A stretch of 64,000 bases of DNA, from positions 32,001 to 96,000 of the IMG/VR virus record IMGVR_UViG_3300036783_000080, one strand, 5' to 3'. Of this stretch, positions 1 to 64,000 are shown one piece after another. The notes under the pieces were generated by a model. The model made no database searches. It worked only from the letters and a program-made list of their open reading frames with translations, and had not been told where the DNA came from. Position 1 is the first letter of the stretch. Every line of letters begins with the position of its first letter. The position numbers were made by a program, and so were the translations under genes. Source of the stretch: a virus (lineage: Duplodnaviria > Caudoviricetes).

Positions 1-85
1 TATCACCCAGTTTCACTGCGACTGACAGCAAGCAAAGGTGTTTATCAAGCTCTTGACCTAAATCAGAAATATTACTCATTGACAT
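1..85 (-). CDS. Partial hypothetical protein (MSMSNISDLGQELDKHL...), runs off window start
   Basis: ATG at 85 with AAAGGAG RBS; frame open to window edge. Confidence 0.55.
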   Translation of the reverse strand, partial: MSMSNISDLGQELDKHLCLLSVAVKLGD

Positions 86-174
86 GCACTCCTTTCTGAG
101 AAGCTTCAATGAATAATGTAATATATGTATGTATGTCGTTATAAAATGAAAAAAGAGCTGGATTTCTCCAACTC

Positions 175-663
175 TCACCAAAATTTAAATATTTTCTTGA
201 CACTGTCAGGTATCTTTGGTATTGGGTCAACTTTATCTAATCGGACAAAATCCGTTAAAACTTTTGGATTATCTTTTGGAGCTTTCATAAAGTTCACGTG
301 CTCACCTACTCGCATTGAAGTATTTTTGGCCATTCTTCCAGTTCCAAAGACAACTCCACGTAAGCGGCTTGCAACTCCCTGAACCTTTTTATGGACTCTT
401 TCACGTTGGTCTTCGTTATTCCGATAGAAACCATCTATATCTCTTTCACGAAGCCGCTGGACTCTTGAAGAGTTTTGTACTGAACGCTTTTCGTCCTCAT
501 CGGTCTTCCTACGTTTTATTGGTTCTCTCTTCGTGCTCAATCCTTCTTTCTTTCTCAACGTTTCCCAAGCTTCACCCATATATTCATACGGTTTCCCTCC
601 ACGTTGTCTTGATAATTCATTCGCCAGTTTACAAACTTCAGAACGGTCTGCCACTGTGGTCAA
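175..663 (-). CDS. Hypothetical basic protein; N-terminal motif shared with 60700..61182
   Basis: AAAGGAG RBS; motif CKLANELSRQRGGKPYEYMGEAWETL. Confidence 0.75.
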   Translation of the reverse strand: MTTVADRSEVCKLANELSRQRGGKPYEYMGEAWETLRKKEGLSTKREPIKRRKTDEDEKRSVQNSSRVQRLRERDIDGFYRNNEDQRERVHKKVQGVASRLRGVVFGTGRMAKNTSMRVGEHVNFMKAPKDNPKVLTDFVRLDKVDPIPKIPDSVKKIFKFW

Positions 664-729
664 CTCCTTTATAATGGTTTTACATTATTAGCATATCCCA
701 CAGTTTGACTTTTTAGAACTAAAGAACGG

Positions 730-763
730 AAAAAAGCCACCCCAGAGCGGTAGGGTGGCTTTC
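730..763 (-). terminator. Intrinsic terminator downstream of holin
   Basis: GCCACCC/GGGTGGC stem followed by T-run on minus strand. Confidence 0.75.
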
Positions 764-867
764 TCACATAAGAGAGTTATAAAAATAATTAGCAACGGTT
801 AATCAACAATATAACTTTCTTACCAGATTATTTTAAAAGAGCGATTGGAAGAATGAGTAAGCGGAAT

Positions 868-1137
868 TTACTCAGGTTTTTTCAGCGTTAGGACTTCTGG
901 GTGGTCTGTCACGCCTTTTGTAGTTGGGTCTTGAACTAATCCTAAACTTGAGAAGATAACAAGCACAGCGTTGACTACAGTCAATACATAAGTGTTCACT
1001 TCTTCAGTCCATTGGAAGTCAGTTACACCAACCATGTTCAATCCAACTACAATAAGTTGAACCAACAGTAAGATTTGAGATACAAAAGATGTAACCCAAA
1101 GAGGATTTTGAAAACGAACTTTCCAGTTAATATTCAT
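868..1137 (-). CDS. Phage holin (phi LC3-like family)
   Basis: MNINWKVRFQNPLW start, two TM helices, LGLVQDPTTKG C-terminal signature; GAAGGGAGG RBS. Confidence 0.88.
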   Translation of the reverse strand: MNINWKVRFQNPLWVTSFVSQILLLVQLIVVGLNMVGVTDFQWTEEVNTYVLTVVNAVLVIFSSLGLVQDPTTKGVTDHPEVLTLKKPE

Positions 1138-1285
1138 TGTATATCCCTCCCTTCAAATAAGAATATCTCTTATTCTCCAGAAGATTATAAAAAGACAACA
1201 ACATGTTATAATTATTTTGGACATCTACACCACTAGAAGCAATCTTAAATTCACTTTTTATACTTAACTTAACGTGTATGAATCA

Positions 1286-1597
1286 TCAAGTATATTTTTT
1301 AGTATTCGCACGAATGTCTTCGTACTTTTTCCTTGTTGTCTCTCCGCCACGGATATGCTTATCAACTTGGCGAAATTCAAACTTGGAAACGATTTCATTA
1401 TATTCTTCAGGGTGTATATATTTAATAATTTGGTGGATATACAAGTGAACACTAGACTTGGTACGTCCAATTCTCTTTCCTGTTTGGACAAGCGTTAAAT
1501 CTTCTTCAAGTATCAAATTCATTGCCGTTATCGCAAGTGAAATTGTACTTTTAGAATGACTTTTGGGAAGCTTGTGTAGTTTTGGTAAACTTTTCAC
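1286..1597 (-). CDS. spoIIID: SpoIIID-like HTH sporulation transcription regulator
   Basis: HTH TLVQTGKRIGRTKSSVH, IHPEEYNEI and C-terminal HIRGGETTRKKY resemble B. subtilis SpoIIID (GVSKSTVH...INPDLANEV...HLRGGEATKLKY). Confidence 0.8.
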   Translation of the reverse strand: MKSLPKLHKLPKSHSKSTISLAITAMNLILEEDLTLVQTGKRIGRTKSSVHLYIHQIIKYIHPEEYNEIVSKFEFRQVDKHIRGGETTRKKYEDIRANTKKYT

Positions 1598-1632
1598 ATC
1601 TTTGTTTCTCTCCTCTCACTAACTGATTCTGT

Positions 1633-1665
1633 ATAATAAAACGTGGGTGTGCAAAAGTATACTCC
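1633..1665 (-). promoter_or_regulatory. Phage-type promoter motif GGAG..CTTTTG..TTTTATTAT upstream of spoIIID-like gene
   Basis: Same motif as 9941, 10760, 14568 etc., but without a strong hairpin. Confidence 0.5.
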
Positions 1666-1966
1666 TGGAAACATTACATATGAATTATATTATTTTAGCA
1701 AGGATATAATATATAGCACCTCTCTTAACCTATTAGCTTGAAATATGAGTTGTGAGATTGATTGACTAGTTGATTCTAAATCTCGTTTTGATAAATTATA
1801 CTCTTTACCCCTTAAACTGAAAAACTAATGTGAAATAAAAGCTTATACGTTTTGCGCAAGCAAAACATGCGTTAGCATTAACTATACCTTACTATTAATA
1901 TTACATTATTTATATTTTGTATGGGTCTGCATAAAAAATAATTTATTATTTTTTACTATACATAAC

Positions 1967-2028
1967 TATTCTTTATATTCTTTATGTACTTTATATTCTT
2001 TATATCTTTATGTTATTTATATTCTTTA
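1967..2028. repeat. Degenerate 9-bp tandem repeat TATTCTTTA x7 in an AT-rich spacer (origin-like)
   Basis: tattcttta tattcttta tgtacttta tattcttta tatcttta tgttattta tattcttta read directly. Confidence 0.8.
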
Positions 2029-2152
2029 TATTTAGCCCAAAAAACTATGCAACAGTCATACCCACATACGAACTCATGCTATGGGATTCCTACAGTCATA
2101 CTTTTTTGTAAAGAGAAAGAGCCGCTGAATTCATAGCAGCTCTCCCTGTATA

Positions 2153-2335
2153 TTACTTGAAAGACTCAACTTGACGTAGGTTAATCTGAAGTTTATTCTT
2201 CATAGCTTGGTCTTCATAAACTTCTAATACGCACATACCACCGCTTTTGTTTGAAGAGTTCACCCACGTTCTAATGTTTAATACAGGCTCTGCTGAGTAT
2301 ACTACCTTGCCTGTTGCTAATGTAATTGTAGTCAT
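2153..2335 (-). CDS. Small hypothetical protein
   Basis: AAAGGAGG RBS; terminator downstream. Confidence 0.7.
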   Translation of the reverse strand: MTTITLATGKVVYSAEPVLNIRTWVNSSNKSGGMCVLEVYEDQAMKNKLQINLRQVESFK

Positions 2336-2391
2336 ATAAAATTCCTCCTTTGTGGTTATACTTTAAAATATAAGAAAAGATGTGCAGAAAT

Positions 2392-4638
2392 TTAATCCTG
2401 CACACCGTTGAACAAAATATCTTTAATATCGCTTGAAGATAAGTTAGCACCGATTTCAGTGGAAGAGCCTGATGCGTTCTCTCCAAGAAGTTGGTCAATC
2501 ACTTGAGCCTTTTCTTGTACTTTTGCCATCTTAGTCACTTCAATCGTTCCAACCATTCTCGGTGATAAGAAAGTTGTGTATGGGTTTGGTTGACCATTAC
2601 GTGTGATACGTCCGCAACGTTGTACGTAACTTTTTGGCACCCAAGGAATATCAAGGTGAATCATTGTATGACCTCCATGTTGTAGGTTGATTCCCTCTTC
2701 TCCTGCGTTCGTACAAAGCATAACTCTGATTTTACCAGCGTTGTAAAGTTCCATCTGCTCAAAGCGGCTTTTCTCTTTCACTGAACCGTTTATCTCGCCA
2801 ATCTTAGCAGGATGGACTCCGTTTTTCACAAGGTGGTGTCTAAGTTTTTCTAGTGGGAGTTTCTTGTCACAAAAAATTATGATTCCTCTATTTTCCACAT
2901 CTTCAAGGTGAGCAAGAATCGTTTCCAAAGCCCACTCAACTTTCGGATATAATTTATCCATGTCAGCTTTATTTTTATCTTTTACTAAATCAAGGTCAAG
3001 AGCTACTTGCTCAAGTCGAGTTAACATTGCCAAGATATTTGGTGGAATAGAGTTTCCTGTAAGTTTCTGAACTTCGTTCTGAGCTTCCTTCAGTAAGGCG
3101 TTATAAAGTTTCTTCTGGTCTTTATCCATCGACAATTCAAATGTTGTATGACGTTCTTTAGGAAGTGCTGCTTCAACGTCTTTACTGCTATGAGTACGAA
3201 TCATAACAATTTCTTTCATCTTTTCACGAAGCTCTTTCAAGTCTTTAAATCCAACAGGAGATTCAATGTATTTAACGCCAGTCCATACGGTTTCTGTTTC
3301 AACGAAGTCTCTGCAGAAGTCCCACCAATGTCCAACTTTCTTTTCCTGTACGTTACTTAACATTGTGTGAGTTTCTTTTGGCTTACCATTAGGGAATGGA
3401 GTTGCTGTAAGAGACCAAGCATATTTAGCAGCTCCCCAGTACTGTCTGAACGCCTTCGTTGATTTCGTTGTGATACTTTTCAGCTTGTGTCCTTCATCAG
3501 TTATAATCAAATCAGGACAAAGCTTTACAAGTTCAGTTGCTATTTCATCTTTTCTAATCATCTCATAGTTTACAATCAGGAAAGAACTTTCAGCCGCCGC
3601 TTTCCAAGTCTTCTCTGCTTTCTTCCCTCTTAAATCTTCAGAGTTCATAACCAAAGCTGTTTCATCAGTGAACTTCGTGATTTCCTTTTCCCACCCACGC
3701 TTTACAGATTTTGGAGCGACAACAAGAACTTTCTTCACTTCACCTTTATTCAAAAGATACTTCGCTGCCGTGATAGCAGTTAATGTTTTACCTAAACCAA
3801 CCGCAAACCCAAGAATCGTTCTTCTGTTACTTAGAAGGAACTCAACGCCTGTTTTCTGATACTGGAATAAATTAAGTTCTTTTGACATACCTTTCGGCAT
3901 TTTGAATTTAACTTTCTCAACTTTGTACTTCATCTTTTCGGCTTTCGTGTTTATGTTCTCAAAGTTAATGTTTTCAAGAACTCGTTTCACCGCTGGTGCG
4001 ATAACTTTTGAAATCTCTATATTCTTGAATACTTTGAAAGCATCTAAAAGTTGACTGAATGGAATGTACCATTTCTTAGTTCCGTGATAGTCAAACCGTC
4101 CATTCAATAAATCTTTAACCAATCCTTTATCTTCAAACGCAACGTCAACCAAAATGTAATGGCCACCGTCCCATTGTTTCATATTGTCGATAAATAACAT
4201 TCTCATATATCCCGTAGCCGCTACAGGTTTGCCATATTGATTTATAGTTTGTTGAAATCCTTTTCCAATGACAATCGTGCCATCTGACTCTTCTTTATAA
4301 GTTCTTTCTACGTTTGTAAGAAAACTTTCCATTCTGCTTGTCGAGTTTTCAACCTCTGGAACTCTAATCTCATTTTTAACTTCTTCTACAGGTTGAGGTT
4401 TAAAGTCAACAGGAGACTCAAAACTAACAATGAAAACGTTTCCCTTTGATATATGTTTATTAATAGCCATTGCACATCTCATCCATTTAACTTTAAATGT
4501 TTCACTATCTTTCCAAGTTAACCCAGAATTAATCGCAATCGTCATTATTCGCTCTCTATCCTCTGTTTTTAACTTCTTACAGAACTGCTTAAATTCCTTA
4601 GTTGTATCAAACCGTTTTAAGCTTAGTGTTGAAATCAT
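2392..4638 (-). CDS. SNF2/SWI2-family SF2 helicase/translocase with N-terminal extension
   Basis: LFQYQKTGV, GLGKT (Walker A), DEGH (Walker B), LTATPFPN, GEEGINLQ, QRCGRITRNGQ motifs. Confidence 0.92.
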   Translation of the reverse strand: MISTLSLKRFDTTKEFKQFCKKLKTEDRERIMTIAINSGLTWKDSETFKVKWMRCAMAINKHISKGNVFIVSFESPVDFKPQPVEEVKNEIRVPEVENSTSRMESFLTNVERTYKEESDGTIVIGKGFQQTINQYGKPVAATGYMRMLFIDNMKQWDGGHYILVDVAFEDKGLVKDLLNGRFDYHGTKKWYIPFSQLLDAFKVFKNIEISKVIAPAVKRVLENINFENINTKAEKMKYKVEKVKFKMPKGMSKELNLFQYQKTGVEFLLSNRRTILGFAVGLGKTLTAITAAKYLLNKGEVKKVLVVAPKSVKRGWEKEITKFTDETALVMNSEDLRGKKAEKTWKAAAESSFLIVNYEMIRKDEIATELVKLCPDLIITDEGHKLKSITTKSTKAFRQYWGAAKYAWSLTATPFPNGKPKETHTMLSNVQEKKVGHWWDFCRDFVETETVWTGVKYIESPVGFKDLKELREKMKEIVMIRTHSSKDVEAALPKERHTTFELSMDKDQKKLYNALLKEAQNEVQKLTGNSIPPNILAMLTRLEQVALDLDLVKDKNKADMDKLYPKVEWALETILAHLEDVENRGIIIFCDKKLPLEKLRHHLVKNGVHPAKIGEINGSVKEKSRFEQMELYNAGKIRVMLCTNAGEEGINLQHGGHTMIHLDIPWVPKSYVQRCGRITRNGQPNPYTTFLSPRMVGTIEVTKMAKVQEKAQVIDQLLGENASGSSTEIGANLSSSDIKDILFNGVQD

Positions 4639-4738
4639 TTTTATAACTCCTTTCGCACTCTCTATTATTTATATTATCCTAAAACAAGAAAGGTTATTCT
4701 TGTTGATTATCTGTTGTCCGTTGTTAATGCTTATCCCT

Positions 4739-4767
4739 ATCATAGTAAAAGATATTCCAATAGTCAA
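4739..4767 (-). promoter_or_regulatory. SigA-type early promoter
   Basis: TTGACT(ATTGG)-17-TATGAT. Confidence 0.7.
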
Positions 4768-4802
4768 GAGAATATTACTAGAAAATAAAAAGAATCCCCA
4801 CT

Positions 4803-5318
4803 CTATGACAGGGATTCATGCAACTCTCTCGTTAACTGGCCAATCAAATCATCTGTAATCTCCAGCTTGTAGCCTTCTGTTTTGTCAACTTCTTTTTTCG
4901 GAACAGGTTTTTTCTTTGGTGTGGAATCCCCTACTTCTATGTAATCCCCTGTTTCCTCAATTTCAATATGAGCTTTTGGCAACCATCCCTCAAATTTAAC
5001 CTTACTCATTTTCTCTTTTAACTCTTCAACGAATGCTTCCAAGTCAGCTTCAGATTTTAACGGATTCATGTGGAAGTGTCCTCCGCAAACTGGACCAATT
5101 CCGTATAGTAAAGATACTGGGTTTGTAATTTGTCTCCCGCAGTGTAAACAAGATGACGCTGGTTCTGGCTTCCCTTGTAACTTGACATAGTACGCTCTTT
5201 CTGATTCTCTTTCAATGACGCCGAACATCGTGCGAAGTGGAACTGGGTTTGATTGACTCTTCGTCAAAAACTGTCTCACTGTGATTCGATATTCTTTTAC
5301 TCTCTCTATAACCGCCAT
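4803..5318 (-). CDS. DUF6011-like zinc-ribbon protein
   Basis: CLHCGRQITNPVSLLYGIGPVC signature. Confidence 0.75.
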   Translation of the reverse strand: MAVIERVKEYRITVRQFLTKSQSNPVPLRTMFGVIERESERAYYVKLQGKPEPASSCLHCGRQITNPVSLLYGIGPVCGGHFHMNPLKSEADLEAFVEELKEKMSKVKFEGWLPKAHIEIEETGDYIEVGDSTPKKKPVPKKEVDKTEGYKLEITDDLIGQLTRELHESLS

Positions 5319-5351
5319 ATTTTTATTCCCCTTTATTCAGTTGATAAGTAA

Positions 5352-5380
5352 ATCATAGTGGTTTCTTTACCAATAGTCAA
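5352..5380 (-). promoter_or_regulatory. SigA-type early promoter
   Basis: TTGACT(ATTGG)-17-TATGAT. Confidence 0.7.
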
Positions 5381-5589
5381 GAGGAAAATTTAAAATATTC
5401 ACAAGCCATCAATCTTTTGTGCAAGTCTTGGAGTTTTTCTTTGTGAAAATCAATATTCTTGTTATCCTTCTTCTCCATTGCTTTGTGTAGCTCTGAAAGA
5501 TGAGTATCAACATAAAACAGATATTGTGTCACTTGGTCTTCCACAATGTGAGTTGTTTTCATTAACCGATTGAAGTCACCAGCTTTCAT
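5377..5589 (-). CDS. Small helical hypothetical protein
   Basis: GGAGGTG RBS before ATG at 5589. Confidence 0.7.
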   Translation of the reverse strand: MKAGDFNRLMKTTHIVEDQVTQYLFYVDTHLSELHKAMEKKDNKNIDFHKEKLQDLHKRLMACEYFKFSS

Positions 5590-5714
5590 TTTTAACACCT
5601 CCAAGTTTATTTCCTAATAAAAGGATAATTGTTCAAAATATCTTCCTGGAAGTGTTAAGTTTTTAGAAAATTCTAAAATAAAAAGGCTGAGCAAGAGCGC
5701 CCAGCCTTGAGAAC

Positions 5715-5897
5715 TTACTTATTAATTTTGAATGTCCGACAATTTCTGTTATTCATTTTCACTTTTAATTTATATGAAGTCATATTGTTGCTGGCGTTCT
5801 GTTCATGCATTATCCCTGCTAACTGTTCTGCAATCTTTTCATTCGCCGCTACCATTCCAATCATATTTCCTTTAATCTCGGTTACAAATCTTTTCAT
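5715..5897 (-). CDS. Small hypothetical protein
   Basis: AAGGAGG RBS; terminator at ~5680-5707. Confidence 0.7.
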   Translation of the reverse strand: MKRFVTEIKGNMIGMVAANEKIAEQLAGIMHEQNASNNMTSYKLKVKMNNRNCRTFKINK

Positions 5898-6008
5898 TGT
5901 AATTCCTCCTTGGTGTTTGGTTTCTTGGTGTTTCTTTCTCTCTATGCTATAATATATGTATCAACGCTCTTGGTTAGAACTAAATAAAAAGAAAAGATGA
6001 GAATTTTC

Positions 6009-6245
6009 TCATCTTTCATAGAAGTGTATTTTCTTCCCAGTATCTGTCCCACAGTTGTAGTAATAGAACTCATTCAAGTATTTCTCCATCTTGTCAATGT
6101 CATTGAACTCAACGCTTGCGCACATGTTAAATGGAGTGTCATTAGGATAGAACTTGGATGGACAAACATAACCCAACCAAGTTTCACCTCTCTTTATTTT
6201 CGCTTTAATCTGTCCTTTTGTAACCTTCTTCAATGTTGTTGTCAT
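6009..6245 (-). CDS. Hypothetical protein
   Basis: ATGA overlap with upstream gene. Confidence 0.7.
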   Translation of the reverse strand: MTTTLKKVTKGQIKAKIKRGETWLGYVCPSKFYPNDTPFNMCASVEFNDIDKMEKYLNEFYYYNCGTDTGKKIHFYER

Positions 6246-7117
6246 CCTTCAATCTCTCCTTTCGGTGATTGGAACTGTTTGCCATTTTTGAATCCTTCTT
6301 GCGCAGCTTCTGCGTTTGTACTAACTTTTGCCGATGTAGTGGACTTCTTATTGAATGTCATACTTTCAAACGCTTCAACAACTTCAGAATCTTTCTGTAA
6401 CACAAGTCCCCATTCTTGGTTCTTCTCCTTCTGTTCTTCAAACGCCGCTCTTAATCCTTTGATGAAACCGTTGATGTAAGCATTTTTAACTGTTGTGTTG
6501 TTTACTTTCAGATTGAAAAGTTCTTTTACATACATTGTAAGCTGCATACGGTACGTTCTTGGCTCAGGGAACTTCAATTGTAGCTCTTTAATCTTGTTCT
6601 TACCAAATGTTCTCTTGTTAGAAGCAGTAAATTTAGTAACAACAAAATCTTCAAGTTCCTCTGTAGTCATTTTCTTCAGTTTGTCAACATCCAATCCAAC
6701 CTTCATAGCCGCTTCTTTCTTATGTTTTTCAAGGTACTTCTTGGACTGATATTCGATTGCTTTCTTTGCGTACTCATAAACAGATAATGCGATTGTTGTG
6801 TCTTCTTCTTTTCCTAAAAATACAATACGTTGTTTTCTTGTACCAGTTTCAAGATAAACATAGCAGCGGAAGTTTTCCCCTAATACTACAGCCAACTGTC
6901 CTGTCCACCATTTTGTAACTTCCATTTGAGTTCGGTTGTCAATAACTTTGTTTAATGTAGCTCCACCGTCAACGTCAGTCATTGACAACCCTTGTTCCGC
7001 CATTAGCTGTTGAGCTTTTAACATAGCCGCCTTTGCTTCCTGCTCGTTTGGGTTGTTCCCTGCTAATGCTAATAACTTCTTAATCCTTCTCATTGAACTC
7101 TCTTTTGCTTTTTCCAT
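6242..7117 (-). CDS. DUF2786-domain protein
   Basis: IKKLLALAGNNPNEQEAKAAMLKAQQLMAEQGL; start moved to ATG 7117 with AAGGAGCGG RBS. Confidence 0.85.
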   Translation of the reverse strand: MEKAKESSMRRIKKLLALAGNNPNEQEAKAAMLKAQQLMAEQGLSMTDVDGGATLNKVIDNRTQMEVTKWWTGQLAVVLGENFRCYVYLETGTRKQRIVFLGKEEDTTIALSVYEYAKKAIEYQSKKYLEKHKKEAAMKVGLDVDKLKKMTTEELEDFVVTKFTASNKRTFGKNKIKELQLKFPEPRTYRMQLTMYVKELFNLKVNNTTVKNAYINGFIKGLRAAFEEQKEKNQEWGLVLQKDSEVVEAFESMTFNKKSTTSAKVSTNAEAAQEGFKNGKQFQSPKGEIEG

Positions 7118-7120
7118 TTT

Positions 7121-7189
7121 AACCGCTCCTTTTTCCACTTGGTAATTGTCTTGCAAGTTAATCATAGTATAGTATACTCCAATAGTCAA
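7121..7189 (-). promoter_or_regulatory. SigA early promoter plus conserved leader
   Basis: TTGACTATTGG..17..TATGAT, then TAACTTGCAAGA..CCAAGTGGAAAAAGGAGCGGTT. Confidence 0.75.
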
Positions 7190-7192
7190 GGA

Positions 7193-7453
7193 TTATTCCA
7201 CAGAAATATTTTCTTCAACGATAATATTGTTTATATCAACGTATTCTTGTAAATAAATCATATTGGCCAGAATCTCATCAATCGTATCTACAAGTGTTTC
7301 ATACACTTCTCTCTGGTCAAGTTGGTATTGCGTTTCTAAAGGCTCTTGAAGATATAGAAGAAACAACTTTGTCAAAACAAACTTTCTAAGAGTTAACATC
7401 GTCAAAGCATAATCATCTTGAAATAAAAATAGGAACTTATCAGTTGAACGCAT
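7193..7453 (-). CDS. Hypothetical protein
   Basis: AAGGAGG RBS. Confidence 0.7.
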   Translation of the reverse strand: MRSTDKFLFLFQDDYALTMLTLRKFVLTKLFLLYLQEPLETQYQLDQREVYETLVDTIDEILANMIYLQEYVDINNIIVEENISVE

Positions 7454-7520
7454 AAATATCTCCTCCTTAATGGATTTAATAAATGATACGCTACTCTGAC
7501 AAGTCCCTATTCCTAATCAA

Positions 7521-7892
7521 TTATAATAACCATTTTCCAGTTGCAATAAAGGAGATAATCACCGCAGCAAGTTTTAAGATGTCGATGATGATTCCTCTCC
7601 ATCCTTGCTCCTTGTCTACCTTTTCCGCAATCTTTGAAACATCTTCTTTTAACTCACGTTGACTCTCCAAGAAGTTACTGAACATAATTTCGATTCTGTC
7701 ATTGAATGATGCAACTTCATCTACTTGTTCATTTAACTTCTCGAATTTGGTCTCAACCTTTTGTTGGAACTCTTTATGTTCCTTTTTGATTTCCTTGAAC
7801 CCTTCCTTCTGAGACTCTTTAATCTCATGAAGCTCTGTCTCTAATTGTTCAAGACGTTGATTAATAAGAGCAACGTTGAATTCTTCCCTCAT
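7521..7892 (-). CDS. Coiled-coil protein with C-terminal TM anchor
   Basis: Heptad-rich body, hydrophobic IIIDILKLAAVIISFIATGKWLL end. Confidence 0.75.
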   Translation of the reverse strand: MREEFNVALINQRLEQLETELHEIKESQKEGFKEIKKEHKEFQQKVETKFEKLNEQVDEVASFNDRIEIMFSNFLESQRELKEDVSKIAEKVDKEQGWRGIIIDILKLAAVIISFIATGKWLL

Positions 7893-8377
7893 GACAACTC
7901 ACCAACCTCTCTGAAAGCATAAAAAGCTTGTAGAGCAAACACGGCATAGATGACTGAGCTCATGTTCATGTTATTTGCTCCCAGTAAAAAGAAACCTGCT
8001 GAAATTGAAGAATAGACAATTGCACTGAACATTAAACTTCCTCTGCGTAGGTGTTTATGTCCTTTGAAGATACCATATAAGGATATTGTACCATTCAAAC
8101 CAAATAACGTTCCCCAATGGTAAGGCTCTGAGAATGACGCAAGCATATCTGGGAATGAATCCAGTGCGTTTGTCTTCGTAAACAGAACGGCAGCCGCCCA
8201 GAAGGAGATAATCACAAGACTCAATTCAAGTATAACAGATGCATTAACACGTTCTCTTTTTCTTGCTGCTGCAAATAGCTCTCGTTGTTGTTTTAACTCT
8301 TCAACTTCCATTTCTACTTTTTGTAGTTTCTTAATTACTTCTTTTTCTTCTGTTTTGTTACACATCTTATAACACAC
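7889..8377 (-). CDS. Multi-TM membrane protein
   Basis: About four hydrophobic segments; ATGA overlap with next gene. Confidence 0.75.
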   Translation of the reverse strand: MCYKMCNKTEEKEVIKKLQKVEMEVEELKQQRELFAAARKRERVNASVILELSLVIISFWAAAVLFTKTNALDSFPDMLASFSEPYHWGTLFGLNGTISLYGIFKGHKHLRRGSLMFSAIVYSSISAGFFLLGANNMNMSSVIYAVFALQAFYAFREVGELS

Positions 8378-8455
8378 CTTTCTGTTTAACGTAATTGCAA
8401 CTACAAAAAAGAATCCTACAAATCAGAATATTGTAGGATTCCAGTTGTGATAATA

Positions 8456-9436
8456 TTATGGTAAGAATTTAAATAAATCTGGGTTTGTAAGGATGTGAGT
8501 TATTTCATTGACTTGGTTATCTGTTATCTTTGTTCCAGCTGCTGGGGGATGTCCGCCACCACTCTCATGGAACATTTTCGCTACTTGTCCAAGGTCAATA
8601 TCAACAGCTTCACGTCTTCGCAAGCTCATTGTACCATAACCAATGTTAACCATAATGACAAAATCAATATCGCGATTCTCGTCACAAATTACATTACCCG
8701 TTTCTGAATGGTATGATTCGTTGAAGATAAGTCCAACATGATATTTATTGCCTTCAAGTTCAATGTCCATCTTTTTAAGTTCTTTAGACTTCTGTTTGAT
8801 ATGACGTTTAATACGTTTTTCTTCAAGTTCCAACAAACGCTGTTCTGTATGACTAAACTGAATATCTGGATTCTTCCAGAAACGTTCTTCAAAGTCCCAA
8901 AGTCCTACAATCTGAAGAAGGTCATTCAGTTGTTTGGCAACTTCGTTACCGTAAACATTTTTCCACTCCCAAGAATCGTACATGCGGACATGCTCAACGA
9001 ACTCTGCCAGGAAAGTATTGCTGCTTGCTTCGTCACTAGGGAACAAACTAATAAGAGTCTCATATAACAAGTTTGTTCCGCTTGTAATCTGATTTCTGTT
9101 TTCCTTATAGTTAGGTTGAACAGGAGTAACAGAAGCCCAATCATATTCGTTTAGCCATTCAGCGGTTTTGTGATGGTCAACTAACATGAACTTTGTAGCG
9201 GATTCAAATTCGATTAAGTCGGCCACTTCTTTATCAACAGAGATATCAGTTATGAATACTACGTCATAATTTTTGATTTCTCCTGATAAAATGAACTCTT
9301 TAACCTTCTCATTGATTTTCCCATAGGAACAATATTCAACATCTAACTGCTTTTGGAAGTAATGTCTTGCTACTATTGCACAACCAACTCCATCTAAGTC
9401 AGTGTGAGTAAATTGTTTAGCCTTGAATAATGTCAT
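8456..9436 (-). CDS. DHH/DHHA1 phosphoesterase (NrnB-like nanoRNase/oligonucleotide PDE)
   Basis: THTDLDG, ITDIS, VDHH, SLR, GGGHPPAAG motifs. Confidence 0.9.
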   Translation of the reverse strand: MTLFKAKQFTHTDLDGVGCAIVARHYFQKQLDVEYCSYGKINEKVKEFILSGEIKNYDVVFITDISVDKEVADLIEFESATKFMLVDHHKTAEWLNEYDWASVTPVQPNYKENRNQITSGTNLLYETLISLFPSDEASSNTFLAEFVEHVRMYDSWEWKNVYGNEVAKQLNDLLQIVGLWDFEERFWKNPDIQFSHTEQRLLELEEKRIKRHIKQKSKELKKMDIELEGNKYHVGLIFNESYHSETGNVICDENRDIDFVIMVNIGYGTMSLRRREAVDIDLGQVAKMFHESGGGHPPAAGTKITDNQVNEITHILTNPDLFKFLP

Positions 9437-9920
9437 TTTCTGATTCTCCTTGTCCGTTAATTGATTTCCAAATGTCTACTGCGTTGTATTGAGATTTTCT
9501 TGTAATCTCTTCGCCAAACCAAACAGGAGGTGTGAAATGTTCAGCTTCCTCTACTGTCTTAAATTCAACTTCAACTACAACAAGTGAAGTATCGTGGAAG
9601 AATCTATCAATTTCTGCAATCTTCCCATTCTCTAATTCAACCTCATACCTTACTTTCTCAAGAGGTTCATGTTGAGATAACTCAACCAGTCTGTTGTAAG
9701 TATGTTCAGTGATTGGAACTTCTGTTTCTCTTCGCTCCAACCCTTTGCCTCTTTTAACGGTTAAATTGTATTTAATAATAGCTCCAGAAACTGTCTTTCT
9801 GACACGAACTTCCTCAAACCCTGTAACGATGAACTGCTGGTTAATCAATTTAAATCTGACAGTGTCAACGCCTTCAGGAATCCCGTCAAGCTTGAAACGT
9901 CTTTCAATTTCTTTTCCCAT
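9417..9920 (-). CDS. CYTH (triphosphate tunnel metalloenzyme/class IV adenylate cyclase-like) protein
   Basis: EIERRF, RVRK, LTVK, RRETE, EKVRY, EID, VVEVEF, PVWFGEEIT. Confidence 0.9.
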   Translation of the reverse strand: MGKEIERRFKLDGIPEGVDTVRFKLINQQFIVTGFEEVRVRKTVSGAIIKYNLTVKRGKGLERRETEVPITEHTYNRLVELSQHEPLEKVRYEVELENGKIAEIDRFFHDTSLVVVEVEFKTVEEAEHFTPPVWFGEEITRKSQYNAVDIWKSINGQGESENDIIQG

Positions 9921-9940
9921 TCGTTCTACCACCTTTCAAC

Positions 9941-9973
9941 ATAATAAAAGGAGCGACTCATAAAAGTCACTCC
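9941..9973 (-). promoter_or_regulatory. Hairpin/promoter hybrid element
   Basis: GGAGTGAC-TTTTATGA-GTCGCTCC-TTTTATTAT; 26 bp identical to copies at 31239 and 56216. Confidence 0.65.
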
Positions 9974-10731
9974 TGAAGTTCACCTTGTCTATACAGTTTG
10001 TAATACTCTTTAGCCTTCTTTGTGAGTCTGGATATATGAGATTGACCAAATCCAACATAGTCCTCAATTTCTTGCTGCGTTTTACCCTGCGCACGTAGTT
10101 GTATAATAGGAATACATTTCTCATCATGTTTTTTAAGGATTCTCAGAAATCGTTGGAAATCGTCTGCGAACTCTAAGTCTTCATATTTCTGTTCATTGAA
10201 TCCAAATCCTTCATTAAGGTCGCACTCAACATCCCCGTCATTATTATATGAGAAGTCCATACTGAGCATGTTTTTAACTGTTTTATCGTATTCAAGAGCT
10301 TCCCTGACGTGGTTTTCCTTCTCTCCTAATTTAGAACATATTTCTTCAACAGGAGCATCAAGCAGAGCATTGGATGCTAATTTCACCCCAAGCTCTCTCA
10401 CTCTCCTTGGAACGTATATTCCATTATGTTGTGTTGCATTCAGATATGCCATCATATATCCGTTCATCATTCTATAAGCGTAACTTGAAAACTGAGCTTT
10501 TCTTCCATCTTTTTCGTGGTTAGGATTATATTTGTTATATGATTTTAAGAATGCTATTTGAGATTCTTGATATAGGTCGTCAAAAGTTAGTCCCAAAAAT
10601 TTGGCTGACTTTCTAAAACGATATGCGATTGAGTGTACCAATCTTTTGTGCTTTTTCAACACAACCTCAAAGTCCTCAAGATATTCATTATGTGGCTCAA
10701 GTGTCTTTCTTTCTTCCGCCGCTGCTCCCAT
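9967..10731 (-). CDS. Sigma-70 family RNA polymerase sigma factor, SigB/SigF/SigG-like
   Basis: Region 2 LVHSIAYRF..DDLYQESQIAFLKSYNKYNP..FSSYAY, IYVPRR, region 4 GKTQQEIEDYVGFGQSHISRL. Confidence 0.88.
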   Translation of the reverse strand: MGAAAEERKTLEPHNEYLEDFEVVLKKHKRLVHSIAYRFRKSAKFLGLTFDDLYQESQIAFLKSYNKYNPNHEKDGRKAQFSSYAYRMMNGYMMAYLNATQHNGIYVPRRVRELGVKLASNALLDAPVEEICSKLGEKENHVREALEYDKTVKNMLSMDFSYNNDGDVECDLNEGFGFNEQKYEDLEFADDFQRFLRILKKHDEKCIPIIQLRAQGKTQQEIEDYVGFGQSHISRLTKKAKEYYKLYRQGELQE

Positions 10732-10759
10732 TTCAACCTCTCCTTATCCAGTCTTTAAC

Positions 10760-10791
10760 TAAATAAAAGAAGGAGTGCAAAAGTTCACTCC
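10760..10791 (-). promoter_or_regulatory. Hairpin/promoter hybrid upstream of sigma factor
   Basis: GGGAGT-19-TTTATTT with internal CTTTTGC. Confidence 0.6.
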
Positions 10792-10797
10792 CATAAA

Positions 10798-12441
10798 TCA
10801 TATGAAATCCCAAGTAAATTCTGATTCTGATTGGAATGGATTTTTGAGCTTCTCTTTACCAATTAAGCAATAAACAAGCGCAGAAGATAAATGGTCATCC
10901 CCAACCCTTGTCGCAATTTGATAAAATTCTTGTGTTTCTTCGTTTTCTTCATCCATGACTCGCACATTCTTGACGTGCTTCGTGAACATTGAAAGCTTTT
11001 CTTCCATTCTCCAATATCCAATTTGTCTTCCTTTGATAGCGTGAAGCATACGTTGAACCGCTAATGTTTTATCAACTGTAACCACTCTTGTTGAGTCATT
11101 CCATCTGTTAATAGGCTGCGAAGCTCCTTTGAATGTTTGATACTTACAAGCCCAAACTCGTCCCTTGAATAACTGCATTAAGTAAGCATTTCTGTCAGCC
11201 CCGTACCCAAAGTCACAGACAATTAAATCTGGGTCATAAGGCGTTATAGTAGCCGCTAACATTTTTACAGGCTCTAATGGAACAGTAGGATTGTCTTTGA
11301 ACCAGAATACGTTTAGAAGGTCTGTTTGACCATCCTCTTTAATTCCGATAACGCAGCACCAGTTCGTTAGTCCCCAGTCAATTCCAACTACAATTCTAGC
11401 ATATCCCAGGCGAGCATTGATAGGGTTATCAAAGCGTTGAGCTGCTAAGATATCATCATCATTAATGATTAACCCTGTAGCTGCATAAGGCTCTCCAATA
11501 ACGTAGTTGTAATATAACTGTTTCGATTGATATTTGAACTGTCGTCTCATTATGTCATCGGCACTAATCCAAACAGCATTCAACTGAGATATGTGATATC
11601 CTCTCATATGCTTGCGGTCTGGGTGTTTAGCAACCCAATGGCCATTATACCATCTGTCAAGGGCAGCACCACACTTAGCACATGCAAACTCAAACGTACC
11701 ATCTTCAACTTCCTCTGTAACGTAGTTAATACCATTTGGCTTTAACTGTCTGATGTTATCTTCTACAGATAGAGTCTGATAATGATTACATTTCTCACAC
11801 TTATGCATATAAAAATTTTGGTCAGTCTTCGCAAACTGCTTATTTACACCACGTCCAGGGATTGTAGGCGTTGACCATCTTCTCAAACGTCCATAAGCTG
11901 AAGACTTCATACCTTCTTGGAAGGCTAGTTCAACGTTGTCCTGCATACGGTCATATTCATCGAACGCAAGAAAGTCAATATCCGCACCCTCACCCAGTGC
12001 TCCGCCCCAAGCAGAACGGAAAAGCAAGAATGATTCCCTTATCTTTTTAACCTCTAATGAGTCCATACCTTTATCACGAATTGAGTTGAAGTACGGGTTA
12101 CTGTCAAGTACGGGATTGAAACGGGTTTTAACAAAGTCAGTCAGCTGTCTGTTACGTGGAAACGTGTACATGAGCTTAACATGGTTCTTTGTATCAGCAA
12201 AGTGCAAGGCTTCTGCTACGCCCATTTCTGAAAGTCCTAACTGACGTGATTTCTGTACAATCTTATCTTCGTGTATATCGTTGATGATTTTCTCCTGCCA
12301 CGGTCTATGAGCACGTGCTCTTGCTTCGTTTCTATCGGCTATATGAAATGTAAGCGGCTTCCCACGGATTGTATAGTATTCAAGTAAGTAAAGGGAAGGC
12401 GTTTCACGAATCAACTGTTTTATGAGTTGTGATGGTTTCAT
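10798..12441 (-). CDS. terL: Phage terminase large subunit (GpA-like, SPO1/Twort type)
   Basis: HRPWQ, KSRQLGLSE Walker A, FDEYDRM Walker B, STPTIPG, CEKC/CAKC, VGIDWG nuclease, DDHL; start at 12441 with AAGGAGG RBS. Confidence 0.93.
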   Translation of the reverse strand: MKPSQLIKQLIRETPSLYLLEYYTIRGKPLTFHIADRNEARARAHRPWQEKIINDIHEDKIVQKSRQLGLSEMGVAEALHFADTKNHVKLMYTFPRNRQLTDFVKTRFNPVLDSNPYFNSIRDKGMDSLEVKKIRESFLLFRSAWGGALGEGADIDFLAFDEYDRMQDNVELAFQEGMKSSAYGRLRRWSTPTIPGRGVNKQFAKTDQNFYMHKCEKCNHYQTLSVEDNIRQLKPNGINYVTEEVEDGTFEFACAKCGAALDRWYNGHWVAKHPDRKHMRGYHISQLNAVWISADDIMRRQFKYQSKQLYYNYVIGEPYAATGLIINDDDILAAQRFDNPINARLGYARIVVGIDWGLTNWCCVIGIKEDGQTDLLNVFWFKDNPTVPLEPVKMLAATITPYDPDLIVCDFGYGADRNAYLMQLFKGRVWACKYQTFKGASQPINRWNDSTRVVTVDKTLAVQRMLHAIKGRQIGYWRMEEKLSMFTKHVKNVRVMDEENEETQEFYQIATRVGDDHLSSALVYCLIGKEKLKNPFQSESEFTWDFI

Positions 12442-12539
12442 ATTTCTCTCCTCCTTGTATATACAATAACAATCCATAATATGTATGAAGTTTTTTATAA
12501 AAGAAAAGACGCACACTATTGTGTACGCCTTTAGAATGG

Positions 12540-12797
12540 TTATTTGATTATAAGACCTAGTTGACTTGCTCTGTTTAAAGCGTCAACATAAGCTCGGTGT
12601 TCAGCTGTAGGCTGATGATAGTTCGCTGCCACTTCGTCAACGTGACGTCCTGTAACTTCGTATGTTTTGACATTGTCTGACATAATTAAGTTACAAGAAG
12701 TAATTTTGTGAGTAAATTGTTTTGGATGTACGTAAGCTACTGGAACTGACGTTACAACAAACGCTTTACTTTTTAAATCAACAGGAATACGTTTCAT
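12540..12797 (-). CDS. Hypothetical protein between terS-like gene and terL
   Basis: GAGAGGTG RBS before ATG 12797. Confidence 0.65.
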   Translation of the reverse strand: MKRIPVDLKSKAFVVTSVPVAYVHPKQFTHKITSCNLIMSDNVKTYEVTGRHVDEVAANYHQPTAEHRAYVDALNRASQLGLIIK

Positions 12798-12847
12798 AGT
12801 TTTCACCTCTCTCAATAGTAACTACAATTAAAATATAGTGTTACACA

Positions 12848-13216
12848 TCATTCTCTTTTGCCGTCTTCATTTCTCTCATTCATAGAAGCAAACAATTGAG
12901 CTTTCAGTGCTTCCATATCACCTTCTGGAATCAACTCAGCATACCTGATTTCCTCTTCAGCTTCTATATCAGATTGGTTCTCAATAATCTCTGTAGGCTT
13001 TTGAAGAAGTAACATCTGAATCTTAGCAAGCTTTTCAAATTCAGTTACGCCAATGTCAACTTGTCCCATTTGAATCTTTCTAGCAAATTGAGCCATACCA
13101 GCATCAACAACATCCTGCATTTGACTGATTCTTGCATCATCTTTATCGTTCGCTTCACGTAGCCGCTTCTTCATTCTACGAATGCTTGTTGTAACGTAAT
13201 TAGTATTACCATACAT
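12848..13216 (-). CDS. Putative terminase small subunit (Herelleviridae-like)
   Basis: Helical, just upstream of terL; RRMKKRLRE..VVD..KIQMGQVDI..FEKL and LFASMNERN resemble the Twort/K-like protein upstream of terL (from memory). Confidence 0.55.
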   Translation of the reverse strand: MYGNTNYVTTSIRRMKKRLREANDKDDARISQMQDVVDAGMAQFARKIQMGQVDIGVTEFEKLAKIQMLLLQKPTEIIENQSDIEAEEEIRYAELIPEGDMEALKAQLFASMNERNEDGKRE

Positions 13217-13231
13217 AATTTATTCTCCTTT

Positions 13232-13417
13232 CTAGTCGTCCCACCCGTCCCATTCATAATCTTCCCATGATTGTGATTTCTTTGCCTTTTCCAACTCACT
13301 GTTTCTTGTGTCCCAAAGGATTAGCCTGAAGGTCAATCTCTTGTAAGTAACTCTGTTGATTTGACGTTTACTGTAACGTTTGTGTAGTATTTCAAGATAG
13401 TGGTGGAAGTTGTACAT
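13232..13417 (-). CDS. Hypothetical protein
   Basis: Operon continuity. Confidence 0.6.
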   Translation of the reverse strand: MYNFHHYLEILHKRYSKRQINRVTYKRLTFRLILWDTRNSELEKAKKSQSWEDYEWDGWDD

Positions 13418-13420
13418 AGG

Positions 13421-13567
13421 TCAACGCTCTTTTCTCATCTTGCGTACTCTTTGAATCGGCTTTTCTTCATCAATATGATATTTAGAGTTACAAGAGAAGC
13501 AAACATCAGAGTCTCCCTGTTTTAAAGGAGCTTTACAGATTACACATTTATCTTTTACATCACACAT
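13421..13567 (-). CDS. Small zinc-finger protein
   Basis: CVIC...CFSC; coupled to upstream stop. Confidence 0.6.
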   Translation of the reverse strand: MCDVKDKCVICKAPLKQGDSDVCFSCNSKYHIDEEKPIQRVRKMRKER

Positions 13568-13865
13568 TCCCCTCACCGCCTTGTTGTTGATATTTCTCGT
13601 GCATCTTTTTACACTCATCGCATAAGTGAACTTTACGATTCTTGATATAGTTCCCTTTCTCTGTAACGATGACTGGTGACTGAATTATGTTTGCGTGACG
13701 TTCTCCTGTAATCCAGTGAGTTGAGTGACAATAGTGACATTTCCAAAATCCTAATAGCCACATAATACCTTTTCCAGTTCTTTCTACAAGGAAAATAAGC
13801 AACCAAATTGGGAATAAGATTGGTGGGAATCTTTTGATGTCTTTAAATTTTTCTAAATAATTCAT
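13560..13865 (-). CDS. Membrane-anchored zinc-finger protein
   Basis: TM segment plus CHYC/CDEC. Confidence 0.6.
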   Translation of the reverse strand: MNYLEKFKDIKRFPPILFPIWLLIFLVERTGKGIMWLLGFWKCHYCHSTHWITGERHANIIQSPVIVTEKGNYIKNRKVHLCDECKKMHEKYQQQGGEGNV

Positions 13866-14085
13866 GTCTTTTAATCTTCCTTTCTTCGCAATATGCTCCG
13901 TTCCAACACTTTCGTACCTGAACACCGTTGTTAAATGTAATTAATCTATGCTGTTTATATGATAAAGTTCCCTTTTTCAAATCAAGCTTTGTTACTTCTG
14001 AACCGCAGTTATGACAGAACTGATGGCAGTCTGTAACACGTTTTCTCACTTTCTGGGAACGAACAATGTAAATATCTTCCTCCAT
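13843..14085 (-). CDS. Small Cys-rich protein
   Basis: CHNC...CW...C; GAGGTG RBS. Confidence 0.65.
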   Translation of the reverse strand: MEEDIYIVRSQKVRKRVTDCHQFCHNCGSEVTKLDLKKGTLSYKQHRLITFNNGVQVRKCWNGAYCEERKIKRHELFRKI

Positions 14086-14171
14086 TGGCTTTCACCTCTT
14101 ATTATGTAATTTCTAGTTTATATGTAAATCCTTATAAAAGAAAAGAGTGACCTTTGGCCACTCCTTAAATG

Positions 14172-14312
14172 TTATAGACGTATCTCTTCATAAGTTGTAT
14201 AGACAGGTACTTGATTAACTGGACAAATAAAGCCATCTGCAAGCGATTGCACATCAATATGGTTATTTCCGCAGGAAGAACAATCAAACACGATATAATC
14301 AAATCTCGACAT
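14172..14312 (-). CDS. 46-aa Cys-containing microprotein missing from ORF track (MSRFDYIVFDCSSCGNNH...)
   Basis: AAAGGAG RBS, CxxC..CP, terminator-like hairpin follows. Confidence 0.6.
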   Translation of the reverse strand: MSRFDYIVFDCSSCGNNHIDVQSLADGFICPVNQVPVYTTYEEIRL

Positions 14313-14329
14313 TATTATGAACACTCCTT

Positions 14330-14542
14330 TTAGTTATATGGGATTCCTCTTTCAAATAAGTTTCCTTCAACGTTAAATACTAGCCAAACTGCTTCTGACT
14401 CGTGATGGACGTATATTCTTGTGATAAGTCCTCCGCCCATTGTTTCTCCTTCTTTGAAGCCTTTCCAGTCGTCTATCTTATCAAGCGTTTCATCATCGTC
14501 CCAAGATTGGACTTGTTCAGGTGTTACTTTTTCAAATTCCAT
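14330..14542 (-). CDS. Hypothetical protein
   Basis: GAAAGGGG RBS before ATG 14542. Confidence 0.65.
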   Translation of the reverse strand: MEFEKVTPEQVQSWDDDETLDKIDDWKGFKEGETMGGGLITRIYVHHESEAVWLVFNVEGNLFERGIPYN

Positions 14543-14567
14543 TTTAAATCCCCTTTCAGTTTTATAC

Positions 14568-14600
14568 ATAATAAAAGGAGCATCCTGTAAAGGATACTCC
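14568..14600 (-). promoter_or_regulatory. Hairpin/promoter hybrid element
   Basis: GGAGTATCC-TTTACA-GGATGCTCC-TTTTATTATGT; near-identical to 16560. Confidence 0.65.
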
Positions 14601-14606
14601 TGAGAA

Positions 14607-14897
14607 TCACTTGTTTTTATTCTTTTGGTACCACCGTGCTATAAATAATATGGATACAAGGTAAACGTATGCCATAAAATCGCTTGACATAACAACCAAC
14701 TTTTGTAGTGATAGTGTGGTCATCGCATAGGAATAAGTCGCATAATCAACGTTCACTCCATCCCATTTATTTACTTCCATGTTGTATCCCGTCACCTTAA
14801 AGAATACTAATGCCAAGAAGAATAAACTAAGTAGGGTGATAGATAGCATGAATTTCTTGTCATCTATCACAACCTTTCTAAATAATTTCATTTTCAC
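14607..14897 (-). CDS. Small membrane protein
   Basis: Two hydrophobic segments; AAGGAG RBS. Confidence 0.65.
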   Translation of the reverse strand: MKMKLFRKVVIDDKKFMLSITLLSLFFLALVFFKVTGYNMEVNKWDGVNVDYATYSYAMTTLSLQKLVVMSSDFMAYVYLVSILFIARWYQKNKNK

Positions 14898-14955
14898 CAG
14901 CTCCTTTTCTTTAATACTATAATATGGTGAATGCTAGTTTTTAGTACCAAAAGTT

Positions 14956-15864
14956 TTACCAGTCACTAGATGAACTTGAGCTTGAATCGTATGAACTGCT
15001 ACTATCATATGAAGAACTTGATGAATAAGATGAGCCTGAATCAGATGAACCGTATGAACGTGAGCTTGAATCATCTGAACTAGTATAAGACGGGCTGCTG
15101 TCAATTACTGAATGGCTTGAGTTCCCTGAAGTTTCAGCTAAATGACGCATAGCATCTAAGCTATCTTCAGATTGATTGTTTTGAATTTCTTTTTCTTCTG
15201 TAACTCCTGTAATATCTTCCATTAGGTTTTGAGTCATAAACGCTCCTGCAACCCAATCTGAACTGTCATTACGTTCATTGTGGTTGTGAGTATTCCAGAT
15301 TGTAGAACTCCCTCTTGGGTAACTTGAAGAACGAAGATTAACGCTGCCACTATGCATTAACAATGGACTATTTTCCTTCGTCATATTCAGATTACTTCCT
15401 TGAATTGCTGCGTTAGCAGCCTGACGTGATTCTCTCTTTGTCAAATCAACTTCTGGAACAACAGTAATTTCTTTTGCTTCTTTTTGTTTCATATATTCTT
15501 CATGCCCGACTTTTTGAATGAACTGTTCATTATGATACTGTAACAGATAATGTTTGTCGTGTTGTTGTAAGATAAGTTCTGCTTTGTATTCATCGTGACC
15601 AACATATACAATATCATCTTTACCTTCCTGTTCAAGTCCGACAATATATGTGTAAGTAGGTGTCTCATTCCTTGTGTTTAACTCACGGATAGTTCTTTCA
15701 AGTTTGAAGATTTCAGCATCTCTTCGTTCAAGAATCTGTTGAGCTTCATCCAATTCAAAAGCGTTCTGCTTGGCTTGGAAATCTGTTGTTTCAAACTTGT
15801 CCTCTAAACGGTTAATTTCATCAATGAACTTCTGACGTCCGAAAATTTTGTTAAAGATACTCAT
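14956..15864 (-). CDS. Coiled-coil protein with Ser/Asp/Tyr low-complexity C-terminal tail
   Basis: SSDSGSSYSSSSSYDSSSSYDSSSSSSSDW. Confidence 0.8.
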   Translation of the reverse strand: MSIFNKIFGRQKFIDEINRLEDKFETTDFQAKQNAFELDEAQQILERRDAEIFKLERTIRELNTRNETPTYTYIVGLEQEGKDDIVYVGHDEYKAELILQQHDKHYLLQYHNEQFIQKVGHEEYMKQKEAKEITVVPEVDLTKRESRQAANAAIQGSNLNMTKENSPLLMHSGSVNLRSSSYPRGSSTIWNTHNHNERNDSSDWVAGAFMTQNLMEDITGVTEEKEIQNNQSEDSLDAMRHLAETSGNSSHSVIDSSPSYTSSDDSSSRSYGSSDSGSSYSSSSSYDSSSSYDSSSSSSSDW

Positions 15865-16532
15865 TATTGTACATCCTCCTTGGATAATTTAATATCGTTA
15901 AATAAGTTTACATCAGATTGAATTTGTAACGCCGCTGGAAGGTTTCCGCTGCTTCCTCCCAATCGTAACTTCGTTTCAAGAGGTTTTAGGTCAAATCCAA
16001 TTTGTACTAGGTCTTTCCAAGCGTTACTTCCACGTGGAGCGACACGAACGATTCTTGTCAGCTCTCCATGTAGCTTGTTGATAGCTTTTATATCACCATC
16101 AAATCCTTTACAGATGTCATTATACTCTTGATATAAGTCTTTGATAGATTGCGGATAATGTTTCTCAATCGTTTTCATCATCGTTTTAGGCATTCCATAA
16201 GTTCTTTCAACGTGTTGTGTGATAGCAACCTCAGCTTTTGAGTTTTTACGTTTGTATGCAAATTGACTCACGTTACTATATTCGCGTAGTTTACTCAACA
16301 TATGGTCAAAGACAAACTCTTCATCTTTCAATTTATCTTGTCCAGCAAAGAATCTCTGAGCATTTTCATCATACGCTTTCGCTTTCGGAACTAACAACGC
16401 TCTTGCTTTCTCAACCAAAGGTTTCAAAAGCTCCTCATATTTCTTTGTCACCTCAGTTTTCTTAATAGAGGATAACTGGTCAATATGGTCGTACAAATCT
16501 TGCTTCTTAATATCTCTTGGAATACTAATCAT
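15864..16532 (-). CDS. Hypothetical helical protein
   Basis: AAAGGAG RBS; TAATG coupling. Confidence 0.75.
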   Translation of the reverse strand: MISIPRDIKKQDLYDHIDQLSSIKKTEVTKKYEELLKPLVEKARALLVPKAKAYDENAQRFFAGQDKLKDEEFVFDHMLSKLREYSNVSQFAYKRKNSKAEVAITQHVERTYGMPKTMMKTIEKHYPQSIKDLYQEYNDICKGFDGDIKAINKLHGELTRIVRVAPRGSNAWKDLVQIGFDLKPLETKLRLGGSSGNLPAALQIQSDVNLFNDIKLSKEDVQ

Positions 16533-16559
16533 AATAACTCTCTCCTTTCGATTTTCTAC

Positions 16560-16592
16560 ATAATAAAAGGAGCATCCTGTAAAAGATGCTCC
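16560..16592 (-). promoter_or_regulatory. Hairpin/promoter hybrid element
   Basis: GGAGCATC-TTTTACAG-GATGCTCC-TTTTATTATGT. Confidence 0.65.
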
Positions 16593-16598
16593 TCTGAC

Positions 16599-17060
16599 TC
16601 ACTTATTTGATTCAAAGTTGTCAAACAAATGTTCGCACATAATAAGAGTGTAAGCCATTACAACACGAGCAAGCTCACCTCTATCCTTCTGTAACAACTC
16701 CTGCTCCATAGTTAACGAGATTGGAACGCCTTTAAAGTCAGTCAAGAACATGAGTTCTTCTTTCTTCAAGTCATTCTCATATTTCTTCAAGTCAACCTTC
16801 TTTGTAATGCCCATCTTTTCTACTGTGTTTTCACCTTCAGAAATGAACTTCTCAACTGATGTCCATTGGTGTGCTGGTCGGCAATCAAATCGGATATACT
16901 CCTGAAGAATCTCTTTCTTTTTCTTTGTTGTGATGATAGCTTCAGGTGGAATTTGTACGCTAGTGAATGTACTGTTCTTTTGACGGTTAAACCCAAAGAA
17001 TGATTTAAATTCTCTCATATTAAGAAGTTGCTCTTGTGAAACCCAAATATTAATTGTCAT
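16599..17060 (-). CDS. Hypothetical protein
   Basis: Likely start MTINIW at 17060. Confidence 0.65.
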   Translation of the reverse strand: MTINIWVSQEQLLNMREFKSFFGFNRQKNSTFTSVQIPPEAIITTKKKKEILQEYIRFDCRPAHQWTSVEKFISEGENTVEKMGITKKVDLKKYENDLKKEELMFLTDFKGVPISLTMEQELLQKDRGELARVVMAYTLIMCEHLFDNFESNK

Positions 17061-17307
17061 TATTGTCACCCTTTCCATGTAAGGCTTTCGCATAAGTAAG
17101 TACGCCTTCAAGCTCCTCCAAAGGAGATTTGAGCTGTTGTAACTCTTTTAGAGCTTTATCAACATTCTCAGTGTCAAGACCTTTCCACAGGAAGTTGTTC
17201 ACATCCTTGACAGTTTCTCCCCACTCTTCTGTAATAACGCTCATAAGCTCCAAGAGTCTTATGTAAGGCTCTTGCTTTCTCGGATTCTGTTGTTTATTCG
17301 TTGCCAA
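17050..17307 (-). CDS. Possible MazG-like helical protein
   Basis: VITEEWGE..ALKELQQL resembles the MazG EExGE..EL motif. Confidence 0.4.
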   Translation of the reverse strand: MATNKQQNPRKQEPYIRLLELMSVITEEWGETVKDVNNFLWKGLDTENVDKALKELQQLKSPLEELEGVLTYAKALHGKGDNNDN

Positions 17308-17336
17308 TTATATCCCTCTCTTCAAATCATTTTCAC

Positions 17337-17369
17337 ATAATAAAAGGAGCAACTTGTAAAAGTTACTCC
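17337..17369 (-). promoter_or_regulatory. Hairpin/promoter hybrid element
   Basis: GGAGTAACT-TTTACA-AGTTGCTCC-TTTTATTATGT. Confidence 0.65.
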
Positions 17370-17379
17370 CATAAAACAC

Positions 17380-17661
17380 CTATTCTTCTTCAAGAGCAGC
17401 TAGTGTCTGTTCACCTTCATGAATGTAGAACAAAGCTTTGCCCTGTCTTAAATCACGTTTGTCAAATTCAATTCCAAGAAGTTCCTCAAGCTCCTCCACA
17501 CGTTTGAGTTGCTCTTTGGTTGCCTTCCTATATCGTTGACTAATCTCTTTCTGAAAGAGTCTTCCTGGTTCATGGTTACTTCTCGCAGATTTTCCTTTAA
17601 ATGGTCTTTCCTGATGAACCGTCCCAAATCTTGAATACTGTTCATGATTTAACTTACTCAT
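17380..17661 (-). CDS. Hypothetical protein
   Basis: ATGA overlap with upstream gene. Confidence 0.6.
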   Translation of the reverse strand: MSKLNHEQYSRFGTVHQERPFKGKSARSNHEPGRLFQKEISQRYRKATKEQLKRVEELEELLGIEFDKRDLRQGKALFYIHEGEQTLAALEEE

Positions 17662-17957
17662 CCGATATCCAACCAAACAGGAACAAGTTTACCATTTCTT
17701 GTATTCTCATCAAATTGTTTCGTAGTGAACGGTGACATCTTACCAGTTCTTGAAAAATGAATACCAGCCGCTGCTGGAGTCAAAGCTTTTCCGTTAGATA
17801 CAAACATAGTCATAGTCGCAAATACATATTCCACATAGTTTTTACTTCCTTCAAGATATCCTTGAGAATTATCCTGCTCATAGTCCTTTAACTTTTCATT
17901 AACCTCTTCCACATGTTCTTGCTTCACATACCAAATCATTTCCATATCTCCTCTCAA
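17658..17957 (-). CDS. Hypothetical protein
   Basis: GAGAGGAG RBS; true start probably about 17945. Confidence 0.65.
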   Translation of the reverse strand: MRGDMEMIWYVKQEHVEEVNEKLKDYEQDNSQGYLEGSKNYVEYVFATMTMFVSNGKALTPAAAGIHFSRTGKMSPFTTKQFDENTRNGKLVPVWLDIG

Positions 17958-18007
17958 ACATTTATAACCTAATCATATATGACGCTTCTCCAACCGTCAA
18001 GAAGAAT

Positions 18008-18688
18008 TTATTTGTTTTCAAGTTCAGAAAGTTTCTTGTCAAATCGGTCTACAGCAGGCGTAACCAGTTTAGCAACATCTTCCACTTTAATGACGTTGTC
18101 TGCTTGGTTAAATGGAGCGGTAACACCATCCACTGTAATGTTGAAGTTATCTAACAGTTCACCCATTCCTTGAGTCTTATGAAGTATAATATCACCACTA
18201 GTGTATAACGCCGCTTTGTTCTCTTCATCATAATGACGTCCGATACTTTCCCAAAGTTCATCTCTCAGGATGCGGTCTGCTTCTGCTTTCTCTACATCTA
18301 TAAGCTGCGGAATCATGTTATACATTACAGAAACCTCTTCAGGCTTTGTTTGGCTTAATCGTTTTAAGTGAACAAATACAACATATTCACCTTCTTTTGT
18401 TACTTCTGTAACTTCATAAACCGCTTCTAAGTTTGATGGAATCTTGACGAAAGTTCCAACAACTACATCTTTCTTTGCGTATTCTTCGTATTTAGCGTTC
18501 ACTGGGTCATTCAAGCTACTTAATGGTGTCCAACTTCTTGTAAACTGGTCAAAGAAATAAGCTGCTCCTGTCTGTTCTATTTTCAATAACTCAACAGCAC
18601 CTGCATTATTTGGGTCAGTCTTCAAAAGAAGATTCCCTGTTGTTTTCGCTTGATTTAACCAGTCTAACCAAATTGTATTTTCAGCCAT
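18008..18688 (-). CDS. Hypothetical protein
   Basis: GAGGAGG RBS. Confidence 0.75.
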   Translation of the reverse strand: MAENTIWLDWLNQAKTTGNLLLKTDPNNAGAVELLKIEQTGAAYFFDQFTRSWTPLSSLNDPVNAKYEEYAKKDVVVGTFVKIPSNLEAVYEVTEVTKEGEYVVFVHLKRLSQTKPEEVSVMYNMIPQLIDVEKAEADRILRDELWESIGRHYDEENKAALYTSGDIILHKTQGMGELLDNFNITVDGVTAPFNQADNVIKVEDVAKLVTPAVDRFDKKLSELENK

Positions 18689-18690
18689 AA

Positions 18691-19008
18691 TTATTCCTCC
18701 TCATTTAGTTCATAGGGTTCAACAACAAGCGGCTCACTAGTATCGGCATACCATTTTTCTGCATAGTCGGCATGTTCCTTAGAAGGAAAGTGTTCAGCAT
18801 CTTCAGGTTTCTTGACATTCTTGTATTGATAAACGTAAGGGTCATAGTTACCGTTATGTTTCAGATATTCACCCGTTTCAGTGTTTTTGATTACATAAAC
18901 CTTTCTTGTCAAATTAATCCCTCCTCTCATAATATAATAAAAGAGCGAACCATTTAATGATTCGCTCTGTTTTTCATATATTAAGTTCAGGTGTTGGTCC
19001 AAGTTCAA
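18691..19008 (-). CDS. Hypothetical phage protein (true start probably ~18912-18930)
   Basis: YVIKNTETGEYL..AEHFPSKEHA pattern common in phage small proteins. Confidence 0.6.
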   Translation of the reverse strand: MNLDQHLNLIYEKQSESLNGSLFYYIMRGGINLTRKVYVIKNTETGEYLKHNGNYDPYVYQYKNVKKPEDAEHFPSKEHADYAEKWYADTSEPLVVEPYELNEEE

Positions 19009-19534
19009 CCGTCATCCCGTATTCCTTTAATAAGTCTTTTACATCTTTCTCAGCCTTCTTCACAACTTCTTCTCTTTTCTTTGCTGGTGCGTAACAATAA
19101 CGATAGTCCAACATAATGCGGTCATAACGGTTTAAAAACTCATTCCATTCTCTTTCAACCCAAACTTCTCGGACATTCTTCACAGCAACTGGGAGACTCA
19201 TACAAGCGTTTCTTATACAAGAGTATTTATGAACTTCAAACACTTGAATGGATGCAGGTTCACAGTTTACATGTTCTTTTGTGTAAGGTTCTTTCCCTGG
19301 GACAAAACTTGGATAGTCAAGAGTTATTATCAATTTACCAGTCGTGTTATATCTTTTAACAACTTCGCACATCTGACTGTAGTTCAAATAAGCTCCTTCA
19401 ACAGTATAAAATATACTACCTTCAGTTGGAGCGTACTCAATTTTGTAGTATTTACGGAACTGTTTATGGTCTTCGTTAATACAAGTCGTTATCTTCACAT
19501 CATGAGTTTTCACTTCATCTAAGAACGATTTCAT
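18974..19534 (-). CDS. Hypothetical protein
   Basis: AAAGGAAG RBS. Confidence 0.7.
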   Translation of the reverse strand: MKSFLDEVKTHDVKITTCINEDHKQFRKYYKIEYAPTEGSIFYTVEGAYLNYSQMCEVVKRYNTTGKLIITLDYPSFVPGKEPYTKEHVNCEPASIQVFEVHKYSCIRNACMSLPVAVKNVREVWVEREWNEFLNRYDRIMLDYRYCYAPAKKREEVVKKAEKDVKDLLKEYGMTVELGPTPELNI

Positions 19535-19550
19535 TCAAAACACTTCCTTT

Positions 19551-19808
19551 CTAATCTTCATATTCCACTTTCATCTGAACTCTTCCGCTTGGACTAACAA
19601 CGAAGCCACCACAAGTACATTGAACGCCATATTCTCTTGGGTCAACCTTTGTCCAGTCGTAAGATTTATGACATTCAAAACAAAAGATGGTCATTGATTT
19701 AATCTTTCTTTCATTATTCTTAAACATATCACCATAGCAGCTCTCACAAAGTCCTAATCTATACACCTCATTCTTCTTACATTCTTGACATGTATTCATA
19801 GTATCCAC
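19551..19808 (-). CDS. Double zinc-finger protein
   Basis: CQEC, CESC, CFEC, CTCGG. Confidence 0.7.
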   Translation of the reverse strand: MDTMNTCQECKKNEVYRLGLCESCYGDMFKNNERKIKSMTIFCFECHKSYDWTKVDPREYGVQCTCGGFVVSPSGRVQMKVEYED

Positions 19809-19809
19809 C

Positions 19810-20313
19810 TCATTCGTATTCTTTACAAGCCCAATGAGTACCTTTAGATATACCAGTTATAATATCATGACTGAGTTTTGTTTTTGTTACAATATCTTTC
19901 TTTTTAATTCCAGATTCTAACATAGATACAATAACGTTATACTTTTGTTTTGTCACTTTGGCTCTCGGATTAATTGAACCTTTCGGTTTAAAAGTTCTAT
20001 CTCTTTGTACAGTATCACGCACATTATCCTGTTGCGTTCCCAACTCAAGATGCCCTGGATTTATACAAAGAGAATTGTCGCATTTATGTCTTACTACCAT
20101 GTTCTTTGGGATATCTCCATTAACCAGATAATACATATAGCGATTCAAACGCCACTTTTTGGATAATCGCTTAATTGATGGATACCCTTTTTCCATACCT
20201 TTATGACTAGTACAAACCCAACAACCGTTTTCTGTTGTCTTATACTCAATTGGAAATCTTGAGTGATTCGGCTTAAATTGTTTTGCTAGTCTTGACTCAT
20301 CGACAGTAGGCAT
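19810..20313 (-). CDS. HNH homing endonuclease
   Basis: GCWV, GYP, VVRHKCDNSLCINPGHLELGTQQDN, C-terminal HTH. Confidence 0.9.
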   Translation of the reverse strand: MPTVDESRLAKQFKPNHSRFPIEYKTTENGCWVCTSHKGMEKGYPSIKRLSKKWRLNRYMYYLVNGDIPKNMVVRHKCDNSLCINPGHLELGTQQDNVRDTVQRDRTFKPKGSINPRAKVTKQKYNVIVSMLESGIKKKDIVTKTKLSHDIITGISKGTHWACKEYE

Positions 20314-20316
20314 TTC

Positions 20317-20628
20317 TTAGTCCTCCTTGATTTTTCCTTCTACAGAGAATCCGACTTTTCTTGGTCTAATCGGTAAAAGCTCCCCAATGTTAATAAGGTG
20401 TAATAGCTTGTTATGAATATCGCATTTAATTCTGGACATTGTTTCTTCTGTATTAGGTTGTCCAACATACTTTGGATTAATCTCATCAAGAATCCCTTGG
20501 TAAACGCTATGTTTAACACCATAAAAGTCATCATTGATGTATATCTCATATACTTCTTCCCTATCCATATAAGCACCTCCTTTACATAAATAAAGAGCAG
20601 AAATGTAAAGTACACTCCTGCCCCTCAT
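20317..20628 (-). CDS. Hypothetical protein (likely start MDREE ~20568)
   Basis: AAAGGAGGTG RBS. Confidence 0.6.
   Translation of the reverse strand: MRGRSVLYISALYLCKGGAYMDREEVYEIYINDDFYGVKHSVYQGILDEINPKYVGQPNTEETMSRIKCDIHNKLLHLINIGELLPIRPRKVGFSVEGKIKED
20587..20618 (-). promoter_or_regulatory. Phage-type promoter motif
   Basis: AGGAGT-19-TTTATTT with CTTTAC, weak hairpin. Confidence 0.5.
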
Positions 20629-20631
20629 CCT

Positions 20632-20904
20632 TTAGGAGAACGCTGAGATGAAATTCACAATGTACACTATCAACATAATGGAGCCAATTGCTAGTGAACA
20701 AAACAGTACCGATTGAACGAAGAGAAGTGCAAACCAAGTCAAGCTCGACTGTCCTTTGCGAATATCTGCTGTTGTTCTCGCCGCTAGGAAGACAAGGAAG
20801 CCTATGACTGCGATTGAAACTATGATGTCTAGCAGGAAACTAGCAATTTTATGCATCTTCATCACCTCAAAATCAGATGTTTCTCCATAAAAGAAACTCG
20901 TCAA
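20632..20904 (-). CDS. Two-TM membrane protein
   Basis: Two long hydrophobic segments. Confidence 0.6.
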   Translation of the reverse strand: MTSFFYGETSDFEVMKMHKIASFLLDIIVSIAVIGFLVFLAARTTADIRKGQSSLTWFALLFVQSVLFCSLAIGSIMLIVYIVNFISAFS

Positions 20905-20929
20905 TAATATGACGAGTCATCGGATGTTC

Positions 20930-21487
20930 TTATATGTCTCTATTCTCTTTTTCCTTTTCTTTAATATATTCCAGTAGCCAGATTCTCCCTTCATCTGAAT
21001 TGAGCCATTTCTTTACAATTGAGCTCACTCCTCGCACAACTTTTATGATTCCCATGTCCACAAATAGGTAACAAGGAATGAACACAGTTTGTCGCTCTCC
21101 TGTACTCATTGTAACACGTATCTCGTAACGATTGATGCCCATTCCACCCATAGCTACAATCTGAGCTTTATGAACAAACGGTTCAACCTCTGAAGCCTTG
21201 CGCAGTTTATCCTTCTTGTGATGTTTCTTAATAAGTTCTCCAAGTTCCTTCTTGAACTCTTCATTTTCAGGCTCTGCCATTTTTAACACGATTACTTGAT
21301 GTGCGTTAGGATTTCCTGATGCTCTGCGTAGTTCCGCTGTCAGCCCGTCCTCTTTGATTGTCTCGTTTATAGCAGTTAGTCCTAACTCAATAAAGGGGAT
21401 GATGTCTTTCTCTTCCTTCGTAGTGTAGATTGTCATAAGATAATTAATTGCTTTCGTACCTTTCATACCGTTTTTCCTCCCATTCAT
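20930..21487 (-). CDS. Hypothetical protein
   Basis: Operon continuity. Confidence 0.7.
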   Translation of the reverse strand: MNGRKNGMKGTKAINYLMTIYTTKEEKDIIPFIELGLTAINETIKEDGLTAELRRASGNPNAHQVIVLKMAEPENEEFKKELGELIKKHHKKDKLRKASEVEPFVHKAQIVAMGGMGINRYEIRVTMSTGERQTVFIPCYLFVDMGIIKVVRGVSSIVKKWLNSDEGRIWLLEYIKEKEKENRDI

Positions 21488-21686
21488 TTATAGTGTGTTT
21501 TAATGCTATAACAAAGCTGCCAAAAGCGTATATGAATAAATATCTGTCAAAGCTAGGCAACAACCAACCATAATGTATAGACAACGTTAAATCCAACGCA
21601 TAGATGAACTGCGTAACCATGAAACCGATAACTTCACAAAATAATAAGTTCTCTATGAACCTTGCTAAAAATGTTAAGAACTTCAT
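21444..21686 (-). CDS. Membrane protein
   Basis: AAGGAGG RBS; hydrophobic. Confidence 0.65.
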   Translation of the reverse strand: MKFLTFLARFIENLLFCEVIGFMVTQFIYALDLTLSIHYGWLLPSFDRYLFIYAFGSFVIALKHTINEWEEKRYERYESN

Positions 21687-21733
21687 ATTTGTCCTCCTTA
21701 CATAAAGAAAGAGGAAAGCAATGCTTCCCTCTC

Positions 21734-22249
21734 TTATTCGTCTTCTTCCATGCTAGTGGCGATTTCTGCTGCTGCTTCAATTAATCCTGTAAACATAGCA
21801 TTAATCTGCGGTGGAAGATTCTCAGCTGCTCTGAGAAGTCCATCTTTGTCCTCTTTTGCGGTCATAGCAAATTCTGTTAGAATACCAATCAAAATTTTTG
21901 CTGGCTTTTCAAGTAACGCTCCTTCAAGAGGTTTAACTAATTCTGTTTGAGGGTCAATTCCCATAATCTGGAAGAAGTTCTTATCACCCGTTCCAATAAT
22001 AATCAGATAGTCATCTTCATTTTCACTGTCTGTTGATAAGATATGCGTTACTTTCGCAACACCTTTTTCTATCTCTTCCGCTTCTCCATCTGGAGCGTAG
22101 TTTCCTAACACTTCTGACACATCTTCGTTAACAGGGATTAACATATCCATTTTATTCGTTTCTTTATCAATACATTGAGCACCTTGCACAAATTGTAGTA
22201 GACCAATACAACCACTTAATTTTTCCAAAGTTTGATATAACATAACCAA
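21734..22249 (-). CDS. Acidic hypothetical protein
   Basis: GGAGG RBS. Confidence 0.7.
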   Translation of the reverse strand: MVMLYQTLEKLSGCIGLLQFVQGAQCIDKETNKMDMLIPVNEDVSEVLGNYAPDGEAEEIEKGVAKVTHILSTDSENEDDYLIIIGTGDKNFFQIMGIDPQTELVKPLEGALLEKPAKILIGILTEFAMTAKEDKDGLLRAAENLPPQINAMFTGLIEAAAEIATSMEEDE

Positions 22250-22257
22250 ATTCCTCC

Positions 22258-22668
22258 TTAGTTTTCCATAACTTTTTGTAACATCAAAACATAACGGTTA
22301 AATCCTGCTTCATCTCTTTCATCTAAACAAATATCAATCATCAATCTGATATCCTCTTCTTCAAGAGCTGACAAATCATCATACTTTCTTATTTGAAGCC
22401 TTTTTATGTCAGTAAGCTCAACGCTGACTGTTCGCTCTCTATCTCGTCTAGAAGGACGGACAAACTCACCGCCATTCTCACGAACTTGAACGATTTTGAA
22501 CCTCATCTTGTTAATAAAGGTTTTAGATACTTGCGCCAAGGCTTCAACACCGTGGACGTAATACTCTGGGTGATTTACAAGTATGTAATCTCCTGAACTT
22601 AATTGTTCCCTGAAAGGAATCTTCGTGTCCAAAAGTTCTTCCATATTCTTTTCCTCCCTTGTAGTCAA
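22258..22668 (-). CDS. IDEAL-domain protein
   Basis: C-terminal LMIDICLDERDEAGFNRYV. Confidence 0.65.
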   Translation of the reverse strand: MTTREEKNMEELLDTKIPFREQLSSGDYILVNHPEYYVHGVEALAQVSKTFINKMRFKIVQVRENGGEFVRPSRRDRERTVSVELTDIKRLQIRKYDDLSALEEEDIRLMIDICLDERDEAGFNRYVLMLQKVMEN

Positions 22669-22794
22669 CTGTAACTCGCCTACAAACTTATCATACTTTA
22701 CATTTTAATAGATTACAAGAAAAAATTTGACAATTTTGGGAATATTTTCTTGATTACAAATAAAGATGAGCAGATACATGTCTACTCATCGTTG

Positions 22795-23037
22795 TTAGGA
22801 GATTATAATTTTGTTAGCTTTATAGTAACGATGTCCATTACTTTGTTTAGATGTTACATGTGCGAACGGTATTTGTTCCCTTTTACACCAAGTTTTCAAT
22901 GCATCCTCTTCATCTTTCGCCTTAATAAATCTTTGACGTTTAACAACATTCTCTTTAATTCTAAGACCAATCATAAAGGTTTCCATATATTTCCCCTCTC
23001 CCTTATCTAAATCAAAAGAAGAAATAAAAACCTCCAA
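22795..23037 (-). CDS. Hypothetical protein (likely start METF ~22987)
   Basis: GAGGGG RBS. Confidence 0.55.
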   Translation of the reverse strand: MEVFISSFDLDKGEGKYMETFMIGLRIKENVVKRQRFIKAKDEEDALKTWCKREQIPFAHVTSKQSNGHRYYKANKIIIS

Positions 23038-23104
23038 CTACAACGCCAATCATAATGATTAACGACAGACAGCCGATAATTGCACGTTCAACTTTTTCAC
23101 TCAT
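23012..23104 (-). CDS. 30-aa single-TM microprotein (MSEKVERAIIGCLSLIIMIGVVVGGFYFFF)
   Basis: GGGAGTGAG upstream; one TM; missing from ORF track. Confidence 0.5.
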   Translation of the reverse strand: MSEKVERAIIGCLSLIIMIGVVVGGFYFFF

Positions 23105-23220
23105 AAGATACTCACTCCCACTCGTTACTTTGGTATATGTACTCTTATTTTGTCCTGTATTGAAGGTTTTTATCCTCTTGCTTAATATAAGCCGCTTGTT
23201 GAATTACGCTCTCCTGTAGG

Positions 23221-23490
23221 TCAGAAACGAACGCCTGGATGACGTTTAACTGCACCGACTTCTTCAGGTGTTTCTGGGACATAAACTGCTTGGAATCCTT
23301 GTTCACGATATTGTTCAAGGGTTGTAATGCCTTGCGTTGTATATGGAATTGTTTTAACTTTTCCTTCAAGGATATAACCAGCCATCAGCTTGTCAATCTC
23401 TTGTGGTTGAATACCTTTCTTTTTCTGCTGATTCTTCATCAGCTTCCCTAAAGCAACATTAACATCTGGAGTAACCGCATAAATTTTCAT
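23221..23490 (-). CDS. Hypothetical protein (MKIYAV...)
   Basis: AGGAGAG RBS. Confidence 0.65.
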   Translation of the reverse strand: MKIYAVTPDVNVALGKLMKNQQKKKGIQPQEIDKLMAGYILEGKVKTIPYTTQGITTLEQYREQGFQAVYVPETPEEVGAVKRHPGVRF

Positions 23491-23598
23491 ATTAACTCTC
23501 CTATCGTTTATTTTTGAGTAACAAAAACCATAATACTGCACCAATTAATACTAATCCTAGTACGATTCCGACTGTTTCCACTATTATCACCTCTCATC

Positions 23599-23630
23599 TA
23601 AAGAAAAGAGGTAACTCAAAAGTTACCTCC
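23599..23630 (-). promoter_or_regulatory. Hairpin/promoter hybrid element
   Basis: GGGAGG-19-TTTCTTT; stem GAGGTAACT/AGTTACCTC. Confidence 0.55.
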
Positions 23631-23823
23631 CAATACTCATTCCTTTACGATACCAAGAAGCAATCTGCTCCTCAGTAACATCTCCCACAAAAGTCCTTGG
23701 TTGGACTATATCAATAAACTTTTTGATTGCTCCAAGGTTCTCTGTTTCACAATATGGAGTCCCATCTTTCTCAGTAACACAAAGAGCTACGATGTCATCA
23801 GTAAAATATATACTATATCTCAT
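23623..23823 (-). CDS. Hypothetical protein, paralog of 43901..44104
   Basis: Shared YS..DG..Y..T..I..F..G.VT..Q...WY pattern. Confidence 0.7.
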   Translation of the reverse strand: MRYSIYFTDDIVALCVTEKDGTPYCETENLGAIKKFIDIVQPRTFVGDVTEEQIASWYRKGMSIGR

Positions 23824-24224
23824 TAGATTTCCACCCCATTAAAATGACTTAAACGAATGTCTTTCATGTGGGCGTAGCTCTCAGCATTAGATTGATGACG
23901 TCCATAAGGAACAATTTTGTCATCCCAATGTACAAAATGTTCGTGTTTCTTTCCATAACCTTCTAAACGTTTTGCTTTTTCTTGTAAGTCGGGTTTCAGC
24001 CACTCTGCTTCTTCCCCTCCACGTAAAGCATACGCCAACTCAATCACCTTCAACGCAGCGTTTTCAGAAGTTACTTGGACAGCTTGCTCTGTGATGTTGT
24101 TTATAACTTCGAACTTTGTTGACTGAGTTTGAGTGATAGTATACCATTTCCAGTTCACAATAACTGGGTAGTCGTGTAATTTCTTCCCTTTTACGCCTTT
24201 AGTTGCAACCGCTGCTTTTGTCAT
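23823..24224 (-). CDS. Hypothetical protein
   Basis: GGAGGAG RBS. Confidence 0.7.
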   Translation of the reverse strand: MTKAAVATKGVKGKKLHDYPVIVNWKWYTITQTQSTKFEVINNITEQAVQVTSENAALKVIELAYALRGGEEAEWLKPDLQEKAKRLEGYGKKHEHFVHWDDKIVPYGRHQSNAESYAHMKDIRLSHFNGVEI

Positions 24225-24241
24225 TTTAATTCTCCTCCAAA

Positions 24242-24742
24242 TTATAAAGTTTTTACGATTTCGTTTGTATTCTTATTCACAAATTTAACAGTAATATCAT
24301 CAGATGTTACAATATGAGCTTCCTTGCCATACTCTTCGTGTGCTTTCTTTTTAACCCATCCCCAAGTTTCATACGTCACACCTTGGCCAAATGCCTGTCT
24401 TGCCTGCGGATATTGTGAACTTGGTATCCCCATTTGGTTCGCCACAGCATCCATATCCATAAACAAAGTTATCGTTTTACCTGTTTCATCAATCTCAACG
24501 TGCGTTTTCATGTAGTCCAACTGTGGTTGGTTCTTTACAGGCGTATTTACAGCCAACTGAAGGATAGCCTTGTAGTTGCGAATACGTTCTTTCAGAAGTA
24601 CTGCTTGTTCCTTTGCCTTGGAATCCTCTTTAAATCCTTGCTGTGTAGGTTTCTCTGTTGTAGTCTTCTCTGTGTTGCTACAAGCTCCCATAAGTCCCAC
24701 CGTTACTAATAAACCAATACCAACCTTTTTCCAATTTTTCAT
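24242..24742 (-). CDS. Lipoprotein
   Basis: MKNWKK, hydrophobic core, lipobox MGAC. Confidence 0.8.
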   Translation of the reverse strand: MKNWKKVGIGLLVTVGLMGACSNTEKTTTEKPTQQGFKEDSKAKEQAVLLKERIRNYKAILQLAVNTPVKNQPQLDYMKTHVEIDETGKTITLFMDMDAVANQMGIPSSQYPQARQAFGQGVTYETWGWVKKKAHEEYGKEAHIVTSDDITVKFVNKNTNEIVKTL

Positions 24743-24780
24743 TGTTATTCCTCCCCAGGATAATTAAATGAAGTTGACTT

Positions 24781-25644
24781 TCATTCAAACGCTCTGTTGT
24801 TTGCAACTTTGTATTCCGCAAGCTCTTGTGAATAATTCAAGAAAGATTCTCTGTCACCTTCGTCAATCGCTTTGTCAATAAGGAAACGCAATCTTTGTTC
24901 ACCAAATAATTTGGAAACTTCTTCCACTAGTTGGTTCACCTCCTTTCGATACTCTGGAGAAATCCTACTTGATTTGGCCATAGCATCGTGCTCTTGAATA
25001 ATGCCATTTTTGAACTCAACCTCTTTACCGTTGACTTTGACAGAACCTTCTACAATATGGGTCATTAGAGATTCAGTGATGGCATCGTCCTTCTCTCGGT
25101 ACGCAGTTAAATCATCTTCAATTTCATTCCAGAAGCTATCATTCACGTCAGGCTCACTTGAACTACTAAAAGAATGACTGTTCTGACTCATCATATTCCT
25201 CTGTTGTTCATCATATTCCGCCATTTTACGTACAACTTCAGGAGAATATTCACGTAAGTCTCGTTGATACAATCTGCGATACCTGCGAGAGTCACTAGCA
25301 TAGAATCCAAGAACAATTGTCACTTCATCTTCCTCTTTGAGCTTATCCATAAATTTGTTCATCGCAGACTTGTCCACGTGTCTGAATTTTGGTCCATCGT
25401 GTTCAATGTACTCTGCTCGACAGAATTTTCTACTTTCGTCAACATCTATAAAGATAGCAAAATCAGTATAATACGAATACACATAACGCTTAAATGTTGC
25501 GTAATTTTCTGCCACAAAAACAAATTTGACATTTTTCTTTGATATTAGTTCTCTATGTATGTCTGTGATGAACACTCGAATGCCCGTATGAATTTCTGCT
25601 TCATGTAAATAATCGTTCATTTTAAGTAATAGAGAATTTTTCAT
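24781..25644 (-). CDS. IDEAL-domain protein
   Basis: C-terminal LRFLIDKAIDEGDRESFLNYSQEL. Confidence 0.75.
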   Translation of the reverse strand: MKNSLLLKMNDYLHEAEIHTGIRVFITDIHRELISKKNVKFVFVAENYATFKRYVYSYYTDFAIFIDVDESRKFCRAEYIEHDGPKFRHVDKSAMNKFMDKLKEEDEVTIVLGFYASDSRRYRRLYQRDLREYSPEVVRKMAEYDEQQRNMMSQNSHSFSSSSEPDVNDSFWNEIEDDLTAYREKDDAITESLMTHIVEGSVKVNGKEVEFKNGIIQEHDAMAKSSRISPEYRKEVNQLVEEVSKLFGEQRLRFLIDKAIDEGDRESFLNYSQELAEYKVANNRAFE

Positions 25645-25647
25645 CTC

Positions 25648-25727
25648 AACCGCTCCTTTTCCTACTTGGTTAGTGTGTAAGAACTATCTTACAAGTTAAT
25701 CATATATTATCCTTTCCCAACGGTCAA
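25648..25727 (-). promoter_or_regulatory. SigA promoter plus palindromic leader cassette (copy 1)
   Basis: TTGACC-17-TATGAT-TAAC-TTGTAAGATAGTTCTTACACACTAACCAAGTAGGAAAAGGAGCGGTT. Confidence 0.8.
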
Positions 25728-25796
25728 GAGATATTTATGAAATTTTTGAAAATATTTTTATTCAAGAGAAAAGCGTGGATTTCTCCACGCCGCTTA

Positions 25797-26102
25797 TTAA
25801 TAAGTTAGCGCTCTACAAGGGTCACACATTAGGTTTTTATCTTTCGGTTTCGGCATACCGCATCTTGGACAATAGCAGTGTTCCGTTTCTTTAGGTTGAG
25901 AGGTACTTACAAGATGGAAATTCTTCTCTAAAGAGCTTTCAGTGTGTTTTACGTACATTTGACTATTTACAGAGATTTTATAAATGATACAATCAGCGAT
26001 AATTTCAATTTTTGTAACCGCTCCTTTGATACCTTTTTCAATACCAGTGTACCCAAGACCTTTTGATTCAACTAATGTTCCAACTAAGTATTTGTTTCTC
26101 AT
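25797..26102 (-). CDS. SH3-like plus zinc-finger protein
   Basis: CPRC..CDPC at C-terminus. Confidence 0.7.
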   Translation of the reverse strand: MRNKYLVGTLVESKGLGYTGIEKGIKGAVTKIEIIADCIIYKISVNSQMYVKHTESSLEKNFHLVSTSQPKETEHCYCPRCGMPKPKDKNLMCDPCRALTY

Positions 26103-26106
26103 AATT

Positions 26107-26186
26107 AACCGCTCCTTTCCTACTTGGTTATTGTGTAAGAACTATCTTACAAGTTAATCATAATATAAGTATGTTCCAATAGTCAA
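26107..26186 (-). promoter_or_regulatory. SigA promoter plus palindromic leader cassette (copy 2)
   Basis: TTGACTATTGG, 18-nt spacer, TATGAT, near-identical leader. Confidence 0.8.
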
Positions 26187-26226
26187 GTGTTTATTCTGAA
26201 AATTTGAAAATAAAAAGAGAGCCTTT

Positions 26227-26571
26227 TCAGGCTCTCCTTCTTTCCAACTCTTTACACACATTCATCTTCATCTTTATATGAGGGTTACTAACCAATTCTT
26301 TTTCCGTATGATTATCATCTTTGAACAACCTCCCATATTTATGTTCGTAGTATAGAAAGAACGGTAATGAAGCAACAATCCCTAAAACGAGTGTTCCGCA
26401 AGCTATAAGGAGAAAATTGATAGACAGTTCTCCCAGGCTGTTCGTATACCACCAGAATCCTTCTGTAAAGAATCCTTTTGATAAATACGTCAAGAGAGGA
26501 AATGTCACCGCTCCTGCGCCAAATAGAACACTTAAACTCAACGCTTGTAACTTTGTTTCTTTATCCATCAT
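26227..26571 (-). CDS. Membrane protein
   Basis: Two TM segments; GGGAGG RBS. Confidence 0.65.
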   Translation of the reverse strand: MMDKETKLQALSLSVLFGAGAVTFPLLTYLSKGFFTEGFWWYTNSLGELSINFLLIACGTLVLGIVASLPFFLYYEHKYGRLFKDDNHTEKELVSNPHIKMKMNVCKELERRRA

Positions 26572-26633
26572 ATTTCCTCCCTATAGCTTGATTTATAAGA
26601 GGAGAAGCCGCTTTGACCTCGCCTCAATTTAAT

Positions 26634-26837
26634 TTATCGAACGTCAACCCAACGCATCATAACTTGTAACGCTTCATCATAACTGTTTGAAGATGTTACT
26701 TCATTTTGGAACTGTTCAATCTCCTCTTTAGAGATTTTATTTCTGCGCATCGCTTTCGATACAATCCCCATAAGGTTGAAAACATTTCCATCTTCCCCAA
26801 TTAATTTTACTTCAATTCCAGTTTTGCTTTTACTCAT
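26634..26837 (-). CDS. Conserved small phage/plasmid protein
   Basis: KLIGEDGNVFNLMG..YDEALQ..WVDV motif. Confidence 0.75.
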   Translation of the reverse strand: MSKSKTGIEVKLIGEDGNVFNLMGIVSKAMRRNKISKEEIEQFQNEVTSSNSYDEALQVMMRWVDVR

Positions 26838-26856
26838 TCCAATCCGCTCCCTTTTA

Positions 26857-27174
26857 TTAGTAGTTTAAGATTCCAACATATCGGCAGTAGTCATAACCTT
26901 GAGTGTCAACCGCAACTGTTTCATATCCATTTGTTACTACCAACACGCGGTCTTGCTTCCATTTGCGATTATGTTTTCTACAGATTTCACTGTCTTTCAT
27001 AAAGTTGTTAACGAATAGTTCAAAAGAATCATGATTCAACTTTACAATTTCTCCCACAGCCAACTTTGTTGTTTCAAAATTTGACTTGCTTTCATAAGAC
27101 CTTTGTAACTCATCAAAGTTTCTAAGTTTACTAAACATTTTGACTTGAATTTTCTGACCAACTTTTAGTCTCAT
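26857..27174 (-). CDS. DUF6329-like protein
   Basis: VAVDTQGYDYCRYVG C-terminal motif. Confidence 0.6.
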   Translation of the reverse strand: MRLKVGQKIQVKMFSKLRNFDELQRSYESKSNFETTKLAVGEIVKLNHDSFELFVNNFMKDSEICRKHNRKWKQDRVLVVTNGYETVAVDTQGYDYCRYVGILNY

Positions 27175-27178
27175 AATT

Positions 27179-27259
27179 AACCGCTCCTTTTCCTACTTGG
27201 TTAGTGTGTAAGAACTATCTTACAAGGTATAGCATAGTATATTATACTACAATGGTCAA
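27179..27259 (-). promoter_or_regulatory. SigA promoter plus palindromic leader cassette (copy 3)
   Basis: TTGACC-17-TATGCT plus the same leader. Confidence 0.8.
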
Positions 27260-27334
27260 GTGTTTATTCTGAAATTGTTGAAATTATTTTTTATGTAAAA
27301 GAAAAGAGCTGAATATAACAGCTCTTTACTAGGA

Positions 27335-27649
27335 TTATTTTATGTCATCTTCCTTTAATGGATTTCCATTAGCATCTTTTATAACAATACGAAGAACTTC
27401 AGTTAATGGCAAGAGATGTACAGAACCGTCTTCTTGTCCAGCAATTATGAAGCGTTCTTTTTTCACAGCATCTCGCAGCCAGAACTTAATATCAGAAGTT
27501 TCTACATCAACAGTATGTTCCTCAATGACTTTCTTTCCTACTTCCTTTATATCAGGAACAAGAAGAACGAATGTAACATTATATTTCTTCATTTTTGGAG
27601 AAGAGATACCAACACCAACAGATTTCTCAGTAATACTTTTCTTTTCCAT
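27335..27649 (-). CDS. Hypothetical protein
   Basis: TAATG coupling; terminator downstream. Confidence 0.7.
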   Translation of the reverse strand: MEKKSITEKSVGVGISSPKMKKYNVTFVLLVPDIKEVGKKVIEEHTVDVETSDIKFWLRDAVKKERFIIAGQEDGSVHLLPLTEVLRIVIKDANGNPLKEDDIK

Positions 27650-27731
27650 TATTTACCACCCTTTCTTCTCTCATCAATTATACAACCTAACATCACGCCT
27701 ACGAACAACACAACCCAGAACAAAGTAGCCA

Positions 27732-28064
27732 TTACCTTCTATCAAGCAACTTTTGCATTTCTTTTTGTTGCTCTCTAAGTTCTTTCTTCTCAGCATGGTC
27801 TTGGTCATAAAGTACGCCGCTTGCGATAGTTGTTACGATTAATAAGACAACGCCACCAACATATTGTTCTTTAACTATAAGAAGAAATAATCCACTCAAC
27901 AACATAGCAAAGATAGAAAGAGCCATCATAGTTCTCGGAACATTTAATTGGTCTTTTTCTACACTAGTGAGAATCATTCTTGGTCTGTCGTCTGGTAATA
28001 TCTTTGCTGTTTTGTCCCATTCTTCTATTTCTTTCTTTAGATATTCTTTTTCATCTTTCGCCAT
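27732..28064 (-). CDS. Two-TM membrane protein
   Basis: AGGAGG RBS; hydrophobic hairpin. Confidence 0.7.
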   Translation of the reverse strand: MAKDEKEYLKKEIEEWDKTAKILPDDRPRMILTSVEKDQLNVPRTMMALSIFAMLLSGLFLLIVKEQYVGGVVLLIVTTIASGVLYDQDHAEKKELREQQKEMQKLLDRR

Positions 28065-28075
28065 TTCATGTCCTC

Positions 28076-28324
28076 CTAATATAGACGTAAACTGTTGGCT
28101 TCCTCTGGTTCACAATATTCTTTAATATATTCATTGTACTCATCAATAATTTGTCTGGGTAACATACGTGTAATTGTGTCAAACTCTGTGTACTGTGTTT
28201 TTATCTTTAGGTATTGTATGCAACCATCTTCACCATACGGTTGTATCTTCAACATGCGTAAGAAATATGCTTTTCTCTCAACAAGATATTGAATAAAACT
28301 GTAATTATTGTCACCTATGTCCAT
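28076..28324 (-). CDS. Hypothetical protein
   Basis: AAGGAG RBS. Confidence 0.65.
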   Translation of the reverse strand: MDIGDNNYSFIQYLVERKAYFLRMLKIQPYGEDGCIQYLKIKTQYTEFDTITRMLPRQIIDEYNEYIKEYCEPEEANSLRLY

Positions 28325-28556
28325 GTTTGGGCAGCTCCTTCGCTTTTATGACATACATTGAAGAACTTTCTTCAAAGTAACAATCAACACCATAGTTAAT
28401 TACATCCCTTACATCAATCATCTCCCTTTGAGGGATTCTGATTTCACCGCCATAATGTTGTATAATGTTGCAGAAATATCGTAATAGCTTGTGATAATTC
28501 TGTTCTTGTAACGCCAGCTTTCCTTCAAGAATCTTAATGTATTCTTTATCTTCCAT
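28311..28556 (-). CDS. Hypothetical protein
   Basis: TAATG coupling. Confidence 0.65.
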   Translation of the reverse strand: MEDKEYIKILEGKLALQEQNYHKLLRYFCNIIQHYGGEIRIPQREMIDVRDVINYGVDCYFEESSSMYVIKAKELPKHGHR

Positions 28557-28858
28557 TAGTTTCTCACTTTCCTTTTGGAGATACTAACTTTAGCGAAGCC
28601 GATTTCACCACATAATTCTGCAATGAATCTATCGCTGAGAGCTTCACACATCTGAATGAATCCGTTTAAATCTGAATGGAATCCCATAGTAATTTCTTCA
28701 CCTTCATCAGTTCCACCAAGGTCTATCGGCACACCATTGTAACGTTTCCCAGGGATTGCGATATAACCATCAATGTCTTTCGTTAATGTTAACGTTTCAT
28801 CAATCTTAACATCCAAACCCAAATCTAAAGCTTCCATAACCTTTAATGTCTTTCTCAT
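28556..28858 (-). CDS. Hypothetical protein
   Basis: ATGA coupling. Confidence 0.65.
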   Translation of the reverse strand: MRKTLKVMEALDLGLDVKIDETLTLTKDIDGYIAIPGKRYNGVPIDLGGTDEGEEITMGFHSDLNGFIQMCEALSDRFIAELCGEIGFAKVSISKRKVRN

Positions 28859-29457
28859 TTTGCTTCGTTCATCTCCTTAATTCTCTGGCCAACTTCCACA
28901 TCAAATTTGAAGCTCTCAATGTAAACATCTTTTAATTGAGCAGATAGCTCTTTAAATTGTTCTTCATCACCTGCGCTCAAAGAGGTATCAATCTCAGCTT
29001 TCAAGCGGCGTTCTTTTCCTTGAATCATCGTAACATTAAGGAATGCATCAAGCATCTCTTTCTCTTCAGGTTTTAAATAGACATCAATATCGTATGGATG
29101 CGGCTCAATAACTTCCATAAAACGAAGGTCTTGGAAACGATTAGGCAGAAAAATCTCCACATAAGTTATTTCATTAAGATTCATACGAATGTCGTGGAAT
29201 CCTTTTTCTGGGTCTTTCGTGAACACTTCTCCATTTTTGAAGAACTTGAACGCAGCTGGAGAGCCTTTGGCATCCTTTACCGCAATCTTGAATCCTCTTG
29301 GAACGTTCCGTATATCTGTTGTAAATACAATATTCTCAAGAATACGGTCTTTTGAAGCAAGAAAATCAAGAATCCAAACATTTTCTCTTTTACGATGTTC
29401 AAAGTTGTTCATAACGTATCTGATGAACGCTCTTTTTTGTGTAACCGTTACAGTCAT
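28855..29457 (-). CDS. reoY: ReoY/YpiB (UPF0302)-family ClpCP proteolysis factor with IDEAL domain
   Basis: KRAFIRY..KRENVWILDFL..PRG..FKFFK..DPEKGFHDIRMN..EIDTSLSAGDEEQFKELS follows B. subtilis YpiB along its length. Confidence 0.85.
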   Translation of the reverse strand: MTVTVTQKRAFIRYVMNNFEHRKRENVWILDFLASKDRILENIVFTTDIRNVPRGFKIAVKDAKGSPAAFKFFKNGEVFTKDPEKGFHDIRMNLNEITYVEIFLPNRFQDLRFMEVIEPHPYDIDVYLKPEEKEMLDAFLNVTMIQGKERRLKAEIDTSLSAGDEEQFKELSAQLKDVYIESFKFDVEVGQRIKEMNEAK

Positions 29458-29534
29458 CTTTATCTCCTCCTTTACCTAATATAAGGGAGGAAGCACAAAA
29501 CGTTTCCCTGTAATCATGGAAAAAAGAATCCTTT

Positions 29535-30056
29535 TCAGGATTCTTTCGGGGAATAACACCAATGTACTTGTCCACATTGTCCACAAGGAGAATAGAAGTA
29601 ACTTGTATCAGTTGTCTCGAATTTAGTTAGTCTTACAGCAGTCACTCTATCTTCAGAAGGTTCTCCAGTTCTTGCAACTTGAGCCCACATATTCTTATGA
29701 GTTTCAGGACACATTATAGCAGTCACATCAAATCCAAACGAAGGCATGTCTCCTGTATACTCCCAGTTCATAACGCCAATTCCTTCACCATATCGTTTTA
29801 CAGCTTCTTCCAACAACTTGAATGGCGGATTAATCCTCTTGTGTTTTGGTCTGTCAGGAATCTCAAAGAAATATGAAGGAGTCATTCTCTCAAAGCTAGT
29901 TGATTTGACATAGTTAATCTTTCTATTTTTCAAGAATCTTTCAAACCGATTCACTTCAGATTCCATTACCATTTCATAGTTGTCAACTTCTCCTTGAATA
30001 AGCATACGCACGATTGTTGAGAAATGGTCTTCTAAGCCAAATTCAGGACTTATCAT
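29535..30056 (-). CDS. Hypothetical protein with C-terminal CxxC
   Basis: CGQCGQVHW; GGAGG RBS. Confidence 0.7.
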   Translation of the reverse strand: MISPEFGLEDHFSTIVRMLIQGEVDNYEMVMESEVNRFERFLKNRKINYVKSTSFERMTPSYFFEIPDRPKHKRINPPFKLLEEAVKRYGEGIGVMNWEYTGDMPSFGFDVTAIMCPETHKNMWAQVARTGEPSEDRVTAVRLTKFETTDTSYFYSPCGQCGQVHWCYSPKES

Positions 30057-30229
30057 AGTTTTCCCTCCGACTTATTAAAAGATTCACCCTGCAAGCCGCC
30101 TAATGGCTTAGATGTTAGGTTTTTCTTGAAGTCCCCTCTAAGAGCTTTCTGCGCACAAGCACCGCAAGTCGTTTTATATTCCACTTCTAACGGTCTTCCA
30201 CATCCTGTACAACGTTGTTTAGCCATCAT
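30053..30229 (-). CDS. 58-aa zinc-finger microprotein missing from ORF track
   Basis: AAGGAG RBS; CTGC..CGAC; ATGA coupling to next gene. Confidence 0.6.
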   Translation of the reverse strand: MMAKQRCTGCGRPLEVEYKTTCGACAQKALRGDFKKNLTSKPLGGLQGESFNKSEGKL

Positions 30230-30368
30230 TGTTCTCCTTTCAGCCTTAAGGCTTCCGCTTTACGGATTTTTATTGGTATCTTCTTATAGCATATAATACA
30301 AAGCAGCTTTTCCTTAAATTGGACAAAGTATGTTGTTCCTTCACGTCCACAGCGTTCACACTTCTTCA

Positions 30369-30659
30369 TCAGTGGATAACTCCAATACTATGCGCAACCC
30401 ATTGCGTTTTAGGTGACCAGAAACACATAAACTCCTTCGTTGATTCATTAATCTGCATCATAATAGTATAGCGTTGATTCAAACCTAAAGGAAGCTCGTC
30501 ATTGGCCATTTTCTCGTACATCTTCAAAGCTGCCATACATTCTTCATGTTGTTCTATCGGAGTATCTGAACCCTTGTGAATAGCCATAACATTACGGAAC
30601 GCATTCATTCCAGTGAACTGTGTATACATGTTTAAGAAATCCTCTTCTTTATTCCTCAT
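30369..30659 (-). CDS. Hypothetical protein
   Basis: GAAGGAG RBS. Confidence 0.65.
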   Translation of the reverse strand: MRNKEEDFLNMYTQFTGMNAFRNVMAIHKGSDTPIEQHEECMAALKMYEKMANDELPLGLNQRYTIMMQINESTKEFMCFWSPKTQWVAHSIGVIH

Positions 30660-30987
30660 TTTGTAAAGCTCCTTCCTTTAATCGAATATCTTTCCATCGT
30701 TCCCACATTTCGTTTGTAGGATTCTTCTTGTTAACCCAGCCTTCACTATCTCTGTAGTCAATCTTCCCAGCATAGATTTCATCGCCTTTCTTACCAGAAA
30801 CCTTTTCACCAGGACAATCCGTTGTTAAAGAGCCTTCAAATAATCCACATACTTTACATAAGGACAAACCGCCATCAATGATGTTCCGTTCTTCCCATTC
30901 CGTTGTACAATCTTTACCAGTCATATATTGGTGATTCATTCCAGTCTTCCCTCCATCTCTTTCATCTCTTCCAAATATTGATTCCAA
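30649..30987 (-). CDS. Conserved phage Cys-motif protein (likely start MNHQ ~30939)
   Basis: CKVCGLFEGSLTTDCPG. Confidence 0.65.
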   Translation of the reverse strand: MESIFGRDERDGGKTGMNHQYMTGKDCTTEWEERNIIDGGLSLCKVCGLFEGSLTTDCPGEKVSGKKGDEIYAGKIDYRDSEGWVNKKNPTNEMWERWKDIRLKEGALQNEE

Positions 30988-31223
30988 GGAATCGCAACGA
31001 GCTTGAATATTGTTTTATCATTCTCAGTAAGACGTACTTTAATCACATAATACTGTTTAATAATTTCAGGTAATATCGTGTTAATGTGGACATCAAAGTC
31101 GCATATAACCTGAGAGAAAGTCAATCCGTTTGTAACTGAATTGCATAACCGCTTTGTGAACTCCTTCTGTTGGTCTTTCAAGAATCCCTGAAGGAATCTC
31201 TCAATGTCTTGAATAGAACGCAT
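30936..31223 (-). CDS. Hypothetical protein
   Basis: AGGAGGTG RBS before ATG 31223. Confidence 0.65.
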   Translation of the reverse strand: MRSIQDIERFLQGFLKDQQKEFTKRLCNSVTNGLTFSQVICDFDVHINTILPEIIKQYYVIKVRLTENDKTIFKLVAIPWNQYLEEMKEMEGRLE

Positions 31224-31238
31224 ATTAACACCTCCTAC

Positions 31239-31271
31239 ATAATAAAAGGAGCGACTCATAAAAGCCGCTCC
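31239..31271 (-). promoter_or_regulatory. Hairpin/promoter hybrid element
   Basis: GGAGCGGC-TTTTATGA-GTCGCTCC-TTTTATTATGT. Confidence 0.65.
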
Positions 31272-31277
31272 CATAAC

Positions 31278-31529
31278 TCAGTGTCTTCTCTTGTAGTTTC
31301 TGAAAGCCAGTTTGTCCTTAATATTAAGGAATACGTCAATGGATAGTAATGTCATAGATAGATACAACAGGGAATGATAGCCTGTTATGACGCTTATGAC
31401 AAAACATAGGAATCCAACTAGAAGACAGTATGTAGAGCCAGATGTGTCCATATACATGTCTCCCCAAGTTAACACAATAAGTATCTTCGCCAACACTAGG
31501 ACGACAACGAGCGTGTGTAATAATAACAT
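31278..31529 (-). CDS. Membrane protein
   Basis: Three hydrophobic segments. Confidence 0.6.
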   Translation of the reverse strand: MLLLHTLVVVLVLAKILIVLTWGDMYMDTSGSTYCLLVGFLCFVISVITGYHSLLYLSMTLLSIDVFLNIKDKLAFRNYKRRH

Positions 31530-31544
31530 ATTATTTATCCTTTC

Positions 31545-31931
31545 TTAGTATTTACTAAAATCAATATTTGCTGTAAAGGACTTTCTAAAGTTGTTGACAC
31601 GTGCAAAAGCTTTGTCAAACGGATTCTTTGTAGCTTCCTCTGCTTCTTCATATTCTTTTCTAAGCTCTTTCTTAATTAATCCTTCACCATAGTCTTTTAA
31701 ATCAAACTTTTCCATTATAGCACCATCCACTTCAATGTCAGCATGAAATTTCGCAGTGAATTCCTCTTTAGTACCTTTAAAAATGTCTATCTCGGCCAGA
31801 ATATTGTGCGGGATTCCAGTGAATGGTGACATACATGAGTATTCAACTCTTACATAACAAAGTCCATCCTCTTCTGAATATAGAGTTCTCGCACTAAATG
31901 GGATAGCGTATACTGTTGGTATGTTTGACAT
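31545..31931 (-). CDS. Hypothetical protein
   Basis: AGGAGG RBS. Confidence 0.7.
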   Translation of the reverse strand: MSNIPTVYAIPFSARTLYSEEDGLCYVRVEYSCMSPFTGIPHNILAEIDIFKGTKEEFTAKFHADIEVDGAIMEKFDLKDYGEGLIKKELRKEYEEAEEATKNPFDKAFARVNNFRKSFTANIDFSKY

Positions 31932-32048
31932 GTTACATTCCTCCTAATTTGTTATAATATAATAATTCTACGTTAAAGCTCAATTCACCTCCCTTCGCAT
32001 TAATGGAAGTAGCTGCTTATGGTTCTCAAGCAAACGCACCATTTCTTC

Positions 32049-32492
32049 TTATTGTTCATTGTTCTCCTCCTGTTCTGTAACGTATCCAACGTGTTGATAT
32101 ACAGCCACCTTTAAGTTATCGCCGTTCTTCATCAAACTTCTTGCCACATTAGCGTTCCCAGGGTTGACATAAGCTCTATGCTGCTGCTTCTTACTTCGTT
32201 GACTTAGAGCGGCTACAATTGGCTGCTCCTCTTCGTCATGTAATAGGAAGATTGTCTTGCGGTCATATCCATCGCCGCTCTCCAAACTCATTGACATTTC
32301 AATTAGGTGATTTAGTTCTTTCTTCTTATCATTAGCAAGTTGTATTGTAGAATCCGTTTTCTCACGGAAGAACTCAATTCTGTAAATGTCATCCTTCAGT
32401 ACTTGGATTCTTGCCTCAAGAGCTACCTTCAGAGCAGATACCTTCGCACCGTTCATACTTAATAGGGTGTTACTTATTACTTCACGTTTCAT
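32049..32492 (-). CDS. Hypothetical protein
   Basis: GAGGAGG RBS. Confidence 0.7.
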   Translation of the reverse strand: MKREVISNTLLSMNGAKVSALKVALEARIQVLKDDIYRIEFFREKTDSTIQLANDKKKELNHLIEMSMSLESGDGYDRKTIFLLHDEEEQPIVAALSQRSKKQQHRAYVNPGNANVARSLMKNGDNLKVAVYQHVGYVTEQEENNEQ

Positions 32493-32602
32493 ATTGTTTC
32501 CTCCTCAAGCGGTTATGCTTAATATAACGTACCAAGTGAAAACCGTCCTCCCCTCCATTCTCCATACCCATAAATTTATTTTCATGATATTGGAATTATC
32601 TC

Positions 32603-32684
32603 TTGACTATTGGAGTATACTTAATATATGATAGCTCTTGTAAGATATAAAAACCACTAGTCAAGTGGAAGAGGAGCGGATGAA
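32603..32684 (+). promoter_or_regulatory. SigA early promoter plus leader starting the plus-strand block
   Basis: TTGACTATTGG, 18-nt spacer, TATGAT, CTTGTAAGATA..CAAGTGG..GAGGAGCGG. Confidence 0.7.
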
Positions 32685-33272
32685 ATGAGTAACACTAATA
32701 GAAAATTTGACCAATTATCTTCAACGGAATTAAACGTAATTCACGCAAGTCTACACACAAGAATTGAGAAGTTAACTAAACGCAGTATGCAATACACTGA
32801 TATGCTTGATGATTATAGAGAAGCTGGCGAAATCCTTTATACAGACGTAACACAAAAGTTAATTAAACAGGTCTCATTTGACCTTGAAGTTGCTTATCTT
32901 CTATTAGGAGAAGTCAACCAAGAGATTGGAATAAAAGCAGAAGAGTTTATCAACGAAGTTCTTCCACCTATGCCAAAGGATTGGAACGATGACAGGTTCA
33001 AGTTAGCGGTTGACCCAAATTACAAATTCACTATTACAAACCTTTCAACAGGTGAAGTACGGGAATATGAAAACTCATATAAAGAGGAAGTTATCAAGAC
33101 AGGCAAGGAATTGCTTGACAGTAACTTGAAGACCTTGAAAGAGCTTTCTAACGAAGGTGTGGATGTACTTCCGTTCAAGGAAAGTATCAAGATAGAAGGA
33201 ACTTCTTCAACCGTTCTTCTCTTATCAAGTTATTGGTTACAAATAGTAGACGATTTAGAAGGAGAACAGTGA
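32685..33272 (+). CDS. Hypothetical early protein
   Basis: RBS and promoter upstream. Confidence 0.75.
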   Translation: MSNTNRKFDQLSSTELNVIHASLHTRIEKLTKRSMQYTDMLDDYREAGEILYTDVTQKLIKQVSFDLEVAYLLLGEVNQEIGIKAEEFINEVLPPMPKDWNDDRFKLAVDPNYKFTITNLSTGEVREYENSYKEEVIKTGKELLDSNLKTLKELSNEGVDVLPFKESIKIEGTSSTVLLLSSYWLQIVDDLEGEQ

Positions 33273-33460
33273 TGAGTACACTCACACCTGAACAATTAGA
33301 TAAAGTCAAAGCAGCTTATAAGCTTTTCGATGAGTTAACCGATGACCTTGAAGCAGAACATCCTGGAAGGACTGACCACAAAGAACTATATGACATTTGG
33401 TCTTCTCTCTATGAGATTCTTGAAGAGCGGCTTGGAGAAAACTTTGGAGAGGAGCTATAA
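33272..33460 (+). CDS. Small acidic protein (MSTLTPEQ...)
   Basis: GAAGGAG RBS, TGATG coupling. Confidence 0.65.
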   Translation: MSTLTPEQLDKVKAAYKLFDELTDDLEAEHPGRTDHKELYDIWSSLYEILEERLGENFGEEL

Positions 33461-33554
33461 CATTGTTTACATCACCAGGAGAAATACTTATTTGTATTAT
33501 TATCTTTGCTCTATTTACATCATATGTAATCTCAGAATAAAGGAGCGATGACCT

Positions 33555-33902
33555 ATGTTCAAAAAGAAGAAAGTGAGGATTCCTGCTACATACGGGGAAT
33601 CCTTAGTACAAAACGTCCACAGGGATATTCACAGAGAGCTTATTATTGAGGACTATAAGTTCAAAGTTGAAGCTGATAAGATAATCTTTGTTATAATTCG
33701 AGAAAGCGATTTCAACAAGCGTAGGCTCACGAGAATTGTTCAGAGCGTTCTTGACAGGAAAATGTACAAACATCTCTTTGATTTGGATATATGGGAGCGT
33801 GACTATGGTTATTCGATACGTATATATGACGGTTACAACACGTACAAGCTAGTGAAAGATGATATCCTATTTATACAGGAGGAGATTGGCAAATGTCAAT
33901 AA
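33555..33902 (+). CDS. Hypothetical protein
   Basis: AAGGAGCG RBS. Confidence 0.7.
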   Translation: MFKKKKVRIPATYGESLVQNVHRDIHRELIIEDYKFKVEADKIIFVIIRESDFNKRRLTRIVQSVLDRKMYKHLFDLDIWERDYGYSIRIYDGYNTYKLVKDDILFIQEEIGKCQ

Positions 33903-34186
33903 AAGGCTCTACAACAGACACATATGAAAAACTGGTTATTAAAACGCCAGAAGGTTATTTGCGTGACGTGTGGGAAGAATGGGATTCAGATGAACAGAAC
34001 TTTGATTTCACAGACAACCCCAGATTTGCCTATACTTTCCACGATAAAGACGACGTGCCAAAGTATCTGGGTTGTTACCAGAACGTTAATATTAACAATA
34101 TGGAGGAAGCCGCTGAATATTTAAGAGGTGAAATCAAGAAAGTTGTTATTACGACAACGGTTGGATGGAAGGAAGAGGAGCTATAA
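33893..34186 (+). CDS. Hypothetical protein
   Basis: AGGAGG RBS. Confidence 0.7.
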   Translation: MSIKGSTTDTYEKLVIKTPEGYLRDVWEEWDSDEQNFDFTDNPRFAYTFHDKDDVPKYLGCYQNVNINNMEEAAEYLRGEIKKVVITTTVGWKEEEL

Positions 34187-34228
34187 ACAAGCTTCTCTGT
34201 TTTCTTTGAATTATTTTCAAAATAACAC

Positions 34229-34309
34229 TTGACGATTGGAGTACATTATTATATGATGTGTTTGTGAGATAGTTTTACACAGTAATCAAGTAGAAAAGGA
34301 GCGATTGGT
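34229..34309 (+). promoter_or_regulatory. SigA promoter plus degenerate palindromic leader
   Basis: TTGACG(ATTGG)-17-TATGAT, TGTGAGATAGTTTTACA, CAAGTAGAAAAGGAGCG. Confidence 0.7.
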
Positions 34310-34621
34310 ATGAAGTACAAGTTAACTTTAGTTGAAACTTATGTGGAAGGCGTTCACATTGAAGAAATGGTGGACGACGGTAAGGCGGCTGGATACGTAA
34401 TTGTTAGTAAGAAAGGTGCCTTACTTATTGATAACGGTCAAGATTTCAGTAACGAAGCTGAAGAAGGTGAAGTTGAAGTTTGGTTTAAAGGTACGAAGGA
34501 ATATATGAGCTTTGAAAACTTCGTTACTCTTTTGGATAGCAGCGTTGAGCTTCCAGATGACGCTTTAATAGATTTATCTGGACAACACGATTACCTTATT
34601 ACAAAAGTCGAGAAAGCCTAA
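34310..34621 (+). CDS. Acidic hypothetical early protein
   Basis: RBS, promoter and terminator flank it. Confidence 0.75.
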   Translation: MKYKLTLVETYVEGVHIEEMVDDGKAAGYVIVSKKGALLIDNGQDFSNEAEEGEVEVWFKGTKEYMSFENFVTLLDSSVELPDDALIDLSGQHDYLITKVEKA

Positions 34622-34683
34622 AATATGGGGGAAGGTTCTTCCTTCCCTTCCCTTTCTAATAAAACATTAAAGGAGCGGTTGAA

Positions 34684-35184
34684 ATGGAAAAGTTTGATAT
34701 TCGTAGTTATATTATGTTGAAGGATGGAAGCAGTATTGAAATAGGTGATTATCTAACGATTGAAGAGAAGGATGGAAGCAGCTATACAGGAACGTTAACA
34801 GGTTTCTCTCAATTCAGCTTAACTATACTCAAGGAAGGCGAGAACTTCTCATATACAGTAGTTTCAACTCAAATTGTGAGCGTCAAGAGAACTACGAAGC
34901 AACATAGTGTTGAAATAGTTGACAATCGTTTGTTTGTACAAGATGAGGAAGGTTGTCATGGGTTCTACAACAGTGGGAAGGTTATCAAAGTAACTACAAA
35001 GAGCGGCGGCGAACATATAGGAAGGTTGAGAGTGAACGAAAGATTGTGTGATGATGCAGTAACCCTCGGTGCGGTTGAACTCTTTACTTTGTACGATATC
35101 CCAGGAGAGGTTTGCGCTATTGAACTCAAAGATATTCAGAGCGTGAAATATTACTTTGGAGTAGGCGACAAGCCACTACAATAG
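34684..35184 (+). CDS. Tandem Sm/SH3-like beta-barrel protein
   Basis: Two repeats: LTIEEKDGSSYTGTLTGFSQFSLTI..IVSV and IKVTTKSGGEHIG..IQSV. Confidence 0.6.
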   Translation: MEKFDIRSYIMLKDGSSIEIGDYLTIEEKDGSSYTGTLTGFSQFSLTILKEGENFSYTVVSTQIVSVKRTTKQHSVEIVDNRLFVQDEEGCHGFYNSGKVIKVTTKSGGEHIGRLRVNERLCDDAVTLGAVELFTLYDIPGEVCAIELKDIQSVKYYFGVGDKPLQ

Positions 35185-35196
35185 GAGGAGCTGAAT

Positions 35197-35601
35197 ATGT
35201 CTAAATTCAAACAAGGTGACAAGGTTAAATTCTTTAACACATACACACGTTATCACGTAGTAATAGCGAAGAAAGGCAGCAATGGTATCGTAGTCGAGTC
35301 AGAGGTTGTAGGACACGAGTATAAGAATGGGATTCCTATTGAAATGCGTAAAGTAAAGGTACAACTAACAAGCGGTGACGTTATAGAAGTACCTGAAGAT
35401 GATTACATCGAATTATGGAAGCAGATAAAGAAGCCTAAACTGGAGGAACTATCACCCAAGGAGCTTCTTGACAAGTTAGCTATATTACACGCTGACGAAA
35501 TTCATACAAGTATGAGAACAAAGAAATACCAAAAGGTAGTAAAGGATGTAGGGAAAGTTGAAGCGGAAATACTAAGAAGAATGGAAAGAGGAGCTGAATA
35601 A
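35197..35601 (+). CDS. SH3/KOW-like plus helical protein
   Basis: KFKQGDKVKF..KKGSNGIVV. Confidence 0.7.
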   Translation: MSKFKQGDKVKFFNTYTRYHVVIAKKGSNGIVVESEVVGHEYKNGIPIEMRKVKVQLTSGDVIEVPEDDYIELWKQIKKPKLEELSPKELLDKLAILHADEIHTSMRTKKYQKVVKDVGKVEAEILRRMERGAE

Positions 35602-35724
35602 TTCAGCTCTTTTCTTTTATTCAAAATTTGTTAAATAGTTCTTGACTATTGGGAAGTATTCCTTTAAACTATTAGTTGTAGGGTTATTCCTTACATAAAA
35701 TTGAATATAGAGGAGCGAATTGGA

Positions 35725-35991
35725 ATGAGTAAATTAAACGTGGACGGTATTGAACAACTAGTAGGAAAGGTTGTCTTACTAGACGAAGAGTTGGATTTTG
35801 GAAACGGTGTCCTTCCTAAAGGTACAAAATTAAAAGGCGGCGAGTATCAAGGTGATATCCTATTCGAACTTGTTGAAGAAAAGGATAAAGATTTGATGGA
35901 TAAGTTAATTGGAGAAAGAGAACTTTTAATCCAAATTGACCCGTTTGAAGAAGATAGCGAGTTTTACGCAAAAGTTGTACTAGCGGAATAA
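35725..35991 (+). CDS. Acidic hypothetical protein
   Basis: GAGGAGCG RBS; promoter at 35642. Confidence 0.7.
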   Translation: MSKLNVDGIEQLVGKVVLLDEELDFGNGVLPKGTKLKGGEYQGDILFELVEEKDKDLMDKLIGERELLIQIDPFEEDSEFYAKVVLAE

Positions 35992-36089
35992 GAAGAATGG
36001 AGAGGAGCTGACAAGCTTCTCTTCTTTTTGTTTATATACAAGTAAATTACAATTATTCTAAAATATTCTAAATTTTACTAAACTTTTCC

Positions 36090-36118
36090 TTGACTCTAAA
36101 TATTCTTAATATTATACT
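36090..36118 (+). promoter_or_regulatory. SigA promoter
   Basis: TTGACT-17-TATACT. Confidence 0.65.
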
Positions 36119-36174
36119 ATTACTTGTGAGGTTCGTCCTTACCAATAAACAACATATATAGGAGGAATTTATTT

Positions 36175-38253
36175 ATGAAACCACAAGTAGTATTATACGG
36201 ATTAGACTTCAGACAAGTGAACACGATTGATGTTCAAAAGGTGGCTAACATCGGACAAGCGTATGAGTTAGTAGTCGCACCAAAGCTCAAAGGCACAGAG
36301 TTGGTAAATTGGATTGTAGATAACACTGAAAACCTAAAAGAAATTATTATTTCTATTGACGCATTAGGTTATGGTGATTTGATAGAATCAAGAAACTTCT
36401 ACCCTGTTGAGTATATTGACGAAATCCTTTACAGTACGTTTGAAGCAATAAGAGCGCATAGCGTTACCAAGAATGTTAAGATTACAGCATTTAATAGTAT
36501 CTTGCGTACTACACCTAACTTAACGAGTGCGACAAAAGTTGCTCAGGATTCTTATTTCCGTGAGTGGGACTCTTTAACAGATTTGTTAGACAACTTTTCG
36601 ATTGATAATAAAGATGCGACATTCTCACGAATAAAGGAATTAGAAAAAGAAATCAACCCAGAGTTGTTAGCAAACTTTAAGAAGACTCGTGAACGTAACT
36701 TACTAATTAACAAACGTATGCTCTCTTGGACGGATTTAAAGTACATTGACAGATTAATCTTCTTTGCTGACCAAGGTCAAAAGTTCGGTTGGAATAGACA
36801 GAATATGGAGATACTACAGAAGAAAGTTTCTCAGCTTCCTTCTACACTAGGTGGAAGAGTGTTCTTTGTAGGCGGTGAATATGGAGCTTCTGTTTTACTT
36901 GCTGGTGGACGTAATCAACGCTATTCTGGTGTTAATGTTAAGATGTATATTGATTATGGTTCTGAAGATGAGAAAACACAAGTAGATGCTTATGAGACAT
37001 TAGCACTACACGCCAACATAGTTGGAAACGCTGAAGCTGGTGAAATCGAAATCGTTGATAATCCAACAAACGCAGACTTTGTCCTTTACCACCATAACAA
37101 CGCTTCTAATACTGATGCTTTATTAAGTCGTATTAAAGCAAACGTTGATAAAGCTGTTGTAATTGTTCCTAGTGATTCGAAAGAGTTTATTAGCAGACTA
37201 CGTAAAGAGGTTAACATTAACCGTCTAGTTGCCTTCTCAGCTCTTGGGACTACAGGCTCAATGATTGGTACAGCTCTTGGTCAAGCGGTTTCTCGTATCG
37301 TAGCTTTAAAGACACCAAAGTCATTCGATAAAGATAATGCTTCTGTACAAGCCCATGTAGAGTTACTATTACAACGCTTCTACGAGAACATTTACCAAAC
37401 AACTAAACGTTATGTTTACAACCTTGCAAACGCTAAAGGCTATGACATCTTAAACCTTAGAGACTCTATTGATGAAGTTAATGCCCTAGTTGATAAAGCA
37501 GTAAGACCAAGAGCAATCTCATTCTATGCTGAACGCTTCCATGGACGTAATGTAAAGAATGCTACAACAATAGACTATAAGACTACTCAACACGATTTAA
37601 CAAGAGTCACACTTCCGTTCTATCGTACTACAGAAGCAGAGATTTCACCAAGAGTTGTTATGGACTCTCGTGTACCATTATATGGAGAATTTAATGACGT
37701 TCCATCAGGACACTGGGCATATCCGCATGTTATGAAGCTATTAAAACTTGACGTGGTAAGCGGCGGCGGTGATGGAAACTTCTATCCAGATGCTCCTATG
37801 ATTCGCTCTCATCTTGCTAAACTGATTTACAACCTATTCAAGTTCAATCTTGATTACGTTCCAAACCCAGGATTCAGTGATGTTCCATCGTCTCATCCGT
37901 TCTACAAAGAGATTGCTACATTGAAACACCTTGGAATCCTAAACGGAAATAGTGCGACAACGTTCAATCCAGATGGAAATGTTGACAGAGCATCTATTGC
38001 TATTATCATTAGTAAGCTATTTGGATTAGATTTAACAGCAGAAGGACGTACTGTATCAGAGTTCTTCGTTGATGCTGGTGTTGTATCTTGGGCTAAAGAC
38101 TCCATCAACCTGTTAGGTGAATATAGAATCGTTTCTATCCCATCCGATAAGAAGTTCAACCCATCAGTAATAGCATCCAGAGCAGTTGTTGCTACATTCC
38201 TTTCTAAAGCTTTAGAGCGTGTTGACATTCTAAACGCTGAAGGAACACTATAA
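36175..38253 (+). CDS. DUF4127-family protein with three C-terminal SLH (S-layer homology) domains
   Basis: LYGLDFRQVN, IISIDALGYGDLIESR, FNSILRT, IGTALGQ; SLH repeats FNDVPSGHWAY..FYPD..IR, FSDVPSSHPFY..FNPD..DR, FVDA..SWAKD..FNP..SR. Confidence 0.85.
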   Translation: MKPQVVLYGLDFRQVNTIDVQKVANIGQAYELVVAPKLKGTELVNWIVDNTENLKEIIISIDALGYGDLIESRNFYPVEYIDEILYSTFEAIRAHSVTKNVKITAFNSILRTTPNLTSATKVAQDSYFREWDSLTDLLDNFSIDNKDATFSRIKELEKEINPELLANFKKTRERNLLINKRMLSWTDLKYIDRLIFFADQGQKFGWNRQNMEILQKKVSQLPSTLGGRVFFVGGEYGASVLLAGGRNQRYSGVNVKMYIDYGSEDEKTQVDAYETLALHANIVGNAEAGEIEIVDNPTNADFVLYHHNNASNTDALLSRIKANVDKAVVIVPSDSKEFISRLRKEVNINRLVAFSALGTTGSMIGTALGQAVSRIVALKTPKSFDKDNASVQAHVELLLQRFYENIYQTTKRYVYNLANAKGYDILNLRDSIDEVNALVDKAVRPRAISFYAERFHGRNVKNATTIDYKTTQHDLTRVTLPFYRTTEAEISPRVVMDSRVPLYGEFNDVPSGHWAYPHVMKLLKLDVVSGGGDGNFYPDAPMIRSHLAKLIYNLFKFNLDYVPNPGFSDVPSSHPFYKEIATLKHLGILNGNSATTFNPDGNVDRASIAIIISKLFGLDLTAEGRTVSEFFVDAGVVSWAKDSINLLGEYRIVSIPSDKKFNPSVIASRAVVATFLSKALERVDILNAEGTL

Positions 38254-38259
38254 TAATTA

Positions 38260-38293
38260 GAGAAAGAGAGCCTGAAAAGGCTCTCTTTTCTTT
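38260..38293. terminator. Bidirectional terminator between convergent genes
   Basis: GAGAGCC-TGAAAA-GGCTCTC with A- and T-rich flanks. Confidence 0.8.
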
Positions 38294-40598
38294 ATTGTTT
38301 TACCCAAGTTAACACTCCATCGTTGCCCATCTTCGCTTTCCAATAACTTCCATCGTCAGAACGCATTTGAATTCCTTTCGTTGCGTCCCCAAATATTAAG
38401 TCTCCAAACACCTTGTTATCGGATTCTGTATTCAAGAATGGCTTTGGATATCCGTCACCGATTGTACCAAATATACGGTTAACCCTTACGAGCGTATTGG
38501 CATTGTTAGTTCCCCATATAGTGAACTTTAGTTTGTATGTTGTAGTGGCTCTTGCTGCGATATGGAATGTGGAAGTCTTTAGGCTGGCTTGGTTTGTTAC
38601 AGATACATATGCGTTTGTAGGTGAGTTGATTACACGTTCAATCTTAATATTCGTTGGTGTTTCATCCCAACCAAACGCTACGCCTACAGATTCCATACTT
38701 GGAATGCCTGTTGTTCCAAAGTCTATCTCTATAACAATAGGAACGGCGGCTGTCGGATTAGTCCACCTACAGAATTGTTCTCTTCTTAATGAAAACATTC
38801 CCCATAGATTCCCAGCAGTCTTCACAGCACCCAAAGAAGTCACCTTATAGTGTTTATCTGCCAAATGTAAGATGTCATCTTGGTCTCCAGACATTGATTT
38901 ATCATTGGGAAGGATAGGTGTTATATTTACATTCGCAGCGGCAGTAGGAGAATAACTTGTGTAAGGCAAGTAAGCCTTTCCTCCATCCTTCGTGCTTGTC
39001 ATCATAACTCTTGATATCGTCACTTTCTTCGTTGTTTTGTTATATCCCCACATAGCAATACGTATCTTTGTACACTTATCTGACATGGAATATGGAGGTG
39101 ATACAGCGATAGCTTGAGATGTGTTACTCTTTGTCCAATGTACTTCAGTCCACTTCTTCGTGATGTCATCGTACATAGACATTGTATAGCCTTTCGGTTG
39201 TTCTCCCCATGGATTCATAACAGTCAAGAAAGCAGCGTAGAAACATGGGTCTGTAGAAAGGTCAATCTCTATTACAACAGGGTTCTCATACGTAGCGTTT
39301 GTCATATCGAATGTGACGCCACTCTCAGTATCGAATGAGAATATGTCAGAAAGTTGACCAGCTAGTATCTTGTGTGTAGATGTTTGAGCAACCGTGAATC
39401 CTCTTAAGTTACCATTAACCATCCAGTCATCTTGATTCCCAAGGAAGTTCGGAACATAAGGCAAAGAGATAGGCATGGCATTAATACGTTTATCAGCTAC
39501 ATAGTTGTTTGGACTAGGAAAGCCATTCATATATCCTTTATCAATCCATGACTCGGTCAGCTCCTGAGCCATAGCAGATTTAATCTCATTGAATTTCGCT
39601 GTAGCAGTAAACTCAAACGCCGCATTCTCTTCTTTCATCTTGTGTAAGTCCCAGAAGAATCCGTCAAAGCGATTCAAAGCAGACTCACAATAAATCATTC
39701 TCTTCGTGCCCACTTCTGCTTGTAGTTGTAATTGAGTAAAGATATTACCACCTACATCACGTGGGATAGCGTTGTCGCCTTCTAAATAGATTCCATACTC
39801 AAAGTTCATAATTGTTATCTCATGGAACATATTCGCATTCACCCAAGAAGGTCTGTTCATATCCTTGACAGATGGGTCAACCCTTAAATGGATTCCCTTT
39901 CCTATATTCGTCATTGTTATGTTATTACACTTAACGTTGTCTATATAGGAATCAAGCGTTTTCGCTTCCATAAAGATTCCTGTTCCTAACCATCCAGATG
40001 TCTTTTGAGCTCCCATAATGTTTATATTGTCCAGGGAATGGGATTGTTCGTAGAATTGAAACACGTCTACAGCATCGTAGTAAAACACCGCTTTCGACCA
40101 AGTAGGCATGTTTCTCAAGTCAACCGTTGCTCCATCAATAGCTGCTAAAGGTTTCATCTGGAATATGTTTACATTCGCAAGAGGTTTAACAATAGCATTA
40201 GGAGCAAAGACCATTCTCACTCCTTTAGGAACAACAATTGTTCTCGTTATACCATAGACTCCATCAGGGATGTAAACCACTTTTATTCTTGTTGTAGAGC
40301 TTGTGTAAAGTAATCTGTCAAACGCACTACTGTCATCTGTTCCGTTGGCTGAAGCAGAAAAGTCACGAATATTCAAACCTTTCTCACTCAAGCTTGTTGT
40401 TAACGCTCTCGGTGACGTGCCCAACTCTGTAATGTTACCGATGTTGATGGAAGCGTTAGAAACTTTCTCAATTAAGTCTGTTGGAACGTTCCCACCGCCG
40501 CTCGGCAGCTCTTTCTTCAGTAATTCGATGTCTATTTCTTTAGGAGTGATTATGAACTGTTTACCAAGACCAGGAATATATTTGCCTGCATTATCCAC
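38292..40598 (-). CDS. Pectate-lyase-3/parallel beta-helix protein (tailspike/depolymerase-like) with two C-terminal jelly-roll repeats
   Basis: LNIRDFSASANGTDDSSAFDRLL..VVYIPDGVY; internal duplication GNQDD../GDQDD..P.VIEID..W; likely GTG start at 40598. Confidence 0.75.
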   Translation of the reverse strand: MDNAGKYIPGLGKQFIITPKEIDIELLKKELPSGGGNVPTDLIEKVSNASINIGNITELGTSPRALTTSLSEKGLNIRDFSASANGTDDSSAFDRLLYTSSTTRIKVVYIPDGVYGITRTIVVPKGVRMVFAPNAIVKPLANVNIFQMKPLAAIDGATVDLRNMPTWSKAVFYYDAVDVFQFYEQSHSLDNINIMGAQKTSGWLGTGIFMEAKTLDSYIDNVKCNNITMTNIGKGIHLRVDPSVKDMNRPSWVNANMFHEITIMNFEYGIYLEGDNAIPRDVGGNIFTQLQLQAEVGTKRMIYCESALNRFDGFFWDLHKMKEENAAFEFTATAKFNEIKSAMAQELTESWIDKGYMNGFPSPNNYVADKRINAMPISLPYVPNFLGNQDDWMVNGNLRGFTVAQTSTHKILAGQLSDIFSFDTESGVTFDMTNATYENPVVIEIDLSTDPCFYAAFLTVMNPWGEQPKGYTMSMYDDITKKWTEVHWTKSNTSQAIAVSPPYSMSDKCTKIRIAMWGYNKTTKKVTISRVMMTSTKDGGKAYLPYTSYSPTAAANVNITPILPNDKSMSGDQDDILHLADKHYKVTSLGAVKTAGNLWGMFSLRREQFCRWTNPTAAVPIVIEIDFGTTGIPSMESVGVAFGWDETPTNIKIERVINSPTNAYVSVTNQASLKTSTFHIAARATTTYKLKFTIWGTNNANTLVRVNRIFGTIGDGYPKPFLNTESDNKVFGDLIFGDATKGIQMRSDDGSYWKAKMGNDGVLTWVKQ

Positions 40599-40693
40599 AT
40601 ATACCATCCCCTTTCTAATTACATAATAAAATATCGCAAATATGAGCGTTACCATATATGAGAAAATAATTTCAATTATTTCAGAATAAACAC

Positions 40694-40777
40694 TTGACTA
40701 CAAGTATAGACTATATTATGATTAACTTGTAAGATAGTTCTTACACACTAACCAAGTAGAAAAAGGAGCGGTTAAAT
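40694..40777 (+). promoter_or_regulatory. SigA promoter plus palindromic leader cassette (copy 4, inverted)
   Basis: TTGACT-17-TATGAT-TAAC-TTGTAAGATAGTTCTTACACACTAACCAAGTAGAAAAAGGAGCGGTT. Confidence 0.8.
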
Positions 40778-41122
40778 ATGAAAACAACGAAGGTAAATAT
40801 GATTGACACTTTAGCAGTAGCAACAACGGAAGGCAATTTGGTAATTGAAAGAGATGAAAAGCCAGGTCTTGAGCAGTACATTACGGTAAAGGCTGAAGGA
40901 ATTGAAGTTACATATTGGGAAGTAGAAAAGGTTGGTAGTAAGGATTTGAAACGTACATGGGCTACAATCAATGGTGTTAAGTTCCACACTGACCCATACA
41001 ATTGGTACTGGCAAAAAGGTGGAAGAGGCGGTTTCAAGAACAAGGAAATGATATTGGAAACCCTGAAAGTGGTTGATTCATTTATATACAATGAAGGTTA
41101 CTTCTTCGAAAAGAAATGGTAA
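40778..41122 (+). CDS. Hypothetical early protein
   Basis: Cassette RBS directly upstream. Confidence 0.75.
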   Translation: MKTTKVNMIDTLAVATTEGNLVIERDEKPGLEQYITVKAEGIEVTYWEVEKVGSKDLKRTWATINGVKFHTDPYNWYWQKGGRGGFKNKEMILETLKVVDSFIYNEGYFFEKKW

Positions 41123-41141
41123 TAACGCAAGTTTGGCTTGT

Positions 41142-41189
41142 GATATTGGTTGAGGGAGCTTGCCAAAGCTCCTCTGACAACTAAATATC
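41142..41189 (+). other. Long interrupted intergenic stem-loop (possible RNase III/processing site)
   Basis: GATATT-GGTTG..GGGAGCTT-GCCA-AAGCTCCT..CAACT-AATATC; no U-tail. Confidence 0.45.
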
Positions 41190-41248
41190 CATTAAAGAAC
41201 TAAAATGTCACTGAGAGGAAATCTCACACATATAGGAGGAAATGTATA

Positions 41249-41641
41249 ATGGCAAACGATTGGATGAAAGGTTTCAAAGTAACACTTATATTAGATGGAC
41301 AAACCGTATATCAAACAACGGTGCGTAGTAAGTCCAAACAAGCGGCTATTGTTAATGTGTTAACGAATAAGTACAAAGGCAAGTTTGACTCCATAGAAGC
41401 GAAGGAAGTTATTGACACGCAGAAGTACCTTAAGGAAGTAGCTAGTCAGGTTACCCAAGCGTTTGACCTTCTCAATATGGCTTCTATGACTATTGACTCG
41501 TTGGCCATTGAAGGAGCATTCACTACAGACCAAGCTAAACGTGTACAGTCTCTATTCCAACAGGATATCAACATACAGTATATCGCTTTGTTACGTAGCG
41601 AGCTTGTGGCGATTAGAAGAGAATTGGAGGAAAAGAAATGA
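41249..41641 (+). CDS. Hypothetical protein
   Basis: AGGAGG RBS. Confidence 0.75.
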   Translation: MANDWMKGFKVTLILDGQTVYQTTVRSKSKQAAIVNVLTNKYKGKFDSIEAKEVIDTQKYLKEVASQVTQAFDLLNMASMTIDSLAIEGAFTTDQAKRVQSLFQQDINIQYIALLRSELVAIRRELEEKK

Positions 41642-41976
41642 ATCATTATATGGAGAACGGCAAGGTTGTTATCTTTGAAAGTCAGTTGGACTATCATGAG
41701 GAAGAACCGGAATATGTACGCAAGAATCTAAATAAGCTATGTGATGGGAATTACGCTGTTGTAGAGGACGATGAAGAGGAAACAATCTATTACATTCCAG
41801 ATTTCCTTGATGTCCTAACAGGAGCAACGATTGTCCGCAATATGGAACGTACTAAGAAGTCAATGCACTATGCTATTGTATATGGAGATAATCCAGACTT
41901 TGATTGTTATGAAGGAACGCTTATTGCTGAGAATGATATGTATGTGTTAATTAACATCGATGATGAGGACTTTTAA
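41638..41976 (+). CDS. Acidic hypothetical protein
   Basis: ATGA coupling. Confidence 0.7.
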   Translation: MNHYMENGKVVIFESQLDYHEEEPEYVRKNLNKLCDGNYAVVEDDEEETIYYIPDFLDVLTGATIVRNMERTKKSMHYAIVYGDNPDFDCYEGTLIAENDMYVLINIDDEDF

Positions 41977-41977
41977 T

Positions 41978-42235
41978 ATGTTACATTATACATCAGGAAC
42001 TTATTTCAGAGTCAACCCAGCCGCTAATGGAGATACATGGTTCTATGAATACGATTCTGTACGTGTTACGATTAAGACTATGGATGGAGAGGTTACACAT
42101 ACAGGCATCATTACACATCTAGCAGCAAACAGGATGATACTACAGATTAAGTTCACACATTCAATGAACATCTACTTCAAAGAGATAGTATCCATAACAA
42201 AGATTGAAGACCATAAGGAGCTGAATATGAGATGA
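41978..42235 (+). CDS. Sm/LSm-like small beta protein (paralog family)
   Basis: VRVTIKTMDGEVTHTGIITHL..MIL..IYFKEIVSI. Confidence 0.55.
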   Translation: MLHYTSGTYFRVNPAANGDTWFYEYDSVRVTIKTMDGEVTHTGIITHLAANRMILQIKFTHSMNIYFKEIVSITKIEDHKELNMR

Positions 42236-42450
42236 GAGTTGAAACAGGAAGGTATATGAAGGTGGATGACACCTTCTTCTATGTTGAAGAATATGTCAAG
42301 GTTGTAATGAAGAACGGCAACAGCCATATTGGAACTATTGTAGAACTAGCGGACACTTATATCACTTTGGACGTTAAAGGTGTAAGCAGAGGTGTGACAA
42401 TGTTCATTGAGCGTATAGAACGTATTGACCATATTAGGAAGGTGAAGTGA
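42232..42450 (+). CDS. Sm/LSm-like small beta protein (paralog family)
   Basis: VKVVMKNGNSHIGTIVELADTYITL..MFIERIERI. Confidence 0.6.
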   Translation: MRVETGRYMKVDDTFFYVEEYVKVVMKNGNSHIGTIVELADTYITLDVKGVSRGVTMFIERIERIDHIRKVK

Positions 42451-42638
42451 TGGATAGCTTATACAAACCAGTAGTGCCTAAATGGGTTGCTAGAATCCTT
42501 CAAAAGAAGAAGATTAAAGACCCATGCGCAACTATGGGACAAACGAAAGAATGGGATGAATGGAAACGAAGGTATTCAAGGAAGTACAAATATGCTATGT
42601 TGAATGGATGGATTGTAGAAGAGGAAGGAGACCAGTGA
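42447..42638 (+). CDS. DUF1642-like protein
   Basis: KPVVPKWVA..AMLNGWIVE. Confidence 0.6.
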   Translation: MMDSLYKPVVPKWVARILQKKKIKDPCATMGQTKEWDEWKRRYSRKYKYAMLNGWIVEEEGDQ

Positions 42639-42639
42639 A

Positions 42640-42858
42640 ATGAGAGATGATATAACGGTTGGAAGGTTTCTATTGGTTGGTATTGGGAAGTTCTATGTGG
42701 ATGATAAAGTGAAGGTTGTAGATGTAATTGGTAGAAGTCATATTGGAAAGCTCTCACATATCTCTGATGAAAGCATACTCGTGACAGACGATGGATGGGG
42801 AATCTCTCTCAAGTATCGTAACATTAAACGAATAAACCATGTGAGGTTGGGAAGCTGA
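42640..42858 (+). CDS. Sm/LSm-like small beta protein (paralog family)
   Basis: VKVVDVIGRSHIGKLSHISDESILV..LKYRNIKRI. Confidence 0.6.
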   Translation: MRDDITVGRFLLVGIGKFYVDDKVKVVDVIGRSHIGKLSHISDESILVTDDGWGISLKYRNIKRINHVRLGS

Positions 42859-43109
42859 TGAAGAGGGTTTATACAGGAGCGGCGTTGGTACAATGGTTTC
42901 TTAGTGAAGACAGCGTATTGAGATTGTTGAAGCATAACAGTATAGGCGGCTACAGTGTCACTAATCTAACTGAGATAACTGACAGAAAGCTCTATACAGT
43001 AAGACACTATGACCATAGGTCTTGGGTTGTAGAGGAAGTGGAGTTAGTTACAACGGATTCTAAGGAAGAGTTGAACGATGAGTATGACGATGCGGACATA
43101 GAAGGCTGA
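42858..43109 (+). CDS. Hypothetical protein
   Basis: TGATG coupling. Confidence 0.65.
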   Translation: MKRVYTGAALVQWFLSEDSVLRLLKHNSIGGYSVTNLTEITDRKLYTVRHYDHRSWVVEEVELVTTDSKEELNDEYDDADIEG

Positions 43110-43130
43110 TATATTCAGCCTTTTTATTTT
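43102..43130 (+). terminator. Intrinsic terminator
   Basis: AGGCTGA-TATAT-TCAGCCT-TTTTATTTT. Confidence 0.75.
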
Positions 43131-43155
43131 GTTTGAATTATTTCATAATAAACAC

Positions 43156-43228
43156 TTGACTATTGGAACATACTATTATATGATTGTTCTTGTAAGCCAC
43201 TAATCAAGTAGGAAAAGGAGCGATTGGG
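43156..43228 (+). promoter_or_regulatory. SigA promoter plus leader
   Basis: TTGACT(ATTGG)-17-TATGAT, CTTGTAAG..CAAGTAGGAAAAGGAGCG. Confidence 0.75.
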
Positions 43229-43624
43229 ATGGAGCTAACTGGACATTCAATCTATATGTATTTACGATTAACTGGAAATGGTCAGACTTATGGCTATGTA
43301 AACGGTGCTGAGTTTGATATGAATGGAATAGATAAGGACTTTGTTGAAGCAGTCGATATGTGTATGTATTATGCTACTGCTGGTGTTCTAAACGATAGCG
43401 ATTGTATGTGGAATAAATACAGACAACCTATCGCAGACGGAAACGTGCCAGACTTTGACGAGTTCGTGAAGGATGCGGGTTTGAGGATAACTACAACGAA
43501 TAACCTTATCAGAGAGCTGAGAGGATATACGGTGGATGAGGTTATGATGGAATACCTTCGCAAGACAGTCTTCCCAAAGGCTTGTAAGACAATTCAAGAG
43601 TTTGGTTCAAGAGCACACTACTAA
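43229..43624 (+). CDS. Hypothetical early protein
   Basis: Cassette RBS upstream. Confidence 0.75.
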   Translation: MELTGHSIYMYLRLTGNGQTYGYVNGAEFDMNGIDKDFVEAVDMCMYYATAGVLNDSDCMWNKYRQPIADGNVPDFDEFVKDAGLRITTTNNLIRELRGYTVDEVMMEYLRKTVFPKACKTIQEFGSRAHY

Positions 43625-43640
43625 TAAGGAGCGATTAGAT

Positions 43641-43901
43641 ATGAAATTTGAAGTTGGTAAAACGTATGTTGCTGAAATGTTAATGGTAGAGCCTGAAGGT
43701 GGTATGAATCCCTTTACTGGAGAATATGGAGAACGCTTTGAGAAGTTGTCCATATTACAGCCAGGTGAAATAGATTTACAACATATGGAGCAAGGAGACT
43801 TACTGGTGAAGGTACATCGCACAGATGAAGTAATGTTCCTTGATTTGAATCAGTCAATCGAATATGGTGTTATAAAAGTATATGAGGAGGTAATCGCATA
43901 A
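43641..43901 (+). CDS. Hypothetical protein (MKFEVGK...)
   Basis: AAGGAGCG RBS. Confidence 0.7.
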   Translation: MKFEVGKTYVAEMLMVEPEGGMNPFTGEYGERFEKLSILQPGEIDLQHMEQGDLLVKVHRTDEVMFLDLNQSIEYGVIKVYEEVIA

Positions 43902-44104
43902 TGGATAACTTAAACTATTCTTTACTACAATTCCCTGGTGGAGCTATTCTGATTCTAACATACGCTGATGGAGAGGAATATATGAGAACATCTGATATGT
44001 ATTCCATCCGTAACTTTGTAAGAGCTACTGGTGTTACTACTCCAATAGGAACGGTTACACATAAACAGAACTCAGATTGGTATAAATTAGATACAGCTTG
44101 CTAA
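43901..44104 (+). CDS. Hypothetical protein, paralog of 23623..23823
   Basis: TAATG coupling; shared residue pattern. Confidence 0.7.
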   Translation: MDNLNYSLLQFPGGAILILTYADGEEYMRTSDMYSIRNFVRATGVTTPIGTVTHKQNSDWYKLDTAC

Positions 44105-44111
44105 TAAGCAT

Positions 44112-44149
44112 AAAAAGAGGAATGTGGATATACTCACATTCCTTTTCTT
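44112..44149. terminator. Bidirectional terminator ending the plus-strand block
   Basis: GGAATGTG-GATATACT-CACATTCC with A- and T-rich flanks. Confidence 0.75.
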
Positions 44150-44185
44150 ATTCTATACTTTTTACACCCTACACAGTATAACTAT

Positions 44186-44515
44186 TCATCGCATTGTATG
44201 TCCTTTCGGTATATCCTTGAGCTGTATGTCAATCTGTATATACTTAATCTCTCCTAATGGGCAAGTGATAGTCTGTTTGTCGGGAAGGTTGTCCCAATCT
44301 ATGTTCCTCATATTGTCAATGATTTCCTCTTGTATACGTATTTTCATAAGCTCTTCTGTGGTGAGCGGTTTAACATGTGGGCGTTCTTCCTCCACATAGG
44401 CATCTCCTCTTAATGTTATTTGTCCAGTCATAGCTTGTATAACAGACTCTGGTGTAATAGCATCCACTTTCTCCTTTAGCCGCTTCAAGTCCTCTTCACT
44501 CATACGTTCAACCAC
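44186..44515 (-). CDS. Hypothetical protein
   Basis: GAGGAGG RBS. Confidence 0.65.
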   Translation of the reverse strand: MVERMSEEDLKRLKEKVDAITPESVIQAMTGQITLRGDAYVEEERPHVKPLTTEELMKIRIQEEIIDNMRNIDWDNLPDKQTITCPLGEIKYIQIDIQLKDIPKGHTMR

Positions 44516-44637
44516 TTCAACAACCTCCTCATAATAGTAATAGGTCTAGTCACTAACCATATAACACCAGCCAAGCAGATTAACACTATCCACTTGGATT
44601 CCTCTTTCTTGCTTCCACTTCCACCGCTGAACAACAT
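44500..44637 (-). CDS. 45-aa single-TM microprotein
   Basis: MLFSGGSGSKKEESKWIVLICLAGVIWLV...; TAATG coupling. Confidence 0.55.
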   Translation of the reverse strand: MLFSGGSGSKKEESKWIVLICLAGVIWLVTRPITIMRRLLKWLNV

Positions 44638-44735
44638 TACAGATAACCTCCCATAATAATGTATACGATTATCCCAACACTGATACTAATACTCAATATG
44701 TTCAATATAGCTAACAACAATCCATACCTATCCAC
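44637..44735 (-). CDS. 32-aa single-TM microprotein
   Basis: AAGGAGG RBS, GTG start; MDRYGLLLAILNILSISISVGIIVYIIMGGYL. Confidence 0.55.
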   Translation of the reverse strand: MDRYGLLLAILNILSISISVGIIVYIIMGGYL

Positions 44736-44748
44736 ATAGCATACCTCC

Positions 44749-44997
44749 TTATATGTCGATTATGATTAACAATCCGCCGCTATTATCAGCAGTATACTTA
44801 TCCTTCTCAGGAAACAATACAGCTTGTTCCAATATCTCATCAACGAACTCTTCTGTGACAGTATACATCTGATGAGTGTTCAGTCCCATCTTAATTAACC
44901 CTTCAGCCTTCTTCTTTGATATGATACTCACACCATGTTGTATATAGGTTGAATCACATACTTCGCTAAACAAGATTGTATTAGGCTTGTTGCTCAT
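44749..44997 (-). CDS. Hypothetical protein
   Basis: GAGGAGG RBS. Confidence 0.65.
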   Translation of the reverse strand: MSNKPNTILFSEVCDSTYIQHGVSIISKKKAEGLIKMGLNTHQMYTVTEEFVDEILEQAVLFPEKDKYTADNSGGLLIIIDI

Positions 44998-45745
44998 TTA
45001 CATCGTCCTCCTCTTCATCTTCCACCATAGCGTCATATACATCTACCATACCCATAGACTCGTAATAGTCACGTGTGGCAGCTTCCATCTTCGTTAATAC
45101 TTCCTCATGTTTCTCTTCAGGGATATATTCCAACAAGATAGCCAACATAGCATTCTCTCGTGCAGCTTCTCTCAATCGGATTTCCTCAAGCCCATACATA
45201 GTCAATCCGTTATGGTTGCCGCCTGTTATCTCATTCTTCAGCTTAATAGCCTTCAATGCCATATCTGGTGAGATGACTTCCATCATCTGTAATGTTCCAT
45301 ATCCCTTATCAATGATAGCATCAATGATTTCAAGGTCGCTCTTTACTCTCTTAACGCCCATGTGCTGTTGTTTGCGTTCCTCTGTATCTTCCTTTGGGTC
45401 ATTCTTCTTCTTAGTGCGTTTGTTTGTACTGTCTTTCTTATGTGTCTGATTCTCCTCTATAACCTTATCAGCGTATGAGTCATCCTTTGTCCCTCTATGG
45501 GCTTTGCCTTTCTTCGTTCTCTTATCGGCAATGGCTTCCATCTTCACACCCTTCATGATGGCTTCTTTTCTACGTTTTGCATAACTGTAGACGGTAGGGA
45601 CACTTACTTTTAGACCATTCTCATTTATCCACTTATGAACTTTGTTGGGAGAATCACCATCATCCAACATTTTATCCACAAACACTCTTTTGTTCCATTC
45701 AGCTAATTGTTCCAGCTTTGATTTCCCTTGTGTACGTTTAACCAT
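44981..45745 (-). CDS. Herelleviridae-type conserved protein with N-terminal HTH (Mu gp27/DUF3486-like; candidate packaging/DNA-binding protein)
   Basis: KSKLEQL..VDKMLDDG..VHKWINENGLKVSVPTVYSY; IIDKG..ALKAIKLKNEITG..GLEEIRLRE..IPEEKHEEV. Confidence 0.6.
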   Translation of the reverse strand: MVKRTQGKSKLEQLAEWNKRVFVDKMLDDGDSPNKVHKWINENGLKVSVPTVYSYAKRRKEAIMKGVKMEAIADKRTKKGKAHRGTKDDSYADKVIEENQTHKKDSTNKRTKKKNDPKEDTEERKQQHMGVKRVKSDLEIIDAIIDKGYGTLQMMEVISPDMALKAIKLKNEITGGNHNGLTMYGLEEIRLREAARENAMLAILLEYIPEEKHEEVLTKMEAATRDYYESMGMVDVYDAMVEDEEEDDVNEQQA

Positions 45746-45789
45746 ATCAAATCACCTTCCCATATCTGTATCCATCTGTTAAATAATAT

Positions 45790-46020
45790 AGGATTTAAAG
45801 AATTAGACATTTAAACATACACATATTTTAAAGACTTTAAATCATAACATCCTGTACTATACAAGAAACACTGTAACCATAGAACCAGCTGTCCTTTTAA
45901 ACAGATACGTCCATAGTTACAGCGTTGTTTTAAACTATTATACATACGATATTTTACATCCACATACAAGACAGAGATTAGTTGTCTTTAATACATACAT
46001 ACGATTTTAAACATTTAAAG
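45790..46020. repeat. Intergenic cluster of eight TTTAAA palindromes and two ATACATACGAT repeats
   Basis: TTTAAA at ~45794, 45810, 45827, 45836, 45896, 45929, 46006, 46014; ATACATACGAT at 45940 and 45995. Confidence 0.7.
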
Positions 46021-46022
46021 GT

Positions 46023-46217
46023 TTACTTCTTCTTAAGGTATATCTTATATAGTACAAGCATAATAAATATGTTAGCAGACGTTCTCGCTACATTGAAGCA
46101 GGCAATTGAATCAATAGCAGCATTCGGTTTCCCTAGTATCATAGCAATACAGCCACATATGAATGAGAATACAGTTATGAATATAGCTCCATTAAATATA
46201 TACTTCATTGAGTCCAT
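46023..46217 (-). CDS. Small two-TM protein
   Basis: GAAAGGTGG RBS; hydrophobic hairpin. Confidence 0.6.
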   Translation of the reverse strand: MDSMKYIFNGAIFITVFSFICGCIAMILGKPNAAIDSIACFNVARTSANIFIMLVLYKIYLKKK

Positions 46218-46233
46218 CTTTGTTCACCACCTT

Positions 46234-46404
46234 TCATTCCCATCTCTTATATAACATAATACCTATAACAGTCAGACACCATACGATATCTAATAGCAGA
46301 TAGAATATACTTTCAACTATATGTCCAGATGTTAGGCTTGATACAGCTACAAGTAAGATTAATACCATAACAACTAACGCAGCCAAGCTCTCATTCTTCT
46401 TCAT
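46234..46404 (-). CDS. 56-aa two-TM microprotein missing from ORF track
   Basis: MKKNESLAALVVMVLILLVAVSSL..IFYLLLDIVWCLTVIGIML. Confidence 0.55.
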   Translation of the reverse strand: MKKNESLAALVVMVLILLVAVSSLTSGHIVESIFYLLLDIVWCLTVIGIMLYKRWE

Positions 46405-46410
46405 ATTGTA

Positions 46411-46572
46411 TCACTTCTTCCTTTCTCTCAACGTAGCTACAATGTCAGTCATGATAAATGATATAACAAATAGCAATACAGTTATCGTGAACAGGTAGTC
46501 TCCTTGTCCTGCTTTATATACTGCAACAATCCATAGGAATGCTACAATAACCATTAATATATTATTCTTCAC
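46411..46572 (-). CDS. 53-aa two-TM microprotein missing from ORF track
   Basis: AAAGGAG RBS, GTG start; MKNNILMVIVAFLWIVAV..YLFTITVLLFVISFIM. Confidence 0.55.
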   Translation of the reverse strand: MKNNILMVIVAFLWIVAVYKAGQGDYLFTITVLLFVISFIMTDIVATLRERKK

Positions 46573-46585
46573 AGTTGTTCTCCTT

Positions 46586-46789
46586 TCATCGTGTATACTT
46601 AGCCATTAACACTTCATACGTTATAGCCAAAGCACTCACTACTCCTAATAAGATACCAGCACTAAACCATCCAATTGCTTTCGTTAGTTCTTCCATAGTG
46701 TCCCCTAATAGAAAGTATGTTCCTACTCCAAAGAACATACCGATGATGAATAGCACTACAACATATTTAGTCATCCCTACGTTTCTCAT
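46586..46789 (-). CDS. Small two-TM protein
   Basis: Hydrophobic hairpin; TAATG coupling. Confidence 0.65.
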   Translation of the reverse strand: MRNVGMTKYVVVLFIIGMFFGVGTYFLLGDTMEELTKAIGWFSAGILLGVVSALAITYEVLMAKYTR

Positions 46790-47004
46790 TATATATTCCA
46801 GCTTCCATACGCTTGTACATAGTCTTCAGTTGTCATTGTAAACGCAAATGCTAGTCTCTTCTTCATGTTAGGCTTTGCTGCTGTACCTATATTGAACTCT
46901 TGTCTGTTTAATCGAACTTTCTCCACTTTGTTCTTCATCTTTCTTCTGAACTGTACGTATTCTTTTCTTGTTTTGAATATCTTACATATCAATACTGCTT
47001 TCAT
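46789..47004 (-). CDS. Small basic protein
   Basis: Operon continuity. Confidence 0.6.
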   Translation of the reverse strand: MKAVLICKIFKTRKEYVQFRRKMKNKVEKVRLNRQEFNIGTAAKPNMKKRLAFAFTMTTEDYVQAYGSWNI

Positions 47005-47011
47005 TGGCTTC

Positions 47012-47449
47012 TCATCCTTCCTGATAGATTCTAAATAGATTGGCCATTGTCATGTGGTTATATTTGGCTAGGTCTGTTGCAACTGCGCAAACGTTCTTAA
47101 ATGCTGTACATCCTACAACTTCCTCCAGATACGTTGTTAGCTTGCTATAAGTGTATGGTTTATAATGCTCTTCATTTATCCATCCCTTTAGATGATTGTC
47201 ATTCACTACTACATATTCAGTAGGCTCTTCCATATTACTTCCTGAAGTCCATCTCCAACCACCTCTGTTCCATGCAGCTTTGCCCAATGAAAGTTTCGCA
47301 TCTTCTGATAGAACTATGAACGCTTCATCAGACACTTCATATACTTTATAGCCTTTGTATGAGAACTTATCTCCATACGTTAACTCAGCTTCAATCCCTA
47401 AACGTAGTAAATCATCTGATATGTCACCTTGTACTAATATTTCTTTCAT
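47012..47449 (-). CDS. Hypothetical phage protein
   Basis: ATGA coupling. Confidence 0.7.
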   Translation of the reverse strand: MKEILVQGDISDDLLRLGIEAELTYGDKFSYKGYKVYEVSDEAFIVLSEDAKLSLGKAAWNRGGWRWTSGSNMEEPTEYVVVNDNHLKGWINEEHYKPYTYSKLTTYLEEVVGCTAFKNVCAVATDLAKYNHMTMANLFRIYQEG

Positions 47450-47748
47450 CCTTCAATCTCCTTTCGTTCTACTAAGACATCATAGCGTTCTTTATACATA
47501 TCATTCCAATACTCTTGCAGATGAGTGATTACACGTACAACTCTATATAATCCTGCTACATTGTTAGGGTTGAATTCATCTTTATCCTTATTTACAAACG
47601 GATAATACATAATGCTACTTCCTTCTTGCGGTACAGTTGACATTTCAAAGTAGTCATTCTCATCTTTGTTTTCACGTAGCGGCTTGCCTGTTGCGATGTC
47701 GATTAACTTTAACATTACAATTCCCATATCAGTCCATATCCTTTCCAA
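47446..47748 (-). CDS. Hypothetical protein
   Basis: Operon continuity. Confidence 0.6.
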   Translation of the reverse strand: MERIWTDMGIVMLKLIDIATGKPLRENKDENDYFEMSTVPQEGSSIMYYPFVNKDKDEFNPNNVAGLYRVVRVITHLQEYWNDMYKERYDVLVERKEIEG

Positions 47749-48193
47749 AGTTCTCTAAACATTTCCAGTTCGCACCTAACACTACACCCGTCGTATATTC
47801 ATTAAACTGACTTGTTAGTTCATTTATTGTTAATCCTGGGTTGACACGTGTTATTGCTTCTTTATACATTGCATACGCTCTACTTGCAGATATCTGTGTT
47901 GGTGCTCCTTGTTTCTGTACATCTGCATAGTTCATATTATATCTTTCAGAATATGTGCAAGCGGCAGTCTGTAATGTTCCTGCTGCTATAAGTGACCATA
48001 TTTCTTGTTTGTTGAATAGATAATAGTTTGTTTGTTTTAAATCAGGTTGTATAACGATAGATTCAGCCGCTTGTTTTGGTTCATCAGCCTTCAGTTTCTC
48101 CCAAGCTTTTGTAATGTCAACAATGACTTGCATATCATATCCTGTTTCGTTTTCAACTTGTTTCAGTAGGTCTAACGTTTTAATATGTTCCAT
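47729..48193 (-). CDS. Hypothetical protein, paralog of 48427..48915
   Basis: YYLFNKQEIWSLIAAGTLQTA. Confidence 0.7.
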   Translation of the reverse strand: MEHIKTLDLLKQVENETGYDMQVIVDITKAWEKLKADEPKQAAESIVIQPDLKQTNYYLFNKQEIWSLIAAGTLQTAACTYSERYNMNYADVQKQGAPTQISASRAYAMYKEAITRVNPGLTINELTSQFNEYTTGVVLGANWKCLENFGKDMD

Positions 48194-48195
48194 GT

Positions 48196-48417
48196 TTACA
48201 GCTCCTTCGCTATTGTTATGTTACTAATATCTTTCAAGGCAAACAATCTGCTGTCTTTCTTCTCTTTATCGAAAGCTTTTAACAGCCATTGTTCTTCTGG
48301 GTGCCATTCCGTACTTCCCCAACAGACGTAACCGACAAGGACAGTCCTTCTTGATTCCTCTCCACGCCAGTTCTTATAATCGAATTGTACGACAGTTAAT
48401 GGCTTTAATGGTATCAT
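48196..48417 (-). CDS. Stand-alone WYL-domain protein
   Basis: FDYKNWRGEESRRTV..QWLLKAFDKEKKDSRLFALKDI. Confidence 0.8.
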   Translation of the reverse strand: MIPLKPLTVVQFDYKNWRGEESRRTVLVGYVCWGSTEWHPEEQWLLKAFDKEKKDSRLFALKDISNITIAKEL

Positions 48418-48426
48418 ATTACCCTC

Positions 48427-48915
48427 CTACACTAATGACGACTCAATTAATACTACTGTGTTGTAACGTTCAAAGAAATCTTTTGTGAACTCCTCTGTGA
48501 AACCTTTATTCAATAGCTTTTCTGTCATTCTTGATTTGATATATTTGTCAAGAGCGTGCCGTGTTGAGACTGGTGATGCTTGTCCTTCTTTTCTGACTTC
48601 CTCAGCATCAGAGTTTGCAACATTCTCTGCATAGATTTCATACGCTTTATCAACTGTTCCTGCTGCGATTAATGCCCAATACTCGTGACGATTAAACTCG
48701 AAATACATCATACCAGCCCTTACACCAGCTTGATATGGATTAGGTTCTAGCTTTGGAACCTTGATTGGCGTTAAATCTGGGGCTGGCATTGAACACGCTT
48801 TCGCTCCCTTTAATCGCTCCCATTCTTTAACAACGCTTAACGTTTCACCAATATCTATTCCAGCCTTTTCTGAAACCTTTTCAACATCATCAATCATATC
48901 TACAACGTTCATCAT
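48427..48915 (-). CDS. Hypothetical protein, paralog of 47729..48193
   Basis: YFEFNRHEYWALIAAGTVDKA; AGGAGG RBS. Confidence 0.7.
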   Translation of the reverse strand: MMNVVDMIDDVEKVSEKAGIDIGETLSVVKEWERLKGAKACSMPAPDLTPIKVPKLEPNPYQAGVRAGMMYFEFNRHEYWALIAAGTVDKAYEIYAENVANSDAEEVRKEGQASPVSTRHALDKYIKSRMTEKLLNKGFTEEFTKDFFERYNTVVLIESSLV

Positions 48916-48964
48916 GTTTCCTCCTGTACGTCTTATTTGTAAGGAGTACGTGTACAACGCACTC

Positions 48965-49171
48965 CTATAAACACATAATCGTTATTGTAATAAGCTTGTT
49001 CTTTTTCTTCCCTTTTCGGTATACTTCGTACATGTTGAGGTGGTCATTCCATTGCTGTACCTTTCTGTATCCGCTTGTACGTAGTTCATGAACATACTTC
49101 TTATACTTCTTATATGCACTACCATCCCATGCGGCGTATTGAGCATCACCTTTAACGATATTAAGATGCAT
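48965..49171 (-). CDS. Small basic protein
   Basis: TAATG coupling. Confidence 0.6.
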   Translation of the reverse strand: MHLNIVKGDAQYAAWDGSAYKKYKKYVHELRTSGYRKVQQWNDHLNMYEVYRKGKKKNKLITITIMCL

Positions 49172-49506
49172 TATTCATCTTGTCCTTCCACTTTGATGAA
49201 TAGATTCTTGAATGAATACATTGTACCATCCTTACAGTAGATGACCATTTCTTTCTTGGATTCATTAACACGTACAAAGTCCAATTCTTTACCATTAAGA
49301 ATGTTCTTTTCTTCCACTGACACTTCCTCCTCTACATCTACAAACTCGACAGTTTCATATTGTTTCGCTGTTTCAGTTGCTTCCTCTGTGCTGAACTTGT
49401 GTGCTTTACTTTTTAGAACTGTCCAAAGGTAGACATCATCTTGTACGTGACGTAAATAATAGATAATACCATCAACATTCTTCACACCATAGTATTGTTT
49501 GCTCAC
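49171..49506 (-). CDS. Hypothetical protein
   Basis: GGAGG RBS; YYG..WT..K.KA motif shared with 49851..50165. Confidence 0.65.
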   Translation of the reverse strand: MSKQYYGVKNVDGIIYYLRHVQDDVYLWTVLKSKAHKFSTEEATETAKQYETVEFVDVEEEVSVEEKNILNGKELDFVRVNESKKEMVIYCKDGTMYSFKNLFIKVEGQDE

Positions 49507-49518
49507 TTCTCTTCCTCC

Positions 49519-49785
49519 TTAGTGAAAGTTCTTGTATCTATATTCAGTAACATCATTTGCTAGACTGAGCAATGTAATAACTGTAAGAGCTGACACGAGC
49601 ATATTTAGTAACAGGTATCCAAACGCTGACCAAAAACTATGATTCCAGAATGGGAATATGAGTGATATTATGATAGTTACTATTACATAGAAGAAAAGGA
49701 AGCAACCTAATGCGAAACATCCTAACTCATCATCCATTATTGTCTTCCTCCTCACGATGGTCTTCAGTGTCAATGTATGTTTCAT
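49519..49785 (-). CDS. Two-TM membrane protein (likely start MDDEL ~49737)
   Basis: GAGGAGG RBS; hydrophobic. Confidence 0.6.
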   Translation of the reverse strand: MKHTLTLKTIVRRKTIMDDELGCFALGCFLFFYVIVTIIISLIFPFWNHSFWSAFGYLLLNMLVSALTVITLLSLANDVTEYRYKNFH

Positions 49786-49850
49786 ATGGGTGTACAGTCA
49801 TCTCGACACCGTTGTCAAAGCAAATACATGTTCCACGTACTTCCGTAACT

Positions 49851-50165
49851 TTAGCTCCAATTATCTTTTTGATATCTTTCGAAAACTGATTCATTGTCAT
49901 TCACCTCCGCTGGTTCAAACGTTACATAAGGGACTTGACGTTCAAAGTGTCCTTGTTGGTCTTCCATAATGTATAAGGCTCTCTGTTTGTCCTTCGTCCA
50001 TATATAACCGCTTGGCATTGTTTCATCATAAGCTATGTAGAATTTCTCTTTGTTGAAAATGCTCGTCCCATAATATAACTGAGGTTTGATAAACTCTCCT
50101 CTGTTATTCATTGTCCTGTTCCTCATTCTCCTGTATCTTCTTCTGTGCGTACGCTCGTATTGCAA
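49851..50165 (-). CDS. Hypothetical protein (likely start ~50111)
   Basis: Operon continuity. Confidence 0.6.
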   Translation of the reverse strand: MQYERTHRRRYRRMRNRTMNNRGEFIKPQLYYGTSIFNKEKFYIAYDETMPSGYIWTKDKQRALYIMEDQQGHFERQVPYVTFEPAEVNDNESVFERYQKDNWS

Positions 50166-50706
50166 GGTGTTTCTCTGAAGCTCTTAACAATCTAATATGT
50201 TCTGCAAACGATTCTTCTTGAGCTGATGTTTCCTCTTCACGTTTCTCTATCTCTTTGGCAATCTCTTCTTCCGTTGCTAATCCCTTTATTGATGCGACTC
50301 TTGCTGATATCTGGACTTTCTCGTTAATCTCTTTTATAAGTTCAAAGCTGTAATTGAGTTTGTCTATGACCATAACACGTCTTCCTGTTCTCGTTGTCTC
50401 TATTACAACAATGTCTCCAACTGTATATTCCTTTCCATTAACAGTGACGCAGTTCTTTTTCTTGTGTAGTTCTTCTTCTGATTCATACCCAATAATGAGA
50501 CACTTTGCAAAATCTAATGGTGACAACTGGTTTAATGCCTCCGCATCTTGATTGAATGTAGCCTTCATTCTGATTCCGTTTCCAGAGAAGTCTTTGCACG
50601 TACCAATTAAATCAAATTGCTTGTTCCACTCATCGTTTGGAATCCTATCTAACGCCGCTGCTATTTCTTTTGTAACCCTTACTTTCTTCAATGTGACTTC
50701 GCTCAT
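50104..50706 (-). CDS. DUF1642-like N-terminus plus SH3-like domain protein
   Basis: KVRVTKEIAAALD..AKCLIIGYE; YTVGDIVVI. Confidence 0.65.
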   Translation of the reverse strand: MSEVTLKKVRVTKEIAAALDRIPNDEWNKQFDLIGTCKDFSGNGIRMKATFNQDAEALNQLSPLDFAKCLIIGYESEEELHKKKNCVTVNGKEYTVGDIVVIETTRTGRRVMVIDKLNYSFELIKEINEKVQISARVASIKGLATEEEIAKEIEKREEETSAQEESFAEHIRLLRASEKHLAIRAYAQKKIQENEEQDNE

Positions 50707-51104
50707 TGGTTCTCCTCCTCAGCTTCTATTCCAATTACTTCCCAGTTGCTTGAGAACATATCTGGGAATGATGGTGTCCAAGGAACACATTCATGTCGAT
50801 TCCTTAAGTATAGATAAGGTGAATTCATCTTACTGTTTTCATCAGGTACTTGTGCGAATACCATATGGTCAGTCATCCAGAATTTAAGACGCATTGCCAA
50901 CATTCCTGGTTGACGTTGAATCAAGTCCAACGCTTCCCCAAACTTTAGGTTTGTACGTCTAGTAGTCTTTTCGTGAAGACATTCCACATATGCTCTTGCC
51001 GCCGCTACCATTTCCGCTGTACTCGCATTACCTGAATTTTTGAAATGTTGTTCTACTCCCACTAAACCTCGCACCACACTAATCATATCATATCCATCTT
51101 TCAT
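50703..51104 (-). CDS. Tad2/DUF2829-like protein (candidate nucleotide-signal sponge) with N-terminal extension
   Basis: [37 protein letters not shown] resembles Tad2 SFGEAL..W..WVPSQTDVLAEDW. Confidence 0.75.
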
Positions 51105-51340
51105 TTCTGTTCCTCCTCTTGGTTCTCCTTTTGTTGTTCCTCTTCAAGAATCTCTGTACATAATCCAACGCATTCGTCACAGATGTAAACATCTGGTCCA
51201 GCTATTAACTTTTTAACTTGGTGTTGTGTCTTTCCACAGAAGTTACAAACGAGTGAATCAAACCTTCCCTGTATCTTTAACAGCTCATCATACTTTTGAG
51301 CTTTGTCAACAACTTCGTACAGTTCATTGTTAAGTCCCAT
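51101..51340 (-). CDS. Stand-alone ClpX C4-type zinc-binding domain protein
   Basis: [39 protein letters not shown]; no AAA+ domain. Confidence 0.9.
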
Positions 51341-51753
51341 TATTTCTCTCCTCTCTGCTCTTTAATAGTTGTAATTGTTCGTAACAGGCTTGTATACGCA
51401 GATGGAAGTCCTGCTCTGTCGTCTAACAAGTGGTTATAGTAAAGCTTCTTCTCATCTGGAAATGGAATGAATGACGGTGTTTCGTTTATAGAGTCGAAAG
51501 GTATGTCATTCTCTGTCAGATAGTCTCTCACAGCTCCAAGCTCTGAATCCACCTTCGCTGTATATACCATTAAGTATGCTCCAAACTTCTTACACTCTCT
51601 CAATAGGTCAATCACCATTGGGTACTTATGACCTTCATTGTGATAATCATAGACAGTGTTGTCAAAGTCGTATGCTATTACGATTGAGCCATAGCTGTTC
51701 CATTCCGTTACTAATCTATTAACAACATTGCCTTCATTTAAGTAGAAATCCAT
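51340..51753 (-). CDS. Minimal HAD-family phosphatase
   Basis: IAYDFDNTV (motif I), YTA (II), K..LLDDRAG (III/IV). Confidence 0.8.
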
Positions 51754-52290
51754 TTATATTTCCCTCTTGAAGTACACCATACCAGAATCAATCAACATAA
51801 ATTCCCAACCATCTTTGCCCTGTTCATTTAACTTCTCAATGTCAAGCTCTGACGCATACTGCTCTTCCAATTCTGAGAAGTTAACTTTCTTGTGTTCGAA
51901 CTTTCGGTTGATAACCGTTCCTCTTGCTCTACGTTTCTGTTCATTCCGTTGTCGAAAGTCTTCCATCAAATCCTTAATGTCTTGTAACCCAATTGGCATA
52001 GCTTCATTTGGAATCTGCGGTTGTCCTCTGAATATTCTCCCATAATTGACCATACGTGCGTTTCTTGCATGTTCTCTACAAAGGATTGCGTCCTCTTCGT
52101 TTAGTATTTCAATTTGGTCAGTAGAAACATCGTATTTGATTGTTTCTTCCGCTTTTGGGTTATGTCCAAGTTTCACTAAGATTGAACGCTCTGGTGCTAC
52201 CTTTTGGCTTTCTGCGTCCTGTAAAACCGTGTACACCGTATCTTCGTGAATATCTTTTCTGATTGCTAAATTATTTGGCTTGTTTGTCAT
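51754..52290 (-). CDS. Protein with C-terminal DUF4177-like domain
   Basis: LNEQGKDGWEF..YFKR. Confidence 0.6.
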   Translation of the reverse strand: MTNKPNNLAIRKDIHEDTVYTVLQDAESQKVAPERSILVKLGHNPKAEETIKYDVSTDQIEILNEEDAILCREHARNARMVNYGRIFRGQPQIPNEAMPIGLQDIKDLMEDFRQRNEQKRRARGTVINRKFEHKKVNFSELEEQYASELDIEKLNEQGKDGWEFMLIDSGMVYFKREI

Positions 52291-52323
52291 AATAACTCTC
52301 TCCCTTTGCTATTTGATATCTCA

Positions 52324-52352
52324 ATCATACTAGTCTACTTTTCACTAGTCAA
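52324..52352 (-). promoter_or_regulatory. SigA early promoter
   Basis: TTGACT-17-TATGAT. Confidence 0.7.
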
Positions 52353-52398
52353 GTGTTATTTAATAAATAGTTTCAAAAAGAAAGAATATGAAACAATT

Positions 52399-52590
52399 TC
52401 ATATCCACTGAACTTTCGTAGTTTGATAGCCTGAAAGCGTATATTCACCTTTGTACTCCATAGTTTCTTTTGTTCCACATACACCGCAGAATACTCGCTT
52501 TGTCTTGTAGAACTTATCAATCATTGTAACATGCCCGCAACCGCTTTCACATTTATACGCATATAATGTCTTTGGAGGTTGGAAACTCAT
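52399..52590 (-). CDS. Zinc-ribbon protein
   Basis: CESGCG..CGVCG. Confidence 0.7.
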   Translation of the reverse strand: MSFQPPKTLYAYKCESGCGHVTMIDKFYKTKRVFCGVCGTKETMEYKGEYTLSGYQTTKVQWI

Positions 52591-52820
52591 AATGACTTCT
52601 CTTGTATTTTAACCCAAGATGTCCAAAGATATCGTTTACATTTAGTACACTTCAATCCCGTACCACCTTGAGAATCCATATCGAATGTTTTCCAAGTACC
52701 GCCACAAGAACACTTCCCACCGTTGTACGCTGCTCTTTCTGCTTTGGCGACTCTGTGAGCCATGAATCCAACAACGCCGATGAAGATGACAGTCAAGTAA
52801 ATTACTATTTCATCAAACAC
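52587..52820 (-). CDS. TM plus zinc-ribbon protein
   Basis: YNGGKCSCGGTWKTFDMDSQGGTGLKCTKC. Confidence 0.7.
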   Translation of the reverse strand: MFDEIVIYLTVIFIGVVGFMAHRVAKAERAAYNGGKCSCGGTWKTFDMDSQGGTGLKCTKCKRYLWTSWVKIQEKSL

Positions 52821-53010
52821 CTTTCTTCACTTCCCCTACAAATCCACATACATATATCCCTGGCATATCAATATAATCAACGATGATTTTGTTTATTTCC
52901 TCTTGTGTTAACTCGTGGTCAACGTCTTTATAAACTGGAGCTGAACGCAAATCGTGGTCACGTATAATGAACTCATATCTTCGCATTTTCTTTCCTTTCA
53001 ATTTTAACAC
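52813..53010 (-). CDS. Hypothetical protein
   Basis: Operon continuity. Confidence 0.55.
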   Translation of the reverse strand: MLKLKGKKMRRYEFIIRDHDLRSAPVYKDVDHELTQEEINKIIVDYIDMPGIYVCGFVGEVKKGV

Positions 53011-53012
53011 CT

Positions 53013-53225
53013 CTATTTGTTTGATTTAGTTGTTTCTGGTTCTTCGCACAGTTTAGCTCTTCCAACAACCTTCATAACTCGCATTGAGATGAATTCAACC
53101 CTGTCAATGCGAGTTATGCGATAATCTTTCCCGTCAAGCATTTTAATTGGGTCATTAACCATTACACCTACTGGTACAGAGAAGATTTCCGTGAACTTTC
53201 TAGTTTTTGTCATCCACGTCCACAC
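53013..53225 (-). CDS. Hypothetical protein
   Basis: GAGAGGTG RBS. Confidence 0.55.
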   Translation of the reverse strand: MWTWMTKTRKFTEIFSVPVGVMVNDPIKMLDGKDYRITRIDRVEFISMRVMKVVGRAKLCEEPETTKSNK

Positions 53226-53472
53226 CTCTCCAACGTAGAATTTGTTTCATTCCGTCAGGTATCTCAGTTTGTTTGAAATACGCTGTCACTTCATAAGAAC
53301 GCCCACAAGAACATATCACGTTATGACTATCAACAGGAAGCATTGGAATGTCATTCCCGCATTGACAGCCCACGATAACATGTAGTGTTGTAGATACTCT
53401 TGGCTTTCGCTTCCGCTCAGGTTTAGGTTTCTTCAGTTCCTCTTTGGATACTTGTTTGAATTTACGTTCCAT
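53200..53472 (-). CDS. Zinc-ribbon protein
   Basis: CQCG..CSCG. Confidence 0.65.
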   Translation of the reverse strand: MERKFKQVSKEELKKPKPERKRKPRVSTTLHVIVGCQCGNDIPMLPVDSHNVICSCGRSYEVTAYFKQTEIPDGMKQILRWRGVDVDDKN

Positions 53473-53482
53473 TAATTACACC

Positions 53483-53866
53483 TCACTTAATGTACGGTAG
53501 CTCTGCCACTTTAGAAGGGTAGAAGATACCAACCCAATCAGATTTTGTAAAGTATTTGTACTCAGCTAAATCTTCATTGAACTCAACTTTTCTCTTCATC
53601 ACAATAGCTTTTTCTTCATCACTCGCATCTTTTGATTCGTCAACTAATTTTTGAACATAGTCACGTTCATTTATTTTAACATTCACAGAAGAATGTTCAA
53701 CGATTAGTCCAACGAATGATACAAGAATGACTGCCGCCATTACTAATCCCGCTATTATACCGACAATCGACAGAAGGTCGCTGTACAGATGCTCTCCCAA
53801 GTAATAGATTGCGAACGCTAGAATTAACAACATAACGAATAAGACAAGTAGTTTCATATTATTCAC
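53483..53866 (-). CDS. Membrane protein
   Basis: Two N-terminal TM helices. Confidence 0.7.
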   Translation of the reverse strand: MNNMKLLVLFVMLLILAFAIYYLGEHLYSDLLSIVGIIAGLVMAAVILVSFVGLIVEHSSVNVKINERDYVQKLVDESKDASDEEKAIVMKRKVEFNEDLAEYKYFTKSDWVGIFYPSKVAELPYIK

Positions 53867-54476
53867 CTTCCTTTACAGCTTCAAATAACGTTTCAATCCA
53901 TTCAATCTTTCCTTGGTGACTTTCCAATCGTTCCTGAAGGCTTCGTTCATAATATGTTACTTCACGTTGCATGTATTTGATTCTTTCTTCTCTGAACTCT
54001 TCCCCTGTGGACTTCTTTAATGTTTTCAGTTGTTCTTCCCAATAGTCCATACCGCAATCAGAATTCATACTAAGTTTGAGTTGATTTATAGCAAAGTCTT
54101 TTAGATTCTGATGTTCATCCGTTGGTGGAGTCCAAGCTTCAACTTCCACTAACACTTTGTTGTAACGTTCCGATATAACCTTTTTGTCAGCTATTACTTT
54201 CTTCATGTGAAGGATAGAACCATTGTAAGATTCTTCAGCCATCTTCTGAGCTTCTTCTACGGTCATTGCTTCTGCCATTTTGAGCTGATGTTTCGCTTCT
54301 GCTAAGTTCTTTTCATAGAAAGAGTTATCTGGAGCAGATGGAAGTGTTAACTCTGCATCCATTCTCTCATCTCTTAAGTGTATAAACGCTCCAAAGTTTC
54401 TTGCACAAGCTAGAATGAATTGTTTCCCAGTGACTGGTTCTCCATCGTGAATACTCGCAGTGTATCCTGTAGGCAT
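53859..54476 (-). CDS. Conserved phage coiled-coil protein
   Basis: MPTGYTA..FILACARNFGA..LRDE..WTPPTDEHQNLKDFA. Confidence 0.75.
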   Translation of the reverse strand: MPTGYTASIHDGEPVTGKQFILACARNFGAFIHLRDERMDAELTLPSAPDNSFYEKNLAEAKHQLKMAEAMTVEEAQKMAEESYNGSILHMKKVIADKKVISERYNKVLVEVEAWTPPTDEHQNLKDFAINQLKLSMNSDCGMDYWEEQLKTLKKSTGEEFREERIKYMQREVTYYERSLQERLESHQGKIEWIETLFEAVKEGE

Positions 54477-54477
54477 A

Positions 54478-55026
54478 TTAGTTATCCCCTTTCTTTCGTG
54501 GCTCGTGATACCAACATAGTGTCGTTGGTAATACTAATTTGTTCGACAACTCAAGGTCGTCACCAGCATCTGATGGAATGACTAAATTAAGTGGCGGAAT
54601 TTGTTCTGCGTGTTGGTCCATTATTAGACTTAAGAAGTCTGCATATGTAGTGTTTCCAATGTCTGTCACGTATAAGTCGTCATAATAGTTAACCTCTTCG
54701 CCTTTAATCCCTTGTTCATCAAATAATTCTCTGTCACCTTCACTCCATTCATTACGAAGGTATTCAGTTGCTTGCTCTAAGGATTCCGCCGCTACGACTG
54801 TTTGCCATTCATCGTTGAATTTGTATAGATTAACTCTGAACTCATTACCATCAATAAGGAAGATTGGACGAACTTGGACAAAATGATATCCAAGTCCTAC
54901 AAGCCCAATTGCTTTATCCAAAGCTATTACTTTTTCACGCTCCAAGAACTCACTACGCATAAGAGAATCTTGTTCAGTCTTTTGGCTACGCAAAGCAACT
55001 AATTGTGTTAACCGCATATTATTCAC
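54478..55026 (-). CDS. Hypothetical protein with YKFN..VVAAESLEQA domain
   Basis: Motif related to the 47729/48427 paralogs. Confidence 0.65.
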   Translation of the reverse strand: MNNMRLTQLVALRSQKTEQDSLMRSEFLEREKVIALDKAIGLVGLGYHFVQVRPIFLIDGNEFRVNLYKFNDEWQTVVAAESLEQATEYLRNEWSEGDRELFDEQGIKGEEVNYYDDLYVTDIGNTTYADFLSLIMDQHAEQIPPLNLVIPSDAGDDLELSNKLVLPTTLCWYHEPRKKGDN

Positions 55027-55771
55027 TCACTTTCAGATTTAATTTGTCAAGATATGTTTTCATATTCATAGATTTTCCAAAGTTCTTTTGTAACAGAAGA
55101 ACTTCTTTCACATCTCTCCAGATGTTATTATGTTTACTATATTGCGATTCATTGATTGGTTTTAATTCAATGTTACTCCAACTAACACTATCAACAACTG
55201 CTGGAATGTATTTTGGAGTTCCTGAGAATTTAGCTCGGAATAACACCAAATCTCCTTTTTGGATGTCATCTACTCCTCTTTTTTGGTCGTGATAATGACT
55301 GCGTTTTAGTTCAGCTACAATTTCTGATTCCGTGGCCAAACGAACTACATCACTGAACGGTACTCCTTGTAATAAGTGATGTCTTCCAGATGACATTTCG
55401 TATCCAGCCGCATTAATTGTAGCTGAGAATTGTCCAATACTTGGGTTGATTCCAGTAACTTTCTTCGCTCCTGTATGTCCTCTCACAATAACATATTGGT
55501 CAACTTCATATCGTGGTGTTTCGATTACTTCTACACGTGCACTTGGGTCATTTACAATACCATTCCAGTTTTTAAGAGGTTTCCATTCACCTAAATTGTC
55601 ATTGAACCATTCTACGATATCAAAAGGAGCTTGTACACCAAGTTTCACTTCGCCGCTACGTACACGAACACGTCTGAAGTTCGCTTCATTGTTATAATGA
55701 ATTACCAATTCTGCTCCTGTATTTCTAGCGTGGATTAACCATTCGATTGTTGATTTTGTATTTGTATTCAT
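55019..55771 (-). CDS. Multi-SH3/KOW-like domain protein
   Basis: YEVDQYVIV, IQKGDLVLF, VRLATESEI. Confidence 0.7.
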   Translation of the reverse strand: MNTNTKSTIEWLIHARNTGAELVIHYNNEANFRRVRVRSGEVKLGVQAPFDIVEWFNDNLGEWKPLKNWNGIVNDPSARVEVIETPRYEVDQYVIVRGHTGAKKVTGINPSIGQFSATINAAGYEMSSGRHHLLQGVPFSDVVRLATESEIVAELKRSHYHDQKRGVDDIQKGDLVLFRAKFSGTPKYIPAVVDSVSWSNIELKPINESQYSKHNNIWRDVKEVLLLQKNFGKSMNMKTYLDKLNLKVSE

Positions 55772-55772
55772 A

Positions 55773-56063
55773 TTATTCTCCTACTTTCTCCATAATAGTA
55801 TGATATTCAATAATAGATTCAATTTCTTTTACATAATACATTTTAGAACCAATCACCACTTTTGATAGTTCAATAGCTTTCTCAAGGTCTAAATGTCCAT
55901 ATTCCTTGAGTTGTGTTTCTAATAGATAAACTGGGTAAGATGGTGAGCCAGAAGGATGTACAAACAAGTTTCCCAGTTTAACTATGTAGAAATCTTTTTC
56001 TTTTCTTTTTGTTTCGTGTGATGTTGAAGTTCCTGCCAAAATATAATTTGGATTCTTCTCCAT
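55773..56063 (-). CDS. Hypothetical protein
   Basis: GGGAGG RBS. Confidence 0.65.
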   Translation of the reverse strand: MEKNPNYILAGTSTSHETKRKEKDFYIVKLGNLFVHPSGSPSYPVYLLETQLKEYGHLDLEKAIELSKVVIGSKMYYVKEIESIIEYHTIMEKVGE

Positions 56064-56215
56064 ACAGCTCGTCCTCCCTGAGAGGAGCTTGTGCCCCTCT
56101 GGATTAGTTTTTAGCGTTGTAGATTAATTCTGATAATTCTGCGTAAGAATGAACGTGTTGTAAATCTTCTACAGTAACGTTTTTCATTATCAACAGCTCC
56201 TTTCGCATTTTCTAC

Positions 56216-56248
56216 ATAATAAAAGGAGCGACTCATAAAAGTCCCTCC
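56216..56248 (-). promoter_or_regulatory. Hairpin/promoter hybrid element
   Basis: GGAGGGAC-TTTTATGA-GTCGCTCC-TTTTATTATGT. Confidence 0.65.
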
Positions 56249-56457
56249 TGGTATCATTATCTGTTATTCACATATTTTTGTACTGAGCCAGAGAGCTTAA
56301 AAATGTAACAAAATAGAATCAAACTTCCAAGTGCTGATGCAATCATTTCGCATTCCCCTCCTGAGTTTGTTCTTTGGATATTTTATTATCATAGGTCATG
56401 TAAACTCCTCCTTCAGCATTATGTTTATCATTAATGTCTGATTTGGAGTTGTACCGA

Positions 56458-57243
56458 TTATATATTGATTAAATTTTCCCCTTCTGGGCAGTAATGAAGT
56501 GCGAACTCTTCAAACATCTCTCCAGCATCTCCAGGAAGCTCTACAAGATTTTCTTTCTCTTCGAAAAGGCATTTGAAAAAGTCCTGTAAAGATATTCCAG
56601 TGAAAAATGGAGTCGTGAAGTTTTCTTTACACTCATCATCATTCAACATGTGTAACACCATAGACTCAAATGTCCAGAAATGATAATGATGGATTATATT
56701 ATTGTCTGTAATGATTCTGTGATGTCCAATAGCTTGTATATCCATTTGGCCAGGATAAATGTCACAATAGAAGAAATCAAACTCTTCATTGTTAGCAGTT
56801 AGAACGTCCTGACAAACAATCGTCAGCTTTTCATGTTCGCCAAAGTTCTGATAATAGAAGTCAATAACATCTTGGTTGAGCTCATATACAACAATCTCTT
56901 CCACTTCTTCCTTCTCAAGAATCTTTTGAACATAATACCCCAAACCTAATCCTGCTACACCTACACGTCCGTGAGCGTAGAACGCGGGCAGGTAATGAGA
57001 TTCAATCTCCATTGGAGTAAGACTCATCCAAGTTTGTCCGTCAATTAGGAACACGGGGACGTTGTGCAAAGGTTCTGGCCAATCCTTGTACATATATCCA
57101 TCAAGCCGCCAGTCTATCTTTTCAACAACTCGCAGCTCTATGTTTTTGTACGTTCTGTTTTGAACCTTTTTACTGAACCAAGCAATCTCCTTCTCTTGAT
57201 ACTCACGTGAAAATGGGTTATCTGGTAATTTTGGATAGAACAT
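56458..57243 (-). CDS. Class I SAM-dependent methyltransferase-like (spermidine-synthase-like) protein
   Basis: WMS.TPME, VGVAGLGLGY (motif I), VVYELNQDVID, DFFYCDIY. Confidence 0.8.
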   Translation of the reverse strand: MFYPKLPDNPFSREYQEKEIAWFSKKVQNRTYKNIELRVVEKIDWRLDGYMYKDWPEPLHNVPVFLIDGQTWMSLTPMEIESHYLPAFYAHGRVGVAGLGLGYYVQKILEKEEVEEIVVYELNQDVIDFYYQNFGEHEKLTIVCQDVLTANNEEFDFFYCDIYPGQMDIQAIGHHRIITDNNIIHHYHFWTFESMVLHMLNDDECKENFTTPFFTGISLQDFFKCLFEEKENLVELPGDAGEMFEEFALHYCPEGENLINI

Positions 57244-57677
57244 TATTTTTCCTCATCTTTCGGTTTGATGTAATCAATTATAGTTAGTTCAGAAGGCGAT
57301 AAGCTTCTGTTTGTTTGAGCTGTAACATATATGCGTAGGTCTTTGTATTCCTCCTCAAGCTTGAGAAGGTCGTTGAGTTCTTCAGGATTGAGTTTCTTCC
57401 CATCTATAAGGATGTAACTTGTAATCCCGTTTTTCCCTCCCTCTCGTACCGCTCCAAGAACCATCTTTTCCAGTCCTTTATAAGAGTTTATTACAACACG
57501 CAGCCCATCCAAGCTTCCTCCGTGCATTCCTTGAAGGCGTTTATATATCCCAAATAAAGATTCCTCTTCACCAATCGTAATGAATATATTGTTGTGTCCT
57601 TCTTTAGATAATTTAATAGCCAACTCCAACATATATCTTGTTTTACCTTGTCCAGCCGCTCCCATTACTAGTTTCAT
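57243..57677 (-). CDS. Small P-loop NTPase
   Basis: GAAGQGKT, FITIGEE, YILIDG, VTAQ. Confidence 0.7.
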   Translation of the reverse strand: MKLVMGAAGQGKTRYMLELAIKLSKEGHNNIFITIGEEESLFGIYKRLQGMHGGSLDGLRVVINSYKGLEKMVLGAVREGGKNGITSYILIDGKKLNPEELNDLLKLEEEYKDLRIYVTAQTNRSLSPSELTIIDYIKPKDEEK

Positions 57678-58021
57678 ACTTTGACACGCTCCTTTTTCTC
57701 CTCTTTTGTAACTCTCTCAACATGTGCATCTAATATGGCTTGTACTTCAGCTTTGTTATATCCACCAACAACGTGCTTCCCTCTCCATTCAGCCTTGTAA
57801 TAAGGTCGTCCATTAGGTATTTCACTCACATAGACATTCCCTTTTCCATAGCGTTTATGTTTCTTGAAGTGGTCGGCAGGAACTTTCCCTGCTTTGACCA
57901 TATCAAATGCTGCTTGGGCTTCCTCTCTAGTTGGGAAGACTCCAATTGATTGATATCTCCCTCCACCTAGATGGAGTTTTGCTTGATACTTTCCTGAGTA
58001 ATTCAAATAACCAACTGCCAT
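57674..58021 (-). CDS. AP2-domain DNA-binding protein
   Basis: GKYQAKL..SIGVFPTREEAQAAFD. Confidence 0.7.
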   Translation of the reverse strand: MAVGYLNYSGKYQAKLHLGGGRYQSIGVFPTREEAQAAFDMVKAGKVPADHFKKHKRYGKGNVYVSEIPNGRPYYKAEWRGKHVVGGYNKAEVQAILDAHVERVTKEEKKERVKV

Positions 58022-58228
58022 TTATTTCTTCCTCTCCTCATATACACTTTGTATAATCGCTTCAAATTCTGACAAGGCAAAGAACTTCGCAGGAATATCA
58101 AAGTACATAACCATAATCTCAGTATCCATAACAGATATTCTTGTTACATAAGATTCAAACTTTGGGATGTAGTTCATATGCTTCAAAACAGGTGATTCAT
58201 AGTTGTCATATTGTTCCAGAACATTCAT
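58022..58228 (-). CDS. Hypothetical protein
   Basis: ATGA coupling. Confidence 0.6.
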   Translation of the reverse strand: MNVLEQYDNYESPVLKHMNYIPKFESYVTRISVMDTEIMVMYFDIPAKFFALSEFEAIIQSVYEERKK

Positions 58229-58914
58229 TTCTTGTCCTCCTCAGTTATCGCTTCCAATATAAGGTCGTCAACGAGCTTTCTCAAGCCTTCATAATCGTAG
58301 TCGTTAACTTTATATTCTTTTCTTCCTTTCAATCTGCAGTCGGCTACGTTAGTTGTTCCTTTTAATACGTCAGTAACAGGTCGAACTTCCCACAACCAAA
58401 CAATATCATCATATAGAGTATTTATATTTGACATGAATTTTATTCCATGATAGCTTACACCCATACGTTCTTTTTCAAAGCGTGTTCTGTTAAATTGCGT
58501 TAACATGTTCCACAGTCGAACAGCTCCTGGAGGGAATCCAAGTGAATAACCTAGCGTGTCGTGTCGATAATCGGTGATTGTTTCGCCATTAAACTCGTAC
58601 TTTACTAAACCATTATGTTCAAACCATTTCTTTGCATCTTCTCCTTGGAAGAATAAAGCTGAGTGTCTTTGTGGGAACTCGATGTATGGATATCCTGCTT
58701 CCTTTAATCTTTTAAAAGCTGGCGTTTCTGCGTTTTCAACTTCTCCTAAAAACGCCGCCGCTTTCTTATGAAGTCTCGCAGTGATAAGTACCGCTGGTTT
58801 GTATCCAAGAACGAAAGCCACCACATCTGCCGATTTATATTTATTCATTGTCTCCACAACGTTGTCTTCTTTAACAACTGCTAATTTATCCATTCTTATT
58901 TCCTCCCTTTCCAC
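58225..58914 (-). CDS. Hypothetical protein (LGYKPAVL..LGYSLGFPP; likely start ~58893)
   Basis: GGGAGG RBS; SigA-like promoter at 58947-58975. Confidence 0.7.
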   Translation of the reverse strand: MEREEIRMDKLAVVKEDNVVETMNKYKSADVVAFVLGYKPAVLITARLHKKAAAFLGEVENAETPAFKRLKEAGYPYIEFPQRHSALFFQGEDAKKWFEHNGLVKYEFNGETITDYRHDTLGYSLGFPPGAVRLWNMLTQFNRTRFEKERMGVSYHGIKFMSNINTLYDDIVWLWEVRPVTDVLKGTTNVADCRLKGRKEYKVNDYDYEGLRKLVDDLILEAITEEDKK

Positions 58915-59005
58915 TTGACTAGTGTACTAGCCATCTTACAACTATTATACTAAACTATTCTTTTCCAATAGTCAAGCGTTAATTATGAAAAAGAGGAACA
59001 AAGTT

Positions 59006-59302
59006 TTAAATTTGTTCCTCTTCCTCTCCTAAAACATTTAAAGCAAGGTTTCTCATTGTTTGTATAGCCACGATTGAACGGTTATCTCTTTGTATTCTGC
59101 TTGTATCAACTTGCGTTATATCTTTTAAAGTTTTACGTAGTCTTAAACATTCTTCAGCAAGAGATGCTATGTCAGCTACCTTTAACCAATCTGGAGCTTC
59201 ATCCCCGTAATGTTTAAAATAGTCATAGAGTTCTTGAAGCTCGTGCGTTGTAAATTTACTCATCTTCAGGAAGTCCGAACAGTTTAGATACATGAACGCC
59301 AT
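59006..59302 (-). CDS. Hypothetical protein (likely start MSKF ~59263)
   Basis: Coupled to deaminase stop. Confidence 0.6.
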   Translation of the reverse strand: MAFMYLNCSDFLKMSKFTTHELQELYDYFKHYGDEAPDWLKVADIASLAEECLRLRKTLKDITQVDTSRIQRDNRSIVAIQTMRNLALNVLGEEEEQI

Positions 59303-59600
59303 TTTCTCTTAGATAATCAATACCATCCGTCACTCGGTACTCTTCATGATACATAACTGTTAACACTCCTTCTTCAACTAATCGCTTTGCGCAGTCTAAA
59401 CAAGGAGAATGAGAGACAATCACCATTTTTGGGTTATCGTAACTCATCTGTTCCAAAAGATTGATTTCTGCGTGAGTACATCCGCAAGCTCCTGGGACAT
59501 TTGAACATTCTTTATGATTATAGTTTCGAGCTTTACCAATCGTTCCGTCAACAGTAATACCGATGGCCACAACTTTCATACGTTTACATTTATTGTCCAT
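59256..59600 (-). CDS. Minimal CMP/dCMP deaminase-family protein
   Basis: HAE and SPCLDC zinc motifs, YHEEYR..GIDYL. Confidence 0.85.
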   Translation of the reverse strand: MDNKCKRMKVVAIGITVDGTIGKARNYNHKECSNVPGACGCTHAEINLLEQMSYDNPKMVIVSHSPCLDCAKRLVEEGVLTVMYHEEYRVTDGIDYLRENGVHVSKLFGLPEDE

Positions 59601-60588
59601 CCCATTCACCTTCTTCATCATCTTCACGTGGAGTGTTCATTTGATTCTCGATATCTTCATCATTTTCGTTATCAAAAATCTTCTCTACAACCTGAACCAA
59701 CCAGTTTGAATCGAAATTGAATGTTGGGTCTTCTAAGCGTTTAGAATGTACCGTATCAATAAGAATGCTCATATATGTTAAGTCTACACCAGTGAGTTGG
59801 TCTTCTAACACTAATGGGTCATTCAGATTCAATTCACTCACTTGGAATATCATCTTCAACACTTGTCCTGCGTTGATTGTGTACCCTCTAGCGATGAACT
59901 TTCTCATACGAAGAATAGACGCAATCGGATATTTTGAACCTGAGTAACGAAGTTCTTTTGTCATTATAGATGTGAGAGTTTCAGCAGGAAGCGTTAACTT
60001 ACCAGTATTGAATAAACTTCCACCTGTCCAATAAGCTACGCCAGTTGGCTCCCAATACGCTTGACAGTGAATGTAATCAAAGTTCTTGTGAACTTCTTCT
60101 GGGCTGCCGTGGAATCGCATAATTAATTGAACACCATCTGATAACGTGATAGCGTTTGAAGATAGGAAAATAGGTCTGAAGTTCTTTTCGTCCTTTGGTT
60201 TCTTTGACTCATCTTTGGGTTGTAATCCTAGTCCTCTGCGGTTGATTTCGTCTTGTTCCATTCCTTCCGTATCTTCAGCGATACCTTTTGAACGAATCAT
60301 TACTTTGACACGTTTCTCTTCAAGAGATTTTAAATCCACACTAGCATGAGTGTCGTGATGTTTATTCCATCTATCTACATAATAACCAGCAACCGCTCTA
60401 CAAGTTTCAAAATCTTTAAAATAGATATCATAGTCATTCGGCTCTTCATTTCCTAATAGGGAAACAATAGCACCCCCAGAAATAAAACAATTCTTTTCAA
60501 CCAGTTCACTCACCTTTTTATCATCTATAGACTTTACCCAGTTTTTGTGAATACGTGCTAATCTTGATTTAATCTGTTTCGTTAACAT
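59590..60588 (-). CDS. Pol-beta-superfamily nucleotidyltransferase (phage type)
   Basis: FISGGAIVSLL..EPNDYDIYF, SSNAITL, QLI, NFDYIHC, YPIASILRMRKFIARGY. Confidence 0.8.
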   Translation of the reverse strand: MLTKQIKSRLARIHKNWVKSIDDKKVSELVEKNCFISGGAIVSLLGNEEPNDYDIYFKDFETCRAVAGYYVDRWNKHHDTHASVDLKSLEEKRVKVMIRSKGIAEDTEGMEQDEINRRGLGLQPKDESKKPKDEKNFRPIFLSSNAITLSDGVQLIMRFHGSPEEVHKNFDYIHCQAYWEPTGVAYWTGGSLFNTGKLTLPAETLTSIMTKELRYSGSKYPIASILRMRKFIARGYTINAGQVLKMIFQVSELNLNDPLVLEDQLTGVDLTYMSILIDTVHSKRLEDPTFNFDSNWLVQVVEKIFDNENDEDIENQMNTPREDDEEGEWDGQ

Positions 60589-60617
60589 TCCAATTCCTCC
60601 TCTTTATCGACTTACAA

Positions 60618-60650
60618 ATAATAAAAGAAGGATTGGACAAAGTATTCTCC
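60618..60650 (-). promoter_or_regulatory. Phage-type promoter motif upstream of nucleotidyltransferase
   Basis: GGAGAATACTTTGTC..TTTTATTAT. Confidence 0.5.
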
Positions 60651-60699
60651 CATACTCACTATTTGAAGACAAAAGAAAATCCCAACCGTCAAGTTGGGA

Positions 60700-61182
60700 T
60701 TACTTCATAACTCTATCTTTTTGAGTAGGTACTGCAGAGACTACATCATTGAATGTAATGTCGTATTTCTTTCCCTGAACCTTTACTTCAAACGTTGTAT
60801 TCTTGCTCAAAGAAAGGTCTTCAGAGATAATTCCAGCCATCCGAATACCGTTATTGTCGAACTGTACTGTCCATCCTTGTGGAATCTTACGAGCTTTTGT
60901 GATATCAATGATTTTGTTTTTTGGTCCAAATTCATCGTCTGGGTCATAGAACTTTCGGCACGCCGCTTCATTAGTTTCCGCAGGAACGATTGAACGAAGA
61001 GATTGTCCAGTCACCATTTTGTAACGAACTGCAAAGAATTTAAGTTCAAATGTAGGAAGGTCATTGTCTTGTTTTACTGTCGCCCAAGCTTCCTTAAGAT
61101 GTGACGCAGGAGTTCCGCCTTTCTCCTGAGACAATTTCTTAGCCAATTCACATGCCATACTTCTTAAGTTATCCTTTTTCAT
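60700..61182 (-). CDS. Hypothetical protein; N-terminal motif shared with 175..663
   Basis: CELAKKLSQEKGGTPASHLKEAWATV; AAAGGAG RBS. Confidence 0.75.
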   Translation of the reverse strand: MKKDNLRSMACELAKKLSQEKGGTPASHLKEAWATVKQDNDLPTFELKFFAVRYKMVTGQSLRSIVPAETNEAACRKFYDPDDEFGPKNKIIDITKARKIPQGWTVQFDNNGIRMAGIISEDLSLSKNTTFEVKVQGKKYDITFNDVVSAVPTQKDRVMK

Positions 61183-61285
61183 GTTATAACTCTCCTTTTA
61201 ATTTGAATTTTAAGCTGTGAGACTGATTGACTATTTGAATTTAAATTCTCTGACAGCTAATTAATTGTTAACCGTTGCTAATGGT

Positions 61286-61624
61286 TTACAGTTTGTTTAG
61301 GTGTTTGATAAACTCTCGTATACAATCATATTTATTAATCTCACGTGTTTTTTCTATCGTTGTTACTATTTTATCCGCAATTGTCATTTTAATTCCTATT
61401 AAATCACTTTCTGGATAATCTTCTATTTTTATTTCATAAGGTTTTCCATTTAGCAAGATAGCGGCGTCACCTGGCGTCACATTGAACGCCATATCCGCAG
61501 TTTCAACTATGTTCTCTTGTTTCAAGCTTTCGTTACCATATTTTCTCATTTCATTATCACTCAAAATTAAAGTTGTAACATCTGACAACACCATATTTTC
61601 ATGTTTAACATTTTTAAATCTCAT
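61286..61624 (-). CDS. Hypothetical protein
   Basis: AGGAGG RBS. Confidence 0.65.
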   Translation of the reverse strand: MRFKNVKHENMVLSDVTTLILSDNEMRKYGNESLKQENIVETADMAFNVTPGDAAILLNGKPYEIKIEDYPESDLIGIKMTIADKIVTTIEKTREINKYDCIREFIKHLNKL

Positions 61625-61635
61625 TTTAATTCCTC

Positions 61636-61854
61636 CTATTTTTCGAATGTAAATTTTCTTGTCGATAATCTATTTTGACCAAAACATTTAATGTCTGCAA
61701 CATTATATGCTTTCTTATATCCTCTTTTCTTTGCGTAACTACAAGCCAAGGTTGCTGTCGCTCCTCTATCTAGTTCGCTTGGGTCATCTGCCCCAACTAC
61801 TACAACAAACATTTTTCCAGAGCGGTAAGAGTCAACCACCTTCATAACATTCAC
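61636..61854 (-). CDS. Hypothetical protein
   Basis: SigA-like promoter TTGAAA-17-TATAAT at 61896-61924. Confidence 0.6.
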   Translation of the reverse strand: MNVMKVVDSYRSGKMFVVVVGADDPSELDRGATATLACSYAKKRGYKKAYNVADIKCFGQNRLSTRKFTFEK

Positions 61855-61950
61855 TTTCCCTTCTTGGTAATTGGTTTTTATTACCTTACAACTTCATTAT
61901 AATATATCTTGTCCCTTATTTCAAGCATTTATACCAAAAATTGTAACAAT

Positions 61951-64000
61951 TTATTTCTTTTTCTTATTGCCCACGCTCATTAACAAAAGCTCATCCTCAA
62001 GTATAGCTTCTTGTACTTCTTCTATCGGCTTTCCATACTTCGTTAAACATTCTTTGATATATTCAGAATTGTCATATACTTGTAACCCACGTTTGTATGG
62101 TAAATCGTTCATCTTAACTCGGATAACTGGTTGATTCTTCTTATCTGCCAATACTCCAACCATAGCTTCATGCATTTTAAGCTCCATACAGTCTTCTAAA
62201 CTGAAATCTGGTTCAATACGATGCAAGAACTTCTTCCATAACTTATCACTATTTTGTTTTAATACAACAAAGTTACAACCAGAAGATATCATTATGTCTC
62301 CTAAATCTTTAGGAATCTGTGCGAAGTCGTGGAATAAACTAAACACACATAATCCGAACTTTCGTGACTCTGGATAGATTTCTTCAAGCGTTGAAGCTAA
62401 TGATTTAGTAAGGAATTGATGTGGCTCGTTCATTACAAGATAGGATTGACAATACTTTCCTTGTCGCTTCATAGCTTGTTTTGCCAACCAAGTCTTAACT
62501 GTTAACCAATGAACCAAAGTTCTTATCCCTGTTGAAGTGAATATATCTTTCGGAACTTTACAAATAATAACCTTCCCATCATACAACCATTCGTCAAAGT
62601 TGATAGAGCCATCACCTTGTTGTCCAAAGATAACTTTTAATGCTGGGTCACCGACAAGTTTGTGTAAGCGATTCAGGATTGGGTCGGCAATCTGTTTCTT
62701 TCGTCCATCTCCAATCTCTTGATAGAGCTTCCAGAAAGCCGCTGTTGAGATGTCTTTTCTCTTTTCGCAGTCAGCTATTGTCTTTTCAAGGAACTCAGGA
62801 GATGTAAACATTAAGCCCATCTGAATAACTGTTCCATTTGGTAATGCTTTCGCCGCTTCTCTCAAATAACGTTCCGTTTGAACGCCAGCTTCATCCTCTG
62901 TTTCAAAGAACTTCACCAATTCAGAAGCGAACTTGTTTTGTGTAAATCGGTCTTCCGTTCTCATTGCCTCAACCCAATCTAAATACGGCACATACTCTTC
63001 ATTTCCGAAATCTAACACTACAAGCTTCTCTGGAGGTAATGTTTTGATAATCGCATCCGACATCCCTCTGTCAACTTCGTCAACTACGTCCAATATAACC
63101 GCCCCTTTACCCATCAGAGCGTTTTCAACTATAAAGTTAGCGGCGAACGTATCTTTTCCACTTCCCATAATACCAGAGCTTATAATTGGAAGCATAGCTT
63201 CATCAGGATTATCAGCAGGAAAGAACGTTTCAAACTCTTCTCCTTTATAGGAAGTTTTACCAAGGAAGACTCCAGTTGGTTTCAAGAACACATCAGGAAT
63301 CCCAACTTCAGACCTTTGTAGCACATCCATTTTATCTCCATAAATCTTCTGAAGCTTTGAAGTTGGAAGTTGCATAACCTTTCCCAGCTCTCTATCACAC
63401 ATTATCATATAATCTGTATCGGCTACAGATAGCGGCGTCACCTTATGTTCACTTATTTCTTTATGAGCCATTTTAAAGAAAGAGCTTGAAGGATTCTCAT
63501 ATATAGTCGTTCTTATGAGAGCGTTGTTGGAATCCTTCAAATCATCAAAAGCATTCGTCAAAGATTTCATATTCATCGTTCTTCTCACTTCATCTGTACT
63601 ATGACTTGCTACACGGATATTTGCTTTGAATACTGGAGCTGTCTGTTTATATCCAGTTTGTCTTGAAATCCCTCCCACTTCTCTTGTCTCTGCTGAAGCG
63701 TGGTTGACAACTATTTGTTGAGTTTTCTGTTTCTTGAACGCTATTGAATGAAGCTCTCTAAACATAAGAGACAATTTATGGAAAGCTATGTCACTCAATC
63801 CAAATAACGCTCCTATGACTCCATCTTTGGTGATTCTTAATCTTATTGGAGCTTTACCCTTCAATGTTTTCTTATGCCACTCTTCGCACTTGTAAGACCA
63901 GTAATTCATATCAGAGGGTTTAACCCTCATAGAGAACTTAAGTACGTCACCTTCTCGGATATCTTCAGAGCAAGCCAGTACATCTTGTACTGGTTGAGCT
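61951..64000 (-). CDS. VirD4/TraD-type coupling-protein-like (HerA/FtsK superfamily) ATPase, 5' end outside the window
   Basis: GIMGSGKDT Walker A, ILD, PILNRL, GKVIICKVPK, LVMNEPHQF Walker B, ESRKFGL..HDFAQ; frame open to 64000. Confidence 0.75.
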   Translation of the reverse strand, partial: AQPVQDVLACSEDIREGDVLKFSMRVKPSDMNYWSYKCEEWHKKTLKGKAPIRLRITKDGVIGALFGLSDIAFHKLSLMFRELHSIAFKKQKTQQIVVNHASAETREVGGISRQTGYKQTAPVFKANIRVASHSTDEVRRTMNMKSLTNAFDDLKDSNNALIRTTIYENPSSSFFKMAHKEISEHKVTPLSVADTDYMIMCDRELGKVMQLPTSKLQKIYGDKMDVLQRSEVGIPDVFLKPTGVFLGKTSYKGEEFETFFPADNPDEAMLPIISSGIMGSGKDTFAANFIVENALMGKGAVILDVVDEVDRGMSDAIIKTLPPEKLVVLDFGNEEYVPYLDWVEAMRTEDRFTQNKFASELVKFFETEDEAGVQTERYLREAAKALPNGTVIQMGLMFTSPEFLEKTIADCEKRKDISTAAFWKLYQEIGDGRKKQIADPILNRLHKLVGDPALKVIFGQQGDGSINFDEWLYDGKVIICKVPKDIFTSTGIRTLVHWLTVKTWLAKQAMKRQGKYCQSYLVMNEPHQFLTKSLASTLEEIYPESRKFGLCVFSLFHDFAQIPKDLGDIMISSGCNFVVLKQNSDKLWKKFLHRIEPDFSLEDCMELKMHEAMVGVLADKKNQPVIRVKMNDLPYKRGLQVYDNSEYIKECLTKYGKPIEEVQEAILEDELLLMSVGNKKKK

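Follow-up and report, generated by a model that had tools for sequence, protein, structure and literature searches.

A 64,000-nucleotide stretch of phage DNA, referred to here as the window, carries two genes that resemble sporulation regulators, one SpoIIID-like and one encoding a sigma factor, each behind the same promoter-like motif (Table 1). The first-pass annotation read them as a coordinated sporulation kit, and the question is whether the two genes act together on host sporulation or serve the programme of the phage itself.

The phage was initially described as Herelleviridae-like, and this was confirmed by its 90% identity to Bacillus phage Nachito across window positions 1-12600; it is a strictly lytic, SPO1-like, Nachito-type member of the Spounavirinae (Herelleviridae) of the Bacillus cereus group. 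It encodes three sigma factors, namely a gp28 homolog (34.6% identity to SPO1 gp28), the pan-Herelleviridae sigma, and the SigB/F/G-type protein, hereafter the third sigma. The gp28 homolog would serve the middle genes, and the pan-Herelleviridae sigma, taken as gp34-like, the late genes. Compared with their Nachito counterparts, both genes show purifying selection, with dN/dS values of 0.21 (SpoIIID-like gene) and 0.09 (sigma gene). A Nachito-like phage genome was also found co-assembled with a B. paranthracis isolate. Near the sigma gene, the start of the DHH/DHHA1 phosphoesterase gene overlaps the end of the gene preceding it.

Table 1. Features of the locus, in window coordinates
Feature	Position	Strand	Basis and remarks
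G+C-rich hairpin AGCCACCC...GGGTGGCT followed by a T-run	728..762	-	Read directly from the sequence, no tool score
Holin (Phage_holin_1)	868..1137	-	Pfam PF04531, 67.7 bits
SpoIIID-family HTH DNA-binding protein (by homology)	1286..1597	-	103 aa, GTG start; family, PDB and fold matches
Middle-promoter-like motif GGAGT-N19-TTTTATT	1635..1665	-	Sequence and motif scans; before the SpoIIID-like gene
SNF2-type helicase	2392..4638	-	Pfam SNF2-rel_dom, 119.6 bits; upstream of the SpoIIID-like gene
DHH/DHHA1 phosphoesterase	8456..9436	-	Pfam DHH and DHHA1; PHROG DHH phosphoesterase; context only
Post-sigma gene	9417..9932	-	phrog_6660; Nachito annotation triphosphate tunnel metalloenzyme; context only
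Sigma-70 family protein, SigB/F/G type	9967..10731	-	254 aa; family, host match, tree, synteny
Middle-promoter-like motif GGAGT-N18-TTTTATT	10762..10791	-	Sequence and motif scans; before the sigma gene
Large terminase subunit	10798..12516	-	Pfam GpA_ATPase; phrog_675, 631 bits; directly upstream of the sigma gene

The SpoIIID-like protein and its relatives

The family-profile searches proposed with the first-pass annotation upheld the family assignments of both genes, with 44.6 bits (E 1.6e-11) against Pfam SpoIIID PF12116, above the cut-off of 27, for the SpoIIID homolog, and 35.1 bits against Pfam Sigma70_r2 for the sigma. In PHROG, the former is assigned to phrog_11726, 'sporulation stage III protein D', and it scores 35 bits against the NCBIfam equivalog TIGR02844, whose cut-off is 111.5. 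Its best sequence match in the PDB is B. subtilis SpoIIID (2L0K, E 3.5e-6), which is likewise the top Foldseek match (probability 1.00, TM 0.60/0.66) of the AlphaFold model (pLDDT 86.9).

Compared with SpoIIID (2L0K; PF12116, TIGR02844), the phage protein is equally small and has an identical helix order, with helices predicted at residues 16-32, 36-43, 47-61 and 63-102, the third being the recognition helix (KSSVHLYIH) and the fourth containing the basic tail. Aligned to 2L0K, KSSVH corresponds to KSTVH of B. subtilis and the C-terminal HIRGGETTRKKY to HLRGGEATKLKY, and, just as the preserved HTH and tail had suggested at first sight, the K-S-x-V-H helix and the H-x-R-G-G-x-x-T-x-x-K-Y tail keep the family-wide gap of 34 residues between K-S-x-V-H and H-x-R-G-G. 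All family-invariant residues are retained (K47, S48, H51, H81, R83, G84, G85, T88 and K91), given which the protein might still bind host SpoIIID sites. However, its identity to the host B. thuringiensis SpoIIID is 34%, and, unlike the latter, it bears a 13-residue N-terminal extension, while its recognition helix continues with L-Y-I-H in place of the canonical K-D-L-T. The N-terminal 25 codons alone have a dN/dS of ~0.2 against Nachito, which favours the long form of the ORF.

To our knowledge, SpoIIID is a narrow family known from endospore formers only. Among 1.84 billion representative proteins, only 85 matched the phage protein at E <= 1e-3, each with at most 40% identity. The nearest relatives carry K-S-x-V-H-x-Y-I-H, whereas canonical SpoIIID has K-S-T-V-H-K-D, and they cluster with the window protein, with weak support in a poorly resolved family tree (84 columns; SH-aLRT <95 on most branches). 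Wherever the genomic context of such a relative is informative, it is phage-like. In one of these contexts the SpoIIID-like gene is followed by a holin, an ORF and a GH25 endolysin, the whole preceded by an AGGAGT-N18-TTTATTT motif; in two others (P0005 and P0006) it stands between a helicase and a DNA polymerase A; a further one contains DNA ligase, ThyX and dUTPase, and yet another a run of small ORFs. The order of helicase and then SpoIIID-like gene repeats in unrelated phage contigs, as it does with the SNF2-type helicase of the window. At IMG/VR loci the family neighbours thymidine kinase, ribonucleotide reductase, DnaB-primase and SbcCD-like genes, and in YungSlug the order is SpoIIID-like, endolysin, holin.

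In the window, 148 nt separate the SpoIIID-like gene from the downstream holin gene, and the spacer, read directly, contains no G+C-rich terminator; the two genes are probably transcribed together, with the holin second, in a unit that the G+C-rich hairpin beyond it, a putative terminator, likely ends. Thus placed beside a holin in a lytic phage, behind a middle-type motif, the gene differs from host spoIIID, which is chromosomal and under sigma-E control. Phage homologs of spoIIID and sigF/G are known kinds of genes (PHROG 11726; Schwartz 2022, 2023), and the window gene is of the same kind as the catalogued SpoIIID homologs (PHROG 11726, K06283, and WP_270363940.1, an 87% identical protein from a 149-kb Nachito-like contig that PGAP names 'sporulation transcriptional regulator SpoIIID'). 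What is new in relation to these is the altered recognition helix in the nearest, mostly phage-borne relatives, together with the recurring neighbourhoods (holin/endolysin; helicase plus polymerase) and the middle-type promoter motif.

A divergent third sigma

The assignment of the sigma to the SigB/F/G type stands: in addition to the Pfam match to Sigma70_r2, its best NCBIfam model is TIGR02980 (SigB/F/G), at 80 bits, far under the cut-off of 234. The initial label 'SigF/G-like', however, was too specific. Searched against a B. thuringiensis genome, the protein scores highest with host SigB (45.6 bits), ahead of SigG (41.8) and SigF (32.7), the identity to the three being 26-30%; the best equivalog model in NCBIfam is that of SigB, not SigF or SigG; the SigB-length 8x6g_H ranks above SigF 1L0O in the PDB; and in a small tree the protein occupies a very long branch outside SigF/G. 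SigF and SigG are thus not nearer to it than SigB is.

Like SP10 g120 and SPO1 gp2.21, whose positional counterpart it is, the third sigma is encoded downstream of the large terminase, the order terminase and then sigma being common to the three phages, with one additional gene in between in SPO1. It shares with both the SigB/F/G-type class and the three-sigma layout with gp28 and gp34 counterparts, and its best pairwise match is SP10 g120 (33% identity); it is nevertheless very divergent, and resembles SPO1 gp2.21 only marginally (E 0.07, confined to region 4). Published work on these 'sporulation-like' sigmas found SP10 g120 dispensable: its deletion left virulence unchanged, and its induction altered the expression of <50 host genes, with spore yield unaffected. 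SPO1 gp2.21 is likewise non-essential (Schwartz et al. 2022, PMC9429907). With Eldridge g169 and the Fah/Wbeta-type SigF mimics the window protein has in common that they are group-3 sigmas of spore-former phages, found by the same searches. However, Eldridge g169 shares 62% identity with SigF and recapitulates its regulon (PMC9429907), whereas the window sigma has low identity to all three host factors and lies off the SigF/G branch.

The shared promoter-like motif

The same phage-type motif does precede both genes, as first noticed, running from 1665 to 1635 and from 10791 to 10762. In the genome, GGAG[AT]-N17-19-TTTTATT has 12 copies on the minus strand and 0 on the plus strand, against a shuffle mean of 0.07, and all 12 lie on the coding strand. 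The copy before the SpoIIID-like gene forms no hairpin (-2.8 to -3 kcal/mol, z 0.03) and is followed after ~35 nt by an RBS (GAGGAGAG) and the GTG start; Nachito retains it with a single change, in the T-rich block.

SPO1 gp28 middle promoters reportedly have the consensus AGGAGA / TTTNTTT. In SPO1, AGGAGA-N17-18-TTTNTTT occurs four times, on the forward strand only, and one of these sites immediately precedes gene 27, for which transcription from early and middle promoters was reported (PMC13401047). The window phage resembles this system in the two-block pattern, the spacing, the coding-strand copies just before genes and the encoded gp28 homolog, but its downstream block is longer and more uniform (TTTTATTATGT), and about a third of its copies double as terminator hairpins. 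Since the motif fits the gp28 pattern and the phage encodes a gp28 homolog, we infer that it marks a temporal class rather than a tie between the two genes; and since it fronts at least 10 genes besides them, it does not couple them.

What the two genes may do

We propose, with a probability of about 45%, that the two genes do not form a coordinated sporulation kit but serve the programme of the phage itself as accessory regulators, each independently of the other. The host RNA polymerase with the gp28 homolog would read the GGAG[AT]-N17-19-TTTTATT middle promoter before at least 10 genes, in units that appear to include the sigma gene and the two-gene unit of the SpoIIID-like gene and the holin. 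Since the SpoIIID-like protein retains the HTH and the H-x-RGG basic helix, it would bind DNA as a monomer through both, like SpoIIID, and may tune the transcription of phage units, for example the lysis or replication modules that adjoin its relatives. The third sigma would displace the host sigma on the core polymerase; as has been suggested for SPO1 gp2.21, it probably recognizes a limited number of phage promoters that are not essential. Against this proposal count the search of the phage genome, in which neither the SpoIIID consensus nor the k-mer analysis for the sigma pointed to a phage target, the family-invariant residues that the SpoIIID-like protein keeps, the poor resolution of the family tree and the link of the family to endospore formers and their phages. 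This proposal draws on homology, fold, synteny, motif statistics and purifying selection; within it we infer the DNA-binding mode, the targets, the promoter class and the holin co-transcription, the latter two, and the timing, from motifs alone.

It is rather doubtful that the two genes, acting independently, are directed at host sporulation, with its forespore and mother-cell programmes, as the first-pass annotation suggested. The SpoIIID-like protein would then sit on the SpoIIID sites of a host that is infected while sporulating and mis-time the sigma-E to sigma-K mother-cell programme, so that spore maturation is blocked or phage entrapment favoured, while the sigma would partly mis-express the SigB/F/G regulons. 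In B. subtilis, prolonged SpoIIID activity leads to defective spores, and a SpoIIID mimic could therefore be disruptive; the phage protein belongs to the family and keeps the DNA-contact-type residues. Additionally, spoIIID (KEGG K06283) is listed among the regulators enriched in spore-former phages (Schwartz et al. 2023, PMC10294663), a finding no less in keeping with a host-directed role than with a phage-directed one. Spore yield is lowered by some phage SigF/G-like sigmas, Eldridge g169 and Goe3 g157 (PMC9429907), and the co-assembly with B. paranthracis would agree with the phage being carried in cultures or spores. However, both proteins are very far from the host genes, and in published work function tends to follow similarity, the syntenic SP10 g120, the most divergent sigma tested, being without effect (PMC9429907). 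The C-terminal half of the recognition helix is non-canonical, and a phage middle promoter, not a sporulation promoter, appears to drive both genes in any infected cell. In this analysis no tie of either gene to sporulation control was found. Across the phage genome the SpoIIID-box consensus is not enriched, and sporulation-type (sigma-E, F, G, K) promoters occur at chance level upstream of genes.

A truly cooperating pair, in which the SpoIIID-like protein co-regulates the third sigma, as SpoIIID does with sigma-E/sigma-K, at dedicated phage or host promoters, is improbable. In its favour, both genes trace back to sporulation regulators, persist in Nachito under purifying selection and share a promoter-type motif, but this motif is common to at least 10 unrelated genes, the two genes lie 8.4 kb apart in separate units, and SP10 and SPO1 both have the sigma without a SpoIIID homolog detectable by tblastn, which leaves the coordinated kit of the first-pass annotation weak. 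Moreover, many other phage contexts contain a SpoIIID-like gene with no sigma seen in the flanks examined, and no candidate common promoter class was found, nor did a third promoter class for the sigma emerge from k-mer analysis.

There is equally little to be said for the motif being an intrinsic terminator family only, with transcription reaching both genes from promoters further upstream. Hairpins of 7 to 13 bp with a U-run (-10 to -19.7 kcal/mol) do form at 4-5 of the 12 copies, one of which, at window 26237, has no gene start after it. Yet 7 of the 12, the SpoIIID-like gene's included, do not fold (-1.6 to -5.1 kcal/mol) but retain GGAG[AT], a spacing of 17-19 nt and TTTTATTATGT, 22-36 nt ahead of an RBS and start codon, and the two blocks are those of the SPO1 gp28 consensus. 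The copy before the sigma gene folds, after the terminase gene, as a 7-bp hairpin with a U-run (-10 kcal/mol, z -3.1), and may be terminator and promoter at once. The gene directly after the sigma has its own motif copy, from 9973, with a hairpin of -17.2 kcal/mol.

Identity of the SpoIIID-like protein

The phage had been described in the first-pass annotation as Herelleviridae-like, with one of its genes encoding a SpoIIID homolog that keeps the helix-turn-helix (HTH) and the basic tail, and both descriptions hold. The window covers bases 32001-96000 of a 150,650-bp IMG/VR record rated complete by CheckV, and across positions 1-12600 it shares its gene order and 90% DNA identity with Bacillus phage Nachito (OP380492; Herelleviridae, Spounavirinae), whose host is Bacillus sp. 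ET1. The 103-aa SpoIIID-like protein matches Pfam PF12116 at 44.6 bits (gathering cut-off 27 bits; E 1.6e-11; profile positions 8-80 of 82) as well as phrog_11726, 'sporulation stage III protein D', and among PDB sequences it comes closest to B. subtilis SpoIIID (2L0K), with which it aligns in the recognition helix as well as in the H-x-RGG...KY tail. The AlphaFold model, built on 32 relatives, reaches a pLDDT of 86.9, and a Foldseek search with it also ranks 2L0K first (probability 1.00, TM 0.60/0.66), but at an E of only 0.02. KSSVH at residue 47 is followed 34 residues on by HIRGGETT, the distance that separates K-S-x-V-H from H-x-R-G-G with few exceptions in family members where both motifs were found, and the near-invariant family residues are all retained. 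The gene is under purifying selection (dN/dS 0.21 against Nachito), and the originally annotated long form with its GTG start is the right one, given that this bias extends to the 25 N-terminal codons and that helix 1 of the model runs across the alternative internal ATG.

The equivalog model for bona fide SpoIIID, TIGR02844, gives the protein 35.1 bits, below its cut-off of 111.5, and identity to B. thuringiensis SpoIIID is 34%. Bona fide SpoIIID is chromosomally encoded with a sigma-E-type promoter in the mother cell, whereas the SpoIIID-like gene lies on a virus record of 150.6 kb with a phage middle-type motif upstream.

Features around the SpoIIID-like and sigma genes, in minus-strand order from terminase to holin, followed by related genes outside the window
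Feature	Position	Strand	Remark
Large terminase	10798..12516	-	
Third sigma	9967..10731	-	254 aa
TTM-like gene	9417..9932	-	
DHH phosphoesterase	8456..9436	-	
Small membrane and unknown genes		-	between DHH phosphoesterase and SNF2 helicase
SNF2 helicase	2392..4638	-	
Small ORF	2153..2335	-	
Spacer	1598-2152		555 bp, between small ORF and SpoIIID-like gene
SpoIIID-like gene	1286..1597	-	103 aa
Holin	868..1137	-	
Pan-Herelleviridae sigma	98436-99086 of whole record		216 aa; phrog_1025; common to Staphylococcus, Enterococcus and Lactobacillus Herelleviridae
HNH/AP2-like ORF	112631-113341 of whole record		236 aa; HNH/AP2-like N-terminal part, HTH repeats, weak sigma region-4 match
gp28 homolog	118623-119366 of whole record		247 aa; 34.6% identity to SPO1 gp28, E 2e-27

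The spacer upstream of the SpoIIID-like gene contains few ORFs and is 91% identical to Nachito, being conserved like the flanking genes. It carries a tandem array of about seven copies of a 9-bp unit, TAAAGAATA (minus strand), at 1967-2032 and a fair sigma-70-like site, TTTTCA-17-TATAAT, at 1823->1795, and an Rfam search of the window, spacer included, gave no match. The spacer could be a protein-binding-site array, an origin-like element or an untranslated RNA.

As annotation, the two genes are confirmed. Phage SigF/G-like sigmas and phage spoIIID homologs have already been catalogued (PHROG 11726; PMC9429907; PMC10294663), and a B. paranthracis assembly includes a 149-kb Nachito-like contig whose 87%-identical protein (P0001, WP_270363940.1) already has the PGAP name 'SpoIIID'. 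This work adds the altered recognition helix in the nearest, mostly phage-borne relatives of the SpoIIID-like protein, the recurrent holin and replication-module neighbourhoods of such genes, and the middle-promoter class; it also identifies the sigma as the positional counterpart of g120 and gp2.21. The B. paranthracis contig itself (149,255 bp, RefSeq) is a nearly complete Nachito-like phage genome, indicating that a lytic-type phage travelled with the bacterial isolate, which could reflect a carrier state, pseudolysogeny or spore entrapment.

Relatives and their gene neighbourhoods

An exhaustive search of 1.84 billion representatives returned only 85 relatives at E <= 1e-3, none exceeding 40% identity. 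The recognition helix reads K-S-T-V-H-K-D-[VLI]-[TS] in canonical SpoIIID members and K-S-x-V-H-x-Y-I-H in the SpoIIID-like protein and its nearest relatives, which cluster together with weak support in a quick, poorly resolved tree. Where the genomic contexts of these nearest relatives can be read, they are phage-like. In the metagenomic phage encoding P0003, the SpoIIID-like gene has in front of it AGGAGT-N18-TTTATTT, a motif of the promoter type seen in the present phage, and is followed by a holin, an ORF and a GH25/LysM endolysin; the genes of P0005 and P0006 stand between a helicase and DNA polymerase A; that of P0047 adjoins DNA ligase, ThyX and dUTPase; and that of P0028 lies in a run of small ORFs. 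The gene for P0008, a canonical-type relative, is on a bacterial chromosome. Additionally, family members at 16 IMG/VR loci, many of them on 80- to 250-kb contigs, have thymidine kinase, ribonucleotide reductase, DnaB-primase and SbcCD-like genes as neighbours. A homolog search based on words and an IMG/VR scan with a single protein recovered near-identical Nachito-type copies only. In the present phage, the SpoIIID-like gene and the holin probably constitute one middle transcription unit, judging from the strong hairpin and T-run after the holin and the absence of a G+C-rich terminator between them.

Among 50,697 phage records searched by tblastn, a SpoIIID homolog was detectable only in Nachito and YungSlug, besides three unannotated 'Bacteriophage sp.' contigs (three of the five matches). 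Two of these three, the GenBank entries MT836459.1 and MT838654.1, labelled 'UNVERIFIED Bacteriophage sp.' from human faeces, carry a canonical spoIIID (140 bits) and were rejected as phage spoIIID, since their neighbours, GMP synthase, MatE, ABC-transporter and MarR genes, mark them as fragments of bacterial chromosomes; such fragments inflate counts of 'phage' spoIIID. A further subgroup of phage SpoIIID-like proteins (L123-L132), encoded on IMG/VR contigs of 80-162 kb that come mostly from sample 3300045988, follows DnaB helicase and primase; it keeps the HTH sequence P-K-S-T-V-H-x-Y-I-H and has the H-x-RGG tail swapped for a different basic, Cys/Trp-containing end.

The third sigma factor and possible targets of the two regulators

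The sigma gene had been called both SigB/F/G-type and SigF/G-like. Its product contains Sigma70 region 2, passes the sigma-70 superfamily model TIGR02937 (62.3 bits against a cut-off of 42.9), and has as its best NCBIfam model TIGR02980 (SigB/F/G), though at 80 bits against a cut-off of 234 (positions 8-218 of 227). The cut-offs of the SigF (TIGR02885, 54.6 against 321 bits) and SigG (TIGR02850, 47.1 against 457 bits) models are failed, and the SigB model scores it at 68.2 bits, above those of SigF (about 55) and SigG (47-49). On the B. thuringiensis chromosome it matches SigB, SigG, SigF and SigE at 45.6, 41.8, 32.7 and 17.2 bits, respectively (identities confirmed with NCBIfam); in the PDB, the 256-aa sigma 8x6g_H outscores SigF 1L0O; and in a ten-sequence tree it shares a very long branch with its Nachito counterpart, apart from the SigF/G pair. 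Therefore, from the NCBIfam ranking, the host matches, the PDB search and the tree, SigB/F/G-type appears to be the apt designation, whereas SigF/G-like finds no specific support.

The terminase is followed by the g120 sigma and, further on, a helicase in SP10, and by a ParB-like gene and then the gp2.21 sigma in SPO1, and by this terminase-sigma order the window sigma corresponds in position to the third, sporulation-like sigma of the Spounavirinae; as there, its gene comes after that of the large terminase, and the genome also encodes gp28- and gp34-type sigmas, the pan-Herelleviridae sigma being taken to be gp34-like. The 236-aa HNH/AP2-like ORF is probably a homing endonuclease and not a fourth sigma. 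The window sigma is as divergent as SP10 g120, with which it has its best pairwise score (33% identity) and a tree grouping that has 33% branch support and joins long branches; its match to SPO1 gp2.21 has an E of 0.07. No partner anti-sigma kinase of the SpoIIAB/RsbW type was found beside it, the neighbours being the large terminase, the TTM-like protein and the DHH phosphoesterase. The genes of the latter two, TTM/CYTH-like and DHH/DHHA1 phosphoesterase, come immediately after the sigma, with a 20-nt overlap between them and a middle motif of their own; as a pair they might break down nucleotide second messengers or nanoRNAs.

Homology, fold, synteny, motif statistics and purifying selection are established, and for function we propose, with a probability of about 45%, that the SpoIIID-like protein and the third sigma would act as independent regulators of the phage programme. 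If so, the SpoIIID fold would also be that of a phage transcription-factor family, which bears on the origin of SpoIIID. Scans of the phage genome, which do not extend to host targets, found the SpoIIID box WWRRACARNY not enriched in the 150.6 kb (173 against 183 +/- 16 in shuffles) and the sigma-G, F, B and E promoter patterns at chance level, with none upstream of genes; a single GTATA-N17-CATAATA is no more than chance predicts (6 against 4.1), and a k-mer search of 75 upstream regions yielded only early-promoter and ribosome-binding-site (RBS) words and no third promoter class. Two apparent excesses were rejected, GGACAAG (33 against 19) as SpoIIID sites because nearly all are in-frame sense GGA-CAA-G codons, and sigma-K-type sequences (25 against 10) because they are the reverse complement of conserved sigma-A early promoter units. 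These units, at window positions about 25683, 26141, 27214, 32645, 34273 and 40738, consist of CACTTGACT-N17-TATATT/TATAAT and, behind it, a conserved leader of ~30 nt containing CTTGTAAGATAGTTCTTACA, and since their reverse complement resembles AC-N16-17-CATA---TA, they could mislead promoter scans.

Copies of sporulation regulators are known in phages of spore formers, of which, to our knowledge, few sigma factors and no SpoIIID have been tested. An independent, host-directed manipulation of sporulation by the two genes is a rival reading that we consider possible but rather doubtful. In its favour, outside phages the SpoIIID family is, as far as we know, restricted to endospore formers, and spoIIID is one of the regulators that Schwartz et al. 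(2023) give as enriched in phages of spore formers (PMC10294663). The sigma comes with a sobering control, as its nearest tested counterpart leaves sporulation unaffected: in SP10, which has middle, late and third sigmas, deletion of g120 left virulence unchanged, and induction of g120 in B. subtilis altered <50 genes without changing spore yield (PMC9429907). Moreover, SPO1 gp2.21 is non-essential and a proposed reader of phage promoters, and the effect of phage sigmas on sporulation tracks their similarity to SigF/G (PMC9429907). Were the SpoIIID-like protein host-directed, it would provide the first demonstrated case of a phage factor aimed at mother-cell gene expression. The system is tractable, as Nachito, a close relative, is isolated and strictly lytic, and both regulator types occur in this phage.

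It is quite unlikely that the SpoIIID-like gene and the holin form a conserved 'decision' operon, in which a SpoIIID mimic would sense or overrule the sigma-E/sigma-K state of the mother cell in a host caught in sporulation and tie the timing of lysis to it, possibly with the sigma as its polymerase partner, so that spore maturation would be shut down or lysis delayed and the genome trapped in the spore. Adjacency to lysis genes in three lineages sharing <= 37% identity (this phage and Nachito; YungSlug, with the order SpoIIID-like gene, endolysin, holin; and the P0003 phage) is compatible with such an operon.

The shared promoter-like motif

That both genes sit behind the same phage-type promoter motif had been noted before; the motif is real, and what falls away is a private link between the two. 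GGAGT-N18/19-TTTTATT lies upstream of each. The genome has 12 copies of the general form GGAG[AT]-N17-19-TTTTATT, every one of them on the minus (coding) strand; dinucleotide shuffles yield 0.07. Standing before at least 10 genes, it would mark a temporal class, and a true cooperating pair of SpoIIID-like protein and third sigma is very unlikely.

The middle-promoter consensus of SPO1 gp28 has the same two-block pattern. The SPO1 genome contains four copies of that consensus, on the forward strand only, one of them just upstream of gene 27, for which a middle promoter has been reported (PMC13401047). With its two blocks, its restriction to the coding strand, the RBS and start codon that come after most copies and a gp28 homolog encoded in the same genome, the motif fits a gp28-type middle promoter. 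A function as terminator only, suggested by the terminator-like look of the four or five copies that form a 7- to 13-bp hairpin followed by a U-run, is improbable, as 7 of the 12, that of the SpoIIID-like gene included, do not fold, retain both blocks, the spacing and the extended TTTTATTATGT, and lie 22-36 nt ahead of an RBS and start codon. The copies at 9936-9980, 14563-14607 and 17332-17376 form perfect 11-bp hairpins followed by UUUUAUUAU (-14 to -17 kcal/mol); hairpin-forming copies look like composite terminator-promoter elements between genes, and the one at 26237 looks like a terminator only.

Follow-up and report, generated by a model that had tools for sequence, protein, structure and literature searches.

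A 150.6-kb phage genome of the Spounavirinae, of which the window (the whole 64,000-nucleotide stretch of DNA that was analysed) is a part, encodes three proteins that are derived from ReoY, the host factor that delivers the cell-wall enzyme MurA to the ClpCP protease, or share its tail, and with these the phage probably tampers with this host protease. The best explanation, which we favour tentatively, is that a ReoY-derived trio alters host ClpCP and that a free ClpX zinc finger is a mobile accessory gene in its own right. This large Bacillus phage is a near relative of Bacillus phage Nachito. The original prediction had joined four open reading frames into one system, and all four were present on the minus strand at the predicted coordinates. 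In the entire 150.6-kb genome exactly three IDEAL matches and exactly one ClpX-type zinc-binding domain (ZBD) were found.

The block of ReoY-related genes

The ReoY homolog and the two further IDEAL-tailed proteins share one block of small early-type genes, which contains the following features:

22258..22644, minus strand: 128-aa protein with a probable IDEAL-like C-terminal helix pair (about 93-125), delimited by gene callers and ribosome-binding site
22690..22790, minus strand: terminator-like hairpin (22790-22765), then promoter-like site (22718-22690), both ahead of the 128-aa gene; from the consensus scan and reading of the sequence
24781..25644, minus strand: ReoY-like paralog of 287 aa, with UPF0302-like N-domain (1-131), insert (about 132-219) and ReoY-like C-terminal third with IDEAL (220-287)
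25699..25791, minus strand: terminator-like hairpin (25791-25772), then promoter-like site (25727-25699), immediately upstream of the 287-aa gene; from the consensus scan only
28556..28858, minus strand: 100-aa gene, its start overlapping the ReoY stop at 28855-28858
28855..29457, minus strand: ReoY/YpiB homolog of 200 aa, with UPF0302 (7-111), linker helix, IDEAL (148-175) and an extra 23-aa tail

According to the consensus scan, the 287-aa, 128-aa and ReoY genes apparently lie in three transcription units, which counts against the favoured reading of the trio, and terminator-like sites were enriched (13 observed, 5.1 expected). The 100-aa gene had no Pfam match; its Nachito counterpart is 90% identical and occupies the same position, and no counterpart was found beside ReoY in phage G, LysYB1 or YungSlug.

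The gene of the 200-aa protein has a strong ribosome-binding site, AGGAGG, 8 nt ahead of its ATG. The protein matched Pfam UPF0302 with an E-value of 1.1e-21 and IDEAL with 30.4 bits (cut-off 22), and its residues 3-177 matched PDB 3DO9 (E 7e-30), which upholds the claim that this gene encodes a full-length ReoY/YpiB homolog. It was assigned to phrog_15120, and the NCBIfam model 'ReoY family proteolytic degradation factor' gave E 1.7e-42 and 145 bits, under the equivalog cut-off of 182 bits. The identity to host ReoYs was about 31-38%, 38 of 64 host-conserved positions were retained, and non-conservative changes occurred at host-invariant positions (H44V, T79F, N120H and D161S). The phage protein sat on a branch of length about 4, whereas the median for host proteins was 0.07. 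These sequence comparisons confirmed the protein as a diverged, fast-evolving ReoY/YpiB homolog. The sub-equivalog score, the changed invariant positions and the long branch suggest that the original partners of ReoY may have been lost or changed.

The 287-aa protein was predicted to carry an unrelated N-terminal domain fused to IDEAL. The IDEAL part stood, with a Pfam score of 32.3 bits, above the cut-off, at residues 241-275. The unrelated N-terminus was rejected, as the AlphaFold2 model of the N-domain (pLDDT about 70-84; model mean 58.5) matched the UPF0302 fold. The best VIA matches of this N-domain were 3do9_A (Z 8.0) and 3do9_C (Z 8.7; residues 1-136 against 9-118, rmsd 2.9, 108 aligned) and 9a7e_B (YpiB) gave Z 7.7, all values at the edge of the range that unrelated models can reach. 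Only ReoY-family structures were matched, and the top three Foldseek matches were 9a7e_B, 3do9_B and 3do9_A; a UPF0302 signal in the N-domain was not detected by any sequence profile. Residues 220-283 aligned with ReoY 115-183 (hhalign probability 95.7%, E 9e-9, ReoY profile), and the insert of ~90 aa between the two parts is acidic and Ser-rich, with low model confidence. In our reading the protein is a second ReoY-like paralog, strongly diverged and carrying a ~90-aa insert, and this resemblance over the whole architecture replaces the proposal of a new substrate-binding domain on a docking tail. Among five homologs the last 39 aa were 97.9% identical and the N-domain 67%; a tail so nearly invariant would fit the binding of a conserved host target.

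For the third gene, an open frame was present as predicted, but the gene callers and the ribosome-binding site (GGGAGGA) place its start at ATG 22644, and the candidate TTG at 22668 was rejected. Its product was expected to be an IDEAL fusion, and here the Pfam IDEAL score was 14.7 bits (E 0.025), so that of the two IDEAL profile matches foreseen for the fusions only that of the 287-aa protein lay above the cut-off. A 38-sequence ReoY profile gave hhalign E 4.6e-4 at a probability of 33%, the IDEAL tail of phage G gp638 was 48% identical across 31 aa, and all three nearest ESM-Atlas clusters consisted of IDEAL-domain proteins (0.88; 192 of 256 features shared). The agreement of these four weak, independent comparisons makes an IDEAL-type helix pair probable, and this pair is all that the protein shares with ReoY. 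The Nachito counterpart is 91% identical; the AlphaFold2 model (pLDDT 41) was not usable.

The ReoY-like family, recognised by homology and fold, is co-conserved and recurs in other phages. Nachito retains all three genes of the trio with their synteny, as does a 149-kb phage contig from a B. paranthracis assembly, and ReoY together with extra IDEAL proteins was also found in phage G (two UPF0302+IDEAL proteins, gp636 and gp638), LysYB1 (ReoY and a 150-aa IDEAL protein) and YungSlug (a ReoY-like protein and a 231-aa IDEAL protein). In SPO1, neither an IDEAL gene nor a ZBD gene was found.

Putative action on host ClpCP

ReoY is required for the ClpCP-dependent degradation of MurA, GlmS and IlvB, and it binds ClpC, ClpP and ReoM in two-hybrid assays (PMC7286690). 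Crosslinks between ClpC and YpiB have been obtained inside cells of B. subtilis, and AF-Multimer gave the pair an ipTM of 0.72 (PMC10090944, Dataset EV5). The complex predicted for phage ReoY with CLPC_BACSU 1-795 scored 0.52, in a range in which passes are wrong more often than not, and the best of three controls scored 0.01. Among 80 solved complexes, 58 passed the mark set for such scores, as did 2 of 110 mismatched pairs; passing scores of at most 0.60 came from only 7 of those 80 solved complexes and from both passing mismatches. Contact agreement among runs was at least 59% and the partner pLDDT at least 77; the similar complex 9A7E is available, and the pass may reflect this similarity only. 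Modelling with host ClpC had been proposed with the original prediction, and its outcome weakly suggests that phage ReoY docks on ClpC.

No phage-encoded ReoM, ClpP or Clp_N (the ClpC N-domain) was found in the phage genome, from which we infer that the trio acts on the host machine. The ReoY-derived family would sit on ClpC at the site of ReoY, and the phage proteins would perhaps also engage ClpP or ReoM. An occupied site would alter the substrate choice of ClpCP, the first candidate substrates being MurA/MurAA, GlmS and IlvB, and during infection the synthesis of cell-wall precursors would be uncoupled from the host PrkA/PrkC-ReoM checkpoint. A ClpC-directed IDEAL trio is plausible; we infer that it binds ClpC and acts there as a mimic or a competitor.

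As competitors, the three proteins would be anti-adaptors that inhibit ClpC, or would titrate unphosphorylated ReoM, without delivering MurA. MurA, GlmS and other ClpC substrates would then be stabilised and envelope synthesis would continue during infection, or else ClpC-dependent stress, competence or sporulation decisions would be blocked. The fast evolution of the phage ReoY-like copies and their divergence at many host-invariant positions would be expected if one interface was kept and another lost, several paralogs have mainly the C-terminal third in common, and the phage is without ReoM. However, the same evidence fits activation equally well and the canonical copy is still a complete two-domain protein, with 38 of the 64 conserved positions retained; we consider inhibition unlikely.

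It is also improbable that the IDEAL proteins are unconnected to Clp proteases, with IDEAL as a general-purpose pair of helices that dimerises or binds another partner, and with the phage proteins serving, for example, PASTA-kinase signalling or sporulation control. IDEAL does occur on several unrelated N-domains and, in hosts, also alone, in a 75-aa B. subtilis and a 158-aa Lysinibacillus protein, and many unrelated structures match helix pairs. Yet ReoY, the sole functionally known member, works via ClpCP and contacts ClpC in cells (PMC7286690, PMC10090944), and in two of the three phage proteins the likeness to ReoY extends past the IDEAL motif.

The free ClpX zinc-binding domain

The fourth gene lies 22 kb from the IDEAL genes, between two small genes:

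50703..51104, minus strand: Tad2-like (Thoeris anti-defence 2-like) gene, 133 aa, its start overlapping the ZBD stop
51101..51340, minus strand: free ClpX-type C4 ZBD, 79 aa, with N-terminal helix, ZBD (31-67) and acidic tail
51340..51753, minus strand: 137-aa gene for a HAD-like small phosphatase, just upstream of the ZBD gene and sharing base 51340 with it

The identification of the 79-aa protein as a ClpX ZBD lacking the ATPase was borne out by a Pfam zf-C4_ClpX score of 71.2 bits, by four Cys (32, 35, 54 and 57) and by a length too small for an AAA+ domain. It matched the E. coli ClpX ZBD structures 1OVX and 2DS5 (E 2e-17), was 53-59% identical to the ZBD of Bacillus and Lysinibacillus ClpX and was assigned to phrog_6797. 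Its full-length look-alikes (74-95 aa) have in common an invariant motif of the N-terminal helix, K-A-x-K-Y-D-x-L, which was unchanged in seven family members with variable flanks.

That the ReoY homolog, the two IDEAL proteins and the free ZBD are one co-evolved system retargeting both ClpCP and ClpXP is most improbable. The four genes do stand in one genome and are all homologous to Clp cofactors or Clp domains, and the co-occurrence across related phages that had been foreseen held for the trio in Nachito and the 149-kb contig. It did not hold for the ZBD: Nachito has all three IDEAL genes without it and carries a different gene in the cassette slot, the ZBD gene was also missing from LysYB1, YungSlug and SPO1, and its relatives stand alone in unrelated phage contigs, with neighbours that are not conserved. 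This lack of co-occurrence speaks against the one-system claim, which is thereby largely refuted. The free ClpX zinc finger, a swappable accessory gene from a phage-specific family, stands apart from the trio and is unrelated to it.

The Tad2-like gene matched Pfam PF11195 (E 2.4e-9; 38 bits, cut-off 25) and was missing from the corresponding Nachito slot. The HAD-like gene has a DxDxT-type start (YDFDNTV) and matched the NCBIfam BT0820-family HAD phosphatase under the cut-off (E 1.8e-4), with no Pfam match at 0.01. The location beside the Tad2-like gene suggests a counter-defence role for the free ZBD. It would most likely bind ligands of the ClpX N-domain, namely the tails of adaptors, certain substrates or the ZBD of the host, and would so blunt a subset of ClpXP degradation; such a putative decoy role would follow the in vitro behaviour of the isolated E. 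coli domain. Alternatively, the protein could be a recruiter or substrate tag that forms a heterodimer with one ClpX N-domain and brings a phage or host protein bound to its N-helix to ClpXP, or a zinc-ribbon partner of another protein. The motif invariant in seven members despite variable flanks does imply a second conserved interface beyond the ZBD, but the neighbour genes of the family are not conserved, and we regard this role as very unlikely.

Comparison with known systems

ReoY (Lmo1921) of Listeria monocytogenes and YpiB of Bacillus subtilis have the same UPF0302 and IDEAL architecture as the 200-aa protein, with 175 residues aligned; 3DO9 is the structure of B. anthracis BA_1542 and 9A7E an integrative model of ClpC-YpiB. 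Unlike host ReoY, the 200-aa protein is phage-encoded, 31-38% identical, sub-equivalog and fast-evolving, with an extra C-terminal tail. The 287-aa protein has the N-domain fold and the sequence of the C-terminal third in common with ReoY/YpiB and differs in its insert and in the lack of a detectable UPF0302 sequence signal. The phage has three paralog-like genes where the host has one ReoY, and no gene for a ReoM partner.

According to Mulvenna et al. (2019), as relayed in PMC7286690, SPO1 Gp53 is a phage-encoded modulator that acts like an adaptor on B. subtilis ClpCP. If our reading of the trio holds, the logic would be the same, an early Spounavirinae protein that engages host ClpC and shifts its substrate choice. 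Gp53 has no sequence similarity to the trio and no homolog in this phage genome; the phage tool would here be a captured host cofactor, whereas Gp53 is a new protein.

With the N-terminal ZBD of ClpX (PF06689; 1OVX, and 2DS5-2DS8 with the SspB tail) the free ZBD shares all four Cys of the C4 zinc ribbon and a core about 70% identical to the E. coli domain. It differs from ClpX in lacking the AAA+ module, in its added N-terminal helix with a motif of its own, in its acidic tail and in belonging to a phage family of single mobile genes. Phage inhibitors of the host AAA+ protease Lon are T4 PinA and T7 Gp4.5. These offer a possible parallel, in which a small protein of the phage dampens a host protease, plausibly against protease-triggered defence; unlike them, the free ZBD would act as a putative mimic of the substrate- and adaptor-binding domain that the protease itself carries.

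The ReoY homolog and its genomic setting

The four open reading frames of the original prediction were all present on the minus strand. They comprise a ReoY/YpiB homolog, two further proteins with a confirmed or probable IDEAL helix pair and a free zinc-binding domain of the ClpX type, and had been proposed to form one system retargeting both ClpCP and ClpXP.

IDEAL genes and free zinc-binding domain gene in the window
22258-22644, minus strand: 128-aa protein with candidate IDEAL domain, most likely start ATG 22644 behind a GGGAGGA site
24781-25644, minus strand: 287-aa protein, IDEAL 32.3 bits at residues 241-275, above the cut-off
28855-29457, minus strand: ReoY/YpiB homolog, 200 aa, with AGGAGG ribosome-binding site
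51101-51340, minus strand: free ClpX-type zinc ribbon, 79 aa, PF06689 71.2 bits (cut-off 27)

The 150,650-bp phage record, whose bases 32001-96000 make up the window, was rated complete and carried nearly all of its genes on the minus strand. The closest GenBank relative was Bacillus phage Nachito (Herelleviridae, Spounavirinae), with 84-86% nucleotide identity across ∼55% of the tested stretches, and a 149-kb contig from a B. paranthracis assembly was the third member of the group. The region from 17 to 32 kb of the window contained a run of small genes without family assignment. Between 21000 and 33000 the minus strand was enriched in terminator-like hairpins (13 found vs 5.1 expected), and promoter-like sites were located 40-70 nt after several of them. 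This pattern suggests many short early transcription units, and the terminator- and promoter-like sites suggest that the three IDEAL genes lie in three separate units. A scan of the whole genome for IDEAL and zinc-binding domains gave no matches beyond these four genes, and PADLOC returned no match for any of the six proteins tested.

The 200-aa protein showed the architecture of the ReoY/YpiB family, with UPF0302 (77.3 bits, cut-off 27, E 1.1e-21) followed by IDEAL (30.4 bits, cut-off 22), both above the Pfam gathering scores. The crystal structure of a B. anthracis family member (3DO9) aligned to residues 3-177 with an E of 7e-30. Judged by these alignments the protein is a ReoY homolog; functional equivalog status cannot be claimed, because its 145.1 bits against the NCBIfam model 'ReoY family proteolytic degradation factor' (NF002965) are under the equivalog cut-off of 182. 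Among 80 host ReoYs, 64 positions were conserved in 90% or more of the sequences; the phage ReoY kept 38 of them, and some of the changes were radical. In the ReoY tree the branch of this phage and Nachito had a length of ∼4.1 vs a host median of 0.07, and owing to such very long branches the placement of the phage ReoYs was not fixed. A search of viral contigs for related loci with the single phage ReoY protein found nothing, and word-indexed protein searches returned only near-identical relatives (5, 2 and 2 proteins). The ReoY stop codon was overlapped by a 100-aa gene (28556-28858), which was 90% identical in Nachito vs 81% for ReoY. This gene had no family match, and no counterpart adjoined ReoY in phage G, LysYB1 or YungSlug.

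Two further proteins with confirmed or probable IDEAL domains

Only five family members of the 287-aa protein were found, all within this phage group. Its predicted IDEAL domain was confirmed by Pfam, and the likeness to ReoY extended well past that motif: in hhalign with a 38-sequence ReoY profile, residues 220-283 corresponded to ReoY 115-183 (probability 95.7%, E 9e-9), and positions 116-178 of the NCBIfam ReoY model matched with an E of 2.3e-5. By profile comparison, a ReoY-type C-terminal third including IDEAL is present in this protein. The tail is the most constrained part of the family, since the C-terminal 39 residues were 97.9% identical among the five homologs vs 67% in the N-terminal domain. 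A Spo0E-like reading of an 'SQEL' stretch in the tail was dropped, as Pfam gave no Spo0E match at E ≤1.

The N-terminal domain of this protein had been regarded as unrelated, a view that the structural comparisons speak against. In the AlphaFold model (mean pLDDT 58.5) the N-terminal 131 residues formed an alpha/beta domain with a pLDDT of ∼70-84, residues 132-244 were of low confidence, and the C-terminal end was a helix pair. When the model was compared exhaustively with 48,161 PDB representatives, 3DO9 ranked first for the N-terminal domain (Z 8.0, rmsd 2.9 Å, 108 residues, model 1-136 vs chain 9-118). The top three Foldseek matches of the model were 9a7e_B (YpiB from the integrative ClpC-YpiB model), 3do9_B and 3do9_A, and on realignment 3do9_C reached Z 8.7 and 9a7e_B 7.7 over 108-112 residues spanning the whole N-terminal domain; the other listed structural matches covered only the generic C-terminal helix pair. 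A UPF0302 fold of this domain is probable and not proven, because no sequence method detected it and because a Z of ∼8 is borderline for a model of middling quality. Pfam gave no UPF0302 match in residues 1-135 even at E 1, and when shallow alignments were compared by hhalign the UPF0302 part was not detected and only the C-terminal 64 columns aligned. An ESM-Atlas shape search gave no ReoY cluster (TM ≤0.31) and was uninformative because of the disorder in a third of the model. With its ReoY-type C-terminal third and probable UPF0302 fold, the 287-aa protein is probably ReoY-like throughout. PHROGs has no family for it or for the 136-aa form of the smaller gene (ORF 22258-22668).

That smaller open reading frame had been assigned a TTG start at 22668; the ATG that yields 128 aa is most likely the true start. 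The IDEAL domain predicted for its product did not reach the Pfam gathering score of 22 (PF08858, 14.7 bits, E 0.025), and the Nachito ortholog scored 16.8 bits against the same threshold. The C-terminus bears the pattern I-D-x-x-L-D-x-x-D-x-x-x-F (IDICLDERDEAGF). This tail was 48% identical to the IDEAL tail of phage G gp638 (31 aa, E 0.002) and 38% identical to a Lysinibacillus IDEAL protein over 34 residues. In hhalign, the protein matched the ReoY profile with an E of 4.6e-4 but a probability of 33%. IDEAL-domain proteins, 106-125 aa long, made up all three nearest ESM-Atlas clusters, which had 178-192 of 256 features in common with the protein. The AF2 model, with predicted helices at 96-108 and 112-127, was unreliable (pLDDT 40.8). 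The agreement of four separate comparisons (Pfam below the cut-off, hhalign, the gp638 and Lysinibacillus tails, and ESM-Atlas) makes it likely that the 128-aa protein carries an IDEAL domain.

The free ClpX-type zinc ribbon

The 79-aa protein was identified, as predicted, as the C4 zinc-binding domain of ClpX without the ATPase. All four cysteines (C32, C35, C54, C57) were present and aligned with those of E. coli ClpX. The AAA+ module was missing, as the open reading frame stops at 79 aa and the NCBIfam ClpX models matched positions 5-57 only. The core was 53-59% identical to Bacillus and Lysinibacillus ClpX, and E. coli ClpX was about as close. An exhaustive HMMER search yielded 14,816 proteins with the ClpX zinc domain. 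The full-length look-alikes among them, 74-95 aa long, had an invariant N-terminal K-A-x-K-Y-D-x-L helix before the zinc ribbon; two were encoded on phage-like contigs with unrelated neighbours, and the neighbours of the 79-aa gene were not conserved in other contigs bearing the domain. The best-scoring relatives contained two to six tandem ClpX-type zinc ribbons without ATPase (e.g., proteins of 90 and 107 aa with two copies), an architecture that to our knowledge has not been described.

The gene lies in a cassette of three translationally coupled genes with overlapping starts and stops, between a HAD-like gene (51340-51753, 137 aa) and a Tad2-like gene (50703-51104, 133 aa; PF11195, E 2.4e-9), and the cassette is flanked on both sides by genes conserved in Nachito. 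The corresponding slot in Nachito held one different gene of 165 aa annotated as 'super infection domain containing protein'. Counter-defence or exclusion genes seem to have a hot spot at this slot (50703-52290), and the position of the zinc ribbon beside an anti-Thoeris-type gene hints at counter-defence. From the isolated E. coli ClpX zinc-binding domain in vitro, it is reasonable to infer that the protein may be a decoy for ClpX adaptors or substrates. The free zinc ribbon defines a phage family of its own and could be used in a simple way to probe, or to inhibit, adaptor-dependent degradation by ClpXP.

Recurrence of IDEAL proteins and the link to ClpC

The proposed four-gene system was not upheld by the related phages. 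Nachito retained the three IDEAL genes with their order unchanged and with identities of 81% (ReoY), 63% (287-aa protein) and 91% (128-aa protein), so the predicted co-occurrence holds for these three. The zinc ribbon gene was absent from Nachito, LysYB1, YungSlug and SPO1, and phage G has a full ClpX instead. Other large Bacillaceae phages with a ReoY homolog also contained extra IDEAL proteins: phage G had two UPF0302+IDEAL proteins (gp577, gp598) plus the IDEAL proteins gp636 and gp638, LysYB1 had ReoY plus the IDEAL protein M3_0129, and YungSlug combined a ReoY-like protein with an IDEAL protein of 231 aa. No IDEAL or ReoY protein was found in SPO1. Five IMG/VR contigs with ReoY were fragments or a provirus, each with one IDEAL match, and are therefore uninformative on co-occurrence. 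Host-type ReoY and ClpX were also seen on UNVERIFIED_ORG 'phage' contigs in GenBank (OR848187, OR846630, OR847717 and others), labelled 'Listeria phage LM 4-14-1/4-11-1' and 'Enterococcus phage Efs 1-1-1'; host DNA present in the phage preparations is their probable source, and they are not to be counted as phage ReoY.

The Clp-related set of phage G, with two ReoY paralogs, two more IDEAL proteins and a full-length ClpX (449-aa frame), was the richest among the phages compared (426017-426571, 440848-441399, 188455-188565). A family of ∼150 aa, consisting of an N-terminal domain and IDEAL, was common to a host chromosome and two unrelated large phages; M3_0129 is annotated in LysYB1 as a transcriptional regulator.

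Members of the ∼150-aa IDEAL family
L116:1459-1935: 158-aa protein of the Lysinibacillus chromosome
L120:302-757 and 1132-1587: gp636 and gp638 of phage G
L118:630-1082: M3_0129 of LysYB1

Besides ReoY, Bacillus and Lysinibacillus genomes encoded a small IDEAL-only protein of 75-95 aa, which was found in each of the three host genomes examined. The gene for the 75-aa protein of B. subtilis (Pfam 35.5 bits; L114:1405-1632, B. subtilis sequence) adjoins that of an M48-type membrane peptidase. Going by these domain matches, IDEAL is a module that occurs in several contexts in hosts and phages.

ReoY and ReoM join PASTA-kinase wall sensing to the ClpCP-dependent loss of MurA, the first committed peptidoglycan enzyme. 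Listeria needs both for ClpCP to degrade MurA, and B. subtilis needs both for the degradation of MurAA, GlmS and IlvB by this protease; ClpC, ClpP and ReoM are two-hybrid partners of ReoY (PMC7286690). In living cells of B. subtilis YpiB was crosslinked to ClpC, and the AlphaFold-Multimer model of the pair had an ipTM of 0.72 and satisfied the one heteromeric crosslink (PMC10090944, Dataset EV5). The phage ReoY, represented by a 38-row alignment, was modelled in complex with residues 1-795 of B. subtilis ClpC. Of 80 solved complexes, 58 reached the mark used for such predictions, as did 2 of 110 mismatched pairs. The phage pair passed with 0.52 vs 0.01 for the best of three controls, in a range (≤0.60) that held only 7 of the 80 solved complexes and both passing mismatches and in which a pass is more often wrong than right; the pass may moreover reflect likeness only, because a like complex has already been modelled. 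The runs agreed in at least 59% of contacts, with a partner pLDDT of at least 77. The prediction lends weak support to binding of host ClpC by the phage ReoY.

The phage genome was searched for ReoM, ClpP and Clp_N (the Clp N-domain) and encoded none of them. A tblastn search of the entire genome with SPO1 gp53 gave a best E of 0.96, and no homolog was found. CxaR, a new ClpX-linked regulator (PMC12755775), is an unrelated TPR/Imm30-like protein. The literature searched contained no mention of phage ReoY/UPF0302 or of a recurrent set of ReoY-derived or IDEAL-tailed phage proteins.

Together, the ReoY-derived and IDEAL-tailed phage proteins form a co-conserved, recurrent set that is plausibly aimed at host ClpCP. 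A more far-reaching idea, which we consider improbable, is that the IDEAL helix pair serves as a portable ClpC(P)-docking tag. Large phages of Bacillaceae would then have diversified a toolbox that plugs varied cargo or blocking domains into host ClpCP, with the ReoY copies, the 287-aa and 128-aa proteins and the gp636/gp638/M3_0129 family among its members; in Bacilli, the uncharacterised small IDEAL proteins would act as ClpC adaptors or anti-adaptors not recognised so far. 

Phage ReoY copies, which keep some surfaces and drop others, would be natural separation-of-function variants. In the 287-aa family, the near-invariance of the C-terminal third points to the part of ReoY most likely to touch a conserved host partner. 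An action of the phage proteins on ClpC can be tested directly in Nachito, a relative cultured on Bacillus sp. ET1 that has all three genes.

If the phage proteins act on ClpC, they would represent a second SPO1-like phage route to ClpCP, independent of the ClpC modulator Gp53 and via a captured host cofactor, with direct bearing on wall synthesis and lysis timing. Compared with the chromosomal IDEAL protein of Lysinibacillus, gp638 and M3_0129 of the gp636/gp638/M3_0129 family are 54-61% identical to the host protein.

Follow-up and report, generated by a model that had tools for sequence, protein, structure and literature searches.

The window that we analysed is a 64,000-nucleotide stretch (positions 32,001 to 96,000) of the viral record IMGVR_UViG_3300036783_000080, and at its far end lies the greater part of an ATPase gene on the minus strand. 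The initial annotation had placed an ATPase at 61951..64000; the minus-strand open reading frame there is real, but it is cut by the window end, and in the whole genome the gene encodes 843 amino acids (whole-genome 93951..96482, i.e., 61951..64482 in window numbering). Since the gene runs off the window, with 161 of its codons past base 64000, only residues 162-843 and the stop codon fall within it, and the ATG at 63930 that opens a 659-residue reading frame is internal to the gene. The genome itself is complete (150.6 kb) and is that of an SPO1-like lytic phage. The region of the ATPase gene is 93% identical to Bacillus phage Nachito, which is annotated as an ordinary lytic SPO1-like myovirus, and this annotation, together with the genome content, bears out the earlier placement among phages of the Herelleviridae/Spounavirinae type. 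Within the genome the ATPase gene comes after a block of replication and recombination genes (DNA polymerase, UvsY-like protein, SSB, RecA-like protein, exonuclease and ligase).

The ATPase gene is the last of a five-gene operon. A check for transmembrane partner genes nearby, which the initial annotation had proposed, was positive: four small membrane proteins are encoded directly upstream, on the same strand and past the window end (the following coordinates are those of the whole genome). Closest to the ATPase is a 183-aa membrane protein (96469..97020), a homologue of SPP1 gp31.2, whose gene shares 14 nt with the start of the ATPase gene. It is preceded by a single-helix peptide of 27-40 aa (97014..97136), a 139-aa TrbC/VirB2-like protein homologous to SPP1 gp31.1 (97109..97528) and a 33-aa micropeptide (97525..97626), ahead of which lie the promoter region and a terminator-like hairpin (97627..97748). 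At the other end, just 3' of the ATPase stop codon, a sigma-A-like promoter was found on the minus strand (TTGAAA-17-TATAAT, 61896..61924 of the window), identified by consensus match only, at 11/12 positions. It suggests that the ATPase gene closes the operon and that the genes downstream constitute a separate unit.

Seven clade members conserve this arrangement: the micropeptide, the 139-aa protein and, overlapping the start of the ATPase gene, a two-helix protein. Alignments of the partners take in SPP1 gp31.1, which pairs with the 139-aa protein, and gp31.2, which pairs with the 183-aa protein, at 20-22% identity and with hydrophobic helices in common. The 139-aa protein has a long leader ending in A-x-A, a putative cleavage site, followed by two hydrophobic helices (residues 42-60 and 86-106) joined by a short loop, as judged from sequence and alignment. 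Its own search against Pfam gave no match; among ten of its homologues, nine list PF04956 (TrbC/VirB2), which in eight comes first or alone, with matches spanning approximately positions 9-94 of the 98-position profile at E values of 3e-5 to 0.6, all below the gathering score of 27.9 bits. The pairing recurs on plasmids: a C. botulinum plasmid has a VirB2-like gene immediately next to the ATPase gene, and a B. cereus phage-plasmid has one upstream of it. As to the ATPase-adjacent partner, in four relatives it is fused to a Peptidase_M23 domain. The two partner families showed no sign of paralogy when aligned with each other by hhalign (probability 0.6%), and a complex prediction that paired the N-terminal domain of the ATPase with the C-terminal portion of the 183-aa protein gave no verdict either way (score 0.00, run without controls).

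We then placed the ATPase within its family. It falls into PHROG 5156 (E 7e-179; the in-window part covers profile positions 157-813 of 824), as do SPP1 gp32 and SPO1 gp27.4, and tblastn aligned the ATPase with SPP1 gene 32 over 97% of the query (26.5% identity, E 2e-84) and with SPO1 gp27.4 over 98% (21% identity, E 4e-32). Homologues amounted to 1502 cluster representatives at E <= 1e-3, most of them full length. The module as a whole is found in SPP1-like, SPO1-like, SP-10-like and Tsamsa-like phages, in phage G and in phage-plasmids, and is a well-conserved accessory operon; the present locus is a further case of a kind already noticed in SPP1 and SPO1. With three divergent queries (109, 90 and 145 records), the cultured phages bearing a homologue were found to infect endospore-forming Firmicutes, with the single exception of a Microcystis phage. 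More distant relatives are present in lineages without endospores, and in candidate-phyla-type bacteria they sit among housekeeping genes, beside a single small protein, and secretion is therefore not necessarily the ancestral role. A search for related loci with the alignment of close homologues retrieved only SP-10 and one other contig, and the wide family alignment held no conserved stretch usable for such a search.

Homologues also occur on plasmids, mostly of Bacillus (44) and Clostridium (28), with a few from other sporulating genera. These records bear on one reading proposed at the outset, namely that the phage is a conjugative phage-plasmid with the ATPase as its VirD4-type coupling protein. 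Some members of the family do match coupling-protein models of Pfam (8 of 55 TrwB_AAD_bind, 5 of 55 T4SS-DNA_transf, and some TraG-D_C), and in SPO1 a Replic_Relax gene adjoins the homologue. Yet of the 79 homologue-bearing plasmid records 50 were typed as non-mobilizable, 29 as mobilizable and none as conjugative; one of these plasmids proved on inspection to be a phage-plasmid. In searches of the complete genome, Relaxase (PF03432), Replic_Relax (PF13814) and T4SS-DNA_transf (PF02534) all went unmatched, and the genes that it carries are those of a lytic SPO1-like myovirus. With neither a relaxase nor a Replic_Relax nor a VirD4 gene in the complete genome, we therefore rejected the conjugative phage-plasmid.

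The initial annotation had also pointed to two atypical nucleotide-binding motifs, and both were exact and aligned with the Walker A and Walker B motifs of the family. Walker A reads GSGKD (residues 440-444; 63151..63165, minus strand), with Asp in place of the usual Ser/Thr after the lysine, and Walker B reads NEPHQ (residues 685-689; 62416..62430, minus strand), with Asn in place of the usual Asp; the canonical forms, GxxGxGK[ST] and hhhhDE, are absent from the ATPase (GSGKD, VMNE). Across 64 sequences K443 and the catalytic glutamate, E686, were invariant. When the states of the two motifs were scored together in 154 members, 83 were KT/DE, 34 KS/DE, 36 KD/NE and one KD/ND, with no mixed combination. 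GKD/NE is a coupled double substitution that was fixed once, in a single clade, the rest of the family being canonical. The variant has been kept across a clade whose members are only ~27% identical to this ATPase. Given the invariant K443 and E686, the lack of any mixed state and the retention of the variant in so divergent a clade, the ATPase is probably still functional.

To what kind of motor these motifs belong could be judged mainly from predicted structure, as the ATPase had no match in Pfam (even at E 10) or NCBIfam. In the AF2 model (pLDDT 86.5) the C-terminal ATPase domain (residues 396-843; 61954..63297, minus strand) has a RecA-like core into which a helical bundle is inserted at ~505-630, and its best structural match is VirB4 (4ag5; Z 27.9, 3.5 A, 339 aa). 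It also matches DndH-C (Z 26.1), HerA (Z 25.8) and TrwB (Z 24.3 over 365 residues), with the FtsK motor at 18-19; the scores for VirB4, DndH, HerA and TrwB differ by no more than 4 units, and this domain therefore does not discriminate between them. The N-terminal domain (residues 1-395, of which 162-395 are in the window at 63298..64000, minus strand) was more telling. Folded alone (pLDDT 87.9) and compared with 48,161 PDB representatives, it matched TrwK/VirB4 at Z 15.5 (3.8 A, 252 aa), the next chain reaching Z 9.0 and all others 7 or less. In related proteins the position of this domain is occupied by DUF8128 (this assignment, like that of Gad2 below, is a precomputed Pfam match on relatives). 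No transmembrane segment was detected in the ATPase, the maximum of a 19-residue Kyte-Doolittle window being 1.39 against a cut-off of 1.6. The predicted layout is that of VirB4, i.e., a soluble domain at the N-terminus and, after it, a RecA-like ATPase domain that carries a helical insertion. The designation 'VirB4-like' rests on predicted structure, because the ATPase lacks a Pfam match and the few Pfam matches of its family are of the VirD4 type; the VirB4 N-terminal model CagE_TrbE_VirB matched none of 55 family members, and AAA_10 matched one of 55.

These results allowed us to revisit the class first assigned to the protein. Membership of the HerA/FtsK/VirB4/VirD4 group held up, both in the structure and in the family profile, which retrieved HerA (E 5.7e-7) and TrwB (E 3.5e-5) from PDB sequences. 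The narrower label 'VirD4/coupling-protein-like' survives in part: the ATPase is kin to those of type IV secretion, and its family's few Pfam matches are VirD4-type, but it has no anchor and its N-terminal 395 residues are VirB4-like. Without a membrane anchor the ATPase is not a VirD4 coupling protein, and despite its likeness to TrwB a conjugative role is very improbable.

Another reading is that of a cytoplasmic, HerA-like DNA translocase or helicase serving phage replication or recombination, next to membrane genes that are unrelated to it. The location of the gene after the replication/recombination block, the HerA score of the C-terminal domain and the lack of a membrane segment all fit such an enzyme. 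Its N-terminal domain, however, matches VirB4, with no HerA chain among the matches, and a NurA-like nuclease partner is missing. Moreover, the membrane-partner genes extend over the ATPase start codon and keep their position across separate phage and plasmid lineages, and the SPP1 module is non-essential (PMC6316719). We accordingly regard a HerA-like role as quite unlikely.

The prevalence of endospore formers among the hosts raises the prospect of a DNA pump at the forespore septum: in infected cells that sporulate, the module would move the phage genome across the septum, allowing it to survive in the spore as a 'virospore'. Virospores are formed by SPO1 (PMC12991052), whose copy of the module adjoins an actin-like segregation gene; the plasmid matches too fall in sporulating genera, and the present phage encodes a sigma factor of the SigB/SigF/SigG family. 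We looked to the expression signals and scanned seven clade members, in the region preceding the operon, for matches to the consensus sequences of sigma-A, -E, -F, -G and -K, with shuffled sequence as the baseline. In the relative L014 a near-consensus sigma-E-type site was found (GAATAGG-14-CATACAAT, 13/15, p 0.03 uncorrected). In the phage studied here none of the five consensus sequences scored better than shuffles (p 0.56-0.85 for sigma-E, -F, -G and -K), and the outliers of the scan, which besides the L014 site comprised a sigma-F-like one in L013 (p 0.02) and a sigma-A-like one in LysYB1 (p 0.05), are uncorrected and mutually inconsistent. The only motif common to the upstream regions of the clade was GGAATA; a motif of the GAATA-N16-19-CGTATC type had just two intergenic sites genome-wide, compared with ~1.5 matches genome-wide in shuffles, and the 600-nt upstream region gave no match in Rfam.

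Against a sporulation-specific pump also stands the timing in SPP1, where gp32 is reported to be non-essential and its operon to be transcribed early in vegetative infection, as part of unit PE5 (PMC6316719). The spore-forming hosts could reflect a gene pool common to Bacillus phages, distant relatives extend to lineages without endospores, and no DNA-binding element was identified. Taken together, we consider a forespore pump unlikely.

The early, non-essential and accessory nature of the SPP1 module (PMC6316719) would suit a device for exclusion or competition, in which the ATPase, at the membrane with its partners, blocks or drives out incoming DNA of other phages or conjugative elements or transforming DNA, or disturbs envelope machines of the host, to the advantage of the resident phage. 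The surroundings are compatible with this, being a region of accessory genes: 1.4 kb downstream lies a gene whose product is 50% identical to a protein matching the Pfam family Gad2 (anti-Gabija), and in Nachito a 'super infection domain' protein is annotated ~11 kb away. The fold is shared with defence ATPases of the HerA and DndH types, and distant relatives match PADLOC mad8. The ATPase itself and its 183-aa neighbour, on the other hand, had no match in PADLOC, NCBIfam or Pfam, no nuclease or effector gene is linked to them, and we noted nothing specific to exclusion, which leaves this role doubtful.

We thus arrived at the hypothesis, to which we assign a somewhat better than even probability (about 0.55), that the ATPase is the product of an accessory phage gene, a two-domain protein derived from type IV secretion, which together with small membrane partners forms a minimal secretion-type translocon. 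The ATPase would assemble into a ring on the cytoplasmic side of the host membrane, anchored by the small partners, and would hydrolyse ATP through an altered but compensated metal site, in which GKD in Walker A is paired with NE in Walker B. Its energy may serve to extract the VirB2-like subunits from the membrane and build them into a fibre or channel or, alternatively, to drive a macromolecule through the partners; either way, the phage would assemble a minimal secretion-type translocon during infection. Lytic growth in the laboratory would not require such a translocon. In sister phages the ATPase-adjacent protein bears an M23 peptidoglycan endopeptidase domain. In its boldest form, which we think improbable, the hypothesis would hold that lytic phages of spore formers build a minimal VirB2/VirB4 conduit, in some cases with a wall-cutting M23 domain, through which the phage genome crosses a membrane with no virion involved, to enter the forespore or a neighbour in the chain.

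The module recurs in many unrelated lineages of Bacillus phages, and as SPP1 and SPO1 are genetically tractable, its function is directly testable. The present analysis adds several handles: the whole VirB4 layout predicted for the motor, and not merely its TrwB-like end; a VirB2-like subunit as constant companion; the peptidoglycan endopeptidase fused to the partner in some phages; and the swapped GKD/NE metal-binding pair of one clade, which could be reverted in vitro. Were the cargo phage DNA, the module would offer a virion-independent route of genome transfer and could explain how lytic phages enter spores; were its function exclusion, it would represent a new kind of interference at the level of the membrane.

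Compared with known systems, the ATPase shares the ASCE P-loop core of the HerA/FtsK superfamily, seen in its fold, its profile matches and its invariant lysine and glutamate, with HerA, DndH/DptH and FtsK/SpoIIIE. It differs from FtsK/SpoIIIE, which has a polytopic membrane domain and whose motor scored below VirB4, HerA and TrwB; from HerA in the N-terminal domain; and from DndH/HerA systems in having no linked nuclease or Sir2-type partner. With VirD4/TrwB/TraG it has in common a nucleotide-binding domain with a helical insert, but where these proteins carry an N-terminal transmembrane anchor it has the 395-aa soluble domain, and it gave no match above threshold to T4SS-DNA_transf or TrwB_AAD_bind. 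VirB4 (R388 TrwK, 7o42/8rtd; Thermoanaerobacter 4ag5) is the best match for both domains and is likewise ~800 aa long and devoid of membrane segments; VirB4 systems, too, have a gene for a small membrane protein directly upstream and a VirB2-like gene in the operon. Unlike VirB4, the ATPase has no VirB4 profile match, its Walker A and B motifs are altered, and it is encoded by a lytic phage. Nor does it keep the usual company of type IV secretion genes, with no VirB6, VirB8, VirD4 or relaxase (for VirB6 and VirB8 as judged from the Nachito annotation) and no VirB1-type protein in this phage, and in the absence of VirB6-, VirB8- and VirD4-like genes a complete channel cannot be named.

Among phages, the gp27.4 gene of SPO1, the family's type phage, is similarly preceded by several very small ORFs, yet it encodes the canonical GKT/DE and is flanked by the actin-like segregation gene gp27.9 and the Replic_Relax gene gp27.3, which have no counterpart here; by hhalign, the partner alignments showed no similarity to its small neighbours gp27.8 and gp27.5. 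The closest parallel is SPP1 gp32, a full-length homologue in the same clade with the same GKD/NE pair, the partners gp31.1 and gp31.2, and a partner gene overlapping the ATPase start. SPP1 is a 44-kb siphovirus, as opposed to a 150-kb SPO1-like myovirus, and its operon follows the lysis cassette, whereas here it follows sigma genes of the gp33/gp34 type, includes two additional micropeptide genes and has no detectable sigma-A-like promoter. SPP1 gp32 was proposed to form a translocon with gp31.1 and gp31.2, and similarity was reported for its C-terminal part only (PMC6316719); what is new beyond that work is the predicted VirB4-like N-terminal domain, along with the putative VirB2-like partner.

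The minus-strand reading frame at window positions 61951..64000 stays open through the last base of the window. In the whole virus record (150,650 bp, rated complete, of which the window is bases 32001-96000), the ATPase gene starts at 96482, ends at 93951 and specifies a protein of 843 aa; thus, the window covers residues 162-843, and the ATG at 63930 lies inside the gene. Bacillus phage Nachito (Herelleviridae, Spounavirinae), whose DNA is 93% identical to that of the source phage, carries a counterpart of 843 codons annotated as 'hypothetical protein'. The two motifs of the initial annotation are present exactly as quoted there, GSGKD at 63151..63165 and NEPHQ at 62416..62430. The gene is real and well conserved, yet it is cut by the window, and its family had been read one step too narrowly.

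Searches of Pfam and NCBIfam, up to E 10, and of PADLOC gave no match to the ATPase; it does match PHROG 5156 ('unknown function', E 7e-179). An exhaustive homologue search returned 1502 cluster representatives at E <= 1e-3, with 359 reaching E <= 1e-10, mostly 750-900 aa long and aligned full length. The remotest matches of the indexed search bear DUF8128 plus TrwB_AAD_bind, T4SS-DNA_transf, TraG-D_C or DUF87. Two such DUF8128-ATPases, on metagenome contigs L016 and L017, have housekeeping genes for neighbours (a ribosomal protein operon, SecY, adenylate kinase), and in front of each is a gene for one small protein, which on one of the contigs contains a bPH_2 domain. Among cultured phages, tblastn found SPP1 gene 32 (E 2e-84), SPO1 gp27.4, CP-51, 0305phi8-36, Basilisk-type phages and others, and using other family members as queries added Tsamsa-type phages and phage G. 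According to the SPP1 re-annotation (PMC6316719), gp32 is non-essential and encoded in early unit PE5; HHpred relates its C-terminus to TrwB, VirB4 and FtsK, and gp32 could form a translocon, with a role 'to be established', together with two membrane proteins, gp31.1 and gp31.2. We found no function assignment for the family in the literature after that paper. The ATPase is a further member of this previously described but uncharacterised phage module.

An AlphaFold2 model of the ATPase was built from a 64-sequence alignment (mean pLDDT 86.5). Residues 395-803 matched the VirB4 C-terminal domain of Thermoanaerobacter (4ag5; Z 27.9, rmsd 3.5 A, 339 aa aligned), the DndH C-domain (Z 26.1), HerA (Z 25.8), TrwB (Z 24.3) and the FtsK motor (Z 18-19), values too close together to separate VirB4 from VirD4 or HerA. 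We also folded the N-terminal 395 residues alone (pLDDT 87.9) and compared them with 48,161 PDB representatives without a prefilter. TrwK/VirB4 was the best match (Z 15.5, 3.8 A, 252 aa), ahead of one chain at Z 9.0 and all others at 7 or below; Foldseek agreed. Moreover, a hydropathy scan of the ATPase detected no 19-residue window hydrophobic enough to span a membrane. Together, these observations point to a predicted VirB4 layout, and not that of a membrane-anchored VirD4 coupling protein. The VirD4-like reading of the initial annotation holds in part at the level of Pfam matches, which among 55 family members were few and to VirD4-type models (TrwB_AAD_bind in 8, T4SS-DNA_transf in 5, TraG-D_C in 5), while the VirB4 N-terminal model was matched by none of the 55; it fails at the N-terminal domain, which is VirB4-like and lacks a membrane span. 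Since structure and Pfam matches diverge in this way, we regard the family as a branch of its own that has VirB4 architecture and stands outside both curated families.

In 154 family members covering both Walker motifs, the positions following the Walker A lysine and preceding the Walker B glutamate were occupied by T/D in 83, S/D in 34, D/N in 36 and D/N with ND in one, with no mixed states. The D/N state formed one clade in a maximum-likelihood tree (30 tips, support 1.0), which indicates a single change; it is one evolutionary event, not repeated covariation. SPP1 gp32 falls within this clade and SPO1 gp27.4 is canonical. The pair is kept among proteins whose identity is only about 27%; in the family alignment, the Walker A lysine and Walker B glutamate are invariant. 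We infer a shift of the acidic metal ligand from Walker B to Walker A, in an enzyme that probably still works.

The initial annotation had proposed looking for membrane partners nearby, and these are present: four small genes for membrane proteins, all on the ATPase strand, sit directly upstream of the ATPase gene, beyond the window end. In whole-record coordinates (all minus strand), they encode a 33-aa single-helix micropeptide (97525..97626; each of the seven clade members examined has it), a protein of 139 aa (97109..97528), another single-helix peptide, of 27-40 aa (97014..97136), and P0003 (183 aa; 96469..97020), the end of whose gene overlaps the start of the ATPase gene by 14 nt. With a terminator-like hairpin ahead of the micropeptide gene and a sigma-A-like promoter (consensus match) after the ATPase stop, the five genes look like one unit. 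Beyond the window end, ~270 nt between two terminator-like hairpins (L006, a stretch of the same record, 4750-5020, minus strand) hold no convincing ORF and no Rfam match, and are nearly identical in Nachito. Just upstream of the operon is a late-transcription gene pair resembling SPO1 gp33/gp34 (L006 5437-6401, minus strand; whole record 98436-99400), one gene coding for a Phage_Gene33 protein (E 2e-38) and the other for a sigma-70-family protein of 216 aa.

The 139-aa protein can be aligned with SPP1 gp31.1, and P0003 with gp31.2. In the former, a long basic leader is followed by a hydrophobic segment with a conserved A-x-A site at its end, and then by two hydrophobic helices with a GNGK loop between them. 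TrbC/VirB2 (PF04956) was listed for 9 of 10 of its homologues, first or alone in 8, the matches spanning nearly the whole profile at below-threshold scores (E 3e-5 to 0.6). Some homologues are named 'VirB2 pilin' by JGI, and on a C. botulinum plasmid NCBI names the gene adjoining the ATPase 'TrbC/VirB2 family protein'. In a 51-kb B. cereus phage-plasmid, the VirB2-like/ATPase pair is split by one small gene, a few genes past the lysis cassette. P0003-type proteins of four relatives carry an intact-looking Peptidase_M23 domain ahead of a conserved membrane hairpin; the source phage has a proline-rich stretch in its place, and those of SP-10 and LysYB1 also lack the domain. The best-supported working model is a membrane-associated VirB4-type motor that would act on or with a VirB2-like partner.

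A pump moving the phage genome into the forespore, as initially suggested, is possible but unsupported. Three divergent queries (109, 90 and 145 phage records) recovered phages of Bacillus, Geobacillus, Lysinibacillus, Brevibacillus, Alicyclobacillus, Terrisporobacter and Clostridium plus one Microcystis phage, and none of Staphylococcus, Listeria, Enterococcus, Streptococcus or Lactococcus, whose phages are numerous in the searched collection. The source phage also encodes a 254-aa SigB/SigF/SigG-subfamily sigma factor (window 9970-10731, minus strand; TIGR02980 E 2e-22, far below equivalog cut-offs), a phage version of a sigma of the sporulation/stress type, and virospore formation is reported for SPO1 (PMC12991052). 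However, no sporulation sigma consensus upstream of the source phage's operon beats shuffled sequence, the clade shares only GGAATA upstream, and a near-consensus sigma-E-type site in one relative is a single uncorrected match. Furthermore, the SPP1 operon is transcribed early, and remoter relatives occur in candidate-phyla-type bacterial chromosomes, beside ribosomal and SecY genes, and in clusters from Actinomycetota and Chloroflexota. A GAATA-N16/17-CGTATC(A/T)T element has only two intergenic copies genome-wide (window 7453-7512 and L006 about 4660-4690, both minus strand), one 59 nt upstream of an 86-aa gene without a Pfam match and the other upstream of the operon; being two, too few for statistics, they may represent a small shared promoter class.

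As for other neighbours, a gene 1.4 kb downstream of that for the ATPase (window 59590-60588, minus strand) encodes a 332-aa nucleotidyltransferase-like protein (phrog_4400) with 50% identity (E 3e-119) to one in a relative for which a Pfam Gad2 (anti-Gabija) match is precomputed. Some relatives carry a GIY-YIG homing-endonuclease gene just downstream of the ATPase (L014 6592-7290; Nachito, L003, 14907-15596), an insertion absent in the source phage, and in others two or three TerD-family genes lie a few kb downstream of the module (L010 9175-10392, L015 7918-10625). The record ends show a short, offset repeat: the final 100 nt, though not the final 200 nt, occur again at bases 178-277, which may be a trace of terminal redundancy left by assembly.

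The initial annotation's other proposal, a conjugative phage-plasmid, is rejected for the source genome: the complete genome gave no match to Relaxase, Replic_Relax or T4SS-DNA_transf, Nachito is annotated as a standard lytic myovirus, and none of the 79 plasmid records with ATPase homologues is typed as conjugative (50 non-mobilizable, 29 mobilizable). In this the source phage, which has no counterpart of either flanking gene, differs from SPO1, where genes for an actin-like segregation protein (L005 2989-4008; ALP_N E 2e-27) and a Replic_Relax protein (7675-8499; E 3e-12) flank that for gp27.4, in a cassette that looks plasmid-derived.
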